Below are positions 1 to 64,000 of a stretch of 64,000 nucleotides of DNA, in pieces. The DNA comes from Candidatus Poribacteria bacterium (GTDB lineage Bacteria > Poribacteria > WGA-4E > WGA-3G). The notes under the pieces are model-generated. The model ran no database searches. It was not told the origin of the DNA and was given only the letters and a program-made list of their open reading frames with translations. The stretch spans positions 128,001-192,000 of the forward strand of contig OZ251518.1 of NCBI GenBank assembly GCA_965242965.1, read 5' to 3'. Position numbers and translations under genes: made by a program. Numbering within the stretch: the first letter of the stretch is position 1; every line of letters begins with the position of its first letter.

Positions 1-890
1 ATTTCGGCGAGCAGTTTGATGTCAACCCAGAAAACCGCTACCTCTCATTAGACGAGATGTTGGCAACCGAAAATTTGGACATCGCAGTCATCTGCACGTG
101 GGGTGCCTATCACGCCGAGACGGGTATCCAAATCGCCGAATCCCGCCAAGTCAAAGCGATTTTGTGTGAGAAGCCTTTCACGTCAACGGCGGCGGAGGCA
201 GAGGCGTTCGTCGGTGCAGCGCAGGAAAACGGCGTGCTTGTCACCGAAGCTTTCAAATTCCGGCACCATCCGATGCATCTCAAGGCGAAGGAGTTGATTG
301 ATGCGGGTGCTATCGGCGAATTCATGACGCTGCGTAGCACATTCTGCACGGGAGGTGGCGGCGGTGGCCCGGAGACGCGCCGCCCAGAAGCGAATTGGCG
401 GTTCAACAAAGCGAAAGGCGGCGGCAGTATCTATGACCTGGGATGTTACTGCATCCATCACGCCCGCTTCATGTTTGATGCCGAACCAATTCGCGTCTCC
501 GGCGCATCGCAGGCAGGATTGGAAGTGGACGATGCGGCGTATCTGCTGCTCGTCTTTCCCGGCAATCGCACCGCGCAAATCTCCGTTGGATTCAACTGCG
601 CCGGTGGACAATACGCCGAAATGTCCGGCACCGGCGGGATGTGCCGCCTCGACCGGGTGTGGAACAACGAGGAATCGCCTGTCAACATTGAGCTCACCAC
701 ACGGAGCGGCCGCGAAGTCATTGATATTGAGCCGTGCTTTCAGTTTGCGTTGCAGTTGGAGCATCTCTGCGAGTGTTTAGCTACAGGGAAACCGCACCGT
801 ATCTCGCCAGAGAGTTGCGTCAATCAGATGCGCGTCATCGATGCCGCCTTTGAAGCGATGGCGACAGGCAGAACGGTTGAATTGGGGTAG
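1..890 (+). CDS. Gfo/Idh/MocA family oxidoreductase (5' partial)
   Basis: Frame open from position 3; ILCEKP, GGGSIYDLGCY and VDDAA motifs. Confidence 0.9.
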   Translation, partial: FGEQFDVNPENRYLSLDEMLATENLDIAVICTWGAYHAETGIQIAESRQVKAILCEKPFTSTAAEAEAFVGAAQENGVLVTEAFKFRHHPMHLKAKELIDAGAIGEFMTLRSTFCTGGGGGGPETRRPEANWRFNKAKGGGSIYDLGCYCIHHARFMFDAEPIRVSGASQAGLEVDDAAYLLLVFPGNRTAQISVGFNCAGGQYAEMSGTGGMCRLDRVWNNEESPVNIELTTRSGREVIDIEPCFQFALQLEHLCECLATGKPHRISPESCVNQMRVIDAAFEAMATGRTVELG

Positions 891-899
891 GCGCGCCTC

Positions 900-1361
900 T
901 ATAGGGCAGGATCAGGCGATCCTGCCCGTTCGGGATCAGGCGATCCCGAACTACAGTCATTGGGGCATGCAAGCGATCGCGGGGGACAGGCCCCCGCGCT
1001 ACGGTATGCAAGGCCGTCTCCCTTTCACCGTAGGGCGAGGGCCTGTCCCTCGCCGTGCCTCGATCTGCACGAGAAACGGCGTTGGTTGGCGTTCGTTTTT
1101 CGCGCGGATCGAACGCTCGCGGGGGACAGGCCCCCGCGCTACGGGCCTGGAAGGAGTTCTCCTCGCCGTGCATCCGTTCGGGATTAGGCGATCCCGAACT
1201 ACGGTCTCTAGGCCCTATAATCCTGCTAATCGTGATAATCTTGTAAATCCTGCTCATCTCTGGGGCACGCGAGAGATCGCGGGGGACAGGCCCCCGCGCT
1301 ACGGGAACATTGAGACCCCGAGGTTTCTCCTACCGAACACATCGAAATATGAAACACCCTC
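900..1361. repeat. REP-hairpin mosaic ending in an orphan right TIR
   Basis: Several CGCGGGGGACAGGCCCCCGCGCTAC, GTAGGGCGAGGGCCTGTCCCTCGCC and CGGGATCAGGCGATCCCGAACTAC units; TATGAAACACCCTC ends at 1361. Confidence 0.9.
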
Positions 1362-1374
1362 GGTTATGTGCCTC

Positions 1375-2334
1375 TCAAATCCTAACCTGTTCAACCTCAC
1401 CTGTCTCCAATGAACGATTCGCGGCGAGAGTGACAGCCAGCGTCTTCACTGCATCGGCGTAAGAAGAACGAACGCGTCCTTGCTCATTCGCTTCAACGGC
1501 ATCAATGAACCGCGCAATTTGCCGGAAATAACCCGCTTCCGTGCCAGTATAGTCAATAGGCTCATCGCCGATTTGGCCGCGTAACCCGAGGTCGTGCGTT
1601 AGTTTGAGGTAGAGCGCATCGCCCACCAATTCGGTGGCGAAGTTATCGGGCGCGCGGGCGACACAGGTGCTGGTGATATTTCCCACCGCGCCGTTCGCGA
1701 ACTGCATGTTGCAGACAGTGCATTCCTCAAAATCGGCGATGCCTTCAGAAACATTTTTAATTCCGTAGGCATGCACGCTTGCGACATCGCCGAGGAAATA
1801 TCGGACAAGATCGAACACATGCGTCGTTTGTTCTACCATCTGTCCGCGCGATACCTCATATTTTCCCCACCAGGGATGGTTGCTCCCCATCCGCGCGAAA
1901 AACCGTCCAAACCCCATGGCGAGTCTTGTGTCACCCACGAGTTCCTTCGCTTTTTCGGTAATGTCGCTATACCGCGCCATGTAGCCGACTTGATTGATGA
2001 CAGAGGCAGTCTCAATTGCGTCGCGGGTGCGTTGCGCCGTCTCTAAATCCTGTGCCACTGGTTTCGCGACAAAAAGTGCCGCGCCCGATTTTGCCGCGTC
2101 GGCGGCTTGTGTCGTGTGCGCCCCGGGTGGGATGCAGGTAAAGACAACATCGGGATGTTCGTTCCGTAGCATTTCACCGTGGTTGGTGTATGCGGTTGCC
2201 TTTTCTTCGTGCGCGACAGTTGCAGCTCGTTCCGCGTTAATATCGCAGACTGCTGCGATGGGACGTTGGAGTTGTTTGAGGCTTCGGCGATAATTGCCGG
2301 CAATGCCTCCTACGCCGATGAAAGCGATTTTCAT
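1375..2334 (-). CDS. Gfo/Idh/MocA family oxidoreductase
   Basis: KIAFIGVGGIA Rossmann start; FVAKP (EKP variant); EQTTHVFD. Confidence 0.9.
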   Translation of the reverse strand: MKIAFIGVGGIAGNYRRSLKQLQRPIAAVCDINAERAATVAHEEKATAYTNHGEMLRNEHPDVVFTCIPPGAHTTQAADAAKSGAALFVAKPVAQDLETAQRTRDAIETASVINQVGYMARYSDITEKAKELVGDTRLAMGFGRFFARMGSNHPWWGKYEVSRGQMVEQTTHVFDLVRYFLGDVASVHAYGIKNVSEGIADFEECTVCNMQFANGAVGNITSTCVARAPDNFATELVGDALYLKLTHDLGLRGQIGDEPIDYTGTEAGYFRQIARFIDAVEANEQGRVRSSYADAVKTLAVTLAANRSLETGEVEQVRI

Positions 2335-2346
2335 GTGGATTTCCTC

Positions 2347-3006
2347 TCAATCTTGTATCAACTCACGGATTTTCTTTACAAAGTATTGGAAACTGGGAGA
2401 GGCGTTGTTATCTATGTCCATGTGCGGCGCGATGTTTTCCGCCCATGCGGATTTTTCTATGCCTATTGCCGGATATCCCTGACTTTTCAGAGCCTTTAAG
2501 CCGCCTTTGAATACCGCGTCGGCGAGAATCTCCCAGGTTCCACAAATTGAATCATTTTGGTAATCAGCTAGGACAGTGTTTCTGGCCTGGGGATAAGCTG
2601 TCTTGACTGCGGAGATGTCGCCAAGGAGCCATGCTTCACATTCTTCTACGGCAATACAAAACCGAGTTTCTGGTTTGGGATTGCACGCGTCCATTACGGC
2701 GATAAGTTGTTGGCGAAATTCTTTCAAACATTTGTCATCCAAGTCGCACACCACAATCACCGCTGCGGAATAAAGGGTCGAATACGCGGCATGGGTTCTC
2801 CCGCGCCCTCTGAGCAGTTGGGGAAGTCGATTAAGCAGAACGCGCTTGCTTGGATCCGTCCGGTCTTGGAGACTTTCAGGAATCTCGCGGCCGATTCCTT
2901 TGTAACCAAAAACTTCAAATGTATGTCTATCGCCGATGATTTTTGGCATCAAAATATCAAGTGCTTTCTTGCCCGACAAATCTTCGACATAGATTTCAAA
3001 GTGCAT
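2347..3006 (-). CDS. DUF4276/RloB-like TOPRIM-type protein, partner of upstream ATPase
   Basis: Start at MHFEIYVEDLS, overlapping the ATPase stop; VCDLDD and EECEAWLLGD motifs; SPSF near C-terminus. Confidence 0.7.
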   Translation of the reverse strand: MHFEIYVEDLSGKKALDILMPKIIGDRHTFEVFGYKGIGREIPESLQDRTDPSKRVLLNRLPQLLRGRGRTHAAYSTLYSAAVIVVCDLDDKCLKEFRQQLIAVMDACNPKPETRFCIAVEECEAWLLGDISAVKTAYPQARNTVLADYQNDSICGTWEILADAVFKGGLKALKSQGYPAIGIEKSAWAENIAPHMDIDNNASPSFQYFVKKIRELIQD

Positions 3007-4285
3007 TCTGTTCCCTCGGGTCAAGATAGCCGCTGTACCAGAGTGAGCCCAGGGGCAACTCTTCCTCAACAAGATAGTTCACACCCTGGTCATCGCTTGC
3101 CCGCCGGATTGTGGAAAAACCATCCTCACCCTTATCCAGAATCCAAACCTCTTTCGGACCCAAGGCATCGACAAAGTAGGGCTGGTGCGTCGTCATAAAC
3201 ACCTGCGAACTGCCTTTGCTGCCGTTAGTGCGACTGCGAAATTCCCAGACGAGCGGCTCTAGGAGTTTATGATACAGCCCATCCTCTGGTTCTTCAAGGC
3301 AAAGGAACGGAGGCAGACCCGGGTCTTCCAATAGTAAGAAATATGCCAACAACTTGAGTGTCCCATCGGAAACTTGCTGCGCGTAAAAAGGATCCTGAAA
3401 ACCTTTGTCGTTGAACTTGAGGAGCAACCGGCCATCGCTGGTTTTTTCTGTCTCAATCCGCTCAATGCCGGGAATCTTATCGGCAATCTTTTTGAGAATC
3501 ACCCCGAAACGTTCGGGGTGTTCACGCTCCATGAATTGCACAACGTTGCCCAGATTGTCTCCGTGGCTGTTGAGATGCTTTTGGGAGGATGCCATCGGTA
3601 AACAGCGCGCCGCATCTGGCGTGAAGTAACTGAAATACCATCCCTCAATAAACCGGCAGAGGGAGGAAATTCGCGGATGCCGTTTGAAGGCACCGAGTGT
3701 GGCAATCCCGAGTTTGCGCGGGTTTGCCAATTCGATTGACTCGGGCGAACAGCCTTCTGATGATTTTGCGCATTCCAAGAGATTAACGAAATCCGAAGTC
3801 TCTTCGTCAAATTGGATACCGCACTTTTCACCGTTCCACGCTACACCGATGCCGTTGTGGAGCATGAGGAAAGAAAATGGCTGTCCGCCTTTCTGTCCCT
3901 TTCGCTTCTGCATGAGACGTTCTTGCAGGACATAGGGCCGTCCCATCTTGTCCGCTTCAATAACAAGCTGATACGTGATGGGACGGGCATTGCCGTTTTC
4001 CTTATAGCACACCTCGAACGCAATCGGTTCCGTTGTGCCTTGCGAACGGATTTGCTCAAAGCCGCCGCGTCCACGCGCGACGCAGGCGGCTTCAACCCCC
4101 AATTTCAGCGCATCGGCGAGGAACGCGAGTGCATCAAATAAGGCACTTTTCCCTACTCCGTTTTTGCCGATTACCGCTGTTATCGGCGTGAGTGCTTCTT
4201 TCTTCGCGCCGTTCCACAGGCGCCCTAGGGTTATATCCTTCAGCACCTTGAAGTTGCGCACTCTGAGCCCTTCTAGCCTAGCCAT
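2996..4285 (-). CDS. AAA_21/AbiEii-type ABC ATPase
   Basis: Start MARLEGLRVRNFK; Walker A GKNGVGKS, signature SDGT, Walker B LEEPE, H-loop TTHQP. Confidence 0.85.
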   Translation of the reverse strand: MARLEGLRVRNFKVLKDITLGRLWNGAKKEALTPITAVIGKNGVGKSALFDALAFLADALKLGVEAACVARGRGGFEQIRSQGTTEPIAFEVCYKENGNARPITYQLVIEADKMGRPYVLQERLMQKRKGQKGGQPFSFLMLHNGIGVAWNGEKCGIQFDEETSDFVNLLECAKSSEGCSPESIELANPRKLGIATLGAFKRHPRISSLCRFIEGWYFSYFTPDAARCLPMASSQKHLNSHGDNLGNVVQFMEREHPERFGVILKKIADKIPGIERIETEKTSDGRLLLKFNDKGFQDPFYAQQVSDGTLKLLAYFLLLEDPGLPPFLCLEEPEDGLYHKLLEPLVWEFRSRTNGSKGSSQVFMTTHQPYFVDALGPKEVWILDKGEDGFSTIRRASDDQGVNYLVEEELPLGSLWYSGYLDPREQNAL

Positions 4286-7200
4286 TTTCAATTCCTCCCG
4301 CCGGCACCTCAACCGCCGCCGAAACACGCTTCTCTTCCCCGAAGAAGAACTTACGCAAATCAGCGTTAATCGCATACAACGCCGGCATCACGAACAATGT
4401 CATCGTCGTCGCGAAGGCGAGGCCGAAGATGATGGTGTTCGCCATCGGCATCCAAATTGGCGACTTGCCACCGAGGCCGAGTGCCATCGGCACGAGCCCG
4501 AAAATCGTTGTCATTGAAGTCAAAACAATCGGACGCAGACGGACGCTGCCGCCTTTCAAAATCGCATACCATTTGTTATAGCCGCGCTCACGATACCTGT
4601 TGATGAAATCGATGAGAACGATGGAATCGTTCACGACGATGCCCGCAAGCGCAACAATGCCGAACATCGCTACCATGCTGAGCGTCGCATCCGCAAGGAA
4701 CAACCCTACCATCGCGCCTATCATCCCAAACGGAACGGCAAACAGAATGATAACAGGCTGTGTAAACGATTTGAATTGCGCGCCAAGCACCATATAAATG
4801 ACGAGCAGCCCGACTCCAAACAATTTCCACAACTCCGAGAAGGAGTCCCGAACTTCGTCAAATATGCCGCGGAAATCGAGCCGATAGCCCGGATACAGGG
4901 ATTCCACATCCGCGAACGCGCTGATAAGTGTCTGATTGACTTTGACAGCGTTCGTTTTAGTGGTATCTACGGAGGCATACACGGTAATAGCACGTTCACC
5001 GTCAAATCGGCGGATGTCGGAATAGCCTTTCTCCTCTATAATTTCGGCGACATCTTTAAGCGGGATAATCGCCCCAGTCGGTGTCGCAATCAACAAGTTA
5101 TTGAGCGCGTCGAAAGTTCTGAGGCTCTCCTCATCGTATTTGACGATGACATCTATCGCTTCGTCCGCTTCCCGGTATGTTGTCGCTTTCGCTCCTTCAA
5201 CAGCCGTGCGCACAGTCTGCGCGATATGGAGCGTCGTTAACCCGTACTGATGCGCCTTCTCCGATTTCAGGTAAATCCGCAGTTCCGATTTGCCGACGCG
5301 GAAATCGTCTCGGACATCGTAAACGCCGTCCATGTCATCTAATTCGGCTTTCAACACATCGGTGAGCTCCATCAGTTTATCAAACCGCGCTCCTTTGACT
5401 TTCACCTCAACGTCCTGGCCCTGAGGCGGTCCGCCCTCTAATTTGACGTAATTCAGTTTTTCGATGCCGCTAATTCGCGTCGTGTCGCGGCGTAGCGAGG
5501 CGATAACCTCATCTACGTTTCGGGTGCGCTCTTCTTTCGGCGTGAGTTCAACGATAATCTCTCCCAAATTAGAACCGTAACTAACGCTCTCCATGCCGCC
5601 CGATGTCGGCGTATGCAAACCGACATTGCTGACGATGGCCGCGAGCTCCGTTGAAGGCAGTCCTTTGACAACCTCCTCTAACTGCGCGATGACACCGGTT
5701 GTCTCCTGCATTCCGTAAGCCGGCGGCATCTCCGCTTTGAGATAGAATTGCGGGAAATCTTCGCCGGGGAAAAGTTCCTTGTCAAGAACGAGAAACGCGC
5801 TGACGCACGTGATTAAACCGAAGAGCAGGACACACCCGACGAACGCATACCGCCACCGAATCGTCGTCTTCAGGATTTTGACATAGCGGCCCCGCACGGC
5901 ATCAAACCATCGGGTGGAACGTGCCTTCCGGCTTTCCGCCCTTCCCCACTCAGCGACATGCGCCGGCAGGATGACAAACACCTCAAAAAGTGAGGCGATA
6001 AGCACCAAAATCGCCATAATCGGCACGATGCGCATGAATTGCCCCGGAACGCCTGACATAAACATCAGCGGACCGAATGCACCGATAGTTGTTAGACTCG
6101 CGGCGACTACCGGCCACCCGACTTCTTCCGCCCCGCGGATCGCGGCGGCTTTTGGGGAGGCACCCGCCTGAATATGCCGATAGATATTTTCTATCACGAC
6201 GATGGCATCGTCCACAACAATACCGACGACTAAGATAAGTCCAAACAGCGCGACACCACTCAGCGAATAGCCTGTTATCAGCATAAACCAGAACGTCGCC
6301 ATGAACGCCACCGGAATGCCCAAAGCGGCGAACAGCGCGTTCCGCCACCCGATAAAAACGAGCAGCATCAAGACGACAAGCCCCAGTCCAAAGATGGCGT
6401 TCGTCTCCAGAATACCTAACCGCTCCTTCAGGATGACAGAGTAGTCGTTAACCGCTGTCAACTCCGCGCCTTCTGGGAGTCCCGCCTTCCGTTTCTCTAT
6501 CAATTCACGCAGTTGTGCTACCAACGCGATGGTGTTCCCTTCACTCTTTTTTTGAACGCTCAAACTGATTGAGGGTTGTCCATTGATACGTGAGAGTGTT
6601 CGTGCCTCCTCGTAAGTATCCGAAACGGTGGCGATGTCGCGCAGGCGTAACGGCGTGCCGGTAGGCTGCACCCTGATGATGGTTTCGCCGATGGTGTCCG
6701 GGTTGGGAAATTCGCCCATCGTGCGCACCATATATTCTGTCGCTTTCGCCGCCGTCCCGATTTCAATAGTCCCCGCAGGCAGATTTAAATTGCTGGCATT
6801 GAGTGCAAGACTGACAGCCCCAATCGGCAACCGATACGCCTTGAGTTTATCGGCATGCACCTCTATCCAGATTTCCCTTTCGCGGAGTCCGGCTATCTGC
6901 ACAGATGCGATGTTTTTGATGTCTAGGATTTCGTCTTTCAGATTTTCGGCGATAGTCCGCATCCGCGTTTCGGAAATAGTGCCGCCGACGACTACCGTCA
7001 ACATCGGGAAACCAGCAGAGATATCCAACTCCGTAACCTTCGGTTCGTCGAGTATCTCGTCTGGCAGTTCGTTGACTTGTTCAACCGCCGCCCGGAGGTT
7101 TTGAAGCTGCTTATCAAAATCCCGTTCGCTCATTTCTTCAAAATCGACGGAGATGAGAGAGCGTCCTTCCGATGAGGTGGAAAGCATGAGGTTGATTTTG

Positions 7201-7427
7201 CTGACGTTTTCTTCGATTGCCTCTTCGATGGGGGCTGTTACGAGTTTCTCCACCTCTTCCGGCGAAGCACCTGGGTAAAGCGTAGCCACGGTTGCGGTTT
7301 GCAATGCGATTTCTGGGGTGAGTTCGCGCGGCAGATTTATCCATGCATACACCCCGAAAATGATGATGAGCATCATCAGCATGTTCGCCAGCACCGGGTT
7401 GTTGACTGATATTTTCGGAATTGACAT
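4278..7427 (-). CDS. RND efflux transporter permease (AcrB family)
   Basis: 1049 aa; GIVVDDAIVVIENI, GIVVNDSIVLID and RLRPIVLTSMTT. Confidence 0.95.
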   Translation of the reverse strand: MSIPKISVNNPVLANMLMMLIIIFGVYAWINLPRELTPEIALQTATVATLYPGASPEEVEKLVTAPIEEAIEENVSKINLMLSTSSEGRSLISVDFEEMSERDFDKQLQNLRAAVEQVNELPDEILDEPKVTELDISAGFPMLTVVVGGTISETRMRTIAENLKDEILDIKNIASVQIAGLREREIWIEVHADKLKAYRLPIGAVSLALNASNLNLPAGTIEIGTAAKATEYMVRTMGEFPNPDTIGETIIRVQPTGTPLRLRDIATVSDTYEEARTLSRINGQPSISLSVQKKSEGNTIALVAQLRELIEKRKAGLPEGAELTAVNDYSVILKERLGILETNAIFGLGLVVLMLLVFIGWRNALFAALGIPVAFMATFWFMLITGYSLSGVALFGLILVVGIVVDDAIVVIENIYRHIQAGASPKAAAIRGAEEVGWPVVAASLTTIGAFGPLMFMSGVPGQFMRIVPIMAILVLIASLFEVFVILPAHVAEWGRAESRKARSTRWFDAVRGRYVKILKTTIRWRYAFVGCVLLFGLITCVSAFLVLDKELFPGEDFPQFYLKAEMPPAYGMQETTGVIAQLEEVVKGLPSTELAAIVSNVGLHTPTSGGMESVSYGSNLGEIIVELTPKEERTRNVDEVIASLRRDTTRISGIEKLNYVKLEGGPPQGQDVEVKVKGARFDKLMELTDVLKAELDDMDGVYDVRDDFRVGKSELRIYLKSEKAHQYGLTTLHIAQTVRTAVEGAKATTYREADEAIDVIVKYDEESLRTFDALNNLLIATPTGAIIPLKDVAEIIEEKGYSDIRRFDGERAITVYASVDTTKTNAVKVNQTLISAFADVESLYPGYRLDFRGIFDEVRDSFSELWKLFGVGLLVIYMVLGAQFKSFTQPVIILFAVPFGMIGAMVGLFLADATLSMVAMFGIVALAGIVVNDSIVLIDFINRYRERGYNKWYAILKGGSVRLRPIVLTSMTTIFGLVPMALGLGGKSPIWMPMANTIIFGLAFATTMTLFVMPALYAINADLRKFFFGEEKRVSAAVEVPAGGIENG

Positions 7428-7499
7428 TTGGCTATATTTTCCTCGTTTGTGTTTTGTCTATTTGAAAAGGGTGGCGGCCGCGGTTAATCCACCGCGGTC

Positions 7500-7829
7500 G
7501 CCTGTTAGGGCGAGGGACAGGCCCTCGCCACGCGTTTGGTTGGCAAACCGCATCACCCCTGTAGGTCAGGATCGCCTGATCCTGACCCGTTCGGGATCAG
7601 GCGCTCCCGAACTACAGAGGGGGAAACACACATCATGACGATAGAGATCGCGGGGGACAGGCCCCCGCGCTACGAAAAAAACGCCATCCCTTCATCGTAG
7701 GGCGAGGGCCTGTCCCTCGCCATCGTCGGCGCAATTCAACGCTCGCGGGGGACAGGCCCCCGCGCGACGGGCACATCGAGACCGGGAGGTCTCTCCTACC
7801 GGGAAGCCATCGAAATATGAAACCCCCTC
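7500..7829. repeat. REP-hairpin mosaic with orphan right TIR
   Basis: Family A, B and C hairpins; TATGAAACCCCCTC ends at 7829. Confidence 0.9.
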
Positions 7830-7831
7830 AG

Positions 7832-8572
7832 TTACTGTTGCACCGTTTTTAAGTGTCCCCATGTTGTCGCCAATTTTCCGCTAGGTGCGACTGCCAGCGG
7901 CTCAATGCCTTCGCCTTCGACAGAAAGCGTATCTACGAGTAACGTGACGGTCTGGCCGCCCCAGTTGTTCATAAATCCGATGCCGATACGTTCTGCATCG
8001 AACTTATGGTTCCACGTTTTCTCCCCAGCGAGCATCCATTCATCCTTCTCGTTTTCGCGATAGTAGCCCGAGAACACGTCATCCTCTTTGACGATTTTCA
8101 GGTGAAGTGGGGCATCGAACCCGGTTTGCGGGTGCCCCTTATCTTGCCAATTGGCTTTCACCATGCTGCCGATGAGCGTTTTCTGCGGTTGATTCGCTTC
8201 GCCACCAAAGAGAAAACAGGCGTAGTTCAGATTGTCGTCGCTGAAGATGAAAATTCCCATCCACGCGTCGGCGGGTTTATCCGGGTCTGACGTGAAAATC
8301 CCGCTCACGGTGAGATTCTCCGCGGCACTTTTCGGGATGTCCCGTTCCAGCATCGGTTTATCGGGAGTGGTATGCCCCCAGTTGCCCGGATTCGTCATCT
8401 GTAAGAAACCGTCCTTGACTTCATGCTCCGTCTGCTTATTGTTGTGGTCCCGGAATTTCCAGTCCGCAACAAGCTCATTTCCATCAAACGGATCCGTCCA
8501 CACCGCGGCGGACACTGCACCGGCGAATCCTACTATCAGGATACCGATGATGCATATCATAGATTTTTTCAT
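7832..8572 (-). CDS. Secreted beta-sandwich (ConA/LamG-like) protein with C-terminal AVAPSGKLATTWGHLK motif
   Basis: N-terminal signal peptide ending AVSA; beta-rich body; C-terminal motif; AGGAGG RBS. Confidence 0.7.
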   Translation of the reverse strand: MKKSMICIIGILIVGFAGAVSAAVWTDPFDGNELVADWKFRDHNNKQTEHEVKDGFLQMTNPGNWGHTTPDKPMLERDIPKSAAENLTVSGIFTSDPDKPADAWMGIFIFSDDNLNYACFLFGGEANQPQKTLIGSMVKANWQDKGHPQTGFDAPLHLKIVKEDDVFSGYYRENEKDEWMLAGEKTWNHKFDAERIGIGFMNNWGGQTVTLLVDTLSVEGEGIEPLAVAPSGKLATTWGHLKTVQQ

Positions 8573-8592
8573 AGTGAAACCTCCTTGGAATT

Positions 8593-8621
8593 ATTATAGC
8601 ATATTGTTAGATGTTATGCAA
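8593..8621 (-). promoter_or_regulatory. sigma70-type promoter
   Basis: TTGCAT-17-TATAAT with extended TG on the minus strand. Confidence 0.6.
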
Positions 8622-8652
8622 AGGAAAAATGTTCGGTGAGAATAATTTGGGT

Positions 8653-9035
8653 GAGGGTGTTTCATAAATCGCCCCCCCCGCCATGCCCGGGGCCATTGAA
8701 CGTTCGCGAGGGACAGGCCCTCGCGCTACGGAATCGGGAAGGCGATTGGGCCCTCGAACGTTCGCGGGGGACAGGCCCCCGCGCTACGATAAAAAACGCT
8801 ATCCCTCACCGTAGGGCGGGGGCCTGTCCCCCGCCATGCTGCGGTCTACTGAAACCTCGCGAGGGACAGGCCCTCGCGCTACGGAATCGGGAAGGCGATT
8901 GGGCCCTCGAACGTTCGCGGGGGACAGGCCCCCGCGCTACGATAAAAAACGCTATCCCTCACCGTAGGGCGGGGGCCTGTCCCCCGCCATGCTGTGGTCT
9001 ACCGAAAACTCGCGAGGGACAGGCCCTCGCGCGAC
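8653..9035. repeat. Left TIR followed by 153-bp tandem duplication of REP modules
   Basis: GAGGGTGTTTCATAAAT at 8653; units start near 8704, 8857 and 9010 (last one partial). Confidence 0.9.
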
Positions 9036-9041
9036 AGAATT

Positions 9042-9070
9042 TTGACATAAAATCAAAATTATGATAAACT
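9042..9070 (+). promoter_or_regulatory. sigma70-type promoter for glcD-like operon
   Basis: TTGACA-17-TAAACT with extended TG. Confidence 0.65.
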
Positions 9071-9119
9071 AAATACAACGATAGTGACAAACATGCCTAC
9101 TGATAAGGAAAAATCGACT

Positions 9120-10538
9120 ATGCAAGAAAAAGAAAAACTCATTGCGGAACTCTCCGATTTACTCGGTTCCCGAAACGTTTTAACGGACGCGACCGCGCTC
9201 TCAGTATACGAATGCGATGCCGCTCCGTCTTTTAAGGCGATGCCAGATATCGTCGTGTTCGCCGACACGGCGCAGCAGGTATCGGCCATCGTGAAATTGG
9301 CGAACCAGCATGACACGCCGTTCATCGCGCGCGGCGGCGGCACGGGACTGAGCGGCGGTATGCTCTCGGTGCAAGGCGGCATCATCATCGCGCTCAATAG
9401 GATGGACCGCATTTTAGAAATTGACTATGAAAACGAACGCGCGGTTGTTGAGCCCGGTGTGGTTAACCTGTTGCTCACGCATGCGGTGCAAGACGAAGGT
9501 TACCACTACGCGCCAGATCCGTCCAGTCAAAAGGCGTGCACCATAGGCGGCAACATCGCGGAAAACTCTGGCGGCCCGCATACGCTCAAATACGGCGTTA
9601 CGTCAGACCATGTGCTAGGACTGGAAGTGGTGCTTCCCGATGGTGAAATAATTGAACTCGGTGGCATCGTCGAAGAAACACCGGGTTACGATTTACGTGG
9701 CGTGATGATCGGTTCCGAAGGCACCTTCGGTATAGTGACGAAGGCGGTAGTGCGTCTCACCCGTAATCCGCAGGCGTACCAAACCGCGCTCGCCGTTTTT
9801 GAGACGATGGACGATGCCTCCAACGCCGTGTCAACTATTATCGGCGCGGGTATCATCCCCGCCGCTTTGGAGATGATGGATAGCCTCGTGATCCGTGCGT
9901 TAGAAGAGGCGTTTCAGTTCGGCTTCCCGCTGGATGCGGAGGCGATTCTTATCGTGGAACTTGACGGTATCAAGGCAGGGATGCAGAACCAAACCGACCG
10001 GATTCTGAAAATCTTCAAGCAACACAACGCGCGCGATGTCAACTACGCCAAAGACGACGCGGAACGTGAGCAGCTCTGGAAGGCGCGGAAAAGCGCGTTC
10101 GGTTCATTCGGCAGGCTCGCGCCGAACTATATCACGCAGGACGGTGTCGTGCCGCGCACACGGCTGCCGAAGGTGCTCCGCAGAATCTCCGAAATCTCTG
10201 AGAAGTATCAGATACCTATCGCGAATGTCTTCCACGCCGGCGATGGGAATATCCATCCTATCGTGCTTTTCAACGAACGTGACGCAGACCAGTGTGAGCG
10301 GGTGGAGCATGTCAATATGGAGATACTCTCCGTTTGCGCCGAGGTAGGGGGGACAATCACCGGGGAGCACGGTATCGGCGTTGAAAAGATGGACTATATG
10401 CCCCTCATCTTCAGCCACGCCGATTTAGAGGTAATGGCGGCGGTGAAGGAGATCTTCAACCCGACAGGGCTCTGTAACCCCGGCAAGATTTTCCCGACAG
10501 CGGCATCCTACGCGAAACTGGGTCTGCAGGAGGTTTGA
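9120..10538 (+). CDS. glcD: FAD-linked oxidase, glycolate oxidase subunit GlcD-like
   Basis: ARGGGTGLSGG, YAPDPSSQKACTIGGNIAENSGG, HAGDGNIHP, GEHGIG; start chosen from AAGGA RBS. Confidence 0.85.
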   Translation: MQEKEKLIAELSDLLGSRNVLTDATALSVYECDAAPSFKAMPDIVVFADTAQQVSAIVKLANQHDTPFIARGGGTGLSGGMLSVQGGIIIALNRMDRILEIDYENERAVVEPGVVNLLLTHAVQDEGYHYAPDPSSQKACTIGGNIAENSGGPHTLKYGVTSDHVLGLEVVLPDGEIIELGGIVEETPGYDLRGVMIGSEGTFGIVTKAVVRLTRNPQAYQTALAVFETMDDASNAVSTIIGAGIIPAALEMMDSLVIRALEEAFQFGFPLDAEAILIVELDGIKAGMQNQTDRILKIFKQHNARDVNYAKDDAEREQLWKARKSAFGSFGRLAPNYITQDGVVPRTRLPKVLRRISEISEKYQIPIANVFHAGDGNIHPIVLFNERDADQCERVEHVNMEILSVCAEVGGTITGEHGIGVEKMDYMPLIFSHADLEVMAAVKEIFNPTGLCNPGKIFPTAASYAKLGLQEV

Positions 10539-10539
10539 A

Positions 10540-10866
10540 ATGAAAACCTATACCAAAGCCGAAGTCGCGGAGGTAATCCGCGATGTGCTGCATAGCAAGG
10601 TTGACGTTGAGTCTATAGAATACGTGGAAAAGAATGAATTTTCGCTCACTATCGTCATCGGTGAGGCGAGCGGAACCCCTGTCATTCCAGTCCGCGCTTA
10701 CGAACGTTTCCTCGACAGTTTTGCTGCCGTGTTAGGGCAGAAATTTGACACCGAGGGCACCATCTGGAGCACCGGCGACAAGATGGAATATCTCAAAAGC
10801 AGGAGTGGGTCTTGTTGGACGAGACAGATTACCATCGTCCTTGATAACATTAAAATAGCGGGGTGA
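10540..10866 (+). CDS. Hypothetical protein
   Basis: 108-aa ORF starting 1 nt after the glcD stop; AGGAGG RBS. Confidence 0.6.
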   Translation: MKTYTKAEVAEVIRDVLHSKVDVESIEYVEKNEFSLTIVIGEASGTPVIPVRAYERFLDSFAAVLGQKFDTEGTIWSTGDKMEYLKSRSGSCWTRQITIVLDNIKIAG

Positions 10867-10870
10867 ATCA

Positions 10871-11170
10871 ATGACAGAAACAGTGATAGGGGCCATAATC
10901 GGGGCCACCATCGGGGCTAGCGTGACGCTCCTTCTTGCCATAATCGGCGGGATAATCTGGATCGTCCGCAAATTCGGCGAAATCGAAAAAGACCTGGGGC
11001 TCTTTAAAGAAAAGGTGGACAAGCGTTTTTCTCTTCTTGAACAGCGCGTGAAGTATTTAGAGGAACGCCCCATCTACAAAACCCCTGTGGAACCAGGGGA
11101 CGGTGACGAACACGTAACCGAGGTTATCGAGCCTGAGATAAGGGTTCGCGACGGAGAAACCAAGGAATAA
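10871..11170 (+). CDS. Small membrane-anchored coiled-coil hypothetical protein
   Basis: N-terminal hydrophobic helix, then KEKVDKRFSLLEQRVKYLEE. Confidence 0.6.
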   Translation: MTETVIGAIIGATIGASVTLLLAIIGGIIWIVRKFGEIEKDLGLFKEKVDKRFSLLEQRVKYLEERPIYKTPVEPGDGDEHVTEVIEPEIRVRDGETKE

Positions 11171-11237
11171 ATGTCCTACGGCTAAGTTTCAAACAACGAT
11201 AGCCGCAGCGACTCTGCCTATAGGAAAAACCTGAAAT

Positions 11238-12530
11238 ATGTCAAACTCAGCCGCATTGCACGATGAACTGAAACGTATTGTTGGAAGAGCCGGGATGCTT
11301 CCAGATGCGCAAATCGCAGACTATACTATTGATGGCTTAACGCCCAAAGCCGTCGTTTTGCCCGCATCAGTTGGAGAGATACAAGACATCCTCCGTTTCG
11401 CTGCCGCCCGACATCTATCTGTAATCCCCGCGGGGAGCGGCTCAAAACTTGGGTGTGGAAACCCACCGGAAAAGGTAGACATCGTGTTGGCGATGCCGCG
11501 CATCAACGAAGTCGTGGAATACGAACCGGCAGATCTCACCGTTACCGTGGAGGCTGGCATTCAGTTAACCACACTACAGGAAAAATTAGCCGAAAACGGA
11601 CAGTTCTTGCCACTAAATCCACCTTATGCGTCGCGATGCACCCTCGGCGGAATTGTGGCGGCAAATGCGGGAGGCTCGCTTCGTCTCCGTTATGGGACTG
11701 CGAGAAACCTTGTCTTGGGGTTGCGCGTGGTGCATGCAAGCGGCACTGTTGTCAAAAGCGGCGGCAAAGTCGTCAAAAATGTCGCAGGCTATGATATAAA
11801 CAAACTCTATATTGGCTCATTCGGCACACTCGGTATTCTCACCGAAATGACGCTTAAATTGTCGCCGGTACCGGTGCGGCAAGCACTTCTCACGGCGCAG
11901 TTTCAGGATATTCAGGCGGCAGCCAAAACGGGATTAAGCGTTGTCGGTTCACAAACGCTGCCGGATTGCGTCAACCTCCTCGTCAATTCAGAATACCCAG
12001 GTCCGACGTTGGTGGCAGGCTTCGGCGGCGATGCCGAGACCGTGACATGGCAACTGGAACAGGCGCGCAGAATTATGGAACTAAATGGCGCAGTAGGTGT
12101 GAAAGAAATAGAGGGTGAACCGTTCCAGCAACTCAGTAATGCTATTCAGGCATTCGCTGAAGCCGAGAACGATTCCCGAACCGTCATCGTTAAGGTGAAC
12201 CTCAAACGGACAGACATCGCCGAATTTGCCGAATTTGCCGCGAACGTGCTGACAAAGCCCGCGGAGATAATGGCGTTGCTAGGCAGCGGTGTCCTCTACC
12301 TCAAAATGGAACAGGTCGAGGGACTCGCTGATACACTAGCACATATGCGGAAACGCGCTGTAGAGGCACGAGGCAGTCTCATCATTGAATCCGCACCGCC
12401 TGAATTGAAACAGCAACTTGACGTTTGGGGGCCGGTTCCTCCGCGCGCGCGTAACTTGATGCAACAAGTCAAAGCACGATTTGACGAGAGGAATTTGTTG
12501 AACCCAGGGCGTTTCGTTTCGGGTATTTAA
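11238..12530 (+). CDS. glcE: FAD-binding oxidoreductase, GlcE-like
   Basis: EYEPADLTVTVEAG, KSGGKVVKNVAGYD, GSFGTLG, LNPGRF. Confidence 0.8.
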   Translation: MSNSAALHDELKRIVGRAGMLPDAQIADYTIDGLTPKAVVLPASVGEIQDILRFAAARHLSVIPAGSGSKLGCGNPPEKVDIVLAMPRINEVVEYEPADLTVTVEAGIQLTTLQEKLAENGQFLPLNPPYASRCTLGGIVAANAGGSLRLRYGTARNLVLGLRVVHASGTVVKSGGKVVKNVAGYDINKLYIGSFGTLGILTEMTLKLSPVPVRQALLTAQFQDIQAAAKTGLSVVGSQTLPDCVNLLVNSEYPGPTLVAGFGGDAETVTWQLEQARRIMELNGAVGVKEIEGEPFQQLSNAIQAFAEAENDSRTVIVKVNLKRTDIAEFAEFAANVLTKPAEIMALLGSGVLYLKMEQVEGLADTLAHMRKRAVEARGSLIIESAPPELKQQLDVWGPVPPRARNLMQQVKARFDERNLLNPGRFVSGI

Positions 12531-12534
12531 GGAT

Positions 12535-13115
12535 TGCGCGGACGATGGCGAGGGGAACCCTCTCGCATGCGCGTGTGGCATCCGAGGGCCCTCGCCCTAC
12601 GTAAAGGGGCGGCGTTTTTTACCGTAGCGCGGGGGCCTGTCCCCCGCGATGGTTCAAGAACCGTTTTTTTTTATCGTAGCGCGGGGGCCTGTCCCCCGCG
12701 ATCTCCAGTGTCAAGAGTCGCGTTTTAGGTCCTTTAGGACCTACATGTCTATAGAAAAACGTGTCGGCACGTTTTCAAGGTCCTTTAGGTCCTTAATAAA
12801 AAAAACGCGCGGACATGGCAAAACCTATTAAGGACCTAAAGGACCTTAGGGTTTTTCGCAGGCGCGCGTGCTATAGACATTAAGGTCCTACGGACCTAAG
12901 AGACGTTATTTCCACCGTAGCGCGGGGGTCTGTCCCCCGCGAGGGTTGGATTGCGCGGGCGATGGCGAGGGACAGGCCCTCGCCCTACGATGAAGGGGGA
13001 CCTTCTGCCGCCGCTGCCCCGGGAGGCGCGCCGCCCTATTGCATCGAGACCGGGAGGTTTCTCCTACGGGTGTGCATCAATACGGGTCAAGATCAGGCGA
13101 TCTTGACCTACAGAG
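12535..13115. repeat. REP mosaic including the ~180-bp nested-palindrome module D (12721-12905)
   Basis: Family A, B and C hairpins; perfect 22-bp inverted repeat at 12777-12798 and 12826-12847. Confidence 0.9.
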
Positions 13116-13165
13116 GTCTGAATTGAGCACGTTCTCTTACCAAACGAAAAGAGAGGAGCACTACT

Positions 13166-14794
13166 ATGAAAGAAAAAAGAGGGAGGATTCTGTGGATTGA
13201 TAACGGGATTGCCGAACTGAAACCCTATGTCCGTTTTTTGGAATACGAAGGGTATGATGTCTTCTTGACAGACACCGCCGCTGAGGACATCGATTTGCTC
13301 CAAGGCGCGTATGACGCAGTCTTGCTAAACCCTAATCTCCGGATGCAAAACGGGAACCAACTGCTTTCACATATCCGCAGAGAAGACGCGCACATTCCTA
13401 TCGTCCTCGTCACAGACGAAGAGGAAGACGGTGCGCCCTGGCCTGCAATTTTACACGAGGCAGACGAAGTGCTGTTTAGGCCGGGGAGCCCGAAGCAATT
13501 CGCGGCTGCCCTCACGTTCCTGCTTGAAAAGGAGACGATGCGCGAGGCACACATGCCGCAAGCATACGCCGACGATTTCCAGAAACAGTACGCGGGTGCG
13601 CGGGCGGCTACACAAAATGCCTCCACTTCAGAACAACTGCCGCGCAGTCAATGGCAAGCGTGGATAGACACCTACGTCCACCTCGTGGAGTGGGAACTCA
13701 AACTAGACGCGCTTCAAAACGCAGATGAACTGAAAACTATCCATGCATTGGAGAAACGCGAGGCAAACGCCGCGTTCGCCGACTACATTCAGCACACTTA
13801 CACCGACTGGCTTGCAGGCGAAGATTCGCCTACTTTATCCGTGGATGTTTTTCAGAAATCTGTCATCCCGGAAATCCAAGCTGGGAAGCAGGTAATGTTT
13901 GTCATTATCGACTGCATGCGCTTGGACCAGTGGCTGAAAATCGAGCCGATGCTCTATCCGCTGTTCCACATCACGAAGGATTACTACTACTCCATCGTGC
14001 CGACAGCCACCCGTTACGCACGGAACGCCATTTTCAGCGGGCTGTTTCCGTTGGAATTGGTGGCGCGGTATCCCGAATTTTGTAGGGATTCATCGCGCGG
14101 AACGGCTTCGGTGCCGGAATCGCAGATTAACACGAACCGCTACGAGAAGGAGCTCATGCGCCAGCAGTTGGAACGGCACGGGATACTGCTCAAGCCTTCT
14201 CCGCACTACTTCAAAATTTTTGATACCCGCGGGGAGAAACACTACTTTGAGTGGCTCACCGAGATGCAACAGGTTAGCCTTGCGGCGTTAGTCATCGATT
14301 TTTTGGATATGTTGACGCATACCCGAAGCGAAGTTGAAGTGTTGCAGCAACTTATCCCCGATGAAACGGCGTTCCGAACGCTCATGCAAGCGTGGTTTCA
14401 GCATTCATCGCTATACAGAATGCTACGCATCGCTGCAGAACGCGGCATCACCGTCGTTTTAACATCCGACCACGGTTCAGTCCGCTGTCAAAACGCAGCC
14501 AAAATATCAAGCCGCCACAAACTCACCTCCGGGCTGCGGTTTAAAGAGGGCAAAAACATTGATTGCCCACCGGAAGCCGGCATGCTCATTAAAACGCCGA
14601 CGGCGTATGGGCTCCCCGGTGAAGCGGAAGGCAAGCACTACATCGCTGCGAAAGAAGAATACTATTTCGTTTACGAACCGCAGTTTAAGGACTATCAGGA
14701 ACGCTTCCTTGACAGCTTCCAACACGGCGGTATCTCACTTGAAGAGATGATTTTGCCGTGTGTCGTGCTTGAGCCGAGGAGACATCACCGGTAA
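13166..14794 (+). CDS. PorX-like protein: degenerate receiver plus PglZ alkaline-phosphatase-family domain
   Basis: IIDCMRLDQW, PTATRYARNAIFSG, DMLTH, TSDHG and FQHGGISLEEM motifs. Confidence 0.85.
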   Translation: MKEKRGRILWIDNGIAELKPYVRFLEYEGYDVFLTDTAAEDIDLLQGAYDAVLLNPNLRMQNGNQLLSHIRREDAHIPIVLVTDEEEDGAPWPAILHEADEVLFRPGSPKQFAAALTFLLEKETMREAHMPQAYADDFQKQYAGARAATQNASTSEQLPRSQWQAWIDTYVHLVEWELKLDALQNADELKTIHALEKREANAAFADYIQHTYTDWLAGEDSPTLSVDVFQKSVIPEIQAGKQVMFVIIDCMRLDQWLKIEPMLYPLFHITKDYYYSIVPTATRYARNAIFSGLFPLELVARYPEFCRDSSRGTASVPESQINTNRYEKELMRQQLERHGILLKPSPHYFKIFDTRGEKHYFEWLTEMQQVSLAALVIDFLDMLTHTRSEVEVLQQLIPDETAFRTLMQAWFQHSSLYRMLRIAAERGITVVLTSDHGSVRCQNAAKISSRHKLTSGLRFKEGKNIDCPPEAGMLIKTPTAYGLPGEAEGKHYIAAKEEYYFVYEPQFKDYQERFLDSFQHGGISLEEMILPCVVLEPRRHHR

Positions 14795-14931
14795 ACAGGT
14801 GCCACCGAGGAGCCATCGAGACCAGGAGGTCTCGCCTACCGGTAGACAGGAGCCATCGAGACCGGGAGGTCTTTCCTACCGGTAGACAGGTGCCACCGAG
14901 GAGCCATCGAGACCAGGAGGTCTCGCCTACC
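14790..14931. repeat. Three tandem family-B REP units
   Basis: CCGGTA(A/G)ACAGG...GAGCCATCGAGACCRGGAGGTCT..CCTA x3. Confidence 0.85.
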
Positions 14932-14950
14932 CGAAAACGAGGAGAATTTC

Positions 14951-16810
14951 ATGAAAACGCTGACACGTTGGAGTTTGATGCTTACCGCAGTTATTTCGTT
15001 CAACGCGTGGGGACAATTCGGAGACTTTAGCCTCTCCGGCACCGCACCAACCCCCACAATTCGCGCGGACGGATACCTTTCGGTAGATAAAGTGCACCCC
15101 GGCAGTCAATTCCAAATCGCCATCGTTGTGGAGATTGACAAAGGCTGGCACATCAACGCGAATCCTGCGGGTGAGAATCTTATCGCGACAGAAGTGCTGC
15201 TGCCAGAGGATGCGCCGAACGTCACCTTCGGCGAAGTCGTTTATCCGGCAGGTGAGGTGATGAACCTCGCCTCGCTTGGGCTTGTCCCGCTCTATCACGA
15301 TACCATCACTATCGGAATTCAGGCGGATTTGCTTCAAACCGCACCGATTCAAACACAAACGCTGGCGTTCAAACTGCGCTATCAGGCGTGTAATGACGAT
15401 GTTTGCCTGTTACCTGACGAACTCTCTGTCGCAGTTCCGCTCACGGTTGTCGGTATGGAGTCAACCGTTCAGCCAATAAACGATGCGGTTTTCGCCAGCA
15501 TCGCGTTCGGCGCGTCGTCTGGCTCTGGTGAAGATGAAGGGGCACTCTCTCGCGCTATCGCCGGTGGGCAACTCTGGCTCGCGTTCCTGATTGTGTTCGC
15601 CGGCGGCATCCTCACCAGTTTGACACCTTGTGTCTATCCGCTCATTCCTATCACTGTCTCAATTTTAGGGGTGGACGAGTCAGCCGGGTTTCTCAAATCG
15701 CTTCTCCTTGCAGTCGTTTACGTTCTCGGCATTGTCATTACATATTCCATTTTAGGTGTGGCGGTGGCATCGACAGGTGCGGTTTTCGGGCAAATTATGG
15801 CGAACCCCTGGGTCATCGGCAGTATTAGTCTCATCCTCGTCATGCTAGGGATGTCCATGCTTGGCGTTTTTGAATTTCGCTTGCCATACGCAATCCAGAA
15901 TCGCCTCAACACTGTCGGAGGTGCAGGATATGCAGGCGCGTTCGCGATGGGAACCGTCGCCGGTGTCATCGCTGCACCTTGCACCGGTCCCGCGCTCGCC
16001 GTCGTTTTAACTTATATTGCGACGACAGGAAGCCTCTTCCTCGGCTTTTGGCTTATGTTCACCTACGCGCTCGGCATGGGGATGCTTTTCATCGGTTACG
16101 CCGTCGGCATGGGGCTGGTATTTATGGGAGTCCGTTCATTCTCCGGCATTATTGCCGCGCTGCCACGCTCCGGCGGATGGATGTATGTTCTGGAGAATCT
16201 CCTCGGCATTTCGGTTATCACGCTGGCACTCTATTTCCTCAAAGATGTTGTAGCACCGTTCCAAGCGTTCCTTCAGAATTCACCGCAATTCTTTGCCATC
16301 GCTGGCGGGCTCATCATCGTTGGGCTTTGGCTGAGCAAGTTGAACGAACGTTTCAACAGCATCCCGCGCCCCATGCAAATCCGAAAAGCGTGTGGGGTGT
16401 TGCTCACTGTGCTAGGCGCGTATATGGTTGTCGGCGGACTTCAGCAACCCGCGGGACCGCAACTTGACTGGGTGGATACTGAGACTGCCGGGCTTGAGAT
16501 TGCCAAGCGCGAGGACAAATTGGTGATGCTTGACTTTTACGCATCTTGGTGCGCCGCCTGCAACGAGTTGGACCACAAAACCTACGCTGACCCGGGTGTC
16601 GCCGCTAAACTTGATAACTACGTCAATGTTAAACTTGATTTCACTCGCAGTTCTGAAACCACAAAGGCACTCACGGAGAAGTATCAGATTCCTGGGTTGC
16701 CCGTTGTTATTTTCATGGATGCGGAAGGCACTATCCTCAAGCGGCTCACTGGGTTCGTCGGGCCGGAGGAGATGCTTGCTATCCTTGAGGAAGTTGAACA
16801 GCGGCGATGA
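14951..16810 (+). CDS. dsbD: DsbD-family thiol:disulfide interchange protein
   Basis: N-domain YQACNDDVCL; TM domain LTPCVYP and AAPCTGP; thioredoxin domain WCAAC. Confidence 0.9.
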   Translation: MKTLTRWSLMLTAVISFNAWGQFGDFSLSGTAPTPTIRADGYLSVDKVHPGSQFQIAIVVEIDKGWHINANPAGENLIATEVLLPEDAPNVTFGEVVYPAGEVMNLASLGLVPLYHDTITIGIQADLLQTAPIQTQTLAFKLRYQACNDDVCLLPDELSVAVPLTVVGMESTVQPINDAVFASIAFGASSGSGEDEGALSRAIAGGQLWLAFLIVFAGGILTSLTPCVYPLIPITVSILGVDESAGFLKSLLLAVVYVLGIVITYSILGVAVASTGAVFGQIMANPWVIGSISLILVMLGMSMLGVFEFRLPYAIQNRLNTVGGAGYAGAFAMGTVAGVIAAPCTGPALAVVLTYIATTGSLFLGFWLMFTYALGMGMLFIGYAVGMGLVFMGVRSFSGIIAALPRSGGWMYVLENLLGISVITLALYFLKDVVAPFQAFLQNSPQFFAIAGGLIIVGLWLSKLNERFNSIPRPMQIRKACGVLLTVLGAYMVVGGLQQPAGPQLDWVDTETAGLEIAKREDKLVMLDFYASWCAACNELDHKTYADPGVAAKLDNYVNVKLDFTRSSETTKALTEKYQIPGLPVVIFMDAEGTILKRLTGFVGPEEMLAILEEVEQRR

Positions 16811-16853
16811 TGCGTTGGCCTAGCGAGGGACAGGCCCTCGCCCTACGGTAACT

Positions 16854-17309
16854 GAGGGTGTTTCATAAATCAATGTCTTCCCGGTAGGAGAGACCTCCTG
16901 GTCTCGATGGCTCTTGGGTGGGAGAGACCTCCCGCTCCCTGTAGCGCGGGGGCCTGTCCCCCGCGATCTCCATCGGCAAGCGGCGGCGTTTTAGGTCCTT
17001 TAGGACCTACATGTCTATAGAAAAACGTGCCGGCACGTTTTCAAGGTCCTTTAGGTCCTTAATAAAAAACCACGCGAACCTGGCAAAACCTATTAAGGAC
17101 CTAAAGGACCTTAGGGTTCTTTGCGGGCGCGCATGCTATAGACATTAAGGTCCTACGGACCTGAAGAGGACAATGGCAAGGGACAGGTTTTCCCACCGCC
17201 CCACGTGAAGGGGAGGCGTTTTTTTCATCGCAGCGCGCGGCCCTCGGATGCCACACGCGCATCCGAGCGGGTTTCCCCCGCGACGTTGGACGATTTATGA
17301 AACCCCCGC
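16854..17309. mobile_element. Non-autonomous TIR element (MITE-like) carrying REP modules, 9-bp TSD
   Basis: GAGGGTGTTTCATAAAT ... ATTTATGAAACCCCCGC flanked by ACGGTAACT at 16845-16853 and 17310-17318. Confidence 0.9.
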
Positions 17310-17353
17310 ACGGTAACTGATGGAAATTGAACAGAGGAGGTAAAGAGACTCAC

Positions 17354-18409
17354 ATGATTAAATCACTTTCACCGAGCCGATTGCACCGCTGGCTTTTCTA
17401 CGCAGAGGGGCTCGCAATCATCGTCTTTGTCGTGTTAGCCGCGATGTTCATCCGCAGAGGTGGTGCCGAACCGGAATCGCCGCCGGTTTCTCAAGTTGAA
17501 ACCTTCATTGAGAAAGCGGACGCGCGCTTTGAGCAGCAGGACATGGTGGGTGCAGTCCTCCTCTATTGGCAGGCACTTCATGCACTCGAAGGCGATGCGC
17601 GCCCCGAGGACGCGTCTATCCGCGTGCATGCGAATCTCCGCATCGCCGAGATTTACTCGCAAAGCAGTTGGCTGAAGGACGCAAAGGCACGCTTGGAATA
17701 CGCCGAACGCCTTGACTCCGAACATGAAGGCGTGCGTCTCTTACGCGGGAAACTCTACCGCGACGAAGGCCTGCCCGCCGAAGCCGCCGAGCAATTTTTG
17801 GCTGTCCTGAAAAAGAATCCCGACAACGCCGAGGCACACTACCTGCTCGGTGTTCTCTATCAGGCAAGCAAGCAGTTTAAAGAGGCTACCACGCACTACG
17901 CAAAGGCGATTGAAAGCGACTCGGGGTTGCAGGAAATCCCCTCCGAAAAAGCACCTATCGGCATTCTGGCGCGGCTGCAGCTGTCCCGAACCTATAGCCG
18001 AATGCTTCAAAACTATCAATTCCTTGACAGGGAGTTCACAAATGAAGATATGGTGGAGATTGCGCGGCTTGAATCGCAGGCTATTCTCCTCTTGGAAGAG
18101 GCTTATGCCAAGCATCCGGAACTCAATGAAATCAGCGATGACTTGATTCGGTTGCTCTTCGCCCGCGCCGCCGGCCTTGAACGCGAGGCGGAAACCCGTC
18201 CTTACGCCGACGCGCTTGAAGTCTACGAACGCATTGTGCAACTTGACCCGGGGGAAGTCCGCGCATGGGAACGGATGGGCGAAATTTACGCCGGCTTCCT
18301 TGACGATAAGGCAGCCGCGCTTGAAATGTATCGCAAAGTTTATGAACTTGAACCGCACCCCACGGTCTTGGCGAATATCAAATCGCTTGAGGAAGACCTG
18401 GGGGAATGA
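17354..18409 (+). CDS. Membrane-anchored tetratricopeptide repeat protein
   Basis: N-terminal TM helix; TPR units such as NAEAHYLLGVLY and VRAWERMGEIY. Confidence 0.85.
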   Translation: MIKSLSPSRLHRWLFYAEGLAIIVFVVLAAMFIRRGGAEPESPPVSQVETFIEKADARFEQQDMVGAVLLYWQALHALEGDARPEDASIRVHANLRIAEIYSQSSWLKDAKARLEYAERLDSEHEGVRLLRGKLYRDEGLPAEAAEQFLAVLKKNPDNAEAHYLLGVLYQASKQFKEATTHYAKAIESDSGLQEIPSEKAPIGILARLQLSRTYSRMLQNYQFLDREFTNEDMVEIARLESQAILLLEEAYAKHPELNEISDDLIRLLFARAAGLEREAETRPYADALEVYERIVQLDPGEVRAWERMGEIYAGFLDDKAAALEMYRKVYELEPHPTVLANIKSLEEDLGE

Positions 18410-18417
18410 ATTAGAAT

Positions 18418-18580
18418 GAGGGTGTTTCAGAACTCCGTTTCGGTAGTTATCCCGCCTTGGAGGGCTGGCGAATACCGGAAGGCATCGGGCCCCCGTCTGT
18501 AGTTCGGGAGCGCCCGCTCCCGAACGGGTCAGGATCAGGCGATCCTGACCTACAGGGGTAGCGATTTATGAAACACCCTC
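18418..18580. mobile_element. Short MITE-like TIR element, 9-bp TSD
   Basis: GAGGGTGTTTCAGAA ... TTATGAAACACCCTC flanked by AATTAGAAT at 18409-18417 and 18581-18589. Confidence 0.9.
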
Positions 18581-18599
18581 AATTAGAATAGGAGCCCTT

Positions 18600-20099
18600 A
18601 TGACACTACAATCCTATCCCGGCGCACTCTATTTTGGCGATAACCTCAACGTCATGCGAGAGATGCAAACGGGGAGTTATCATATCTGTTACCTCGATCC
18701 GCCTTACAACAGCGGGCGCAACTACAACATCTTCCTCGCCGGCTCCAAAGCGCAACGCAAAGTGTTTGACGACATCTGGCGGTGGGACGATGCGGCGCGC
18801 TACAATCAGGATGCTGTCCTTCACTACGATGGACTGCACCCCGAACTCGTTGAAACGATGGACAATTTGTCAGACTGTTTAAGCGGTTTTGACAACATTT
18901 TGAAGGGTAAAAGAGTCAGTGAGGCAGACTCAATGCGTGCCTACCTCGCCTTCATGGCACCGCGCTTGGCAGAGATTTGGCGGTTGCTAACGCCGGAGGG
19001 GAGCGTGTATTTGCACTGCGATCCGCACGCCAGCCACTACCTGAAATGCCTGATGGATGCGATTTTCGGCACTGCGAATTTCAGGAACGAGATTGTCTGG
19101 TGCTACACTGGCCCAGGTTCGCCGAAGATGCGTCAGTTCAACCGCAAGCACGATACCATCCTCTGGTATTCAAAGGGCAAAACTTGGACGTTCAATAGGG
19201 ACGAGGTCCGCCTGCCCCACAAAGGTGGCAAACCTCACACGGGTGGTTTCAAAGGCGGCGGCCGGCCGATTAACGACGAGTATTATGCACAGAAGGGAAA
19301 AATTCCTGAAACGTGGTGGTCAGATATCGCTGTTGCTGTCCGCTCGTCCAAGGAACGCCTCGGCTATCCGACGCAGAAACCGCTGAAGCTGCTGGAGCGC
19401 ATCATCAAAGCCTCTTCCAATCCGGGCGACATCGTCTTCGATCCGTTTTGTGGTTGTGGCACGGCGTTAGATGCGGCGCACGGCCTCAAACGGCGTTGGG
19501 TAGGCATCGATCTGACGGTGCTCGCTTTAGAACCGATGGAGCGTCGGCTTCGCGAACGCCATGGGCTTGTCCCGAAAGTGGACTATCACATCGAGGGATA
19601 TCCGACGACGCGTCAAGACGCGCTTCTCCTCGCCGAGCGAAACCCGAACGACTTTGCGAATTGGGCAGTTACCCGATTAGGACTCGCGCCAACGCCGAAT
19701 AGTAAAGATGGCGGGTTTGATGGCACGGGGAAGATTACGCTTTGGGAAAACAGGCACCTCGCCGAGGCGGCACAGACGAAACTTCCGATTATCGCCGAGG
19801 TGAAATCGGGGAGGAGTCTGAACCCGAATCAGGTGCGTGCCTTCCGCACGGCGATGCGAGACAACGATGCGGCACTCGGGATTTTCATCACCTTGCACGA
19901 AGTCACGCGTGGCATGCGCAACCTCGCGGAAGAGGAAGGCTTTCTTGAGCATAACGGGAAACGTTATCCGCGCTTGCAGTTTTGGCAAGTCACGGACAGT
20001 TATTTTGAGGATGGGCGGGTGCCAGTCAATTTACCGTGGCAAATCGATGAGCGTCCGAAGGCGGCGCGTCATTACGGCGGGGAGCAGACGTATTTTTGA
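18600..20099 (+). CDS. Beta-class N6/N4 DNA methyltransferase with C-terminal Mrr-like nuclease domain
   Basis: DPPY, YPTQKP, DPFCGCGT; C-terminal DGGFDG...AEVKSG. Confidence 0.9.
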   Translation: MTLQSYPGALYFGDNLNVMREMQTGSYHICYLDPPYNSGRNYNIFLAGSKAQRKVFDDIWRWDDAARYNQDAVLHYDGLHPELVETMDNLSDCLSGFDNILKGKRVSEADSMRAYLAFMAPRLAEIWRLLTPEGSVYLHCDPHASHYLKCLMDAIFGTANFRNEIVWCYTGPGSPKMRQFNRKHDTILWYSKGKTWTFNRDEVRLPHKGGKPHTGGFKGGGRPINDEYYAQKGKIPETWWSDIAVAVRSSKERLGYPTQKPLKLLERIIKASSNPGDIVFDPFCGCGTALDAAHGLKRRWVGIDLTVLALEPMERRLRERHGLVPKVDYHIEGYPTTRQDALLLAERNPNDFANWAVTRLGLAPTPNSKDGGFDGTGKITLWENRHLAEAAQTKLPIIAEVKSGRSLNPNQVRAFRTAMRDNDAALGIFITLHEVTRGMRNLAEEEGFLEHNGKRYPRLQFWQVTDSYFEDGRVPVNLPWQIDERPKAARHYGGEQTYF

Positions 20100-20119
20100 G
20101 CAGGATTTCCAAGATTAAC

Positions 20120-20535
20120 AGGTAGGAGGGACATCCTTGTCCCGATAGCCACATCAACAAAATGCATCGAGACCGGGAGGTCTCTCCTACGGGGACATGG
20201 CTTGCTCGGTATTTGCCCCTAATCGGGATAACTGAGGGTGTTTCATAAATCGCTCAACAAGGGGCCGTTTTTTTCACCGTAGCGCCGGGGCCTGTCCCCC
20301 GCGATTGTTGGGGTGTGCGAACGCTGGCAAGGGACAGGCCCTCGCCCTACGGTGACTGAGCCGTCCTCCTCTGTAGGTCAAGCTCGTCTGAAGCTCTGGC
20401 AGATTTGCCAAGCGGTCTTGACCTGTTCGGGAGCAGGTGCTCCCGAACTACGGTCTCTCGCATGCGCGATGCATCGAGACCAGGAGGTCTCTCCTACGGT
20501 GACATCGCTGGCTCGGTATTCGCCCCTAATCGGGA
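20120..20535. repeat. REP mosaic with orphan left TIR at 20234 and ~70-bp imperfect direct repeats
   Basis: ATGCATCGAGACC...CCCCTAATCGGGA at about 20162-20229 and 20469-20535. Confidence 0.85.
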
Positions 20536-20549
20536 AAATTCGGTATCAA

Positions 20550-20867
20550 TTATGCTTCGCACTTCGGTTGGTGTTTGCATCCTTCGCGTTGCCGCCGCAC
20601 CCATGCGACGCTGTCCTCCATATCCTCCCGATCTGCCCACATGCCAAAGAAAGGCAGAGACAGCAGGTCTTCCTTCTCCTCGTCGGACGTTTCGGTTTGC
20701 CCGATAGAGACAGGTGTCAATTCTTGGGGTTCATCGCGAATGATGTCGTCGTTTTCATCGCGAATCGGTGTCATATTGGCAAACACTTCGGTGCCTTCGG
20801 GGAGGGATAAAGGTTCGGCGAAGACAAGCGTGCCGTTGTGAACCTTACCGCGTTTGAACATAATCAT
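20550..20867 (-). CDS. Putative antitoxin (AF2212/AbrB-like N-terminus)
   Basis: RGKVHNGTLVFAEPLSLPEGTEV; C-terminal FFGMWADREDMEDSVAWVRRQRE typical of PIN-toxin antitoxins. Confidence 0.65.
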   Translation of the reverse strand: MIMFKRGKVHNGTLVFAEPLSLPEGTEVFANMTPIRDENDDIIRDEPQELTPVSIGQTETSDEEKEDLLSLPFFGMWADREDMEDSVAWVRRQREGCKHQPKCEA

Positions 20868-20884
20868 TTTTTCACCTCTTTTTT

Positions 20885-22045
20885 TTAGTCGGATCCTACT
20901 GCAGTATCACGAGGAGAGAGTCGTGCAACAATGTCCTCAAATCCTTGAAAAAGCAGTTGCACAGAGTAATTGGGAACTTCAGAATGCGTAGATTTTACCC
21001 GCTTCGCAGGAATCCGCGCAATAATATCCTCGTGCGGAGACTTCGCCTGTCTGGCAGAGAGTCGCGCCACAATCTCCTTAAATCCTTGAAAAAGCAGTTG
21101 CACAGAGTAATTGGGAACTTCAGAATGCGTAGATTTCGCCTGTTTGATAGAAATCCGCGCCACAATCTCCGCAACCCCATTGACTGCATCAAGGGGAACG
21201 CCTCCCAACTCAAGGAGCGCGGCGTTGCCTTGTGGCGGTGTATCAAAGCGGGCTGGATCGATGACAAAAAGCGGCACGTTCATACCGAGAGCCGTTTTAG
21301 CCGTGTCAAATGTCCCACTCATTTTACCGCGGGCATCCCGTTCCGGTCCAGATGCGATGACGACAACCGCTTTAGAGAGCGCGCAGACCAGTTTATTCCG
21401 AGTCATCGCGTTGCGCGCTAACCAGCGCGCGTCTGGGTCAAACTGTGATACCGCAAGCACATCTTGTTCCCAGTTAAATTCGCGGAATGCCTTTTTCTGT
21501 CGCAATTCCTTGATGCCGTAGGGAAGCACCAGCGTTGTTGTTCCCTCCGCCGCGAGCGCGCCCAAGTGTGCTGCTGAGTCAACGCCTTTTGCGTATCCGG
21601 AGACAACGTTCATTCCCTCGCCTGCGAGTCCAGCGGCGAGTTGCTCCGCGATGCGAACGCCTTTTTCTGACACATTCCGCGATCCCACGATTGCAACCCC
21701 ATCCGTTGTGAGGAGTTTTCGCTGGCCTTTGACGAACAGAATCGGCGAGGTTTCAAGAAGATGCGAAGAGAAATCGGGGTGCCCTGGAGAGATAATCTCG
21801 GTGCCGCGCCGTTTCAACTCCTCGTAATCCCTTTCTATCTTCTTCTGATCTTCCGCACGAATTTTGCCATTGAGGATTTCCGCTAATTCCGGGCATTGCG
21901 ATGAGAGCGCGTTTTGGCTGCGCGGTAGTTTTTCGGGATGGAGGCCTTGCTCATCAAGCATCCTAGCGATTTCGGCAAGGAGTTTGGTGCCGATGCCGCG
22001 CGTCTTAAAGAGCCGAAACCAGAAATAGTCTCTTTTGATGCTCAT
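20885..22045 (-). CDS. dprA: DprA/Smf family ssDNA-binding protein
   Basis: VAIVGSR, VVSGYAKGVDSAAH, RNKLVCALS and SGT motifs; C-terminal 47-aa duplication. Confidence 0.85.
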   Translation of the reverse strand: MSIKRDYFWFRLFKTRGIGTKLLAEIARMLDEQGLHPEKLPRSQNALSSQCPELAEILNGKIRAEDQKKIERDYEELKRRGTEIISPGHPDFSSHLLETSPILFVKGQRKLLTTDGVAIVGSRNVSEKGVRIAEQLAAGLAGEGMNVVSGYAKGVDSAAHLGALAAEGTTTLVLPYGIKELRQKKAFREFNWEQDVLAVSQFDPDARWLARNAMTRNKLVCALSKAVVVIASGPERDARGKMSGTFDTAKTALGMNVPLFVIDPARFDTPPQGNAALLELGGVPLDAVNGVAEIVARISIKQAKSTHSEVPNYSVQLLFQGFKEIVARLSARQAKSPHEDIIARIPAKRVKSTHSEVPNYSVQLLFQGFEDIVARLSPRDTAVGSD

Positions 22046-22758
22046 CTTTTTTTTCTCGTTCGCGTAAGAGTTAAGACAAGCACCCGGTAAACGCCGCCTT
22101 GCTTATGAAGAACATCGGTTAGTTCTGTCAAAGTTGCTCCAGAATCATAGAGGTCATCAATTAACAAGACAACTTTCGGCTGCAACTCATGGGATTCAAC
22201 AGCAAATGTTCCCTTGAGTTCCGCCGGTTTCTCTGAGTCTGGAACATTCTTTAGATCCCGGGTTGGTCTTACCTTAATCAGGTAATTTGTAGGGACAGGC
22301 AGATACAGAATCCTCCCTATTTCCTCCGCGATTTCGGAGACAGGTCGGAATTCCTTAGTCGGATTTGAACGTGGAACAGGAATAACTGCATCAAGGTAAT
22401 CGAGAACACGATAGCCCTTAACCTTAAACTCGTCTATGACAAATTTAGCCGCAATCTCCGCGAGCGGTCGAATCTTGCTTCGATCTGAACGATACTTCAC
22501 CTGATAAACCATTTCGCCAATTTCGGTTCGTTCGGTGTCATATCCTTCATCCGGCAAGAGTTGACTTGATACCGTATGAAAATCCAAAGCGTATCCAGCA
22601 CGCCATTTTCCAAGAATTTCCTGCGGATCGATGTTGATTACGCTTCGCGCGTCGGTAGGTTTTATGTGGACAATCACTTCGGTGCCTTCGGGCAGAGACA
22701 AAGGTTCGGTGAAGACAAGCGTGCCGTTGTGAACATTACCGCGTTTGATTAAAGTCAT
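22042..22758 (-). CDS. ComF-like phosphoribosyltransferase with N-terminal AF2212-like domain
   Basis: VLLIDDLYDSGATL PRPP loop; GYALDFHT; stop overlaps dprA start (ATGA). Confidence 0.8.
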   Translation of the reverse strand: MTLIKRGNVHNGTLVFTEPLSLPEGTEVIVHIKPTDARSVINIDPQEILGKWRAGYALDFHTVSSQLLPDEGYDTERTEIGEMVYQVKYRSDRSKIRPLAEIAAKFVIDEFKVKGYRVLDYLDAVIPVPRSNPTKEFRPVSEIAEEIGRILYLPVPTNYLIKVRPTRDLKNVPDSEKPAELKGTFAVESHELQPKVVLLIDDLYDSGATLTELTDVLHKQGGVYRVLVLTLTRTRKKR

Positions 22759-22912
22759 TTTTTTTCGCCTCTTTTCATTCACGTTACCGCTATGAAATGA
22801 CAAATCCCCGAAGGTAGTGCGGCATTATTAAAACTAGCTCCCCTACCTCTGCAGAGTCCTGACTAGTGATAGACTCTCAACTGTTCCCATAACTCCGCTG
22901 CTAATCCACCGG

Positions 22913-23419
22913 CTAGGACGTTGCTTGCAAGGAGGGACTCATTCTAAAATTGAAGATTGCGGCAAATCTACGGAAATTGGGGAGGCCCTCAGCCGCCTCA
23001 AAATACGCAAAACTCAAGTTTTGGAAATCCTCAGTAAAACAGATAAAAAGAAGCCGATTATGTTGCCAACTAGGCAATCGGACATCGCGGTTGTGGCTGT
23101 CCACAAGACCTTGCAGCACACGACGCATTACGGTAGTAGTGGATTCAAGGTCAACATCATTATGAAATTGGAGAAAGAAAACGCCCCATGGTTCACGGCT
23201 CCCGAAAAATGTCAGGGAATCTAAAGGTCGCAGTTGCCAACACCCAATGATTCGTTCTTGGGTATCAGGGTTAAGGTTAAGGTACTCGGCTGACCAATGA
23301 TAGGTAACGTCATTAAATTCCACCAAGTCGTCAGGAATAGGCCAACAAAGAGCCTCCCGTAAAAAGACTATTAAGGAATCAAAGTTCCGAATGTTTCGGA
23401 GAGCACTTGAAATTTCCAT
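22913..23419 (-). pseudogene. Probable truncated N-terminal fragment of a type IIG (Eco57I-like) R-M enzyme
   Basis: PWGVFFLQF and RRVLQGLV...LPSW..RLLFI resemble N-termini of large MTases that follow PLD-helicases (from memory); no MTase motifs follow. Confidence 0.5.
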
Positions 23420-23467
23420 TACGTTTGGTTCCGATGCGGTAAGCACGTTTTACGACATGCCTAAGGA

Positions 23468-26400
23468 TTAGGAAACCTCCAACCATGCGATGAGTTTCAA
23501 TTTTGTTCCAAGTGGAGCTTGGATACTTAGTAAATAGGTTCTTTCAATGTAGCGCTCAATTTGCCGCCGTGCTTTTTTAACAACTTGCTGTCCGCTTACG
23601 GCATAGCGGGACGCGTTATCGCCGCATCGAACTTCGGGCCAAATGCCTTCAAGATCTGTAACGACTTCATCCGTATCAGAGTTGTAGAAATACCAGCGGA
23701 TTTCCCCACTTTCTGGCATTTCATAGCAACAGAAAACTCCCCTCGCCCTAGCACGATTCAGGGATATCTGTTCACCGTTCCGGTCGACAAGTAGCGGAGG
23801 TTCCTCAGAGGCACGTTTGCCTGAGAAAATACGTAGAGGTAAATCCTCCAATCGTCTCCACAGGCTCGGCTTCGCTTCAGCAATGCGTTGCCGTTCAAGA
23901 TTCATGAGTTCTTCAACGCTTTCCGTTCCCTCATATCGCTCATTGAAGAGCTGGAGAGTTTGATCTGCATCATCAGGGGAAACAAACTGTCCTTCAATAC
24001 CGAGGGTTCGATTGATGCGAAGAATTTTTCCATCAACGCGTCTTCGGATCTTAATGAGATCTTCAAGTTCCTGAGGTGGAAGGAAGTTCCAAACATGAAC
24101 TTCTGGATCCGTGCGATTGAGTTGAACTTCAATATCGGGGTTAAGCCGTCTATCAAGCCTACCAATCCGTTGCATAAGTCGGACAGGGTTCCAATGCAAA
24201 TCGTAATTAATAACCCGTGAGGCATCCTGCAGGTTCAGCCCTTCGGCAAGGACATCGGTTGTAATCAGGATGCGAATCGGCCTAGCAGGTGGTGCGCTCT
24301 CTCCGTTGTAGTAAGGGGAAAAGCGTTTGACGACATCTTCACGGTTGACTTTCCGCTGACTATCAATTTGCTCAACGTGATGGAACCCGAAGTTTCGTAA
24401 CTGGCTATAGAGGTAGCGGGCGGTATCCGAAAATTCGGTGAAAACGATGAACTTCTCATCCGGATCTTCTTTCAACAGACCTAGGAGTTGGCGCAACTTA
24501 TCGTCCTTCGCTGCATCCGGTTCCTGCGCGAACTGGTCCGCGTAGAATCGACAATAAATTCCGCTGAGGAGTCGAGTCAAAAACTCCATATCCTTTACAA
24601 CATCATCCAAGAAATTATCCAGATTATGTTCGCTAGAATCGAAGTCTTTTAGAGTTCCGACAGAAACGATGTCGTTTTCCTCTTCGTCCGGATTTCGTTC
24701 AATTTGCCTTTGCAAATTTTCCGGACCTACCACAGGTTGGCTACCTTCATCACCGTCTTCACGTAGACGTTCTGATACGTGGTCTTGCACAACCTGCCAC
24801 CAGCGGCGGTTGGTAACGGCCCATTCGTCAAAACGTTCAGGCGCGTATCTTCTGAGCGATGCTGCCATCTTGACAAGCAACTTTTCGACACTTACCTCAA
24901 AGGATTTCCACGAACTTTCTAACCGTTTGAGCAAGAGCGTCCGGATGAGCCCGATGACCTGGGTTTGGCGGTGTTCCATCTGTCTTTCGGGGTTTCTATG
25001 ATACTTAGCCGTATTATAAACGGCCAAGGTAAGAAAAGGATCTTGCCTGTTGAAAGCGATTTGGAGTTCCTGATAAAGGTTAGCATACACCTCACGAAGC
25101 GAATATTCTACAATAGGGTAGATAGTGCGAGCCGGAAAGAGAATTTCTCGCCCTGCCCGTTCTTCTGCATCCTTAATATATTTGCGACTGCGCTGAACGA
25201 GGACATGCTTAAGAACCGGGTCTTGGCGAATCAGGTCATCCTCGCCGAATGAATGGAAATGTTCTTCAACATCAGCCTCGCTGCCAATCTGCCTTTCAAG
25301 CTCACGAAAATGGCGACGGAAATCGTGAATTCCGATTTGAGCGAAGTGCTTCCCCTTCTGCTGTGCAAAATAGTTAATCAAATGGGAGATATCCTCAATG
25401 GAATTATTGATCGGTGTTGCCGTGAGCAGATAGAGTTTCTTCGATTTAGCGAGAGCCATCAAAGCCCTACCGCGGTTTGACCCAGGGTTGCGAAAGTGGT
25501 GAGCTTCATCAATGATGATAACATCCTTGTGTTCCCGCAAGTACTCAAACTCTTGCTCATTAATTCCACCCTCTCGGCCAAGATCTGTATGGCGTTTGAT
25601 GTCGTAGAGTTCACGGTAGCGACGGCCGTATTTGGCCCTAAGATACTGAGGAACAAGGGGTTCCCATACGCTCTCAGCGACGGATTTAGGAGCAATGAGT
25701 AGGACACGCTTGTCGTCCCTCAGCGAACGTTCAAGCAACATCAAGCCGATATAGGTTTTTCCACTACCGACTCCATCACAAATCAAAGACCCATTCCATT
25801 TTTCGGCTATCTGTAGTGCTCGGTGGTAGCCATCCTTTTGGTACTGCGAAAGCATACGGTAGATAACAGATTCGTTTTCTTCCCATTCGTCCGCTGGTTT
25901 TTCACGTCCAGCGAAATAGGAATGAAGTGCTTTTGCGTAAACGGTAAATGGACGGTATCTTCTGAGGTGTGGTTCAATGACTCTGAGAATTTCAGGTTGA
26001 ACATCCGATGCTTCATCCCACCAATTTTCGTACGAGTCCTGAAGGTGCGCAATTTGCGTTGAATCCTGAAGGAATAAATTGGACTCAACATTCTTGGCGA
26101 GTCCCGCTGGAGTGAAGTTTGAACTGCCGTGAATAGCAAAGGGTCCTAAACTCTGATTGTGCGAACGCATCAGAGTAAAATTGGCATGAAACCCATTATA
26201 GACCCGGATCTGTATGCTGCCGCTGCTAATAGCTTTCCTCACAGAAGCGAGATGCTCAAGAGTCAGAAAATCGTTCTTCTCCTTTTCGGACTCTAGGTTA
26301 TCGCGGGTAACCTGCTGCAAAGCCTCTATCAGCTGCTCTTTTGTACGCCCCGTAGTTTCATTGCCTATGAGGATACGAACAGCACCGAGGTGTTGCCACG

Positions 26401-26539
26401 TTTTCGCAAGCAATAGAAACGCCCCAATCTCAAAAGTTCCTGTAGCAACATCCAATTCGTTGCTTTTTGGGAGAAGAGTTTTAAGGGCAGCGAGAACAGT
26501 ATTCCCATCTACGTTGTTAATCTGGAAAGGTATTTGCAT
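23468..26539 (-). CDS. PLD-domain plus SNF2-like helicase
   Basis: GSSNFT PLD motif; DGVGSGKT, DEAHHFRN, TATP, TDVLAEGLNLQ, QRIGRLDR; start placed at MQIPFQ. Confidence 0.9.
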   Translation of the reverse strand: MQIPFQINNVDGNTVLAALKTLLPKSNELDVATGTFEIGAFLLLAKTWQHLGAVRILIGNETTGRTKEQLIEALQQVTRDNLESEKEKNDFLTLEHLASVRKAISSGSIQIRVYNGFHANFTLMRSHNQSLGPFAIHGSSNFTPAGLAKNVESNLFLQDSTQIAHLQDSYENWWDEASDVQPEILRVIEPHLRRYRPFTVYAKALHSYFAGREKPADEWEENESVIYRMLSQYQKDGYHRALQIAEKWNGSLICDGVGSGKTYIGLMLLERSLRDDKRVLLIAPKSVAESVWEPLVPQYLRAKYGRRYRELYDIKRHTDLGREGGINEQEFEYLREHKDVIIIDEAHHFRNPGSNRGRALMALAKSKKLYLLTATPINNSIEDISHLINYFAQQKGKHFAQIGIHDFRRHFRELERQIGSEADVEEHFHSFGEDDLIRQDPVLKHVLVQRSRKYIKDAEERAGREILFPARTIYPIVEYSLREVYANLYQELQIAFNRQDPFLTLAVYNTAKYHRNPERQMEHRQTQVIGLIRTLLLKRLESSWKSFEVSVEKLLVKMAASLRRYAPERFDEWAVTNRRWWQVVQDHVSERLREDGDEGSQPVVGPENLQRQIERNPDEEENDIVSVGTLKDFDSSEHNLDNFLDDVVKDMEFLTRLLSGIYCRFYADQFAQEPDAAKDDKLRQLLGLLKEDPDEKFIVFTEFSDTARYLYSQLRNFGFHHVEQIDSQRKVNREDVVKRFSPYYNGESAPPARPIRILITTDVLAEGLNLQDASRVINYDLHWNPVRLMQRIGRLDRRLNPDIEVQLNRTDPEVHVWNFLPPQELEDLIKIRRRVDGKILRINRTLGIEGQFVSPDDADQTLQLFNERYEGTESVEELMNLERQRIAEAKPSLWRRLEDLPLRIFSGKRASEEPPLLVDRNGEQISLNRARARGVFCCYEMPESGEIRWYFYNSDTDEVVTDLEGIWPEVRCGDNASRYAVSGQQVVKKARRQIERYIERTYLLSIQAPLGTKLKLIAWLEVS

Positions 26540-26956
26540 ATTAACCCCATAGTTTGGACAATTTGCATCAAAGGATTCGCGTTGAGCTATCCAAGTGACA
26601 GCGGCGTATATTGCGAATTTCGTCTCTTTCAAGGATATGAAAAAACTCATCACGTAATGAGTCCCTAAAGGCTGACATGAGACGAATGAACTCCTACGGA
26701 GTTGCAGCACTGAATCGCAAGTTTCCAGCCCACAAGTTAACTGCCTCCGCTTCTGAGTTCCGGGTTGTGACGCGATGGAAAACGGCGCGTCATCTCTTAA
26801 CGAACGCGATAGCCCGAGTGCCGCCCTTCCGTGGCGACCGTTCACGAACCAGCGCGCAATTGATAACGTATTAGATAGGATACCATAAAAACGCAAAATT
26901 GGCAACCCAACGACAAACGTTTGCCGAAATTTCGTTAATACGCCATCAACATCTTT

Positions 26957-26985
26957 ATTCTACCAAAAATTGCAATGTGTGTCAA
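26957..26985 (-). promoter_or_regulatory. sigma70-type promoter upstream of the helicase island
   Basis: TTGACA-17-TAGAAT on the minus strand. Confidence 0.55.
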
Positions 26986-27056
26986 CCTTTTTCTCGCAGA
27001 AATCAGAGCGATTCAATTCTCCCCTTCTGTCGTTTGGCCCCGGTCGAGCCCGAACA

Positions 27057-27083
27057 GGTAAAGATCAGGCGATCTTTACCTAC
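27057..27083 (-). repeat. Single family-C REP hairpin downstream of the tRNAs
   Basis: GTAG-GTAAAGATC-GCCT-GATCTTTACC on the minus strand. Confidence 0.75.
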
Positions 27084-27125
27084 AGAGAGCGGGATTGACT
27101 CAAATTGCCCAAACTTTAGTAGAAA

Positions 27126-27197
27126 AGCCGATGAGAGGATTTGAACCTCCGACCTACTGATTACGAATCAGTTGCTCTTCCACTGAGCTACACCGGC
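27126..27197 (-). tRNA. tRNA-Thr(CGT)
   Basis: GCCGGTGTAGCTCAG...CTGATT-CGT-AATCAG...GTTCAAATC cloverleaf; CCA not encoded. Confidence 0.95.
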
Positions 27198-27203
27198 GAA
27201 AAA

Positions 27204-27276
27204 TGCCGAGAGGCAGAATCGAACTGCCGACACGTGGATTTTCAGTCCACTGCTCTACCGACTGAGCTATCTCGGC
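27204..27276 (-). tRNA. tRNA-Phe(GAA)
   Basis: GCCGAGATAGCTCAG...GTGGACT-GAA-AATCCAC...GTTCGATTC cloverleaf. Confidence 0.95.
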
Positions 27277-27288
27277 GTGGTATTATAT

Positions 27289-27317
27289 ATGATACCACAT
27301 TTTAAACGATTTGTCAA
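27289..27317 (-). promoter_or_regulatory. tRNA operon promoter
   Basis: TTGACA-17-TATCAT just upstream of tRNA-Phe. Confidence 0.7.
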
Positions 27318-27359
27318 GTTTTTATTCAAAAAAAATGACTTTTTGCGCGATTTCTCGGT

Positions 27360-28409
27360 TTATTCAGGCCAAATGCCAATTTCCTGATAAAAACGCATCG
27401 CACCCGGATGGAACGGCGTGCCTACGTCTTTGACGACATTTTTCGCATTAATTGCCTTGCCCGCGCCGTGCCGTTTGACCACTTCCGCGCCGTTTGTATA
27501 CAGCGTTTTTGTAAATCGATAAACCATCGCCTCATCTGTATTCTCGGCGGTGATGAGGTGCATTGAACCGACGTTCATCGTCGGGAAAGGTGCATCCTGT
27601 CCCGAATAGGTATCCGCCGGGACGGTTATAGCGTGGAAGAAGGGATAGTCGTTGAAGAGGGCCGCCTTCGCTGCTTCGTCAAACGGTATGAAAAAGAGCT
27701 CTTGCGCCGCGGCGGCGCGAATTACTGCCGGGGTGGGAATCGCGCCGCCCATGAACGCTGCGGCGGCGGAGCCATCGGCGAGCAGATCTACGGCACCCAT
27801 ATAGGTGCTGTTAATCGGCGTGAAGTCTTCGTAAGTGATACCGTGCGCCGCCAAAATGGGCTCCAAAAAATACTCAAAGCCGGCACCTGCCGGTCCGACG
27901 ACGACACGCTTTCCTTTCAGATTCGCAAATGTCTGGATGCCAGAAGACTGCGGCGCGATAAACAGCCCGACATTCGGCGCGAGTGTCATGACAGCGCGGA
28001 TGTTGTATTGCTTTTCCCACGCGCCTTCGCCGCGCACAGCGAAATAGGAAATCGCAGCATTCGCAAGCGCGAATTCCAAATCGCCACTCGCAAGGCGGCG
28101 GATGTTTTCTTGGGTGCCTTTGGTGGCTTCAGCGGTGACTTCCCAGTTTTTTTCGGTGATATTGCCGCCGACAGCCTCTGCAATTGCAGTGCCGACTGGG
28201 AAGAACGCGCCGCCGACCGGGGCGGTTCCGATGCTGATAAAGCGGCGTTTCGGTGCAGCTTTCTCTGTTTCTTGTGCAGTCTTACCTTGTTTTGAGGCGT
28301 TGTCGCACCCCAATCCGATACTCAAGGCACAGATGAGGCATGTGACAAATAACGGGTTCAGGCGGACTCGTTCTAAAAGCGGGCGCGCTATAATAGATAA
28401 GATTTTCAT
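27360..28409 (-). CDS. TAXI-family TRAP transporter solute-binding lipoprotein
   Basis: LGC lipobox; ISIGTAPVGGAFFPVG, ATKGTQEN, PFHPGAMRFY. Confidence 0.9.
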   Translation of the reverse strand: MKILSIIARPLLERVRLNPLFVTCLICALSIGLGCDNASKQGKTAQETEKAAPKRRFISIGTAPVGGAFFPVGTAIAEAVGGNITEKNWEVTAEATKGTQENIRRLASGDLEFALANAAISYFAVRGEGAWEKQYNIRAVMTLAPNVGLFIAPQSSGIQTFANLKGKRVVVGPAGAGFEYFLEPILAAHGITYEDFTPINSTYMGAVDLLADGSAAAAFMGGAIPTPAVIRAAAAQELFFIPFDEAAKAALFNDYPFFHAITVPADTYSGQDAPFPTMNVGSMHLITAENTDEAMVYRFTKTLYTNGAEVVKRHGAGKAINAKNVVKDVGTPFHPGAMRFYQEIGIWPE

Positions 28410-28463
28410 GAAGGTGTTCTCCTTACACTGAACGATTTTTGTAGGCGTGCTTTGAAAGCGCGT

Positions 28464-29771
28464 CTACTGGGATTGAGGTGAATCGGCGAAGAGCGGCACT
28501 TCAGCTGGCAAATCACACATCCGTGCCATATCGGGGAAAATGTGCGTGACATCTTTCCTAAAAACATCGCCGCTCAGAATATCAATGATGCCGCCTTGAT
28601 GCTCCGGGTGTTCGGATAAGAACCGCGCGAAACTGAATTCCTTCGTGTAAAACGCGTAGACCAGCTTCCGAAACGCCTCCATACCCTTGACGAACGTCGG
28701 CCCGAAGCTCCCCAGTTGCGCCGCGGAAAAATCGTTCTTTTGGAACGCTTCCACGATGACATCGGCGGCCATTTCTCCTGATTTGAGCGCAAGAAAGAGG
28801 CCCGTTGAGTAAACCGGGTCCAGGAAACCGAACGCGTCACCTACTAATACCCAGCCGTTGCCAGCGATGCGGTTTGCGCGATACGAAAAGTCCTTCGTCG
28901 TCTTAATTGGGAACAGTTGTTTCGCGCCGGCGAGTCGCTTCTTCAAGGCGCGGCATTTTGATAATTCTTCGTCAAAGATTCGCTGCGCGTCCAATTTACC
29001 GTTGGCATCCCGGCGATTTTGGAGGAGATAGTCTAGTTCGCCGACAACGCCAATGCTGGTGCGATTGTAGGGTAACGGGATAGACCAGAACCACGAATCC
29101 TTGGTTTCGGTGTGCATGATGAGCGTCGCGCCTTCGTCAATGCCTTCGTCTCGGTGCGCGCCTTCAAAATGCGTGAAAAGCGATGCCATTTTCAGGTTCG
29201 GTTCTGTCGCGTTCATGTCCAGTTGCCTGCCGATGAGGGAACTCTGTCCGGTGGAATCGACAATGACGGTGGAATGAATAGTCTCCGTTTCCGTAGCGCG
29301 AGGGCCTGTCCCTCGCGTTCCAGAGTTTTGAACCACAACCCCCACGGCCGCGCCATCCTCAAAAAGCACCTTGCGCACACGGGTGCCGCGGCGGACTTCT
29401 ACGCCTTTTTCGGCTGCATTTTCCAGAAGCCCCTGGTCAAATTCACTCCGCAGCACCTGCCATGTGACAGCACTTTCGTGCGGGTTCGTCTGAAAGAAAT
29501 AGAACGGTTTGGCGGCTTTCCCGGAACGTGAATAGAACTGCACGCTGAATTTCTGTGGGAAGTGACTTTTCTGGAGTTTTTCAAGCATGCCGAGCCGCTT
29601 GAACGTCCAATAAGTCGCAGGAATCAGGGATTCGCCGATTTTAAAACTGGGTTCGGTTTCGCGTTCAAGGAGCAGCACTCGGTATCCGTGTTGTGCTGTG
29701 AGTGCGGCGACGGTGCTTCCGGCGGGCCCGCCGCCGATAACAGTGATGTCGTAATGTTTCGGTTTTTGCAT
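28464..29771 (-). CDS. Flavin-dependent halogenase-like oxidoreductase
   Basis: GGGPAGS, IGESL, FPQK (position of catalytic Lys), WFWSIP (WxWxIP), GDAFGFLDPVYSTG. Confidence 0.8.
   Translation of the reverse strand: MQKPKHYDITVIGGGPAGSTVAALTAQHGYRVLLLERETEPSFKIGESLIPATYWTFKRLGMLEKLQKSHFPQKFSVQFYSRSGKAAKPFYFFQTNPHESAVTWQVLRSEFDQGLLENAAEKGVEVRRGTRVRKVLFEDGAAVGVVVQNSGTRGTGPRATETETIHSTVIVDSTGQSSLIGRQLDMNATEPNLKMASLFTHFEGAHRDEGIDEGATLIMHTETKDSWFWSIPLPYNRTSIGVVGELDYLLQNRRDANGKLDAQRIFDEELSKCRALKKRLAGAKQLFPIKTTKDFSYRANRIAGNGWVLVGDAFGFLDPVYSTGLFLALKSGEMAADVIVEAFQKNDFSAAQLGSFGPTFVKGMEAFRKLVYAFYTKEFSFARFLSEHPEHQGGIIDILSGDVFRKDVTHIFPDMARMCDLPAEVPLFADSPQSQ
29293..29317 (+). repeat. Intragenic family-A REP hairpin
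   Basis: GTAGCGCGAGGGCCTGTCCCTCGCG inside the halogenase CDS, translated as RGTGPRAT. Confidence 0.85.
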
Positions 29772-29805
29772 TTGAACACCATCAATTTGTGTAAGCCCGA
29801 AATGC

Positions 29806-30300
29806 CTATTTGATATTGAGAGCCTTTGCGAGATTCCCTTCATAACTGCATCGCGTTGTCTGAATCGGCAATTTCGCGCCGCGGAAATTCACCGAAGAAC
29901 GTTTCAGTTTCTCGTTCTGTCTGCTTTGAACCCTCTTGCTGCCATGGATAAGGACAGGGATACAATCCGTTTTGACATTCCTCGGCACCAACCGATTGAC
30001 AATGTGTGCTCCTTCTTGCAATTGCCTGACGACTTCCGATGCGTCAACGTCGCCTTGCTTGAGTTCCATTGGCACAGCCACGAGAGTGTCTTGGCGAGTG
30101 TAAAAGAGGATAAAATCGCATTGCGCTTTCACCGCTCTATCCGTTGGGAAGGCAAGATCGACATCTAATACCACTCGCTCGCGCGGGAGGTTCGCGAGCG
30201 AAACACGGCACCCGTTTCGCGTGTAAGAGGTAGCTACCCTTTCGCCTATCCACCGGCGAATCTGGTTAAGCGCGTCACGCGGATTCACGTTTGCTACCAC
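29806..30300 (-). CDS. Hypothetical PD-(D/E)xK nuclease-like protein
   Basis: CDFILF...PMELKQG motif; overlaps the upstream ATPase stop; start may be GTG at 30288. Confidence 0.55.
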   Translation of the reverse strand: MVANVNPRDALNQIRRWIGERVATSYTRNGCRVSLANLPRERVVLDVDLAFPTDRAVKAQCDFILFYTRQDTLVAVPMELKQGDVDASEVVRQLQEGAHIVNRLVPRNVKTDCIPVLIHGSKRVQSRQNEKLKRSSVNFRGAKLPIQTTRCSYEGNLAKALNIK

Positions 30301-31507
30301 CTTCCCCGTTTTCCACCCGGGCTTGGAGATTCACCATACGATTATACTGTGTTTCCGCAACGTCCCCGTAGTCTACTGGGTAGACACCTCCCCATACCTC
30401 AAACGGAATTTCCGTAACAGGTGTATCTTTTTGGAATTGCCATGCGCCCACTTCCGAGGGCATCAGCCAACTCGCAGGGGTATCATCTGTCTTGGCAAGT
30501 AGCCCTTCAAGCATCAGACAACTTAATTCCTCAAGCAGCCAATCGCTGTGTGTCGTCGCGATGACTTTCACGCCAGCACGGACGAGGCGCGCGAGCGTAA
30601 CTGCCAGGTCTGCCTGGGATTGCGGATGCAGGTGCGCCTCCGGTTCCTCAATAACGAGCAGATCCCCCGGGGCAAGCCCTCGTCGGAGAAAAAGGACTAA
30701 CGGCGCGAGCTCGGATACCATTGCCGAGGCATGGCTCAATCGCATCTCTTCTTCCACGCCTTGCGGACGATAACGGAAATCGGGATACCCAGTCGGCGAA
30801 AGCCGCGCGAGAATCTTTCCACCGAGGATATCAGTCTCTAACGCATCGGCGATTGCGTTCATGTCGCCGTTGCTCATCTTTTTGTCCGGCCGGTAAAGGA
30901 TAAGACGCTGTAGGAATTCTGCCATGCCTGCCGAAAATGTTGACACTTCCGAGAAACGTCCGCCGCGAGTAGCACGCCCAATCAGCGAACTGGCGATGAG
31001 CCCATGCTGCTGAATCAGGCCACTGCGAATTGCTGGTAGATAACACCGTTGCCCGCTAAAATAGGGGGAGAGGGGCTCTGCGCTTCTTCCCTCTTTTTTA
31101 TTCTCGGAAAGTTCCCGCGTGAGTGACCACTCTGATGCCGAGGCAGTCAACTTGAGACTCCAGTCGTCCTTATCATCTTCTGAACGTGCCTGCAGCGAAA
31201 CCACCATTTCCGAAGAAAGTTTTTCCGCATTCAATCGCCGCAATGCCGAAACGGAAGGCAGATCGAAGCAATTTTTCAGTTCTGCTTGTAATGCATCCCG
31301 GAGCGTGTCTTCAGGCGAGCGCGCCTCCAATTCCGCAAATACGCCTTGCAAGGCATATACCAACGTTGAGAACCAGGTCTTCCCGGTGTTGCTCGCACCG
31401 ACGCACACCGTCAGCGGCCGTAAATCAATGACGGCTTCTGTAATCGGACCGAGGTTGCGGACAGCGATTTCAACTTTTGGATGCTGTTGTGTGTCCATAG
31501 CACTCAT
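30275..31507 (-). CDS. AAA_15/AAA_21-type ATPase
   Basis: VRNLGPI, GASNTGKT, IEEPEAHLHP, TTHSD. Confidence 0.85.
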   Translation of the reverse strand: MSAMDTQQHPKVEIAVRNLGPITEAVIDLRPLTVCVGASNTGKTWFSTLVYALQGVFAELEARSPEDTLRDALQAELKNCFDLPSVSALRRLNAEKLSSEMVVSLQARSEDDKDDWSLKLTASASEWSLTRELSENKKEGRSAEPLSPYFSGQRCYLPAIRSGLIQQHGLIASSLIGRATRGGRFSEVSTFSAGMAEFLQRLILYRPDKKMSNGDMNAIADALETDILGGKILARLSPTGYPDFRYRPQGVEEEMRLSHASAMVSELAPLVLFLRRGLAPGDLLVIEEPEAHLHPQSQADLAVTLARLVRAGVKVIATTHSDWLLEELSCLMLEGLLAKTDDTPASWLMPSEVGAWQFQKDTPVTEIPFEVWGGVYPVDYGDVAETQYNRMVNLQARVENGEGGSKRESA

Positions 31508-31524
31508 TTTTATCCTCCCAGTTC

Positions 31525-32769
31525 TCAGCGCCAGTCAGAAAAGCGGTTCGCCTTGCCGGCAGTGCGCGGGAACGTGCCAACCGGCACTGATTTCACGATA
31601 GCACGGAATCCCAGAACGCCTTGAATTTTCGCAGTTACAGCTGCGGCAGTTTGTTCGGGATTCGGATTCGTGGATTCAACCTGAATTTCAAGTTCATCCT
31701 GTATTCCCTCGCGATAAGCCCGCGCCGAGAATTCAGCGACATCCGGGAATTGGAAGACGATGTTCTCAAGCGTAGCGGGATAGATGTTCATACCGCGGAT
31801 GATGAGCAGGCTATCTATCCGGCCCATAACGCCGCCTTCCAAAACGCGATAATCCATGCCACACTCGCAGGGTGCAGACTTGAGTTTGACGTAATCGCCG
31901 GTGCGGTATCGGATGACAGGCATCCCAACGCGCCCGAGGTTGGTAATCACTAACTCGCCGGCATCCGCAGGTTTAGCTGTTTCTGTATCAATGACTTCGC
32001 AAATAAATTCGTCTTCGTTGAGGTGGACACCGGCTTGCAGCCTGCACATGACTCCCCAAGCCCCCACCTCCGTTGCACCGGCGTGGTCAAACGCGCGTGC
32101 GCCCCAGCACGTCTCAATGCGTTGTTTCGTGGCAGGTAAACTCGCTCCTGGCTCACCAGCGTGAATCGTGACGCGGACGCTTGAGGAACTGGCAAGTTCG
32201 ATGCCATTTTCCTCCGCTGCAGCGGCGAGCCGCAGTGCATAGGTAGGCGTGCAAACTAGCACCGTCACGTCATTATAGAGCATTGCGCGAAGACGCTGCT
32301 CCGAGGATAGCCCACCGTTCGGGATTGTCAACGCGCCGAGTTGCCTCGCGCCGTGATGCGCACTCCAGAAACCGATAAACGGTCCGAAGGTGAACGCAAT
32401 CATGAGCCGGTCGGCGGCTGTTACGCCCGCTTCACGGTAGATGTCTCGCCAACATTTCCCCCACCAATCCCATGATTCGGCGGTATCCAACCACCGTATC
32501 GGTTTTCCGGTAGTGCCGGAAGTTTGGTGGAGACAGATATACTTCTCCAGAGGAAAGGTAAGATTTGTGCCGTAAGGCGGGTGCGCCCCCTGGTCTGCGC
32601 TGAGTTCCGATTTTGTCGTGAAGGGCAGCCGCTGGTAATCCGCGAACGTTTGCACATCGTTCGGATGCGTTATTCCTGCTTCGGCGAATTTTTGTCGATA
32701 GAAGGCATTCGTTTTCAATACCGGTGCAAGCATTTTGCGGAGCCTGTGCAACTGTTTTGTTGTTTGCAT
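31525..32769 (-). CDS. Phenylacetate-CoA ligase family adenylating enzyme
   Basis: LPFTTKSEL, TSGTTGKP, HAGATE, RYRTGD, GRID. Confidence 0.85.
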   Translation of the reverse strand: MQTTKQLHRLRKMLAPVLKTNAFYRQKFAEAGITHPNDVQTFADYQRLPFTTKSELSADQGAHPPYGTNLTFPLEKYICLHQTSGTTGKPIRWLDTAESWDWWGKCWRDIYREAGVTAADRLMIAFTFGPFIGFWSAHHGARQLGALTIPNGGLSSEQRLRAMLYNDVTVLVCTPTYALRLAAAAEENGIELASSSSVRVTIHAGEPGASLPATKQRIETCWGARAFDHAGATEVGAWGVMCRLQAGVHLNEDEFICEVIDTETAKPADAGELVITNLGRVGMPVIRYRTGDYVKLKSAPCECGMDYRVLEGGVMGRIDSLLIIRGMNIYPATLENIVFQFPDVAEFSARAYREGIQDELEIQVESTNPNPEQTAAAVTAKIQGVLGFRAIVKSVPVGTFPRTAGKANRFSDWR

Positions 32770-32807
32770 ATTTTTGTTTTTAACCGGTCTGCTCACGGTA
32801 TGGCGAT

Positions 32808-32895
32808 GGCGAGGGACAGGCCCTCGCTCTACAGGCCGGGGAGACGGTATCGCGAGGGACAAGTGAGGAATCGAGACCGGGAGGACTCGCCTACC
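32808..32895. repeat. Short REP cluster (families A and B)
   Basis: GGCGAGGGACAGGCCCTCGCTCTAC and ATCGAGACCGGGAGGACTCGCCTAC. Confidence 0.8.
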
Positions 32896-32915
32896 AGGCC
32901 CCTCACACGACAGGC

Positions 32916-34277
32916 CTAAGTATAACGCGTGTTTTGATACTCCGGCGCGTAGAATGCCGGGAGCAAGGCATCTACCTGCAGCAACCCGCGTTGCGTCAAG
33001 CGGATTTCGTCTGCCCCGCGGTCAAACGTTAACATGCCATCATCGCGCAAGTTCCGGTAGGCATCGGCGAACTGCGTGAGGATATCCGCTCCAAATTTCT
33101 CCTCAAAATAGGAGGGACAGATTTCTCCGAGTTTAAGCTGCAAGATCATCTCACGTGTCAACCGTTCCTCGTCCGTGGGCATCAATGCACGGGAAATAGG
33201 CAGTCTATTTTCTTCAAGGTGCGCGAGGTAGTCTCCCCACGATGGCGCGTTCTGGAAGTGAATCCCCCTCAGATGCGAGAACGATGCGACACCTGTCCCG
33301 AGCATATCACTCCCCTGCCACACCGCGTCCCGATAGACAAATTGTTGCGTCAGTTCTCCTCCATCCTTCACCATCGTATAGGCACTGGAGCGACGATACC
33401 CGGCTTCTGCAAACTGCTCATTCGCGTACTGATGCCATTCGCGCTTCAGTTTCCAATCCGCCACCGGCAGCGAGTCACCGCCGAGAATGTCTTTGGAATA
33501 GACGGTATTGAAAGGTAATTCCAGTTGATAGACGGTAATGCTGTCGGGCTCCAACGCAATCGTCTTTTTGACGGTTTCGCGCCAACTCTCCCACGTTTCG
33601 CCTATCATGCCAGAGATGAGATCGATGTTTACCTGCCGGAAGTCCAACGCCTTTATCCACGGTGCAATGCGATAAACCTCTTTGGTGAGGTGTGCCCTGC
33701 CGTTTTCGGCGAGGATTTCATCGTTCAAGTTTTCCACGCCGAGGCTGAGACGGGTTACGCCGATCGACTTAATAGCCTCCAACTTCGTTTGGGTGAGGGT
33801 GCCGGGTTCACACTCAAACGCGACTTCCTCTGCGTCGTCCCACGGGAGCACTGCTTTCACCCGCGATACCAACGTCTTCAGGTGCTTGACGCTGATATAG
33901 GACGGCGTGCCGCCGCCGAAATAGACGAATTTCAACGGGCGATTTGCGATTGCAGGTTGCGCACTATAGAGCTCCACCTCTTTCGCCAGCGCGTTTAAGT
34001 AAACGTCAATCTCCGAACTATTCTTATCGGTGTAAACCCGAAAATAGCAGAACTTGCACCGCTTGCGGCAAAAAGGGATGTGCATATAAAGTCCGAGCGT
34101 TGCATCCCGACGCGGCGGCGCATCCAACGCCTCCCGAACTGCCGGCACATCCTTATCACCCCAAGCCGAATACGGCGGATAGTTGGATACGAAAACGCTC
34201 CCTACCGTCGTCTGTTTGGATTCTATGCCTGCCGTTGCAGGTTCCGGTTTTGTCTTGTCTCTCGTATCCAAGTTCAT
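32916..34277 (-). CDS. HemN-like radical SAM enzyme
   Basis: YMHIPFCRKRCKFC, YFGGGTPS, RLSLGVE, NIDLISG; ATG overlaps the upstream stop (ATGA). Confidence 0.85.
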   Translation of the reverse strand: MNLDTRDKTKPEPATAGIESKQTTVGSVFVSNYPPYSAWGDKDVPAVREALDAPPRRDATLGLYMHIPFCRKRCKFCYFRVYTDKNSSEIDVYLNALAKEVELYSAQPAIANRPLKFVYFGGGTPSYISVKHLKTLVSRVKAVLPWDDAEEVAFECEPGTLTQTKLEAIKSIGVTRLSLGVENLNDEILAENGRAHLTKEVYRIAPWIKALDFRQVNIDLISGMIGETWESWRETVKKTIALEPDSITVYQLELPFNTVYSKDILGGDSLPVADWKLKREWHQYANEQFAEAGYRRSSAYTMVKDGGELTQQFVYRDAVWQGSDMLGTGVASFSHLRGIHFQNAPSWGDYLAHLEENRLPISRALMPTDEERLTREMILQLKLGEICPSYFEEKFGADILTQFADAYRNLRDDGMLTFDRGADEIRLTQRGLLQVDALLPAFYAPEYQNTRYT

Positions 34278-35425
34278 TTCCTTTTTCCTCCGAAGCAGTA
34301 GAGGGTGCCATCCTCTGTCCCGATATATACTTTTCCATCGGCAACACTCGGTGAGGCGACGATGGCGGAGCCCGTTGTGAACTCCCACACCGGTTCGCCT
34401 GTCGTGACATCTAAAGCGATGAAATTTCCGCGGGTTGTGCCGACAAAGGCGCGCATCCCGGCGATGACAGCGGAAGATTCAATACGGGATTTGGCGGCGT
34501 AAGTCCATTGCGATTCACCCGTGTCAGGCATGAGCGCGTGCACCATCTTATCGCGTCCACCGATGATAACACGTTCGTCAGTCACAGCAGCGGAGGCAAA
34601 GAAAGGAAATCGACGTTTCGGATGTTGATACCGCCACTGAATCTCACCGGTTTGGACATCAATTCCCAACACTTCGCTCCCATACGTTCCGACATAAACG
34701 TGGTTTCTCCAGCACGCGGCACTCGCGCCGACATACGCGCCGAGAGGCACCTGATGTGTCTGTGTGCCATCCGCAATAGAGAGGACGCGCAGATAACTGT
34801 CGCACCCCGTGACAATCACCGAATCACCGACAATCGCAGGGGTACCGTGGACGTAACCCTCCGTCTCAAATTTCCAGACTAGGGTGCCATCTCTCCTATT
34901 GAGGCAGTAAAGAAATCCATCATAGGAACCGAACAGCACCCGTTCTCCAGAAAAATTCGCGGATGAGATAATCTCGCCTTCGGTGTGAAACTGCCAGTTG
35001 ACTTGCCCGTTGCCGATGTCGATGGCATAGAAAACCCCCGTACCGTCGCCAAAGTATAGGTTTCCATTTCGGATGGAAGGCGATGCTTTAATCTGTCCTT
35101 CTGCCTGAAATTTCCATTTCAACTGTCCGTTCTGCGCGTCAACGGCATAGAGGTAACCGTCCAATGCGCCGAAATACACGGTGCCATCAACAACCGCCGC
35201 CGTGGATTCAATGATATCCTCCGCCTGAAATGTCCAGAGAAGTGTGAGTTCATCGGGAAGTTCAGTGATTGCAACGCCGGTGAGTTGCGGATTGCCCCGG
35301 AAACTGGGCCAGTCGCCAAAAACGGGCACCCCAACGAAGGACAGCGTCTGAATCAGGATGAACAGACTGATAGGATTCACCTGATGCCGCCAGCCGAACC
35401 CGGTTCTGTCAATAAGTCGCTTCAT
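34274..35425 (-). CDS. PQQ-like (BamB-type) beta-propeller protein
   Basis: WPSFRGN followed by repeated S.A....VYFG..DG.LYA.D...G...W.F blades. Confidence 0.9.
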   Translation of the reverse strand: MKRLIDRTGFGWRHQVNPISLFILIQTLSFVGVPVFGDWPSFRGNPQLTGVAITELPDELTLLWTFQAEDIIESTAAVVDGTVYFGALDGYLYAVDAQNGQLKWKFQAEGQIKASPSIRNGNLYFGDGTGVFYAIDIGNGQVNWQFHTEGEIISSANFSGERVLFGSYDGFLYCLNRRDGTLVWKFETEGYVHGTPAIVGDSVIVTGCDSYLRVLSIADGTQTHQVPLGAYVGASAACWRNHVYVGTYGSEVLGIDVQTGEIQWRYQHPKRRFPFFASAAVTDERVIIGGRDKMVHALMPDTGESQWTYAAKSRIESSAVIAGMRAFVGTTRGNFIALDVTTGEPVWEFTTGSAIVASPSVADGKVYIGTEDGTLYCFGGKRK

Positions 35426-36536
35426 AAAGCCTCACAAAATCTTGCAGTGCTAGCGGACGTGGATTAAACTGTGCTGTCCATTGCGCCGCCGCTTCTTCCG
35501 CCAATGTGGGGATATCGCTTCGCGCAATGCCGAAATCTCGGAGGCAGTGTGGTAATCCGGTGGCATCCTTGAGTGCCACAATCTGCTCAGCGAGCTCTCT
35601 GTCAGGCGACAACTCCCGATATAAATCTGCAACGACGGTGCTATTGAACCTGATGACGTGCGGTAACATGAGTGCTACTGCAACGCCGTGCGTGATGTCG
35701 TATTGCGCAGTCAACGGATTAGCGCAGGCGTGCGCTGCACCGAGCATCGAATATTCGATGGCCGTTCCTGCGAGGTAAGCACCGAATAGCATGTTACCAT
35801 AAACCGAGCATTCTGCATCGAGTTGCACGCCGCCCTCTGCAACCGCCGCTTCAAAATTTGCCGTTAACAACCGCCACGCCTGATGCGCGAACAGACTTGA
35901 CATCAAGTTTCGGCGCGTGGAGACGAAACTCTCCACGGCGTGCGCGATAGCATCTATCCCTGTGGCTGCTGCTACCGGTTTCGGTACGGTGGTGATGAGG
36001 CCCGGGTCTAAAATTACGGTTGCGAATTTCGCTTTTCTGTCACCACACGCCATTTTGATATGCGTTTCCACTTGTGAAATCAAGGCAAAGGACTGCGCTT
36101 CGCTGCCGGTGCCGGCGGTTGTCGGAATTCCGATGGAAGGAAGCATTGCGCGCGTGGCGCGATTTGAGCCCCAATAGTCCTCCATTTTTCCGCCGTTTGT
36201 GAGCAAGAAGTTGACACCCTTAGCGCAATCCATCGCGCTACCGCCGCCGAGCCCGATGATGATGTCAATCGGCGCGTTCGCCTTCGCGAAAGCGTGGGCG
36301 GCTTCAACGTGCCGCGTCGTCGGATTCGGCGCAACATCGGCAAAAGTGTGACAGACGATTCCTTCGCGTTGTAACGCCGCAATCCCCTGCGCGACGATGC
36401 CGGCATCTTGCACACCCGGGTCCGTCACGATAAGCACCCGATATCCATTGAGTGCCTTGGCTGCCTCACCGAGTCTCTCTACGGCGTTCTTTCCAAAGAT
36501 GACGCGCTGCGTCAGTTCGGATTCAAAGTTTTGCAT
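35409..36536 (-). CDS. Iron-containing alcohol dehydrogenase
   Basis: GLGGGSAMDCAKG, PTTAGTGSE, DAIAHAVE, AHACA, HGVAVA. Confidence 0.9.
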   Translation of the reverse strand: MQNFESELTQRVIFGKNAVERLGEAAKALNGYRVLIVTDPGVQDAGIVAQGIAALQREGIVCHTFADVAPNPTTRHVEAAHAFAKANAPIDIIIGLGGGSAMDCAKGVNFLLTNGGKMEDYWGSNRATRAMLPSIGIPTTAGTGSEAQSFALISQVETHIKMACGDRKAKFATVILDPGLITTVPKPVAAATGIDAIAHAVESFVSTRRNLMSSLFAHQAWRLLTANFEAAVAEGGVQLDAECSVYGNMLFGAYLAGTAIEYSMLGAAHACANPLTAQYDITHGVAVALMLPHVIRFNSTVVADLYRELSPDRELAEQIVALKDATGLPHCLRDFGIARSDIPTLAEEAAAQWTAQFNPRPLALQDFVRLYEATY

Positions 36537-36580
36537 GAATGAAAGTTTGGACGATTCCTAATCAAAAAGGTGTTAATGAC

Positions 36581-36609
36581 ATTAAACCTTATTTCGCGAC
36601 TTTTGTCAA
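36581..36609 (-). promoter_or_regulatory. sigma70-type promoter of the ADH-led operon
   Basis: TTGACA-17-TTTAAT on the minus strand. Confidence 0.55.
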
Positions 36610-36633
36610 GCAAAGAGGATGAAGATTACCGTA

Positions 36634-36811
36634 ACGCGGGGGACAGGCCCCCGCGAACAATGGTTACCGTAGCGCGGGGGCCTGTCCCCCGCGATCTCTC
36701 CGCGCGCGATAACCCAGGCGAGGGACAGGCTCAAGACCGGAACATCGAGACCAGGAGGTCTCTCCTACCCCGCGAACGTTGGCATGGCGAGGAACAGGCC
36801 CTCGCCCTACG
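36634..36811. repeat. REP mosaic
   Basis: Family A and B hairpins in both orientations. Confidence 0.85.
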
Positions 36812-36831
36812 GATTTCCAACGGTTTCAGGA

Positions 36832-39800
36832 CTACTCAGCCTTCGCGCGTTTGATGACTACCAGCGTTAAATCATCATACTGCTCCGTTTCGCCGACAAA
36901 TTCGTGGACATCCTCAACGATGCGGTTAATTATCTCCTCTGCGGTGTAGTCTGCCGGCATGTCGGAGACTAACTCCATTAACCGCTCCGTGCCATACATC
37001 TCGTCCTCGGCATCAAGTGCCTCGATGATGCCATCGGTATGGAAGATGAAAGCATCCCCTTCTTCCAACGTGAAGGAAACGGCATCGTAACGTGCTCTAC
37101 GCATGCTGCCGAGCGGCAGATCGCTGCTCTCTATTTCTGTCGTCTCTGCGTCCCGTTTCAGGAGAGGATAAGGCTGTCCGCCGTTGGCGTAGTCGATTTT
37201 TCCACTATCAGGATCCAGCACGACGAGGTTCAACGCGATGAAACTCGGTCCGTAGAGTCGCGGTGCCAACCCGATGTTCAGTTCATGGAGAATGACATCT
37301 GCCTCGGAACGGAAGCGCGTGACTTCATAAAGCATGCCGTTCGTCAGCACTGCACTCATTGCGCCGCGCAACCCCTTGCCCGCGGCATCGGCGACAGCGA
37401 TGACGGTTTGTCCGTCAGCAACGGTGAGGTAATCGAAGAAGTCTCCGCCTACCTGTTTTGCGGGGACAGACATCCCGGCGACATCAAACCCTGGAATATC
37501 GGGTGCTTCCTCTGGCAGCAATGCCATTTGTATGGTTTGCGCTTCATCCAACTCGGCGCGAATACGCGCAATCTCCGCTTCTTCCTGTTTGCGCACCTCA
37601 GCTTGCAGCTGCATCGTGCGCCGCCGAGTCATGTAAAGGCGCACCAGCAAGGTGATGACTGCGGTGATGAAGATAAGCGTCGGCAGATAACTCCGCCATT
37701 TTGTCCAAAACGGCTGCGAGATGGTAACGTTTAACACCGCCGGGCGCTGCGTATACGGCGTGCCATCGCGCAGTGCTTTGATAAGAAACGTGTAAGTGCC
37801 GGATTTCAATCCCTCATAATGGACTTGCAATGCCCCTGCCGTGCTTTGCAACTGCTGCGTAATCCCACCGTAGGATGCCTGTTGATGCGTTTGGACAGAA
37901 GATGCCGCTGTATCTGTCAACTGCGCCGCGGTCTCCGCCGAAATGTCTGTCCACGCGTTCGTGTCTAAGCCGACTAACTTAAATTGATAGCCGAGTGCCT
38001 CTCGCAGCGGGCTGATGCCTTGGAAATCGATGGTGATAGCATCAGCGCGCGATGGAAGCGTCACACCCGAAATTTCATCTACATCACCGTAACCGGAAGG
38101 TTTGAGGTGACTCGCAACCCCCGGTCTTCTAGAAAGCGAGTAGGTTCTGTCCGCCTCAATAGACGCTAAACGACAGAACGGAAGTCCGCCGCGCTCCGGC
38201 GTATAGCGTGTAGCACCGCCTTCCGTCGCGAACCACATCTCCTTCTCTTTGGATTCGTAAACATGAGAGACGTTGTTATGCCGGAGTCCGTCCTTAGTCG
38301 TGATGACATAAAAGGTTTCGCCGTCATAGCGCACGACCCCACCGCCCCACGTGGCGAACCAGATATTACCCCAACTATCCTCCTTGACATCACGCACGTC
38401 GTCGACAAGAAACCCATCTTTCGCTGTCGCATAAGTCATGACGTTTTTGCCATCGTATTTGACGGCACCGTGCTCCGTTGCCAACCACAAATCGCCAGAC
38501 TTTGATGCCAGTCGCGCGCGGACAGGGGCAACGTCAATGTCACTGTTGGTGATGGGCACGGTTTCGTCATCGCTGATGCGGTAAGTCGTCAACTGTTTTT
38601 CAAAGAGGAAGGTTACTTCTTGGGATACCTCCAACGGGTTCATCCCTTCGCTGGCGTTCCGTGTTTGCCAGACTGCAACTGGGAGCGAACGCGCAGCATG
38701 CTCTGTTTCCACCCATCGCTCTTCATCGCTTTCTGTCCACATCCACCGCGTCAATTTCCCGGTAGCACTGCTGAAAAACCATTTGATTTCAAAATCGGAT
38801 GCGAAGGATTTGCCCAGCCTTTCAGGACTGCTGGTATGCACCAATGCGGCGGCGTTCAACGGCAAGATTTCCGGTTGTAGGTTGCGTCCGCCTGTTGCTG
38901 AATAACGCTTCACCTGTCCGTTGTCAAAGTGGCACCAAAGTCGGCCCAGCTTATCCGTGTGGAGAGACGTAATCGCCGAGGGTGCATGGCGCATCTCGCG
39001 AGTCTGCTGAAACAGAACCTTGACGAACCCTGCTTCCGGCGAGAGCCACTGCAACCCGGTTGCATCCGGTTTGAAGAGCCATCCGCCTAAAGCAAGCCAC
39101 GGTTTCTCGCCTTCGGACAGGAGCACCTCAACGTTACGCGTATTGAGTCTTTCGCCGCCGGGCCCGATTTCAACGGCGACAGAGAGAGAAACCTGGTCAA
39201 ATTTGCCGTTGGCATATCGGAAGAAGGTGTATCGCGTTGCATCGCGGCCGGGTGCCGGGCGGTTGATGAACCAGACATGCTCATCAACTTCAAAGATTTT
39301 GATAATCTCCGTGCGTCTTCTAAAGTTATTGAAACTTTCTGCGCGTCTTCTTCCGATTGCGTTCGCCGCTCTCCTCCGTCGCGGTTCACCCGATGTCTCT
39401 ATCCGCAATCGATGCGTTGATAGCGCGGTTATTCCCTCTTCAGCGAGTGCTTCGTCGGCTGTGGCGGCTGCGTCGTAAAGCGCGACACCACCGGGAATGC
39501 TAAACCAGAGTCGTCCGCGGCTATCCTCATACACGTGTCGGATGCTTTCCCCACCGATGCCGGCGCGGGTTGAATAATTCCTCATCGCCGGTCTGGGGTT
39601 GTAGGCAGTCACACCGTTATCGTGTCCAAACCAGAGCGTGCCGTCTATCGCCTCGAAAATAGAGAGAATCCGGTCGCTGCCGAGTCCATCATCGGCATAA
39701 TAGTCGGTTTGGACAAGGTCTGCATCGTATTGATGCGCGCCACGCTGGCCGGCAAACCAAAGATTCCCGGTTCTGTCTTCCATTGCGAGGAAGCCGCGCA

Positions 39801-40938
39801 GATATTCAGGACGTGCGCTGATATCCCCGTTAGTGGCGGTTCTAAGGGCCCGGAGGGTTGTTCCGTCCCACTGTCGGAGGCTGCCGCGGGCACTAAACCA
39901 GATTCTCCCTTTTGTGTCACTCTGAAGTGAAACCCGCCTGTCGGGAGGTGGTGGTGCTCCCGGCGTTTGAGGGGCTGCCTCGCCGCCGCGCTGCGCCCTA
40001 GGTGGTGGAGGAGCTTCCCCACGTCCCTCGCCTCTCCCGGGTCGCGTTCTCCTTGGATGGATGCGTTCAAAGGTTTCGCCTTGCATCCGGATGAGGAAAT
40101 TTTCTCCGCCAAACCAGAGCGTATCGGATGCATCCTGTGCGATGGCGTGAATTGCTGTGCCGTGTTGCAGTTCTGGTGCACTAACGCTGTCAAACGCCCG
40201 CGTCTCTCCAGTTTCACGATGAACGTTCAGCACTACTGCGTTCTCCCCATCGCTTCCACCGAGCCAGAGATATCCATCTCCGCTCTCAAATATCACGTTT
40301 ATCGTGAGGGGATTTTGCCATGAGGGCCGGTCTGGCCGCACTTTGGCTGCAACAGGGACGCTTCGCAGTTGCGGTGCCTGTTGCACGCCGGCGGTGGTAT
40401 ACTGCACCAGTTTTATGCCATCGCCGCCGGCTACCCAGATATCGCCGTGCCGGTCGGCGAGGAGCGCGTTCCCTGTAGTAATAGGTTCAAACAACGTGCC
40501 GTCAAACCGGGTCACGCGTCCTACAGCCTCAGTAGGGACGCGAGACAAGAACCAGATATGTCCCCATTTATCTTCGACGATATGTTGCGTATAACCGAGC
40601 AGCGCGCCTGGTGCAACGGCAGCTTCACGGGGAGGTGTCTGGCCGTCCGAACTCCAGTAGAAATAGAAGCCGCTCTCAGCCTGTTCATCTGTTGTGGTTC
40701 CCTCGCGTATTCCGACGTAGGCAACGAAGGTGTTTCCATCAAATCGGGTTACGCCGCCGCGGTTAGAACCGAACCAGAGTATGCCGCGGCTATCCTGAAA
40801 AATAACGGGGACAACGGGCGCGACCAGGCCGTCTGCAACCGTGTAGGTTTGCATCTGCTCTGCGTGGGTGGCAGTCCCCGTTGTGAGCAGGACGAGACAA
40901 ATTACCCAAATGGGTGCATGAATTGAAAATGTTTTCAT
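36832..40938 (-). CDS. Sensor PP2C phosphatase: beta-propeller (Reg_prop) repeats, YYY-like domain, TM helix, SpoIIE domain
   Basis: EDSRGRLWF/DGL repeats; VGGDFFD, VADAAGKG, TDGIIEA, DDLTLV. Confidence 0.9.
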   Translation of the reverse strand: MKTFSIHAPIWVICLVLLTTGTATHAEQMQTYTVADGLVAPVVPVIFQDSRGILWFGSNRGGVTRFDGNTFVAYVGIREGTTTDEQAESGFYFYWSSDGQTPPREAAVAPGALLGYTQHIVEDKWGHIWFLSRVPTEAVGRVTRFDGTLFEPITTGNALLADRHGDIWVAGGDGIKLVQYTTAGVQQAPQLRSVPVAAKVRPDRPSWQNPLTINVIFESGDGYLWLGGSDGENAVVLNVHRETGETRAFDSVSAPELQHGTAIHAIAQDASDTLWFGGENFLIRMQGETFERIHPRRTRPGRGEGRGEAPPPPRAQRGGEAAPQTPGAPPPPDRRVSLQSDTKGRIWFSARGSLRQWDGTTLRALRTATNGDISARPEYLRGFLAMEDRTGNLWFAGQRGAHQYDADLVQTDYYADDGLGSDRILSIFEAIDGTLWFGHDNGVTAYNPRPAMRNYSTRAGIGGESIRHVYEDSRGRLWFSIPGGVALYDAAATADEALAEEGITALSTHRLRIETSGEPRRRRAANAIGRRRAESFNNFRRRTEIIKIFEVDEHVWFINRPAPGRDATRYTFFRYANGKFDQVSLSVAVEIGPGGERLNTRNVEVLLSEGEKPWLALGGWLFKPDATGLQWLSPEAGFVKVLFQQTREMRHAPSAITSLHTDKLGRLWCHFDNGQVKRYSATGGRNLQPEILPLNAAALVHTSSPERLGKSFASDFEIKWFFSSATGKLTRWMWTESDEERWVETEHAARSLPVAVWQTRNASEGMNPLEVSQEVTFLFEKQLTTYRISDDETVPITNSDIDVAPVRARLASKSGDLWLATEHGAVKYDGKNVMTYATAKDGFLVDDVRDVKEDSWGNIWFATWGGGVVRYDGETFYVITTKDGLRHNNVSHVYESKEKEMWFATEGGATRYTPERGGLPFCRLASIEADRTYSLSRRPGVASHLKPSGYGDVDEISGVTLPSRADAITIDFQGISPLREALGYQFKLVGLDTNAWTDISAETAAQLTDTAASSVQTHQQASYGGITQQLQSTAGALQVHYEGLKSGTYTFLIKALRDGTPYTQRPAVLNVTISQPFWTKWRSYLPTLIFITAVITLLVRLYMTRRRTMQLQAEVRKQEEAEIARIRAELDEAQTIQMALLPEEAPDIPGFDVAGMSVPAKQVGGDFFDYLTVADGQTVIAVADAAGKGLRGAMSAVLTNGMLYEVTRFRSEADVILHELNIGLAPRLYGPSFIALNLVVLDPDSGKIDYANGGQPYPLLKRDAETTEIESSDLPLGSMRRARYDAVSFTLEEGDAFIFHTDGIIEALDAEDEMYGTERLMELVSDMPADYTAEEIINRIVEDVHEFVGETEQYDDLTLVVIKRAKAE

Positions 40939-41003
40939 AAGTTCCTCGCTCCCGAAAACCGTTCCCGGTGCGTCCGGCACGGATTCGTTTTCGTGTTTAT
41001 CCT

Positions 41004-42173
41004 TTACAGATTTGAAATGCGCGATATTGCCTCTGAAATTACCGCGTCCGGATAGGTGAGGGAGATGCGGAAGTATCCCTCACTCCATTGTCCATAGCCG
41101 AGTCCGGGCGTGACGACAACTCCCGCTTCTTCGAGAAGTGCAGTAGCGAATGCCCGACTTGAGCCGTTAAATCGCGGCGGGACCGGTGCCCACACATACA
41201 TCGTCGCCTTTGGCGTTTCAATGTTCCATCCGTTTTGCCGCAGGCCATCGACGACGATATCGCGGCGTTTCTGATAGACAGCGTTCAGTGCTGGCGTGAT
41301 TTCATCCGCGAGTGAGAGTGCCTTCGCGCCCGCGAATTGAAGCGCGCGGAGGCAGCCGTTATCAATATTGTCTTTCACCAATGTCACCGCTTCAACCGCG
41401 GTTCGGTTGCCAGCGACGAATCCCAATCTCCACCCTGTCATATTAAACGCTTTGCTCAGCGAGAAGAATTCCACGGCGACTTCGTCGGCACCGTCAACTT
41501 GCAAGATGCTCGGTGAGCGGTAGCCATCGTAGGTATTTTCGCTATAGGCGTTGTCGTGCGCGATGAGGATATCGTTCTGCCTGCCGAATTCCACGGCGCG
41601 GGCGAAAAAGTCCAAATCGGCGGTAGCTGTCGTCGGGTTGTTTGGATAGTTAATCCACAGCACCTTCGCGAGGCGTTTTACCTCATCGGGGATTGCGTCA
41701 AAGTCAACGTAGAAATCGTTTTCGCGGCGTAGCGGCGCGTAGTAAGTCGTCGCACTGGCGAAGACGTGGCCGATGTTGTAAGTCGGGTAGCCTGGGCTCG
41801 CCGCGATGCCGATATCGCCGGGGTTGAGCAGCCCCAATGCCATTTTGACGATGGCATCTTTGCTGCCGAGCGTTGTGACTACTTGTTCTTCTGCCAGCAA
41901 AACGCCGAAACGGTGTTGATAGAAATCGCGCACCGCCTGCGGAAAATCCGCGACCGGATTGTCGCATCCGTAGCGGTGTCTGTCTGCATCGGTGACATCT
42001 TGCACCGCGCTGCAGAGTGCTGCCACAACCGGGTCGGGTGTAGGCAAATCCGGGTCCCCGATACCGAGGCTAATGACATCAACACCGCGCGCTTTCGCCG
42101 CCGCCATTTTCTGCCGCAAATCTACGAAAAGATAGGGTGGAAGTTTTTGTAAACGTTCTGCAAATGTTATCAA
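41004..42173 (-). CDS. dapL: LL-diaminopimelate aminotransferase (class I/II PLP enzyme)
   Basis: LPPYLF, LGIGDPD, NYPNNPT, HDNAYSE, SLSKAFNMTGWRLG. Confidence 0.75.
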   Translation of the reverse strand: MITFAERLQKLPPYLFVDLRQKMAAAKARGVDVISLGIGDPDLPTPDPVVAALCSAVQDVTDADRHRYGCDNPVADFPQAVRDFYQHRFGVLLAEEQVVTTLGSKDAIVKMALGLLNPGDIGIAASPGYPTYNIGHVFASATTYYAPLRRENDFYVDFDAIPDEVKRLAKVLWINYPNNPTTATADLDFFARAVEFGRQNDILIAHDNAYSENTYDGYRSPSILQVDGADEVAVEFFSLSKAFNMTGWRLGFVAGNRTAVEAVTLVKDNIDNGCLRALQFAGAKALSLADEITPALNAVYQKRRDIVVDGLRQNGWNIETPKATMYVWAPVPPRFNGSSRAFATALLEEAGVVVTPGLGYGQWSEGYFRISLTYPDAVISEAISRISNL

Positions 42174-42251
42174 ATTGTTTGTCCTCGTTTTTTGCGCGCT
42201 TCCAAAGCGTGCCCCGCGTAGGGACAGTTTGAAACCGTGCTTACTTTAACT

Positions 42252-42639
42252 GAGGGTGTTTCATAAATGGCTCAACGTCGCGGGGGACAGGCCCCCGCGC
42301 TACGGTGAAAAAAACGCCGCCCCTTCACGTAGGGCGAGGGCCTGTCCCTCGCCATCGTTTTGGTGTCAGACTGCATCACTCCTGTAGGTCAAGATCGCCT
42401 GATCCTGACCCGTTCGGGAGCGGGTGCTCCCGAACTACAGAGGTGGGCCCGATGCGCCTCCCCATCGCTTTTCTATCGGTATTCGCCCTCCCCGCAAGGG
42501 AGGAAACGGATTTATGAAACTTGACGATGACGATCGCGGGGGACAGGCCCCCGCGCTACGGGCACATCGAGACCGGGAGGTGGAAATCGAGCCCCGAGGT
42601 CTCTCCTACCGGGAAATCATCGATTTATGAAACACCCTC
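42252..42639. mobile_element. MITE-like TIR element with REP cargo, 9-bp TSD
   Basis: Perfect 17-bp TIRs GAGGGTGTTTCATAAAT; ACTTTAACT at 42243-42251 and 42640-42648. Confidence 0.92.
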
Positions 42640-43381
42640 ACTTTAACTGAAGAATTGCCTGCTGCGTCTCGTTCAACCCCTCCATCACGTTTGAACTGAA
42701 ATGCAACCCCTGACCGCCCCAATCCGGCATGTAGCCGATGCTGTAGCAATAATAAAGCGTTCGGCGCGGTTTGCCAGAGACGTTGGTGACAGAACCGTGC
42801 GTGAGTGCTTCCGTGAAGATGATGGCATCGCCAGCTTCCGCAGGAATCGGCGTAAGCACCGGGTTCTCGTCCGGATGATTTCCCCACGGTTTGGGAAAAT
42901 TGCTCTTATGCGCGCCGGGAATGGCGGCGAAGCATCCATCCTCTACATCACAATCCAGCATTGGGAAAACCGCTTTCGTCAGCGTGGATACCATCTGTCC
43001 GTTCTTGCAGTGATATTGGCACTTCGGAATAATCGGCGTGCCGTGCATGTGCAAGCCGGTATAGCCGCCGCCCCACCGATAAATCGTGTAGGTATGATTG
43101 AGGCGATACGGCCCACCTGTCACGCCTTCAACTACCTCAAGCACCTCCGGAATGTCAATCAGCGCGTTGAAAACGCTGTCCGCCTCTAAGATGTTGGAGA
43201 TGTAGAGCTCCTTCTCCGTGCGTTGCGTGCCGAGGCACAACGGCGGCGGATAGTCGTCCGGCGGCATCTCCTCAAACGTGTCAAGGACGCGATTGCACGC
43301 ATCAATCACGTCAGGCGGTATGATACGTTTTAACACAATATAGCCTTGCAAGTCAAACAAATATTTTTGTTCGTCTGTCAT
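42638..43381 (-). CDS. Phytanoyl-CoA dioxygenase (PhyH) family protein
   Basis: FDLQGYIVL, IPGAHK, AGDAIIFTEALTHGS, RRTL; start at MTDEQKY. Confidence 0.85.
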   Translation of the reverse strand: MTDEQKYLFDLQGYIVLKRIIPPDVIDACNRVLDTFEEMPPDDYPPPLCLGTQRTEKELYISNILEADSVFNALIDIPEVLEVVEGVTGGPYRLNHTYTIYRWGGGYTGLHMHGTPIIPKCQYHCKNGQMVSTLTKAVFPMLDCDVEDGCFAAIPGAHKSNFPKPWGNHPDENPVLTPIPAEAGDAIIFTEALTHGSVTNVSGKPRRTLYYCYSIGYMPDWGGQGLHFSSNVMEGLNETQQAILQLK

Positions 43382-43405
43382 TTGCCAATTTCTCCTCTTT
43401 TTTCG

Positions 43406-43515
43406 GGTAGGAGAGACCTCCCGGTCTCGATTCCTCCCTCCAGTCCCGATTCCTCCCTCCCGGTCTCGATGCCTCTCTCCCGGTCCCAATTCTCTCTCCC
43501 GGGCCCGATTCCCTT
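43406..43515. repeat. Degenerate tandem family-B REP fragments
   Basis: GTAGGAGAGACCTCCCGGTCTCGAT followed by repeated CTCCCGGTC(T/C)CGAT pieces. Confidence 0.7.
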
Positions 43516-43517
43516 CC

Positions 43518-45140
43518 CTACAAATCCAAAAGCGTCTGCGCTGTCCGGTCTTTGTAGGGATCGACGAGGGGCGGCAGATTCGGGCGTGTGCCGTGCGCGT
43601 AGAATTCTTGGATGGACCAGAATTGCAAGCGCGGATACGTCGCATTCCCAATAGTAATCCTGCCGAACTTGCCAGCCGTCGCATGGACACTACTCCGCTT
43701 GCCGATAGGCCGCAGCGTAATGAATACACCACACGCCGCGTTCCGATCTGTCAGCGTATAACAGAACCGCTCTACAGCAGCGGCGTAACTCCGCGTTTTC
43801 CCACCCTTCACTTGCGCCAGAGTGAGTGCGGTGTATCCTTCCTCCGGTGTCGCCACCAAGACACCTTGGCCATCAACGCCGCTGTCACCGGTCTGCCGGA
43901 CGTTCGGCATCATCCCGGTTTGCCACACAGCCCACTTCTCAAACTGGAACGGATTCGTCTGTGCGAGGCGTTCAGCCGAGTCGAAATCGGTGGGGATGCC
44001 TTTTATCGGCAGCGCGGGATACTTTCCAGCGAACCGCACGTTGTTGACAAGATCCAGCGCGAACATCGAGACATCTATGCCGACAACCTGTCTGCCGAGT
44101 TTCAAACCGGCTTCCATCGTCGTGCCGCAACCACAAAACGGATCGAGGATAAGTTCCCCTTCGTTTGAGGACATAGTCACAATGCGTTCAAGTAACGCCA
44201 ACGGTTTCTGCGTCGGGTAGCCGAGAGTCTCTCGACTCCTCGGTCCTAACGGGCCAATATCTCCCCAAAAGTTATCAAGGAGTATGCCTTTGTCCTCATC
44301 CATGTAACGGATGCGGGAAGGGGTTCCCTTTTCGCTGAAGTAGACGCGTCCCTGTTGATAGAGTTGTTCAAGGTTCTCCTTTGTCACGCGCCATCCACTG
44401 GGGTGCGGATTGGTATAGCCGCGCCACTCGTAGCAGAGGCTGGGACGTGGGCCCATGCGTCGACCGCTCCAGAGAGGCGTTAACGCGAACCGTCTCCCTT
44501 TTTCATCAACCTTGGGATAACGTTCAGCGACATCCGGGTCCGGGACATAAATCCCGTTGAATCGATGTTTCGGCATACCGTAAGACAGAATGTAATCGGT
44601 ACTCCTTCCGAGTCTCCTCGGCGCGAATTGATTGCCTTTTGCCTTGCCGCCGGTCCGGTGCCACGCAATACCGCATTGGAAATTCTCCGGACCGAATATG
44701 GTATCCATGAGCACTTTAAGGTGGTAGCCCGCGGTTTCGTCACAGTGGAGGTAGATGGCCCCTGCCGGTTTGAGGACTCGCTTCATTTCGGTGAGCCGCT
44801 CTGCCATATAGATGAGATACGCCGCCATACCGGAACGTTCCGGAACAGCACGGATAGCCCGTAGCGCGGGATGTTTGTCCCTCACCATGCGCCTAAGGCG
44901 TTGCTCCGCCTCGGCTCCCCATGTCCACATATCGGTGAATGCGTCCAGTTGCGCCTTCTGTTTACTGGCATCTTCGCCCCAAAGCACGGAATAAGTCGCC
45001 TTGGAATTGAACGGCGGATCGCCGTAGACGGTATCCACGGATGCATCCTGCCAGTGTCCCATCACCTCAAAACAATCGCCGTAGTAGAGGTGATTAGGCG
45101 CAAGTGCCAAGTCTAATGTGAGAGGTGTATTAAAATGCAT
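43518..45140 (-). CDS. Beta-class DNA methyltransferase with C-terminal Mrr-like domain
   Basis: DPPF, YPTQKP, DPFCGCGT; DSGVDG...AQVKGG; AGGAGA RBS before MHFNTP. Confidence 0.9.
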   Translation of the reverse strand: MHFNTPLTLDLALAPNHLYYGDCFEVMGHWQDASVDTVYGDPPFNSKATYSVLWGEDASKQKAQLDAFTDMWTWGAEAEQRLRRMVRDKHPALRAIRAVPERSGMAAYLIYMAERLTEMKRVLKPAGAIYLHCDETAGYHLKVLMDTIFGPENFQCGIAWHRTGGKAKGNQFAPRRLGRSTDYILSYGMPKHRFNGIYVPDPDVAERYPKVDEKGRRFALTPLWSGRRMGPRPSLCYEWRGYTNPHPSGWRVTKENLEQLYQQGRVYFSEKGTPSRIRYMDEDKGILLDNFWGDIGPLGPRSRETLGYPTQKPLALLERIVTMSSNEGELILDPFCGCGTTMEAGLKLGRQVVGIDVSMFALDLVNNVRFAGKYPALPIKGIPTDFDSAERLAQTNPFQFEKWAVWQTGMMPNVRQTGDSGVDGQGVLVATPEEGYTALTLAQVKGGKTRSYAAAVERFCYTLTDRNAACGVFITLRPIGKRSSVHATAGKFGRITIGNATYPRLQFWSIQEFYAHGTRPNLPPLVDPYKDRTAQTLLDL

Positions 45141-45154
45141 GCATTCTCCTTTAA

Positions 45155-46663
45155 TTAATGTGATAGATTTAAGAGCGTCTGCGCCGTCCGGTCTTTGTAG
45201 GGATCGACGAGAGGTGGCAGATTCGGGCGCGTGCCGTGCGCGTAAAATTCTTGGACGGACCAGAATTGCAAGCGCGGATACGTCGCATTGCCGACGGTGA
45301 TAGTGCCGAGTCGAGCCGCTGGCGCGTGGACACGGCTCCGTTTGCCGATAGGCCGCAGCGTAATGAATACGCCACACGCCGCGTTATTGTCGTTCAGAAC
45401 ATGACAAAACGCCTCAACGTCGGAGGTGTAACTTCGCGATTTGCCACCTTTGACTTGGGCGTAGGCGAACTCTGTCCACTCCCTTTCCGCGTCATCGCCG
45501 GCACCTGATGTAACCGTCGGCTTGTTGAGGAGTATCCCTTTCCCATCAATGCCGCCATCGTTCGTCTGCTTGACACTCGGCATCATGCCGGTTTGCCAGA
45601 CAGCCCACTTCTGGAATTCAAACGGCTTCGTCTGCGCGAGTCGTTCGGCAGATTCAAAATCTGTCGGTATCCCCTTAATTGGCAACGGTGGGTATTTTCC
45701 CGCGAACCGCACGTTGTTGACGACATCTAAAGCGAACACGGAGATGTCAATGCCGACAACCTGTCTGCCGAGTTTCAAACCGGCTTCCATCGTCGTGCCG
45801 CAGCCGCAAAACGGATCCAGCACGATGTCGCCTTCGTTGGATGATGCCTTAATCAGCATCTCCAGCAGTGCCAGCGGTTTCTGCGTCGGGTAGCCGAGGC
45901 GTTCTTTGCTCGTTGATGCCAGCACGGGGACATCAATCACGTCACCTTGAAGTTTGCCTTTCGGATAGGTTTTCCCGTAGTAGACTTCGCCGTTCGCGCG
46001 CCGCCTTTTGACAAGCGCGTATTTGTTCCCCTCGTCGTCTATTTTGTTGTAACGTTTCAAATCGGTGTCTCGGTATTCGCCGAAGACATCGTTCCATGTG
46101 TAGGTGCCGCTCTTGGTATAGAAAAGCACGGTTTCGTGTTCCTGCTGATACCTATTTTTGCGTGGCGTGCCGCGATACCCCTTGAACCACACGATCTCTC
46201 CCCTGAAGTTTTGCGGGCCGAAGATGCAATCTAAAAGCATTTTGAGATAGTGGTTTGCTGTCTCATCGCAATGCAGATAGAGCGTGCCTGTCGGTTTCAA
46301 GATGCGTTTCATTTCGGTTAACCGCTCTGCCATATACGTCAAATAGGACAGCATGCCGGTTCTACCGGGATATGTCAGCACGGCGCGAATTACGCGCTCA
46401 GCGGGATGCCCAGGGCGAAGCAAGGTTTCCAGACGCTTCTCTGCCTCCGGCCCCCAGTGCCACATATCGGTGAAAGCGGCCAACTGCGCGCTCTGTTTGC
46501 CAGTGTCTTTCCCCCACAAAATGGAGTAAGTCGCCTTGGAATTGAACGGCGGATCTCCGTAGATAGCATCCACTGATTCATCTGGCCAATGTCCCATCAC
46601 CTCAAAGCAATCACCGTAATAGAGATGGTTGGGGGCAAGTGCCAAGTCTAACGTTAAACTCAT
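45155..46663 (-). CDS. Beta-class DNA methyltransferase with C-terminal Mrr-like domain (tandem paralog)
   Basis: DPPF, YPTQKP, DPFCGCGT; DGGIDG...AQVKGG. Confidence 0.9.
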   Translation of the reverse strand: MSLTLDLALAPNHLYYGDCFEVMGHWPDESVDAIYGDPPFNSKATYSILWGKDTGKQSAQLAAFTDMWHWGPEAEKRLETLLRPGHPAERVIRAVLTYPGRTGMLSYLTYMAERLTEMKRILKPTGTLYLHCDETANHYLKMLLDCIFGPQNFRGEIVWFKGYRGTPRKNRYQQEHETVLFYTKSGTYTWNDVFGEYRDTDLKRYNKIDDEGNKYALVKRRRANGEVYYGKTYPKGKLQGDVIDVPVLASTSKERLGYPTQKPLALLEMLIKASSNEGDIVLDPFCGCGTTMEAGLKLGRQVVGIDISVFALDVVNNVRFAGKYPPLPIKGIPTDFESAERLAQTKPFEFQKWAVWQTGMMPSVKQTNDGGIDGKGILLNKPTVTSGAGDDAEREWTEFAYAQVKGGKSRSYTSDVEAFCHVLNDNNAACGVFITLRPIGKRSRVHAPAARLGTITVGNATYPRLQFWSVQEFYAHGTRPNLPPLVDPYKDRTAQTLLNLSH

Positions 46664-46699
46664 GAGTTCTCCTTTCAGGCATCCCAGTGAAATGACAGA

Positions 46700-48724
46700 T
46701 TACTGAATTTGCGTTTTTCGTGTATACCTGAGAATCGTCCCGTATTGTCCCACCACCCATCCACTCTCCGAGCTGCTCATGTGGATAGCTTTCAGATCGG
46801 TGCGAGTATCGGTGCGCTGTGGCCTCCAGTTTTTACCGGCATCCCGCGTATGCAACACAAGTCCCGCTTTCCCGACAACCCATCCCTCCGTTTCAGAGAT
46901 GAAAAAGACATCGTCCAGATTGTTTTGTGTGTGCGATTCTTGATGAATCCACGTTCTTCCGCCATTTTCTGTATGCAAGATTAGTCCGTCAATTCCAACA
47001 ACCCAACCTATGTTGTCCGAGACGAAATAAACGGCATCAAACCAAGCCTGACTGTAGCGGGTATCCTTGTGTTTCGCGATGCTCTCGTCAAGATGCCACG
47101 TCTTTCCTCCATCGCGCGTGTAAAGAATAGTGCCGAGTATCCCGACTGCCCACCCGCGCAGTTTTGAGGTGAAGTGAACGTCAAAGAGATTCGCGTTGGT
47201 GCCGCTTCTTTGCGGTTGCCACGTCTTCCCGCCATCATCGGTGTGGATAATCTCGCCGCCACTTCCGACGCACCAACCGGTTTCTTCGTCTATAAAGAAG
47301 ACAGCGAGGAGCTCTTGCTTCGTATCGGAACGTTGACGTTGCCAGAGACTGCCGCCGTTCGTGGTATGTAAGATAACGCCAGCCTCGGCGACTGCCCACC
47401 CTTTCTGTGGGGAGACAAAATGCGTCGCTCCAAAACACTCGGTGGTGCGGCTATCTTGCGCTTGCCACTTCTCCGTGCCATTGCCAAACTGCAGAATCGC
47501 ACCCCGGTCTCCGACGACGTATCCTTTATTTCGCGAAACGGCGTAAACATCAACGAGAAGATGACTCGGACTGGATTGCGATTCCCATGTCACGCCGCCG
47601 TTGCGGGTGTGCAAAATGGTGCCGTTTTCACCGACTGTCCATCCCAATTGCGCCGAGATAAAGTCAACGCCGAGCAGGAGTGCATCCGCGCTGTTATGAA
47701 AGCGCGGGCCGCCGCGTTGATGCTTCCACTTCTTCCCATCCGTGTGGAGGATTACCCCCAAGTCGCCGACAATCCAGCCGCGTAAGTGGGAATCAACATC
47801 GGCATTGACGAAATCCACATCGTAGAGCGCAAAGGTATGGAGTTGTTCGTTACCGAGGTATTCGGGTTGTCCGTAACTCTGTTTGTGGCGTTGGTTGCTG
47901 CCAGCCGTCACCAATTCCCAAGTTTTTCCACCATCGGTTGTTGCGAAAAGACTGCGCTTGTCTCCGACTACCCATCCCCTCATTCTGTCCGCAAAGTGCA
48001 GGCTAAACAACGCTTGTTCCGTTGCAAACTGCTCTGTCCACGTTTCGCCGCTATCTATCGTCGCATAGATATGTCCTGATTCTTGGCTGCTTGAATAGGT
48101 GATAACCCATCCGTGGGTATCGTCAACAAAATGGATGCCGCGCAGGGCCCTGTTTCGGAACAAGGCGGTTCTCCCTATATCTCTCCACGTTTTGCCGCCA
48201 TCGGTGGACTTCAGCAGTGTGCCCCAATCGCCGACTACCCATCCGGTGTCTCCTAAAATAGAGACATCGTGCAGGTTATTTTGCGTGCCGGTTTCAAGCC
48301 GTTTCCATGTCTGTCCGCTATCGGTTGTAGAGATGAGGGTGCCTCCATCACCGACTACCCATCCCTCGGATGCATTGCGGAAGTAGACTTTCCGTAGCGG
48401 TTTCCCGAAGATGCCGCTGTGTTGCCGATGCCAGTTTTTGCCACTATCGTCAGTAGAAATGATAAGGCTCTCCGCGTCCCTCATTTCACCGTGCCGCGGC
48501 GGTTCAAAATTCCCGACTGCCCATCCTCGGTTTTCCGAGACGAAGTGGACATCGTAGAGGTGCGCGCTCCAATCGCCTTTGACAACGGTTTTCCACTCCC
48601 CCCACTGTTTAAAATGCTTCGATGGTGCATCGCCACATGCCAACATGAAGCAGCAGGGCAGCAGGACAGCCATGAAGTAAATCAGGTAAATCCTATGCCG
48701 TTTCAAACAGGACTTCGCTGACAT
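46700..48724 (-). CDS. Ycf48/BNR-repeat beta-propeller lipoprotein
   Basis: Many GW.VG..G.ILHT.DGG.TW repeats; LAC lipobox; start 48724 or 48673. Confidence 0.85.
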   Translation of the reverse strand: MSAKSCLKRHRIYLIYFMAVLLPCCFMLACGDAPSKHFKQWGEWKTVVKGDWSAHLYDVHFVSENRGWAVGNFEPPRHGEMRDAESLIISTDDSGKNWHRQHSGIFGKPLRKVYFRNASEGWVVGDGGTLISTTDSGQTWKRLETGTQNNLHDVSILGDTGWVVGDWGTLLKSTDGGKTWRDIGRTALFRNRALRGIHFVDDTHGWVITYSSSQESGHIYATIDSGETWTEQFATEQALFSLHFADRMRGWVVGDKRSLFATTDGGKTWELVTAGSNQRHKQSYGQPEYLGNEQLHTFALYDVDFVNADVDSHLRGWIVGDLGVILHTDGKKWKHQRGGPRFHNSADALLLGVDFISAQLGWTVGENGTILHTRNGGVTWESQSSPSHLLVDVYAVSRNKGYVVGDRGAILQFGNGTEKWQAQDSRTTECFGATHFVSPQKGWAVAEAGVILHTTNGGSLWQRQRSDTKQELLAVFFIDEETGWCVGSGGEIIHTDDGGKTWQPQRSGTNANLFDVHFTSKLRGWAVGILGTILYTRDGGKTWHLDESIAKHKDTRYSQAWFDAVYFVSDNIGWVVGIDGLILHTENGGRTWIHQESHTQNNLDDVFFISETEGWVVGKAGLVLHTRDAGKNWRPQRTDTRTDLKAIHMSSSESGWVVGQYGTILRYTRKTQIQ

Positions 48725-49499
48725 CGTGGAGCCCCCTAGGTGCGTCCAGCACCCATCTCGCCGCCCGAATCGCGCCTTTGGCGAATGCCTCTGGACTGTG
48801 CGCGCGATGGACAACGCTGAGCTGCTCGCCTTCCGTTGCGAAGAGCACGGTGTGGTCTCCTGCAATATCGCCGCCTCGGACTGCATGCACGCCGATTTCC
48901 TTCTGGCTCCGCGGGCCGACGATGCCGTGGCGGCCGTAAACGCCTACCTCTGCCAGATCTCGTCCGAGTGCCGAAGCCACGGTTTCCGCTAATCGGAGTG
49001 CTGTGCCGCTCGGCGAGTCTGCCTTGTGGTTATGGTGCGCCTCAATTATCTCAACGTTGTAGTCATCGCCGAGTGCCTTTGCAATTAATTCTAATGCCTG
49101 TATCATCACGTTTACGCCGAGGCTCATATTCGGTGCCATGACGCACCGGATTTTCGCTGCGAGCTCCCGCACGGTTGCGAGCTCTTCCGGATTAAACCCC
49201 GTTGTGGCGATTATCATCGCTTTATCTGCATCGACAACCTGTCGCAGGTGTTGCAGCGTTGCTTCGGGTTGCGAGAATTCAATGACAACGTCGCCGCTGT
49301 TAAGCACGTCGCCGAGTTCACCGGTGATGGGGACACCGATGTCGCCGATGCCCGCGACAACGCCGACATCGCTTCCGATTTGCGGGTGCGCCGGGTATTC
49401 AATCGCACCGACGATTTCCATATCTGTTTGTTGGGCAACGCCTTGGGTGATGAGTCGTCCCATGCGGCCGGATGCCCCGTTGACTATGACTCCAATCAT
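48693..49499 (-). CDS. dapB: 4-hydroxy-tetrahydrodipicolinate reductase
   Basis: GASGRMG, APNMSLGVN, EAHHNHKADSPSGTA, RGGDIAGDH. Confidence 0.95.
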   Translation of the reverse strand: MIGVIVNGASGRMGRLITQGVAQQTDMEIVGAIEYPAHPQIGSDVGVVAGIGDIGVPITGELGDVLNSGDVVIEFSQPEATLQHLRQVVDADKAMIIATTGFNPEELATVRELAAKIRCVMAPNMSLGVNVMIQALELIAKALGDDYNVEIIEAHHNHKADSPSGTALRLAETVASALGRDLAEVGVYGRHGIVGPRSQKEIGVHAVRGGDIAGDHTVLFATEGEQLSVVHRAHSPEAFAKGAIRAARWVLDAPRGLHDVSEVLFETA

Positions 49500-49574
49500 T
49501 TTTTGTTTCTCCGAATTAGTTTTTTATTGGGACAGCTGCGGAAATCTGGCATTTGCATCTGTCATATTTTTATT

Positions 49575-49826
49575 GAGGATGTTTCATAAATCCGTCGCCA
49601 GGCCCTGTAGGTCAAGATCGCCTGATCTTGACCTGTTTGTGATCAGGCGATCACAAACTACAGAGAGGGGGCCGTAGGACCTAAAAACATAACTTGACGA
49701 CGGCCAACGCGGGGGACAGGCCCCCGCGCTACGGGAACATCGAGACCAGGAGGTCTCGCCTACCCGAAGAAATCGAGACCAGGAGGTCTCTCCTACCGAG
49801 AAGACATTGATATATGAAACACTCTC
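49575..49826. mobile_element. TIR-bounded REP element without matching TSD
   Basis: GAGGATGTTTCATAAAT ... TATGAAACACTCTC; flanks ATTTTTATT and AGTATTATA differ. Confidence 0.75.
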
Positions 49827-49829
49827 AGT

Positions 49830-49859
49830 ATTATACACGGACTTTCCCAAAGATGTCAA
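49830..49859 (-). promoter_or_regulatory. Consensus sigma70 promoter within the lipA 3' end, pointing at dapB
   Basis: TTGACA-18-TATAAT. Confidence 0.65.
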
Positions 49860-50769
49860 GTTTTTTCGGCGCAGGTTCAGAAAGCGACGCTTGTTCCGCT
49901 GCATGATAAGAGCTCCGCACCAGCGGTCCCGATTCTACGTGCCGAAATCCCATCTCCAAACCTGCCGCTTTGAGTTCCTCGAATTCTGCAGGGGTGTAGT
50001 AACGTTGGATTGGCAGGTGGCGCGGCGAAGGTGAAAGATACTGTCCTATCGTCAAAATATCGCAGCCAGTATCGCAGATATCCTGCATCGTCTCTAAAAG
50101 TTCGGTGACGGTTTCGCCTAACCCTACCATGAGTCCTGATTTCGTCAGGAGGCGCGCGTTGAACTGTTTACCCATTCGGAGCAGGTTGAGCGTTTGTGTG
50201 TAATTCGCGTAAGGACGCACGCGGCGATAGAGCCGCGGCACCGTCTCCGTGTTATGATTTAGCACCTCTGGCTTCGCTTGGACGATGACTTGGAGTGCAT
50301 CCCAGTTTCCCTCGAGGTCTGGGATGAGCACCTCCACTGTGCAATCGGGCTGATGTTTCCGCGCTTCAGCGATGCACGCCGCGAAGATGCCGGCACCGCC
50401 ATCTGCTAAATCGTCGCGGTTAACAGAAGTAATCACGACATGCTTGAGTTGCAAATACCCGACTGCTTCTCCCAGTCTGCGCGGCTCATCGGTATCGACA
50501 TGAGTGGGATTCCCTTTTTTCACTGCGCAGAACATGCATCGGCGTGTGCAGACATCGCCGAGTATCATGAAAGTAGCCGTGCGGCTGTTCCAACATTCGC
50601 CGATGTTCGGGCATCGCGCCTCTTCACAAACGGTGTGGAGCGATAAGTTTCGCATTAACTTTTTCAGTTCGGCGTAGTGGCCGCCCCCCGGAATGCGCGC
50701 TTTAATCCATGAGGGGTGTCTGCGTTGCTGTGTTGTTGCTGAATCAAATATCGGAAGCGGTTTGAGCAT
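49831..50769 (-). CDS. lipA: Lipoyl synthase
   Basis: CEEARCPNIGEC, CTRRCMFC, NHNTETV, GPLVRSSYHA. Confidence 0.97.
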   Translation of the reverse strand: MLKPLPIFDSATTQQRRHPSWIKARIPGGGHYAELKKLMRNLSLHTVCEEARCPNIGECWNSRTATFMILGDVCTRRCMFCAVKKGNPTHVDTDEPRRLGEAVGYLQLKHVVITSVNRDDLADGGAGIFAACIAEARKHQPDCTVEVLIPDLEGNWDALQVIVQAKPEVLNHNTETVPRLYRRVRPYANYTQTLNLLRMGKQFNARLLTKSGLMVGLGETVTELLETMQDICDTGCDILTIGQYLSPSPRHLPIQRYYTPAEFEELKAAGLEMGFRHVESGPLVRSSYHAAEQASLSEPAPKKLDIFGKVRV

Positions 50770-50817
50770 TTTTCTGTATGATGTGCTAAGTGTTCAATAG
50801 CGTTTGTCTTTGCGAGG

Positions 50818-51160
50818 CATCGAGACCAGGAGGTCTCTCCTACCGGGAAGAACTGAGTCAATTAACGGAGGTGTTTCATAACTCCGTTTCGGTATTTATC
50901 CCGCCTTGGAGGGCAGGCGAATACCGGAAGGCATTGGGCCACCTCTGTAGTTCGAGATCGCCCGATCTCGAACGGGTCAGGATCAGGCGAGCCTGACCTA
51001 CAGGGGTGAGAAGGTCTGCCAGCCAAACGCATGGCGAGGGAAACCCTCTCGGATGCGCGTGTGGCATCCGAGGCCCCTCGCGCTACGGGAAGGGGCGGCG
51101 TTTTTTCGCCGCAGCGCGGGGGCTGTCCCGGCGACGTTGAGCGATTTATGAAACACCCTG
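50818..51160. repeat. REP mosaic with degenerate TIRs (about 50867-51160) directly downstream of selC
   Basis: GGAGGTGTTTCATAA ... TTATGAAACACCCTG; no TSD. Confidence 0.8.
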
Positions 51161-51168
51161 AATAAAAA

Positions 51169-51262
51169 TGGCGGGAGAGGGTGGGAGTCGAACCCACCTA
51201 TCCACTTGCATGGACAAGCCGGTTTTGAAGACCGGTAGGGCCACCGGACCCTATCCTCCCCC
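51169..51262 (-). tRNA. selC: tRNA-Sec(TCA)
   Basis: 94 nt; 8-bp acceptor stem GGGGGAGG/CCTCTCCC, CCGGT-CT-TCA-AA-ACCGG anticodon arm, long variable arm, GCCA end; adjacent to selB. Confidence 0.95.
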
Positions 51263-51275
51263 ACAATGATAGTCA

Positions 51276-53237
51276 CTACTTTTGCAAGCGCGGATGCAAT
51301 CTACGGACATTGCCGTCCCGAATCGTGATGTTATCGCCATCGCACGCCTCTAAAAAAGGCACGGCATATTTCCTTGAAGTTTGCGCCAACTCGCGGAATT
51401 CTGCCACTGTCATCACCTCGTTTTTACGCAGGTAGTCGGTTAATAAGCGGACCGTTTCGTCAAAAACCTGTTTGTGAACGAAGAACTTATCGTCGATTTT
51501 GACGAACCGCCCCAATTTTACCAACGCGAAAAAGGTGGATTCAATGACGCGCGGTGTTTGATGGACAGACATGTCTGAAAGTTGCGTCAGCACTTCTTTC
51601 AACGTCGGTGTATTAATGCCAGCCTTGAGAAATAGCTGCTCCAATTTCTCCTTCGCGTTCTCCTCTTCTTCAGAGAACTGAATTTCGTGGGATGCCAACC
51701 GGAGTAGGTTTCCCTCTTTTACGAGATGCGCCTCTGCAATGAGTGCTTCTGTCAATTTCTCAAAGCCGAGTTTATCAAGCGCGAGTTGCCTGCAGAGTTG
51801 CGAGGCGTTCTGCCCGGCGAGGAGCGGCTGCGCCTCATGAAATGCCGCTAAGGCATCGCGAATCCGCTGTTTCGCTTCGGTGGCGCGCGCAGCATCCGAG
51901 ACAAGTGGGGTTCGGCTTGACGTATCCCATCGAACGATTTTCCCCTCACTCTCCAATGTCTTCAAGATTGCCGTTACGTCCTGCTGCGACTGCGGTAGAT
52001 AGTAATAGAGGACCGACTCTGGCACGCACAGCGTTGCTGTCTGCGCCAAGACAGCGTTCACCACTTGCGCATCGTCTGCCTCTTCCCATGCCGCCAGCGT
52101 GGCGACGGTTTCTTCGGTGAACCGCTTATGCTTCGGCGCGAACGGGTTAAGCACCAAGCCGCCGCCTACCGTATGTTGCCCAGAGAAATCGCGTAAAATG
52201 AGCCTATCCCCCCGGAACGTTAAGATAGGACGTTCTAAACGGAGTTGCACTTGAACGGCATCGCCGGGCAGAAGTGCCTCGTCCACGAGGAGAATCAGCC
52301 GGCAGAAGACTTCGCAGGTACCGAGGTAAGCGCGGAGCCGCGTCCAATGCTCCAAAATCCGAGGAAAAGAGGATAACACCTGCAAGGAGATGTCAAGGTT
52401 GTCTGTCACCTGCGAAAACGCTAGGGGACAAAGGACATCGCCTCGCTGGAGTTCCTGCGCCGAGGTACCGGACAGGTTCAACGCTGTCCGTTGTCCTGCC
52501 TCCGCCACCGTAGCAGGTTCATTATGCACCTGAATGCCGCGCACCCGCACGGTGTCACCGCGCGGAAGAAGCACCATCCGTTGCTCACGGTTGATAGAAC
52601 CGCCGATAAGCGTGCCGGTGACGACAACGCCGAAGCCCTGTATCGTGAAGACTCTGTCGACATACAGCCTCGGAATTCCATCGCCACTGCCGCCGCGTTC
52701 TCTTTTCAAGGAAACCTGCGTCACAATAGTCTGCTTCAACAACGCAATGCCTGCTCCCGTGATAGACGAAACGCTCACGGTAGGGATGCCTTCAAGTGTC
52801 GTGCCGACAAGCATTTCTTGCGTCATTTCCGTGGCCTCTGCCAACTCGCTTGGAGCCGCCAGGTCGGATTTCGTCATGACGAGGATGCCGTTTGAAATGC
52901 CGAGTAAATCCAAAATGGCGAGATGCTCAAGGGTTTGTTCTTGCACGCCTTCCTTCGCATCCACGACAAACAGCACCAGATCCATGCCGTAGGCACCGGA
53001 TAGCATATTCCTGATGAATTTTTCGTGCCCTGGCACATCGACAATCCCGGCGCGCGAACCGTCTGGCAAGTCAAAATAGGCGAAACCTAACTCAATAGAG
53101 AGTCCGCGTTCGCGCTCCTCTTTGAGCCGGTCCGTCTCAATGCCGGTGAGTGTGCCGACAAGCGCGGTTTTCCCGTGGTCTACGTGCCCAGCCGTTCCGA
53201 TGATGAGGTGTCTTCTGTCTTGATGCATAGGGTTCAC
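51276..53237 (-). CDS. selB: Selenocysteine-specific elongation factor
   Basis: GTAGHVDHGKT, DVPGHEKF, C-terminal winged-helix SRKYAVPFLE. Confidence 0.97.
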   Translation of the reverse strand: MNPMHQDRRHLIIGTAGHVDHGKTALVGTLTGIETDRLKEERERGLSIELGFAYFDLPDGSRAGIVDVPGHEKFIRNMLSGAYGMDLVLFVVDAKEGVQEQTLEHLAILDLLGISNGILVMTKSDLAAPSELAEATEMTQEMLVGTTLEGIPTVSVSSITGAGIALLKQTIVTQVSLKRERGGSGDGIPRLYVDRVFTIQGFGVVVTGTLIGGSINREQRMVLLPRGDTVRVRGIQVHNEPATVAEAGQRTALNLSGTSAQELQRGDVLCPLAFSQVTDNLDISLQVLSSFPRILEHWTRLRAYLGTCEVFCRLILLVDEALLPGDAVQVQLRLERPILTFRGDRLILRDFSGQHTVGGGLVLNPFAPKHKRFTEETVATLAAWEEADDAQVVNAVLAQTATLCVPESVLYYYLPQSQQDVTAILKTLESEGKIVRWDTSSRTPLVSDAARATEAKQRIRDALAAFHEAQPLLAGQNASQLCRQLALDKLGFEKLTEALIAEAHLVKEGNLLRLASHEIQFSEEEENAKEKLEQLFLKAGINTPTLKEVLTQLSDMSVHQTPRVIESTFFALVKLGRFVKIDDKFFVHKQVFDETVRLLTDYLRKNEVMTVAEFRELAQTSRKYAVPFLEACDGDNITIRDGNVRRLHPRLQK

Positions 53238-54019
53238 TCAGCACCGCCATCTTCTGCATGGATGAGTTTGCCGATGCGGTTGAAACGCACGTTGCCCACC
53301 ATTTTCCACACTTCCCACGGCTTCACCGGGCGATTTGCGAAGGACCAGTATATCATGAACGCTTGTCCTTTGATGTCCTCTACGTCCACTGGCCCCCACG
53401 TGCGGCTGTCGCTACTCTGGTCTCGGTTATCACCCATGGCGAACACGCTTCCCGCCGGCACGGTGAACGGTTTTCCATCGGGGAACTTCCGCCGAAACTG
53501 GCTTGATGTCAGGGTATAGTCCGCGAACGCCTCGTCATCAGGTAAATACGCGGGCTGCCGAAACGGTGGGAAATCGGAACCGCGCATGAAGTGCGAATGG
53601 AACGCGACATGCTTGGCGTACCCGCTGTCCTCAATCGGCTTGCCGTTGACATAGAGCTCCTTCCCGCGCGTCTCCACCGTATCCCCCGCGACGGCGACAA
53701 TACGCTTGATAAAATTGCGTTCCCTGTCGTGCGGCGGGATGAAGACGAACACATCGCCGCGCGCGGGCTTGTGGAAATCAAACACTTTGATGTCTGTCCC
53801 CGGCACTTTTATCCCGTAGATAAACTTGCACACCAGAATCCTGTCTCCGATGAGCAGCGTGTCCTCCATTGAACCTGATGGAATCTTAAACGCCTCCACC
53901 ACAAACGGACGGATAAACCCGAAAACGAGGATGAGCGCGACGACGATGACTTGGGTGTATTCCCAGATGACGGTTTGGCGGAATTTCTGCCACGGTGATA
54001 ACTGTGTATCGGTATTCAT
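53234..54019 (-). CDS. lepB: Signal peptidase I
   Basis: IPSGSMEDTL, FIKRIV, MGDNRDQSSDSR. Confidence 0.95.
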   Translation of the reverse strand: MNTDTQLSPWQKFRQTVIWEYTQVIVVALILVFGFIRPFVVEAFKIPSGSMEDTLLIGDRILVCKFIYGIKVPGTDIKVFDFHKPARGDVFVFIPPHDRERNFIKRIVAVAGDTVETRGKELYVNGKPIEDSGYAKHVAFHSHFMRGSDFPPFRQPAYLPDDEAFADYTLTSSQFRRKFPDGKPFTVPAGSVFAMGDNRDQSSDSRTWGPVDVEDIKGQAFMIYWSFANRPVKPWEVWKMVGNVRFNRIGKLIHAEDGGAE

Positions 54020-54048
54020 TCAAAAAGCCTCTCTCTAAATCAGTTTCC

Positions 54049-54804
54049 TCAACGAATCAACTTGCCGATGCGGTTGAATCGGACGGTGCCTACCCATTTC
54101 CAGAACTCCCAGAGGTGCGCCGGGCATGATGAAAAGACTATCATGAACGCTTGTCCTTTGATGTCCTCTACATCCACTGGCCCCCACGCGCGACTATCGC
54201 TACTCATATCCCGATTATCGCCCATGGCGAACACCATTCCTTCCGGCACAGTAAACGGCTTTCCCTCTGGAAATTTTCGCCGAAATTGACTTGTCGTCAA
54301 CGTGTAGTCGGCAAATGTCTCGTCATCGGGCAAATATGCTGGGCGACGGAACGGCGGAAAATCCGCATCGCCGAAACGTAAACTCCGCGCAACATGTTTG
54401 GTATATCCGCTATCGTCAACTGCTTCGCCGTTGACATAGAGCGTTTCGCCGCGCGTCTCCACCGTATCGCCGGTGACAGCGACGATGCGTTTAATGAAAT
54501 GGTGCTCCCTGTCGTGCGGCGGGAGAAAAACGAATACATCGCCGCGCGCCGGTTCGTGGAAATCGAGCACCTTGATGTCCGTCCCTGGCACCTTTATCCC
54601 GTAGATAAACTTGCACACCAAAACCTGGTCTCCGATGAGCAGCGTATCTTCCATAGAACCCGATGAAATCCGATACGCCTCTACGGCAAACGGGCGAATT
54701 AAGCCGAAGACGAGGATGAGCGAAACGACGATAGGTTTGGTGTGTTCCCATGCAAACACGTGGCGGATTTTCCGCAGTGGAGATAAGTAGGTGTCTTTGT
54801 TCAT
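54049..54804 (-). CDS. lepB: Signal peptidase I (tandem paralog)
   Basis: ISSGSMEDTL, FIKRIV, MGDNRDMSSDSR; start at MNKDTY. Confidence 0.93.
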   Translation of the reverse strand: MNKDTYLSPLRKIRHVFAWEHTKPIVVSLILVFGLIRPFAVEAYRISSGSMEDTLLIGDQVLVCKFIYGIKVPGTDIKVLDFHEPARGDVFVFLPPHDREHHFIKRIVAVTGDTVETRGETLYVNGEAVDDSGYTKHVARSLRFGDADFPPFRRPAYLPDDETFADYTLTTSQFRRKFPEGKPFTVPEGMVFAMGDNRDMSSDSRAWGPVDVEDIKGQAFMIVFSSCPAHLWEFWKWVGTVRFNRIGKLIR

Positions 54805-54847
54805 GAATTTTATTTTCCTCGGGCGGCGTGGCTGCGCCCATCTTTTT

Positions 54848-54876
54848 AATTTACCTGAATTCCTTTTTATTTTCAA
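54848..54876 (-). promoter_or_regulatory. Possible promoter for lepB
   Basis: TTGAAA-17-TAAATT. Confidence 0.4.
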
Positions 54877-54884
54877 GCGAAAAA

Positions 54885-55010
54885 TGCCGAACGATTTCGT
54901 TCTCGGAGGAGCTGCGAAGGACAGATTGACATATCTTCCTTCGCAACCCCAAGAATAGGCGGATAGAGACAGCCGCCTTTACCATCGAAAGAGACGAAAT
55001 GCCTCTGCAA
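54885..55010. ncRNA. Candidate structured RNA (three-way junction)
   Basis: Three helices visible by eye (see findings); no family recognised. Confidence 0.35.
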
Positions 55011-55021
55011 AAAACCGGCGA

Positions 55022-56827
55022 CTATTCGTCAATCTCTAACATCGCCGTAAACGCCTCTTGCGGGACATCCACGCTGCCGATCTGCTTCAGCCGTTTTTTG
55101 CCTGCTTTTTGGCGTTCCAGTAACTTGCGTTTGCGCGTAATATCGCCGCCGTAGCACTTCGCCGTGACGTTCTTCCGCAGCGGCCGCACCGTCTCACGCG
55201 CGATAATCTTGTTGCCAATCGCCGCCTGAATCGGCACTTCAAACATCTGCTGAGGAATGAGCTCCTTCAACTTGCCGACTAAAGTCTTGCCTCGCGCATC
55301 CGCTGTCTCGCGCGGCAAAATGGTGGAAAACGCATCGACAGGTTTGCCGTTGAGCAGTAGATCGAGTTTCACTAGATTCGCCGGTTTGTAGTCACCGATG
55401 TCATACTCTAGCGAACCGTATCCACGTGTGAGCGACTTGAGTTTCGGATAGAAATCAGTCAACATCTCGCCGAGGGGCAGTTCGTAAAGCAGTTGCACCC
55501 GCTGGGCATCCAACTGATTCATCCGTTTATAGACACCGCGCCGTTTTTGGCAAAGTTCCATCGCATTGCCGATGTATTCGCGCGGCACGATGATGTCAAT
55601 ATTGACATGCGGCTCCTCGATTCGTTCGATGTGTTGCAGTTCTGGGAGATGCGCAGGATTGTCAACGTCAATAGACTCGCCGGATTTCAGGTAGACGCGA
55701 TACATGACACTCGGCGCAGTCCGCACCAGAGCCAGTCCGAATTCACGCTCAAGCCGTTCGTGGATAATCTCCATGTGCAGCAGTCCCAAGAACCCGCACC
55801 GGAACCCAAATCCAAGTGCGACAGAGGTTTCCGGTTCAAAGTTAAATGATGCATCGTTAAGCCGAAGTTTATCCAATGCCTCCCGTAGCGCGTGGAACTG
55901 ATTCGTGTCGGCGGGGTAAAGTCCGCTGAACACGAGTGGTTTCATTTCGCGGTATCCGGGGAGCGGTGTCGATGTCGGATTCGCGTGATGCGTAATGGTA
56001 TCGCCGATCTTCGCCTTGTCAATCTCTCGTATCCCGGCGATGATGTAACCGACTGCACCGGTGTCCAAGGCTGTAGTCCGTTGCATTTGCGGCGTAAAGA
56101 TACCCACCTCTTCCACTTCATAGGCGCGGTGCGTCTTCATGAGCCGAATTTTCTGTCCCGGCGCAACATTTCCGTCAAAAATGCGGGTATACATGATGAC
56201 CCCGCGATAGTTGTCGTAGACAGAATCGAGGACGAGAGCCTTCAGGGATGATTCGGTTTCGCCCTGCGGTGGCGGGATGCGAGCTACGATAGCGTCTAAG
56301 ATAGCCGGAATGCCGATTCCTGCCTTCGCACTGGCGAGGAGCGCGTCGTCTCCAGGAATGCCGACGACTTCCTCAATTTGCTGTCTGATTTCGTCGGGCC
56401 GTGCGGCAGGCAAATCGATTTTATTGATAACCGGGATAATCTCCAGGTCATTATCAATTGCGAGGTAGGCGTTCGCCAAGGTTTGTGCCTCAACGCCTTG
56501 CGCCGCGTCAACGATTAAAATCGCGCCTTCGCAGGCGGCGAGGCTTCGCGATACCTCGTAGGTAAAATCGACGTGTCCGGGCGTATCAATCAGGTTGAGC
56601 TCGTATTGCTGTCCATCGGTGGTATAATGGAGTTTTGCGGCGGTAGCCTTAATGGTAATGCCGCGCTCCCGTTCGAGTTCCATCAAATCGAGGACCTGGT
56701 CGCGCATTTCGCGTTCGGCGAGAGTGTTCGTGTGCTCTAGGAGCCGGTCGCTTAGTGTGCTTTTCCCGTGGTCGATGTGCCCGAGGATGCAGAAGTTTCG
56801 GATGTTTTTCAGTTGCTGTTTTGACAT
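55022..56827 (-). CDS. lepA: Elongation factor 4
   Basis: [43 protein letters not shown]. Confidence 0.98.
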
Positions 56828-56886
56828 AGTTTAAACATTTTAACACAATTTCGTTAGATTTGCCAGAAAAAACGTAAAACCGTGCA

Positions 56887-57562
56887 TTAATCGATTTCGC
56901 CTGCCTGCTGCAAAGCATCATTAATAATAGCGTCTCCGAGATACATGCCGTTATCACGTAGTTGCATTAAAAGTGAGCGTGTTTCATATTTCGATGTGTT
57001 CAGTAGGAGAGACCTCGGGGCCCGATTCGATCTCCGGTAGGAGAGCCCTCCTGGTCTTGATTTTACCGTAGCGCGGGGGTCCTCGGATGCTATACGCGCA
57101 TCCGAGAGGGTTTCCCCCGCGTTGTGCATCGTCAAAAGGTGGCGTTTTAGGTCCTTTAGGTCCTACATGTCTATAGCAGCACGTGTCAGCCCGTTTTCAG
57201 GATTCTTCGCAGACGCGCCGGCTATAGACATTAAGGTCCTACGGACCTAAGAGACGTTTTTCCGCAGCGCGAGGCATGGCGAGGGAAACCCGCTCGCATG
57301 CGCGTGTGGCATCCGAGGGCCCTCGCCCTACGATGAAGGGGAGGCGGCCTCCACACCCGTAGCGCGGGGGCCTGTCCCCCGCGATCGTTGGGTAACCCGG
57401 AGCACGGCGAGGGACAGGCCCTCGCCCTACGATGAAGCGGGGGCTTTCAACTTCCTCAGGAATCAATACTTTTGTATAGAGTTCCCGTAACAGAGCGAGA
57501 TGGCCGAGTTGCCAGAGCGCGACAAGTGGGCTATTGTTGATAATTACTGGCTTTTCGGGCAT
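56887..57562 (-). pseudogene. DUF3368 (COG2405) PIN-type toxin, interrupted and internally deleted
   Basis: N-fragment MPEKPVIINNSPLVAL...IPEEV and C-fragment LLMQLRDNGMYLG...ALQQAGE separated by a REP mosaic. Confidence 0.75.
56975..57440. repeat. REP mosaic with left TIR inside the toxin pseudogene
   Basis: GAGCGTGTTTCATA at 56975; family A, B and D modules. Confidence 0.88.
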
Positions 57563-58943
57563 TTGCAACATCCTCTGCAAGTTCTTCTGCCGTCAGGCGA
57601 ATAATGGAGAGGCCATAATCCCCCATAACGAACATAAATTCGGAACGTGACATTCCAGCGAGTCGTGCCGAAAGCCCAGTGCTGAGCTCGCAGGTGTCAT
57701 AGGCTTTCAGTGCCAATTTCAGACGGAGCTCCCTTTGCTGTTTCCTAAAAGCGACATTTAACCGGCTATGCTCTGTGAGAGACGTGGTGCCTGTAAGTTG
57801 TGCCTGCAAGAGGCAGTGCAGTTCTTCGTCGGAGATACCATCGCCCTTGATAACCTCAAGTGCCTTTCCGGGGGTTAACATCGCGACGATGTGTTCCGGC
57901 ATTTGGGTGCCGACTCTTTTCTCAAAATCGGCGATGCTTTCGTATCGGGTATGAAACAACGCGCGGATGTCCACCCCTAGGAGTGCCGCGACAGTCCAGT
58001 CAGCTTTGACTTTCGTCCAATCTCCGACTTCACACCACGCGACACCACACTGCCCATACGCCACTCCTGCATCTGCATCCAGTTGAATCGCTCTGTGGAA
58101 ATCTTCGGTAGCCTTGTAAATCTCACCTTGGTTGAGGTAAGCACTACCCCGCTCGGTATAAACCGCCGCGAGTGCGGGATTTGAACCTAACCCAGGCTGA
58201 TAGTTTTGGAGGGTGTAAATTTCCTTGCCGCGCTGCCGATAAACGGTGTCACGCTGGTAATGCTCCCCGACATAATTCGGGGACAATTGAAGCACCCTCT
58301 GAGCGTCTTCAAGTGCCTGCTCATAGTTATCTTTGACGTAGTAGTGGTGACTGCGATGATAATATGCATCGGCATTATTGGGATTCAACTGAATCGCCTT
58401 GTTATAGTCTGCGCCTGCAAGGTGTGTATCCCCGCTCCGGCGATGAGCGAGCCCCCGGATGTAGTAAGCATCGGCATCATCGGGACATAAATGTATGGCC
58501 CTGTCGTAACTGGCGATGGCGAGTTTATGTGTCCCTTTCCGTGCGTAAGCGATGCCGCGATTGAGAAAGGCTTCGGCGAGCCCCCGGTTGCATCGTATCG
58601 CCGTGTTATATTGAGCCATGGCCTCGTCAATTTTGCCTCTCTGTCCGTGAGCAACACCGAGATTGACATACGCTCTAGCGTAACCGGGTTCAAGGCGTAT
58701 CGCCGTGTTAAAGTCTTCAAGTGCCTCGTCAAACTTGCGGATATTTTCGTAAGCCACCCCGCGGTTGTTATAGATTCTAGCGTCGCGCGGATTTGAGGCG
58801 ATTGCCCGCGAATATGCCGCTATCGCCTCTTGGGGTTTCCCTTCCATCATTAAGGCGTTTCCTTGTTCAAACGCCGCCGATTCAACAACGGAGAGGGAAG
58901 GTAACGCGCTTGTAGTCTGTATTTCAGTTGATGATATTCCCAT
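57531..58943 (-). CDS. TPR protein with C-terminal UPF0175 (COG2886) antitoxin-like domain
   Basis: About 8 TPRs (AY.NRG.AY); C-terminal LSTGLSARLAGMSRSEF...EELAED. Confidence 0.8.
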   Translation of the reverse strand: MGISSTEIQTTSALPSLSVVESAAFEQGNALMMEGKPQEAIAAYSRAIASNPRDARIYNNRGVAYENIRKFDEALEDFNTAIRLEPGYARAYVNLGVAHGQRGKIDEAMAQYNTAIRCNRGLAEAFLNRGIAYARKGTHKLAIASYDRAIHLCPDDADAYYIRGLAHRRSGDTHLAGADYNKAIQLNPNNADAYYHRSHHYYVKDNYEQALEDAQRVLQLSPNYVGEHYQRDTVYRQRGKEIYTLQNYQPGLGSNPALAAVYTERGSAYLNQGEIYKATEDFHRAIQLDADAGVAYGQCGVAWCEVGDWTKVKADWTVAALLGVDIRALFHTRYESIADFEKRVGTQMPEHIVAMLTPGKALEVIKGDGISDEELHCLLQAQLTGTTSLTEHSRLNVAFRKQQRELRLKLALKAYDTCELSTGLSARLAGMSRSEFMFVMGDYGLSIIRLTAEELAEDVANARKASNYQQ

Positions 58944-59011
58944 GATTTTCCTCGCTAATCATTAGGTGGGCGCGGGACAGGGTTCCCCTTGTCCCACGCG
59001 TAGTGCTACCA

Positions 59012-59620
59012 CTAAAGCGGCTTAACCTTAATATTCCGGCACCAGATCTTCCCACCGTGGTCTTGGATGCCGATATGTCCGCGACGCGGAAAATCTTTGA
59101 GCGCAATACCGAACTTATTCCGGCTGCCATCCGGATTCTGGTGCGGCGTATCCCATAAATCCAAATCCGCGCGCACGATTTCCTCGCCGTTGAGCTCCAC
59201 CGCTACGATGCTCTCATCACACGTAATGCACATCGTGTTCCATTCGCCTGCCGGTTTGCAGGTATTTCGCGTCGGCGCGAGAGCGTCGTAGAGCGCGCCG
59301 CAGTCGTGGTTACTCGTCGGCGACTTGCCGTGCGTGTCTAAAATCTGGATTTCAAGGCCCGACTGAACCGCATCCTCCAAATCTGCCCAACGCACGAAGA
59401 TGCCGCTGTTCACGTTCGGCTCGGTTTTGTAATCCAAAACCAAGACGAAATTGTCAAATTGCGCCTCCGTATAGAGGTATTTTCCGCCTTGCACGGTGCA
59501 GAGGATGCTGCCATCCTCAATCACCCAACCATTGACATCGCCGGTGGCTCCCCAACCGGTTAACGTCTCCCCATCAAATAGGGATATCCAGCCATCAGTT
59601 TGTTGTTTCGCTGTTGCCAT
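59012..59620 (-). CDS. DUF1080 (3-keto-disaccharide hydrolase) family protein
   Basis: WISLFDGETLTGW, NSGIF, EIQILD, GEWN, GHIGIQDHG. Confidence 0.9.
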   Translation of the reverse strand: MATAKQQTDGWISLFDGETLTGWGATGDVNGWVIEDGSILCTVQGGKYLYTEAQFDNFVLVLDYKTEPNVNSGIFVRWADLEDAVQSGLEIQILDTHGKSPTSNHDCGALYDALAPTRNTCKPAGEWNTMCITCDESIVAVELNGEEIVRADLDLWDTPHQNPDGSRNKFGIALKDFPRRGHIGIQDHGGKIWCRNIKVKPL

Positions 59621-59690
59621 TTTCTCTCCTTTTTGGTTTGGTGGCGGATCTAGTAGTCCGCCGTTACATTTCTGGTAGGCGCGGTTTTTC

Positions 59691-60809
59691 TCATGAAAGA
59701 CTCGCTAAAAAAAGCCGCCCCACATCAACGTTATCGTCAAAATCTGTTGCCGCCCAAGGGCTGTTATAGCCGATGACCGGCACGTAACTTTCGTGACGTG
59801 AACCGTGTGAACGGACAGAGACAGGTTCCTCCACCACGTCTAATTCGCCGAAGACGGTATCTTTATCCGCCAACACGAAGATGTCGCCGATGCGTTCACG
59901 ATGGAGCCGGAACTCTCGCGCAGCCTCTTCGGTGGGATAAACTTCTTCAACGCCGTGCGCTTGCAGGAGCATCTGCACAGCGCGCTCGGTATCCGAACGG
60001 TTTTCAAGGAAAATATAGGCGGCACCGCCTAAGTTACTGTGGTGTGCAACATACCGGTCTTTGATAATCGGGATGGCACTTGCAGGGACACCGTGTTGCG
60101 TCAACCATCGGCCCGGGTCTAGTGCCGTCGTCTTCGGCAACATCCCGTGGTCTGCCGTGATATAAATCTCGCGTTCTGGGTTATCATCAACGATGTCCCC
60201 AATGATGCTGTCCAGCACCGCGAGATGCAGCTGAGATAACTCAGCCTCCGGCGGGTAAGCGTGTTGCACCCAATCGGTTGTCGTGCAGTAAACCAGTTCT
60301 ACGTCGTGCTTTCGCAAGGTATGCCGCACTGCACGCAGCAGCCACCAATTGATTTCAACCGAGTAGATAGGTTCAACGGGGCCAGCGATTTCAATGAATT
60401 CCGGCGGTGGTGCTTCAGCGGCGACAGCGATATCCGCGCCTGCGCAGAGCATCCGCAACAACTTTTTCTTGGTGACAAAGAGCGCGGTTTTCTCGGCGAA
60501 CCCGGCGGCTTTGGCAACTTCAAACAGCGTTGGCGCGGACAGAAAACGTCCATCTGTGCATAAATCCTCAATAAACGTTCCGACACCGGTTTCCCTATCC
60601 ACGTAGTAATTCGTAGTGATGCCGTGTGTTTCTGGAAACGTTCCCGTCGCGATGCTAACGTTGTTGACGTTCGTCACGGATGGGATAACGGCATTAGCGT
60701 GCCGATAGAACCCGGCTTCCGCCAATTTTCGGATGTTAGGAATGTCGCTCGCCGCGAGGTAGTCGTGACTTCCTGCGTCAATGCAGAGAATGAGAATTTT
60801 CCGTTTCAT
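59691..60809 (-). CDS. phnA: Phosphonoacetate hydrolase-like alkaline phosphatase family protein
   Basis: PSVTNVNNVSIATG, TTDWVQH, TADHGM, RSHG. Confidence 0.75.
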   Translation of the reverse strand: MKRKILILCIDAGSHDYLAASDIPNIRKLAEAGFYRHANAVIPSVTNVNNVSIATGTFPETHGITTNYYVDRETGVGTFIEDLCTDGRFLSAPTLFEVAKAAGFAEKTALFVTKKKLLRMLCAGADIAVAAEAPPPEFIEIAGPVEPIYSVEINWWLLRAVRHTLRKHDVELVYCTTTDWVQHAYPPEAELSQLHLAVLDSIIGDIVDDNPEREIYITADHGMLPKTTALDPGRWLTQHGVPASAIPIIKDRYVAHHSNLGGAAYIFLENRSDTERAVQMLLQAHGVEEVYPTEEAAREFRLHRERIGDIFVLADKDTVFGELDVVEEPVSVRSHGSRHESYVPVIGYNSPWAATDFDDNVDVGRLFLASLS

Positions 60810-60872
60810 GCTGATGTGCTCCTGCTTGCAAGAAATTATAGCATATCCGCGGCGAAATTGCGAAAATAAATT

Positions 60873-61335
60873 GAGGGTGTTTCATAAGCGCGGGGGCCTG
60901 TCCCCCGCGAGCGTCCCGTAGGAGAGACCTCCCGGTCTCGATTCCTCTGCGAACGTCCGATGGCGCGCCGTAGGAGAATCAGACCTCCTCACCTCTGTAG
61001 GTCAGGAGTGCCTGATCCTGACCCGTTCGGGAGCAGGCGCTCCCGAACTACAGAGTTATGAAACACCGTCCCGATTACCGTAGCGCGGGGGCCTGTCCCC
61101 CGCGAGCGTCCCGTAGGAGAGACCTCCCGGTCTCGATTCCCCCGCGAACGTCCGATGGCGAACCGTAGGAGAGTCAGATCGCCTCACCTCTGTAGTTCAG
61201 GAGCGCCTGCTCCTGACCCGTTCGGGAGCAGGCGCTCCCGAACTACAGAGTTATGAAACACCGTCCGGTTCCCGTAGCGCGGGGGCCTGTCCCCCGCGAT
61301 CGTGGCACGGCGAGGGACAGGCCCTCGCCCTACGG
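60873..61335. repeat. Left TIR plus ~195-bp tandem duplication of REP modules, each unit ending in a right-TIR-like sequence
   Basis: Units start near 60887, 61082 and 61276; TTATGAAACACCGTC occurs twice. Confidence 0.88.
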
Positions 61336-61356
61336 TGAAAAGGGCCGTTCTTCGTC

Positions 61357-64000
61357 CTACGCGAGGAGAGGCGGCAACTCCCCGACCAACCGCACCGTCT
61401 CTTGACTCACATGCATCACCTGCCCGACCAACCGAACAATATATTGCGCATCCGAACCATTCGGATCGGAGACAATACCACTCCCATTCGGATCGGGTTT
61501 GACGCGATACCGATCGATGAGCCATTCTAATGCCGAACGCCTCCCCAAACGATAATCGAATACCTCTGGCGGGATATCCACTATCGTCAGAGATTCATTG
61601 TAACGGAGCTGCGTTTTGTCTTTGGATAATTCCATCTTCTCAACGCGCCAATTGAGCGGCGGGGTTTCGATGAGGTTTGGCATCACATCAAGGGTTTCAT
61701 AATTGACGTGCAAATCTGCCAAAGCGCGCCCGATGTCAACGAACCCCCAGAAATCCGGGGCGAAAGGAATATGCGGCAAGTCATGCTTGAGGTTGACCTG
61801 ATACGTCTCGCGATAATCAGGATGATGCAAAACAGCGTAATTGTAGTGGAAAATGTCCCACTTTGTGATGGTTTCGTCGGCGTAATGCGCGCGGAAGTTT
61901 TGCAATGCCCAGTTGGTGATGTTCTCTCGACGGTTCGTGCCATCCTCATCGTAGGTGTAGAAGGGGAAGCACTGATTCGCATCAAGAGTAATGATCGAAC
62001 TACTCGGAAGAACGTTTGCCATACAACACCAAAAAGGCGCGCGTCCGCCAACCCCAGGGACACAGATAACCCGATTCTCCTGTTCGGTTTCTGGTGTTGG
62101 AAAGATGGATGGCATCACATAGACGCACTCGTTCATCATCCGATCGAAGTAGAGGTGCGTTTTGGTGAACGGCCGGTAAAGGGCGCGGCGCACTTTTTCC
62201 GGCGAAAACTCGGCGAGATGGCCTTGGCGCAAACGGGACATGAGACTTCGCGTCCACTTAATCCGCGTTTTATCGGTATCCACAAAATCTTTGACGTTGA
62301 TGTCCCGGTCGCGCCGCCGATCCCATCTGACTACCTCGCTGTTGTAGTTGTCCATCATCCGCGTCATGTTTTCTGCCAACGTTTCCGGACTGAAATGGTA
62401 AACCCATGCGTCGCGGCTCGTGGAAACACCGACGCTGTAAGTTTTAAAAATCGTGCCTTCTGTCTCGCCTTTCGCCGCCTTTGCCGCTTTGGTGCCCATC
62501 GGGATGAACGTGTTAAAATCGGTTTCAAACCCTTCGGTGAGCCACATCTGGCGCGCATTCGGTTGAATCTCTCGCCACTTGACATTGCCGACGTGTGCGT
62601 TTTCTGTGAGAAATTGGAACGTGCGCTCTTTCGGCAGTGCCGCCGCTGCATCGCTATAGAGAATCCGTGCAGGCCCTTGCCGAGGTCCTTTTGTCTTCAC
62701 TAAGAGATTGATACTCACGCCGACGGTAATTCCGAACACATTGGCATCGCCCGGTTGGCCCTTGCGCATGTTGCCCCCGAGGTCCAAAATGTGGAGCACG
62801 TCAAATTCCTCGGCGAGACACTGCCGCAAGCCATCAAACATCCTGCCATCAATAAAACTGTTGTTCGTGACGAAAGCGATCATGCCTTCTGGTCCGATTT
62901 TATCCGATGCCCAGCGGAGAGATTTCACGTAGGGATCGTAAACTTTATTATTGAGTTGCGCGGTGGAGGCGGCGACGTAAGTGGCGCGCACACGGTTATC
63001 CACCGCCTCATGCGGCCGATTCTTGTTATTATCGTTCTCGTTCTGCTGACTCGCATTGTAGGGTGGATTCCCGATGATGACGAACATCGGTGTTTCCTTC
63101 TGCTCTTGAACGCGCATCGTGTTTTCCGGTGTGAAATAGGCGAATTCCCCGGTCTGGTTCGGCGCGTCCATGAGCCCGAAGGTATCGAACGTATCCACAA
63201 AACAGATATACTTGAACGGTTCATACCGTCCCATTTTCTCGTAATAGGCGTGTTCGATGTTCATCGTGGCGATGTAATAGGGCAAAAGCATTACCTCGTT
63301 GCAGTGCAACTCGCCCTTATATTTCTTGTCCAGCGCGATGCCGGGGATGTCCTGCATCAGGCGCACGATGAAGTTGCCGGTGCCGACGAAGGGATCGATG
63401 ATATGCACCCCGGTATCGGATAGTGACTTCCCGAAGTGGGTTTTCAGGAGATGTTGGACGCTGTTTACCATGAAGTCAACGATGGGCTGCGGTGTGTAGA
63501 CAACGCCGTGTCTATCGGCATCCTTGACAGAAAAGTCTTGGAAGAAGCGTTGATAAAGCGTGTTGAGAAACTCCTGCTTCTGCGAGAAGTCGGACAAGGT
63601 GCTGGCGGTTTTCTCAATGGCATCGTAAAAAGGTTTGAGTTCGCTGAAAAATTGTGAGCGGTTGAGTGCCTCCCGGGTCAGGACATCAATCACCTTCTCG
63701 ATCTCGCTAGCGATGACGTTTCGTCGCGTGAAATCGGGGTTATCAAAAACGGTGCGGAAGATGCGTTCCGTCATCAGGTGCTGCGCGAGCATCCGTTCAA
63801 CTTCTGTCTCGGCGAGGTTGGGATTGATTGCGTCTCTGCACTGCTGATGAAAATGCGCGAATGCCTCGCGGAATTCGGGGGTATTCTGGCGTTCGGTTTG
63901 GATGAGTGCCTCCAATTTCGCGCCGAGTTCGGGAATGGTATCTTGGAAGGTATTGACGGCGGCATCCCACTCGGCGAGATTCTCCTCGGTGTAGGCGAAG
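61357..64000 (-). CDS. Type ISP-like (LlaBIII family) restriction-modification enzyme, 5' partial
   Basis: GVVYTP, DPFVGTGNF, IGNPPY, LYRPF, RSALEWLIDRY; frame stays open to the window end. Confidence 0.9.
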   Translation of the reverse strand, partial: FAYTEENLAEWDAAVNTFQDTIPELGAKLEALIQTERQNTPEFREAFAHFHQQCRDAINPNLAETEVERMLAQHLMTERIFRTVFDNPDFTRRNVIASEIEKVIDVLTREALNRSQFFSELKPFYDAIEKTASTLSDFSQKQEFLNTLYQRFFQDFSVKDADRHGVVYTPQPIVDFMVNSVQHLLKTHFGKSLSDTGVHIIDPFVGTGNFIVRLMQDIPGIALDKKYKGELHCNEVMLLPYYIATMNIEHAYYEKMGRYEPFKYICFVDTFDTFGLMDAPNQTGEFAYFTPENTMRVQEQKETPMFVIIGNPPYNASQQNENDNNKNRPHEAVDNRVRATYVAASTAQLNNKVYDPYVKSLRWASDKIGPEGMIAFVTNNSFIDGRMFDGLRQCLAEEFDVLHILDLGGNMRKGQPGDANVFGITVGVSINLLVKTKGPRQGPARILYSDAAAALPKERTFQFLTENAHVGNVKWREIQPNARQMWLTEGFETDFNTFIPMGTKAAKAAKGETEGTIFKTYSVGVSTSRDAWVYHFSPETLAENMTRMMDNYNSEVVRWDRRRDRDINVKDFVDTDKTRIKWTRSLMSRLRQGHLAEFSPEKVRRALYRPFTKTHLYFDRMMNECVYVMPSIFPTPETEQENRVICVPGVGGRAPFWCCMANVLPSSSIITLDANQCFPFYTYDEDGTNRRENITNWALQNFRAHYADETITKWDIFHYNYAVLHHPDYRETYQVNLKHDLPHIPFAPDFWGFVDIGRALADLHVNYETLDVMPNLIETPPLNWRVEKMELSKDKTQLRYNESLTIVDIPPEVFDYRLGRRSALEWLIDRYRVKPDPNGSGIVSDPNGSDAQYIVRLVGQVMHVSQETVRLVGELPPLLA

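Follow-up and report, generated by a model that had tools for sequence, protein, structure and literature searches.

The three REP-filled elements found in the window (the whole 64,000-nucleotide stretch of DNA analysed, from genome G000) belong to a genome-wide family of 291 paired shells that, judged by their ends and flanks, are non-autonomous MITEs of the DDE type. We place at about 0.7 the probability that these MITEs, which have the ends of a 1.1-kb IS982-like DDE insertion sequence, owe their spread to an old burst of its transposase activity and had their interiors reshuffled by recombination with other REP clusters. Their parentage is documented by TIRs identical to those of an IS, by 8-9-bp TSDs on the target ANTTAANT, by empty sites, and by relics of the IS left end fused to REP arrays.

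Elements in the window

The sequence-only reading had placed three elements of 456, 163 and 388 bp between perfect 9-bp TSDs, and these positions and lengths were reproduced. The elements and the other copies in the window are as follows.

16845-16853: left TSD of element 1 (ACGGTAACT), overlapping the last letters of a free REP-A hairpin (~16823-16847)
16854-17309: element 1, 456 bp; TIR, then REP-C and REP-A, the D palindrome cassette, hairpins of degenerate A/a type, and a closing TIR (2 mismatches)
17310-17318: right TSD of element 1
18409-18417: left TSD of element 2 (AATTAGAAT)
18418-18580: element 2, 163 bp; between its TIRs an E hairpin specific to the shells, followed by an inverted doublet of REP-B (18499-18553)
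18581-18589: right TSD of element 2
42243-42251: left TSD of element 3 (ACTTTAACT)
42252-42639: element 3, 388 bp; similar to the main subfamily over its initial ~270 bp (A- A+ B+ B- E-like), followed by an extra arm (A- C-like)
42510-42520, minus strand: truncated remnant of a TIR within element 3, at the point where the main-subfamily body was extended
42640-42648: right TSD of element 3
49575-49826: another paired shell, 252 bp; TSD no longer present
50867-51160: another paired shell, 294 bp, of the main E1-E2 subfamily; TSD no longer present
1347-1361, minus strand: solo TIR end adjoining a REP cluster
7815-7829, minus strand: solo TIR end adjoining a REP cluster
8653-8667, plus strand: solo TIR end adjoining a REP cluster
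20234-20248, plus strand: solo TIR end adjoining a REP cluster
56975-56989, plus strand: solo TIR end adjoining a REP cluster

The three elements do share termini, although not letter for letter as had been claimed (two mismatches at the right end of element 1, one at the left end of element 2), and they do differ in the combination and order of their modules: C+ A+ D D D in element 1, which also has degenerate A/a modules, E B+ B- in element 2, and A- A+ B+ B- A- in element 3, accompanied there by degenerate C modules. Element 2 belongs to a three-copy subfamily, and when all 291 shells were scanned for exact matches, no internal TIR relic other than that of element 3 was found. Element 1, a singleton arrangement, is flanked by a dsbD-like gene and a TPR gene. 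An Rfam search of the window returned three tRNAs and nothing else.

Ends, target and homogeneity of the shell family

A scan of G000 for the 17-bp TIR (≤2 mismatches) gave 989 ends against ~11 expected from a Markov simulation; adjacent ends within 1.2 kb were paired into the 291 shells, and ~400 ends were solo. Perfect TSDs of 8, 9 and 10 bp flanked 62, 26 and 4 of the pairs, respectively (0.35, 0.09 and 0 in a shuffled-pairing control), while 133 of the 291 lacked a TSD even when one mismatch was allowed. The 9-bp duplication taken from the first three elements is thus not the norm, and when it was imposed on the family, no more than 44 of 493 left ends found a partner, a shortfall that variable length resolves. 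The suggestion that a 7-bp TSD with TGAG ends would be an equivalent reading also had to be given up: among the 92 perfect TSDs of 8-10 bp, 25 depart from the A...T pattern, and therefore the A and T are part of the palindromic target ANTTAANT and the end begins at GAG.

MITE families are typically, if not strictly, homogeneous in size and internal sequence. The shells have the TIRs, TSDs and empty sites of such elements, contain no transposase and share their ends with an autonomous IS, but depart from this homogeneity: alongside one subfamily of 65 copies, 204 of the 291 are singletons at 82% identity. Since the 65 copies have the same layout at different TSDs, shell and cargo moved as a unit, and since no two shells exceed 95.6% identity, the burst is old.

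A parent insertion sequence with IS982-like features

A full-length IS with the same ends, which the sequence-only reading had proposed to look for, is intact in related sponge-associated Poribacteria. Genome G022 carries seven identical 1,107-bp copies bearing the 17-bp TIR of the shells, six with perfect 8-9-bp TSDs and the remaining one with a single mismatch, on the target ANTTAANT. Of 20 further IS loci, 17 gave a 1.1-kb TIR pair, 15 of them exact at both ends, and none contained REP modules. The identical TIR, TSD length and target point to mobilisation of the shells in trans by the transposase of this IS, in keeping with the earlier proposal of a DDE-mobilised shell. No intact copy was detected in G000 (best protein match E 1.1e-5), and clustering of the ORFs within solo ends yielded no transposase among the 25 clusters listed. 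G000 does retain relics, namely six matches of ~130-140 bp to the IS left end, and of eight ends of the IS-left-end type seven continue into REP arrays.

The transposase is a single ORF of 332 aa. Its residues D121, D213, E269 and K286 are conserved without exception in 11 homologues, the most distant at 40% identity; with the triad assigned from this conservation, the residues at +6/+7 after E269 would be L and S. Its best NCBIfam match was NF033520 (IS982) at 55.2 bits, below the cut-off of 130, whereas Pfam PF13612 scored 39.3, above the cut-off of 27; a PDB sequence search returned 0 matches. In the family description (PMC7335449), IS982 members measure 845-1,282 bp, usually have one ORF and DRs of 2-10 bp, and have a DDE motif without K/R at +6/7 and with K/R near +17. 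The parent IS agrees in size (1,107 bp), its one ORF, DRs of 8-9 bp and, on the predicted triad, spacing, but unlike that family its ends start GAGGG rather than with the motif 5'-AC(N6)T(N5)TT, and its HMM score is below the cut-off. By these sequence features the parent is IS982-like, outside the IS982 end motif and HMM cut-off, and apparently represents an unclassified IS982-related group with GAG ends that is present in Poribacteria and Chloroflexota. The IS1182/IS5 parentage suggested at first found no such footing: the NCBIfam scores were 21.7 and 16.7 bits against cut-offs of 270 and 140, and neither PF01609 nor PF05598 was found in a search of G000 itself.

Orthologous sites

Comparison with relatives gave clean empty sites for elements 2 and 3 in the sister species (G002), where at least three other shells also have empty sites; no clean empty site was found for element 1, and the sister species has unrelated intergenic DNA there. 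A metagenome scan for same-species alleles with the TPR protein gave only distant relatives, at ≤68%, and hence no such alleles. G002 has almost no TIRs, and REP modules were present at its orthologous site for 11 of 78 TIR-bearing clusters compared with 53 of 170 TIR-free clusters, which indicates that the shells mostly brought their own REPs rather than landing on existing ones.

Origin of the mosaic interiors

G000 contains 6,123 perfect GTAG-hairpins and 10,349 REP modules in 1,976 clusters, about one third of which carry a TIR end. Such clusters hold ~37% of the ~10,000 modules (3,695 of 10,349 by family counts; 4,357 matches by another tally) and 55% of the REP-B modules. As had been anticipated, the shell interiors are GTAG-REP clusters (GTAG followed by a hairpin, high copy number, doublets and clusters) that vary between copies, and their cargo is common to TIR-free clusters. 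Reconstruction of 113 of the 158 TSD-bearing shells required 2-6 donor segments, the internal ones coming from TIR-bearing clusters in 56 cases and free clusters in 40, and the swapped segments had a median length of 173 bp, spacers included. Within the main subfamily, multi-base hairpin variants failed the four-gamete test in 8 of 10 pairs, 32 typed copies fell into 20 haplotypes, and the same variants were present in free clusters. Singletons kept their TSDs about as often as the other shells (109/210 vs 49/81). Moreover, three G000/G001 orthologous sites carry different cargo; at one of them the G000 cluster begins exactly at the TIR junction of G001, with an internal block in common and the TIR lost.

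We infer that recombination with the ~10,000 REP modules is a simpler cause of the mosaic interiors than loading by RAYT. Several observations weigh against in-place remodelling. The same-site/different-cargo cases may be independent insertions, since 66 of 410 perfect ANTTAANT sites adjoin a TIR end, end types differ and one junction is 1 bp off; alleles with different cargo within one species were not seen; the shared block of the third case has 26 similar copies in G000, among which the orthologous one ranks fourth; and hairpin variants could recur through hairpin-templated repair. Donor breakpoints were not enriched in REP modules (75/209, or 36%, vs 46% expected, by a crude BLAST-edge measure), and the breakpoint data therefore do not support recombination at the hairpins themselves.

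The preferred history would run in three steps. An IS copy may have lost its transposase gene while a neighbouring REP cluster replaced its middle; the founder MITEs, among them the 265-bp form, would have arisen in this way. The transposase, requiring the ends alone, would have copied these founders to several hundred sites and later been lost from G000. Gene conversion or ectopic recombination, together with microhomology deletions, would then have swapped, added and removed modules in place, often preserving the TSD but sometimes deleting one or both ends, so that solo ends and some of the "free" clusters were left. On at least two occasions a gene flanked by REPs would have been brought between the ends. 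RAYT would form a separate system, probably feeding the REP pool and not needed for loading the shells.

Gene-carrying units

One of two gene-carrying units begins in the window.

60865-60872: left 8-bp TSD (AATAAATT) of the ISP unit
60873-64000, on to window-equivalent 64792: ISP gene-carrying unit, 3,920 bp; TIR, tandem A-C-B-B blocks, gene, REP cluster, TIR
61056-61070 and 61251-61265: degenerate inner TIRs of the ISP unit, within the A-C-B-B blocks, on one side only
61357-64000, minus strand: single-chain restriction-modification gene, Type ISP-like, 1,023 aa, cargo of the unit; it starts past the window end

The ISP unit has a precise empty site in G001, and the second unit, which holds an ankyrin gene and has one TIR per side, has an empty site as well. 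Both resemble TIME-COMP elements in their outer TIRs, TSD and empty site, and neither has two complete flanking MITE copies. Perfect TSDs on 2 of 175 candidate pairs compare with 0.19 expected, whereas the three long pairs with one mismatch were within chance (5 including the 2 perfect vs 2.3 expected). When the TSDs of solo ends were matched over distances up to 50 kb, nothing emerged beyond the ankyrin unit and a single 38-kb pair close to the chance level. A further four ISP paralogues, each with a single outer TIR, had no matching TSD, and duplicated REP-flanked segments were not enriched for TIRs (19/64 vs 905/1,595). Assignment of the ankyrin protein to Dot/Icm Ank was rejected, as its matches were far under the cut-off and due to the repeat only.

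The closest G000 copies of the two units' genes are 81.8% and ≤86% identical, so that neither has a close donor; gene identity cannot date the captures, because native orthologues are themselves only 72.7% identical. ISP genes also occur at non-orthologous REP-flanked sites in G002, and since that genome is nearly TIR-free, the genes move without shells.

Alternative explanations

A nested system, in which REP clusters serve as exchangeable docking sites within the DDE shell, REPs and REP-flanked genes enter by REP-to-REP exchange, perhaps initiated by RAYT, and the IS982-related transposase then disperses the product, seems to us rather unlikely.

The shells could instead have captured their cargo at transposition, two TIR ends flanking a REP cluster or REP-flanked gene acting like a composite transposon whose interior was fixed before insertion and has been stable since. 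The ~400 solo ends would supply the raw material, end types E6 and E11 join the TIR directly to sequence frequent in free clusters (34 with a TIR vs 1,221 without for E6; 15 vs 720 for E11), and the gene-carrying units combine perfect TSDs and precise empty sites with genes that lack a close donor copy in G000. However, hairpin variants assort freely inside one fixed layout, some solo ends are simply truncated insertions, and an orthologous cluster lost its TIR and changed modules, all of which points to change after insertion; and the REP-flanked ISP genes of G002 relocated without shells. As the general explanation capture is unlikely, and it probably accounts for some elements but not most.

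It is similarly doubtful that two enzymes share the work, RAYT (HUH) inserting REPs or REPINs into REP modules already in shells that the DDE transposase moves. The one intact RAYT of G000 (NF047646, 120.7 bits vs a cut-off of 80) is flanked by 19 matches to REP-B, the family present in elements 2 and 3, and B modules, more than half of which lie in TIR-bearing clusters, number 306 per Mb in G000 vs 7 per Mb in the G002 sample; the G002 RAYT is flanked by C/c modules, and RAYTs exceed the cut-off in 77 of 112 family genomes. A RAYT flanked by A or D was not found in G000 or in the 30 relatives' RAYT loci covered out of several hundred matches, though REP-A is the commonest cargo. Swapped segments are also long, include spacers and twice whole genes, and a RAYT-specific junction signature was not found.

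Assembly chimerism of repeats, which had been named as a way to overturn the scheme, is very improbable, for although the genome is very repeat-rich and no contig piece among those listed covers a whole element, perfect TSDs surround unique interiors, other species have empty sites, shells are >4% different from one another, the cognate IS has the same target, and contigs from two other studies (X4, X10) bridge the right junction of element 3 (at the left junction contigs enter by only 15-23 letters, under the 31-letter bridging rule, and X12 has no junction cover).

Comparison with known systems

MITECca01 of Cardinium, ~240 bp and derived from the IS982-family ISCca4, has intact parents in the same genome (PMC9769881); like it, the shells are non-coding, TIR-bounded, high-copy and intergenic, share ends with an IS982-type element and have relic intermediates, but their parent has been lost from the genome and 204/291 have a REP mosaic found in no other shell. 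In Coxiella burnetii, QMITE2 similarly has 7-9-bp direct repeats, a GTAG REP inside and truncated copies resembling free REPs, but its body is conserved and comes in a large and a small version, whereas the shells hold several REP families, whose order and number vary, and occasionally genes (PMC5896051). Streptococcal BOX (TIR/TSD, boxB number strain-variable at one locus; PMC3049150) and the inverted-repeat-ended BrickBuilt of Porphyromonas (PMC4596501) also have modular interiors; their modules are the element's own tandem units, while those of the shells come from a GTAG-REP population that is independent of them, far larger and equipped with its own RAYT. GTAG REPs, BIMEs and REPINs share the GTAG hairpins, the inverted doublets, the clustering and, for some of the REP families here, a RAYT gene lying among its own REPs, but DDE TIRs and TSDs bounding REP clusters do not figure in the available part of PMC3733652. 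The gene-carrying units recall TIME composites (PMC4133298) and transposon-like restriction-modification units with inverted repeats and a short target duplication (PMC2853133) in being transposase-less, TSD-bounded and gene-carrying, restriction-modification genes included; unlike TIME composites, they have IS982-like and not Tn3 ends, with the gene lying between REP clusters within a single outer TIR pair.

To call the system undescribed was thus an overstatement. Each part has precedent (QMITE2, BOX, BrickBuilt, TIME composites), the shell system involves no new chemistry, and it is an unusual variant of known mobile DNA, although the combination and scale of REP-filled DDE shells were not found in the literature searched.

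Implications

How REPs spread is still debated, with credit usually given to RAYTs. With ~37% of the REP modules in clusters that carry a DDE end, and since a TIR-free cluster can also be a former shell, REPs may have a genuine second route of spread as passengers of MITEs. Because perfect TSDs mark the insertion points, REP turnover in place becomes measurable. The nested system, if true, would add a second, DDE-driven mode of REP dissemination and an integron-like mobilisation of defence or symbiosis genes. Twice the shells hold defence or eukaryote-like genes, which makes them a plausible route of relocation for such genes in sponge symbionts.

Shells and their insertion sites

On rechecking the sequence, we recovered three elements bounded by terminal inverted repeats (TIRs), each with a perfect 9-bp direct repeat, exactly as the sequence-only reading had placed them. 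The termini that it had described as common to all three mostly held, with two mismatches in the right end of element 1 and one in the left end of element 2. All three were intergenic, with ordinary genes as neighbours (dsbD-like, TPR, methylase, aminotransferase and PhyH), and the named holders among sequencing runs were sponge metagenomes.

Element 1: window 16854-17309, 456 bp
Element 2: window 18418-18580, 163 bp
Element 3: window 42252-42639, 388 bp

The window corresponds to C1:128001-192000 of the source genome, G000 (5.70 Mb, 2 contigs, 94.7% complete). This genome contained 989 TIR ends against ~11 expected (15-nt TIR core, ≤2 mismatches), and 291 adjacent left-right pairs (shells) lay ≤1.2 kb apart. 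Perfect target-site duplications (TSDs) of 8, 9, 10 and other lengths bounded 62, 26, 4 and 6 pairs, respectively, compared with 0.35 (8 bp), 0.09 (9 bp) and 0 (10 bp) in shuffled pairings; 60 more had a single mismatch and 133 had no TSD. TSDs can be lost by recombination or adjacent deletion (PMC11708052). The insertion target was the palindrome ANTTAANT, and 66 of 410 perfect target sites adjoined a TIR end. A 7-bp TSD with TGAG ends, which had been offered as an equivalent reading, was excluded because 25 of the 92 perfect 8-10-bp TSDs were not of the form A...T. Some insertions had longer, imperfect duplications of 15-17 bp (G000:C1:3012250-3012750; L011:609-900; one TIR 8 bp short), suggesting aberrant one-ended integration. 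Back-to-back TIR ends sharing a single 8-bp target (L017:1500-1509 in genome G010, and four G000 sites) are tandem insertions into one site. A tRNA-Sec gene (window 51173-51262) directly adjoined the shell at 50867-51160.

Empty-site alleles, proposed as a check, were found in the sister species G002, a congener whose TPR orthologue shares 91% identity and where elements 2 and 3 were missing and one target copy was left; unrelated intergenic DNA occupied the element 1 locus. In the 1.12 Mb sampled out of 5.2 Mb, we could anchor 78 TIR-bearing and 170 TIR-free REP clusters by both flanks, and REP modules were present at 11 versus 53 of the counterpart sites, respectively. At least 5 of 21 inspected sites were cleanly empty, and several solo ends proved to be insertions with one precise junction and a deletion at the opposite side.

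Parent insertion sequence

A pattern search for TIR pairs across 41 genomes located the full-length insertion sequence (IS) with the same ends that had been sought: genome G022 carried seven identical 1,107-bp copies, each coding for a 332-aa protein, with ANTTAANT-type TSDs of 8-9 bp, perfect in six. Relatives matched in 64 of 112 family genomes; a 1.1-kb TIR pair occurred at 17 of 20 loci examined (both ends exact in 15, TSD perfect in 9), and none of these 17 pairs enclosed REP modules. The TIR/TSD signature and this parent IS bear out a DDE-type shell.

The transposase passed Pfam PF13612, and its best family score was to IS982 (55.2 bits, below the cut-off of 130); the suggested IS1182/IS5 parentage did not survive scores of only 21.7 and 16.7 bits. 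Residues D121, D213, E269 and K286 were invariant across 11 homologues, including Chloroflexota proteins at 40% identity, and fit the atypical IS982 DDE pattern, but the ends do not match the IS982 end motif described in the same source (PMC7335449). We term the parent IS982-like and do not count it as an IS982 member. Distant members (L217, L218 and L242; Poribacteria and Chloroflexota; 40-44% identity) had related ends containing GTGTGCATAA; therefore, the IS group reaches beyond this family.

No intact parent copy was found in G000, and because that genome is 94.7% complete its absence is likely but short of proof. What persisted were relic intermediates, left ends of ~140 bp with the transposase start, and seven of eight relic-type ends led into REP arrays.

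Mosaic interiors

G000 held 6,123 perfect GTAG-hairpins, and seven module patterns gave 10,349 matches in 1,976 clusters, of which 1,279 lacked a TIR, 394 had a single TIR and 266 had a single pair; 1,702 matches fell within paired shells and 4,357 of the 10,349, tallied by family, within TIR-bearing clusters. Grouping the 291 shells at 82% global identity placed 65 in a single subfamily, left 204 as singletons and divided the rest among seven small subfamilies, and the most similar two shells shared 95.6% identity; TSDs were kept in 49/81 shells from families of ≥3 and 109/210 of the remainder. Among the 158 TSD-bearing shells, 45 had one donor segment and 113 had two to six, and internal segments (median 173 bp) came from TIR-bearing (56) and free, TIR-less (40) clusters. 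End types E1, E2, E5 and E13 were shell-specific, and E6, E8, E9 and E11 joined a TIR to sequence common among free clusters. Hairpin variants assorted freely in the main layout (51 copies; four gametes in 8 of 10 character pairs; 20 haplotypes among 32 fully typed copies) and also occurred in free clusters. One REP layout was co-transposed with its shell, and mosaic interiors come from a shared REP pool. Capture of modules at transposition itself is an unlikely source of the mosaics.

With a probability of about 0.68, we infer that an IS982-like transposase mobilised the shells and was later lost from G000, and that in-place recombination altered the interiors. Breakpoints in TSD-bearing shells were not enriched in REP modules (36% vs 46% expected), which counts against the recombination step. 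Same-site, different-cargo alleles had also been proposed as a check: three of five G001 TIR loci were orthologous to differently filled G000 clusters, one with an identical right junction, one offset by 1 bp, and one where a TIR-less G000 cluster starts at the TIR junction of G001 and has an internal block in common with it; any of the three may be an independent insertion. Five of 15 G001 TIR matches lay on a single 34-kb contig (L052-L053, G001:C102); the other TIRs may be unassembled, or this contig may derive from a closer relative.

RAYT-driven loading of shells is improbable. A search for RAYT genes flanked by each REP family had been suggested: the one intact G000 RAYT above cut-off had B hairpins and that of G002 had C/c modules, but among relatives none with A or D flanks was found in the 30 loci that scored highest out of several hundred matches. 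B modules numbered 306 per Mb in G000 versus 7 in the G002 sample, and 55% lay in TIR-bearing clusters. The G000 gene (G000:C1:3147502-3147963; L002:1423-1884) lies among densely packed B-family REPs. An IS200/IS605-like element at G000:C1:3123891-3127127 (L001) has a TnpA match with two stops, and a long neighbouring ORF may be TnpB-like.

An assembly artefact is highly improbable: contigs from two other studies (X4 and X10) bridge the right junction of element 3, and at the left junction such contigs reach in by just 15-23 letters.

Gene-carrying units

Perfect TSDs bounded two of 175 long end pairs (1.2-8 kb), versus 0.19 expected.

Ankyrin/dockerin gene unit: G000:C1:54311-57212 (L020:212-3113), 2.9 kb, TSD-bounded, gene between REP clusters
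ISP gene unit: window 60873-64000, whole unit G000:C1:188873-192792, 3.9 kb, TSD-bounded

The first site was empty, with a single target, in G001 and G002; a native paralogue lies at 1.71 Mb of G000. The second unit holds a restriction-modification gene of Type ISP (1,023 aa), and in G001 its site was precisely empty. Another six ISP paralogues (82-86% identity) were flanked by REPs elsewhere, no matching TSD was found in the tested four that have an outer TIR, and ISP genes occupied other sites in G002, a genome with almost no TIRs. The genes may have been captured either before or after the units inserted. Genome-wide on G000:C1, 64 REP-flanked segments had whole-length paralogues elsewhere (R-M genes, large unannotated proteins), with no TIR enrichment. 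REP-flanked genes may relocate without shells. Three N6/N4 methyltransferase genes lie in the window (18600-20099, 43518-45377, 45155-46663), two with Mrr-like nuclease matches; the last two of the three loci are neighbours and ~80% identical.

Relation to known systems

GTAG REPs and RAYTs are a known system (PMC3733652; reviews, PMC3184786 and PMC10969869). No paper on this MITE family, or on MITEs with multi-family REP mosaics, was found in a search of largely open-access literature, and 'Poribacteria' occurred in none of the 15 papers listed by one query. QMITE2 likewise holds a GTAG REP (PMC5896051), BOX elements are likewise modular with TIRs and TSDs (PMC3049150), and MITECca01 derives from an IS982 element (PMC9769881); BrickBuilt (PMC4596501), TIME composites (PMC4133298) and R-M units flanked by inverted repeats (PMC2853133) are further precedents. 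A bolder reading, in which genes would dock at REP clusters within a DDE shell, is tentative and rather doubtful. The elements themselves are real, IS-derived MITEs in a variant form.
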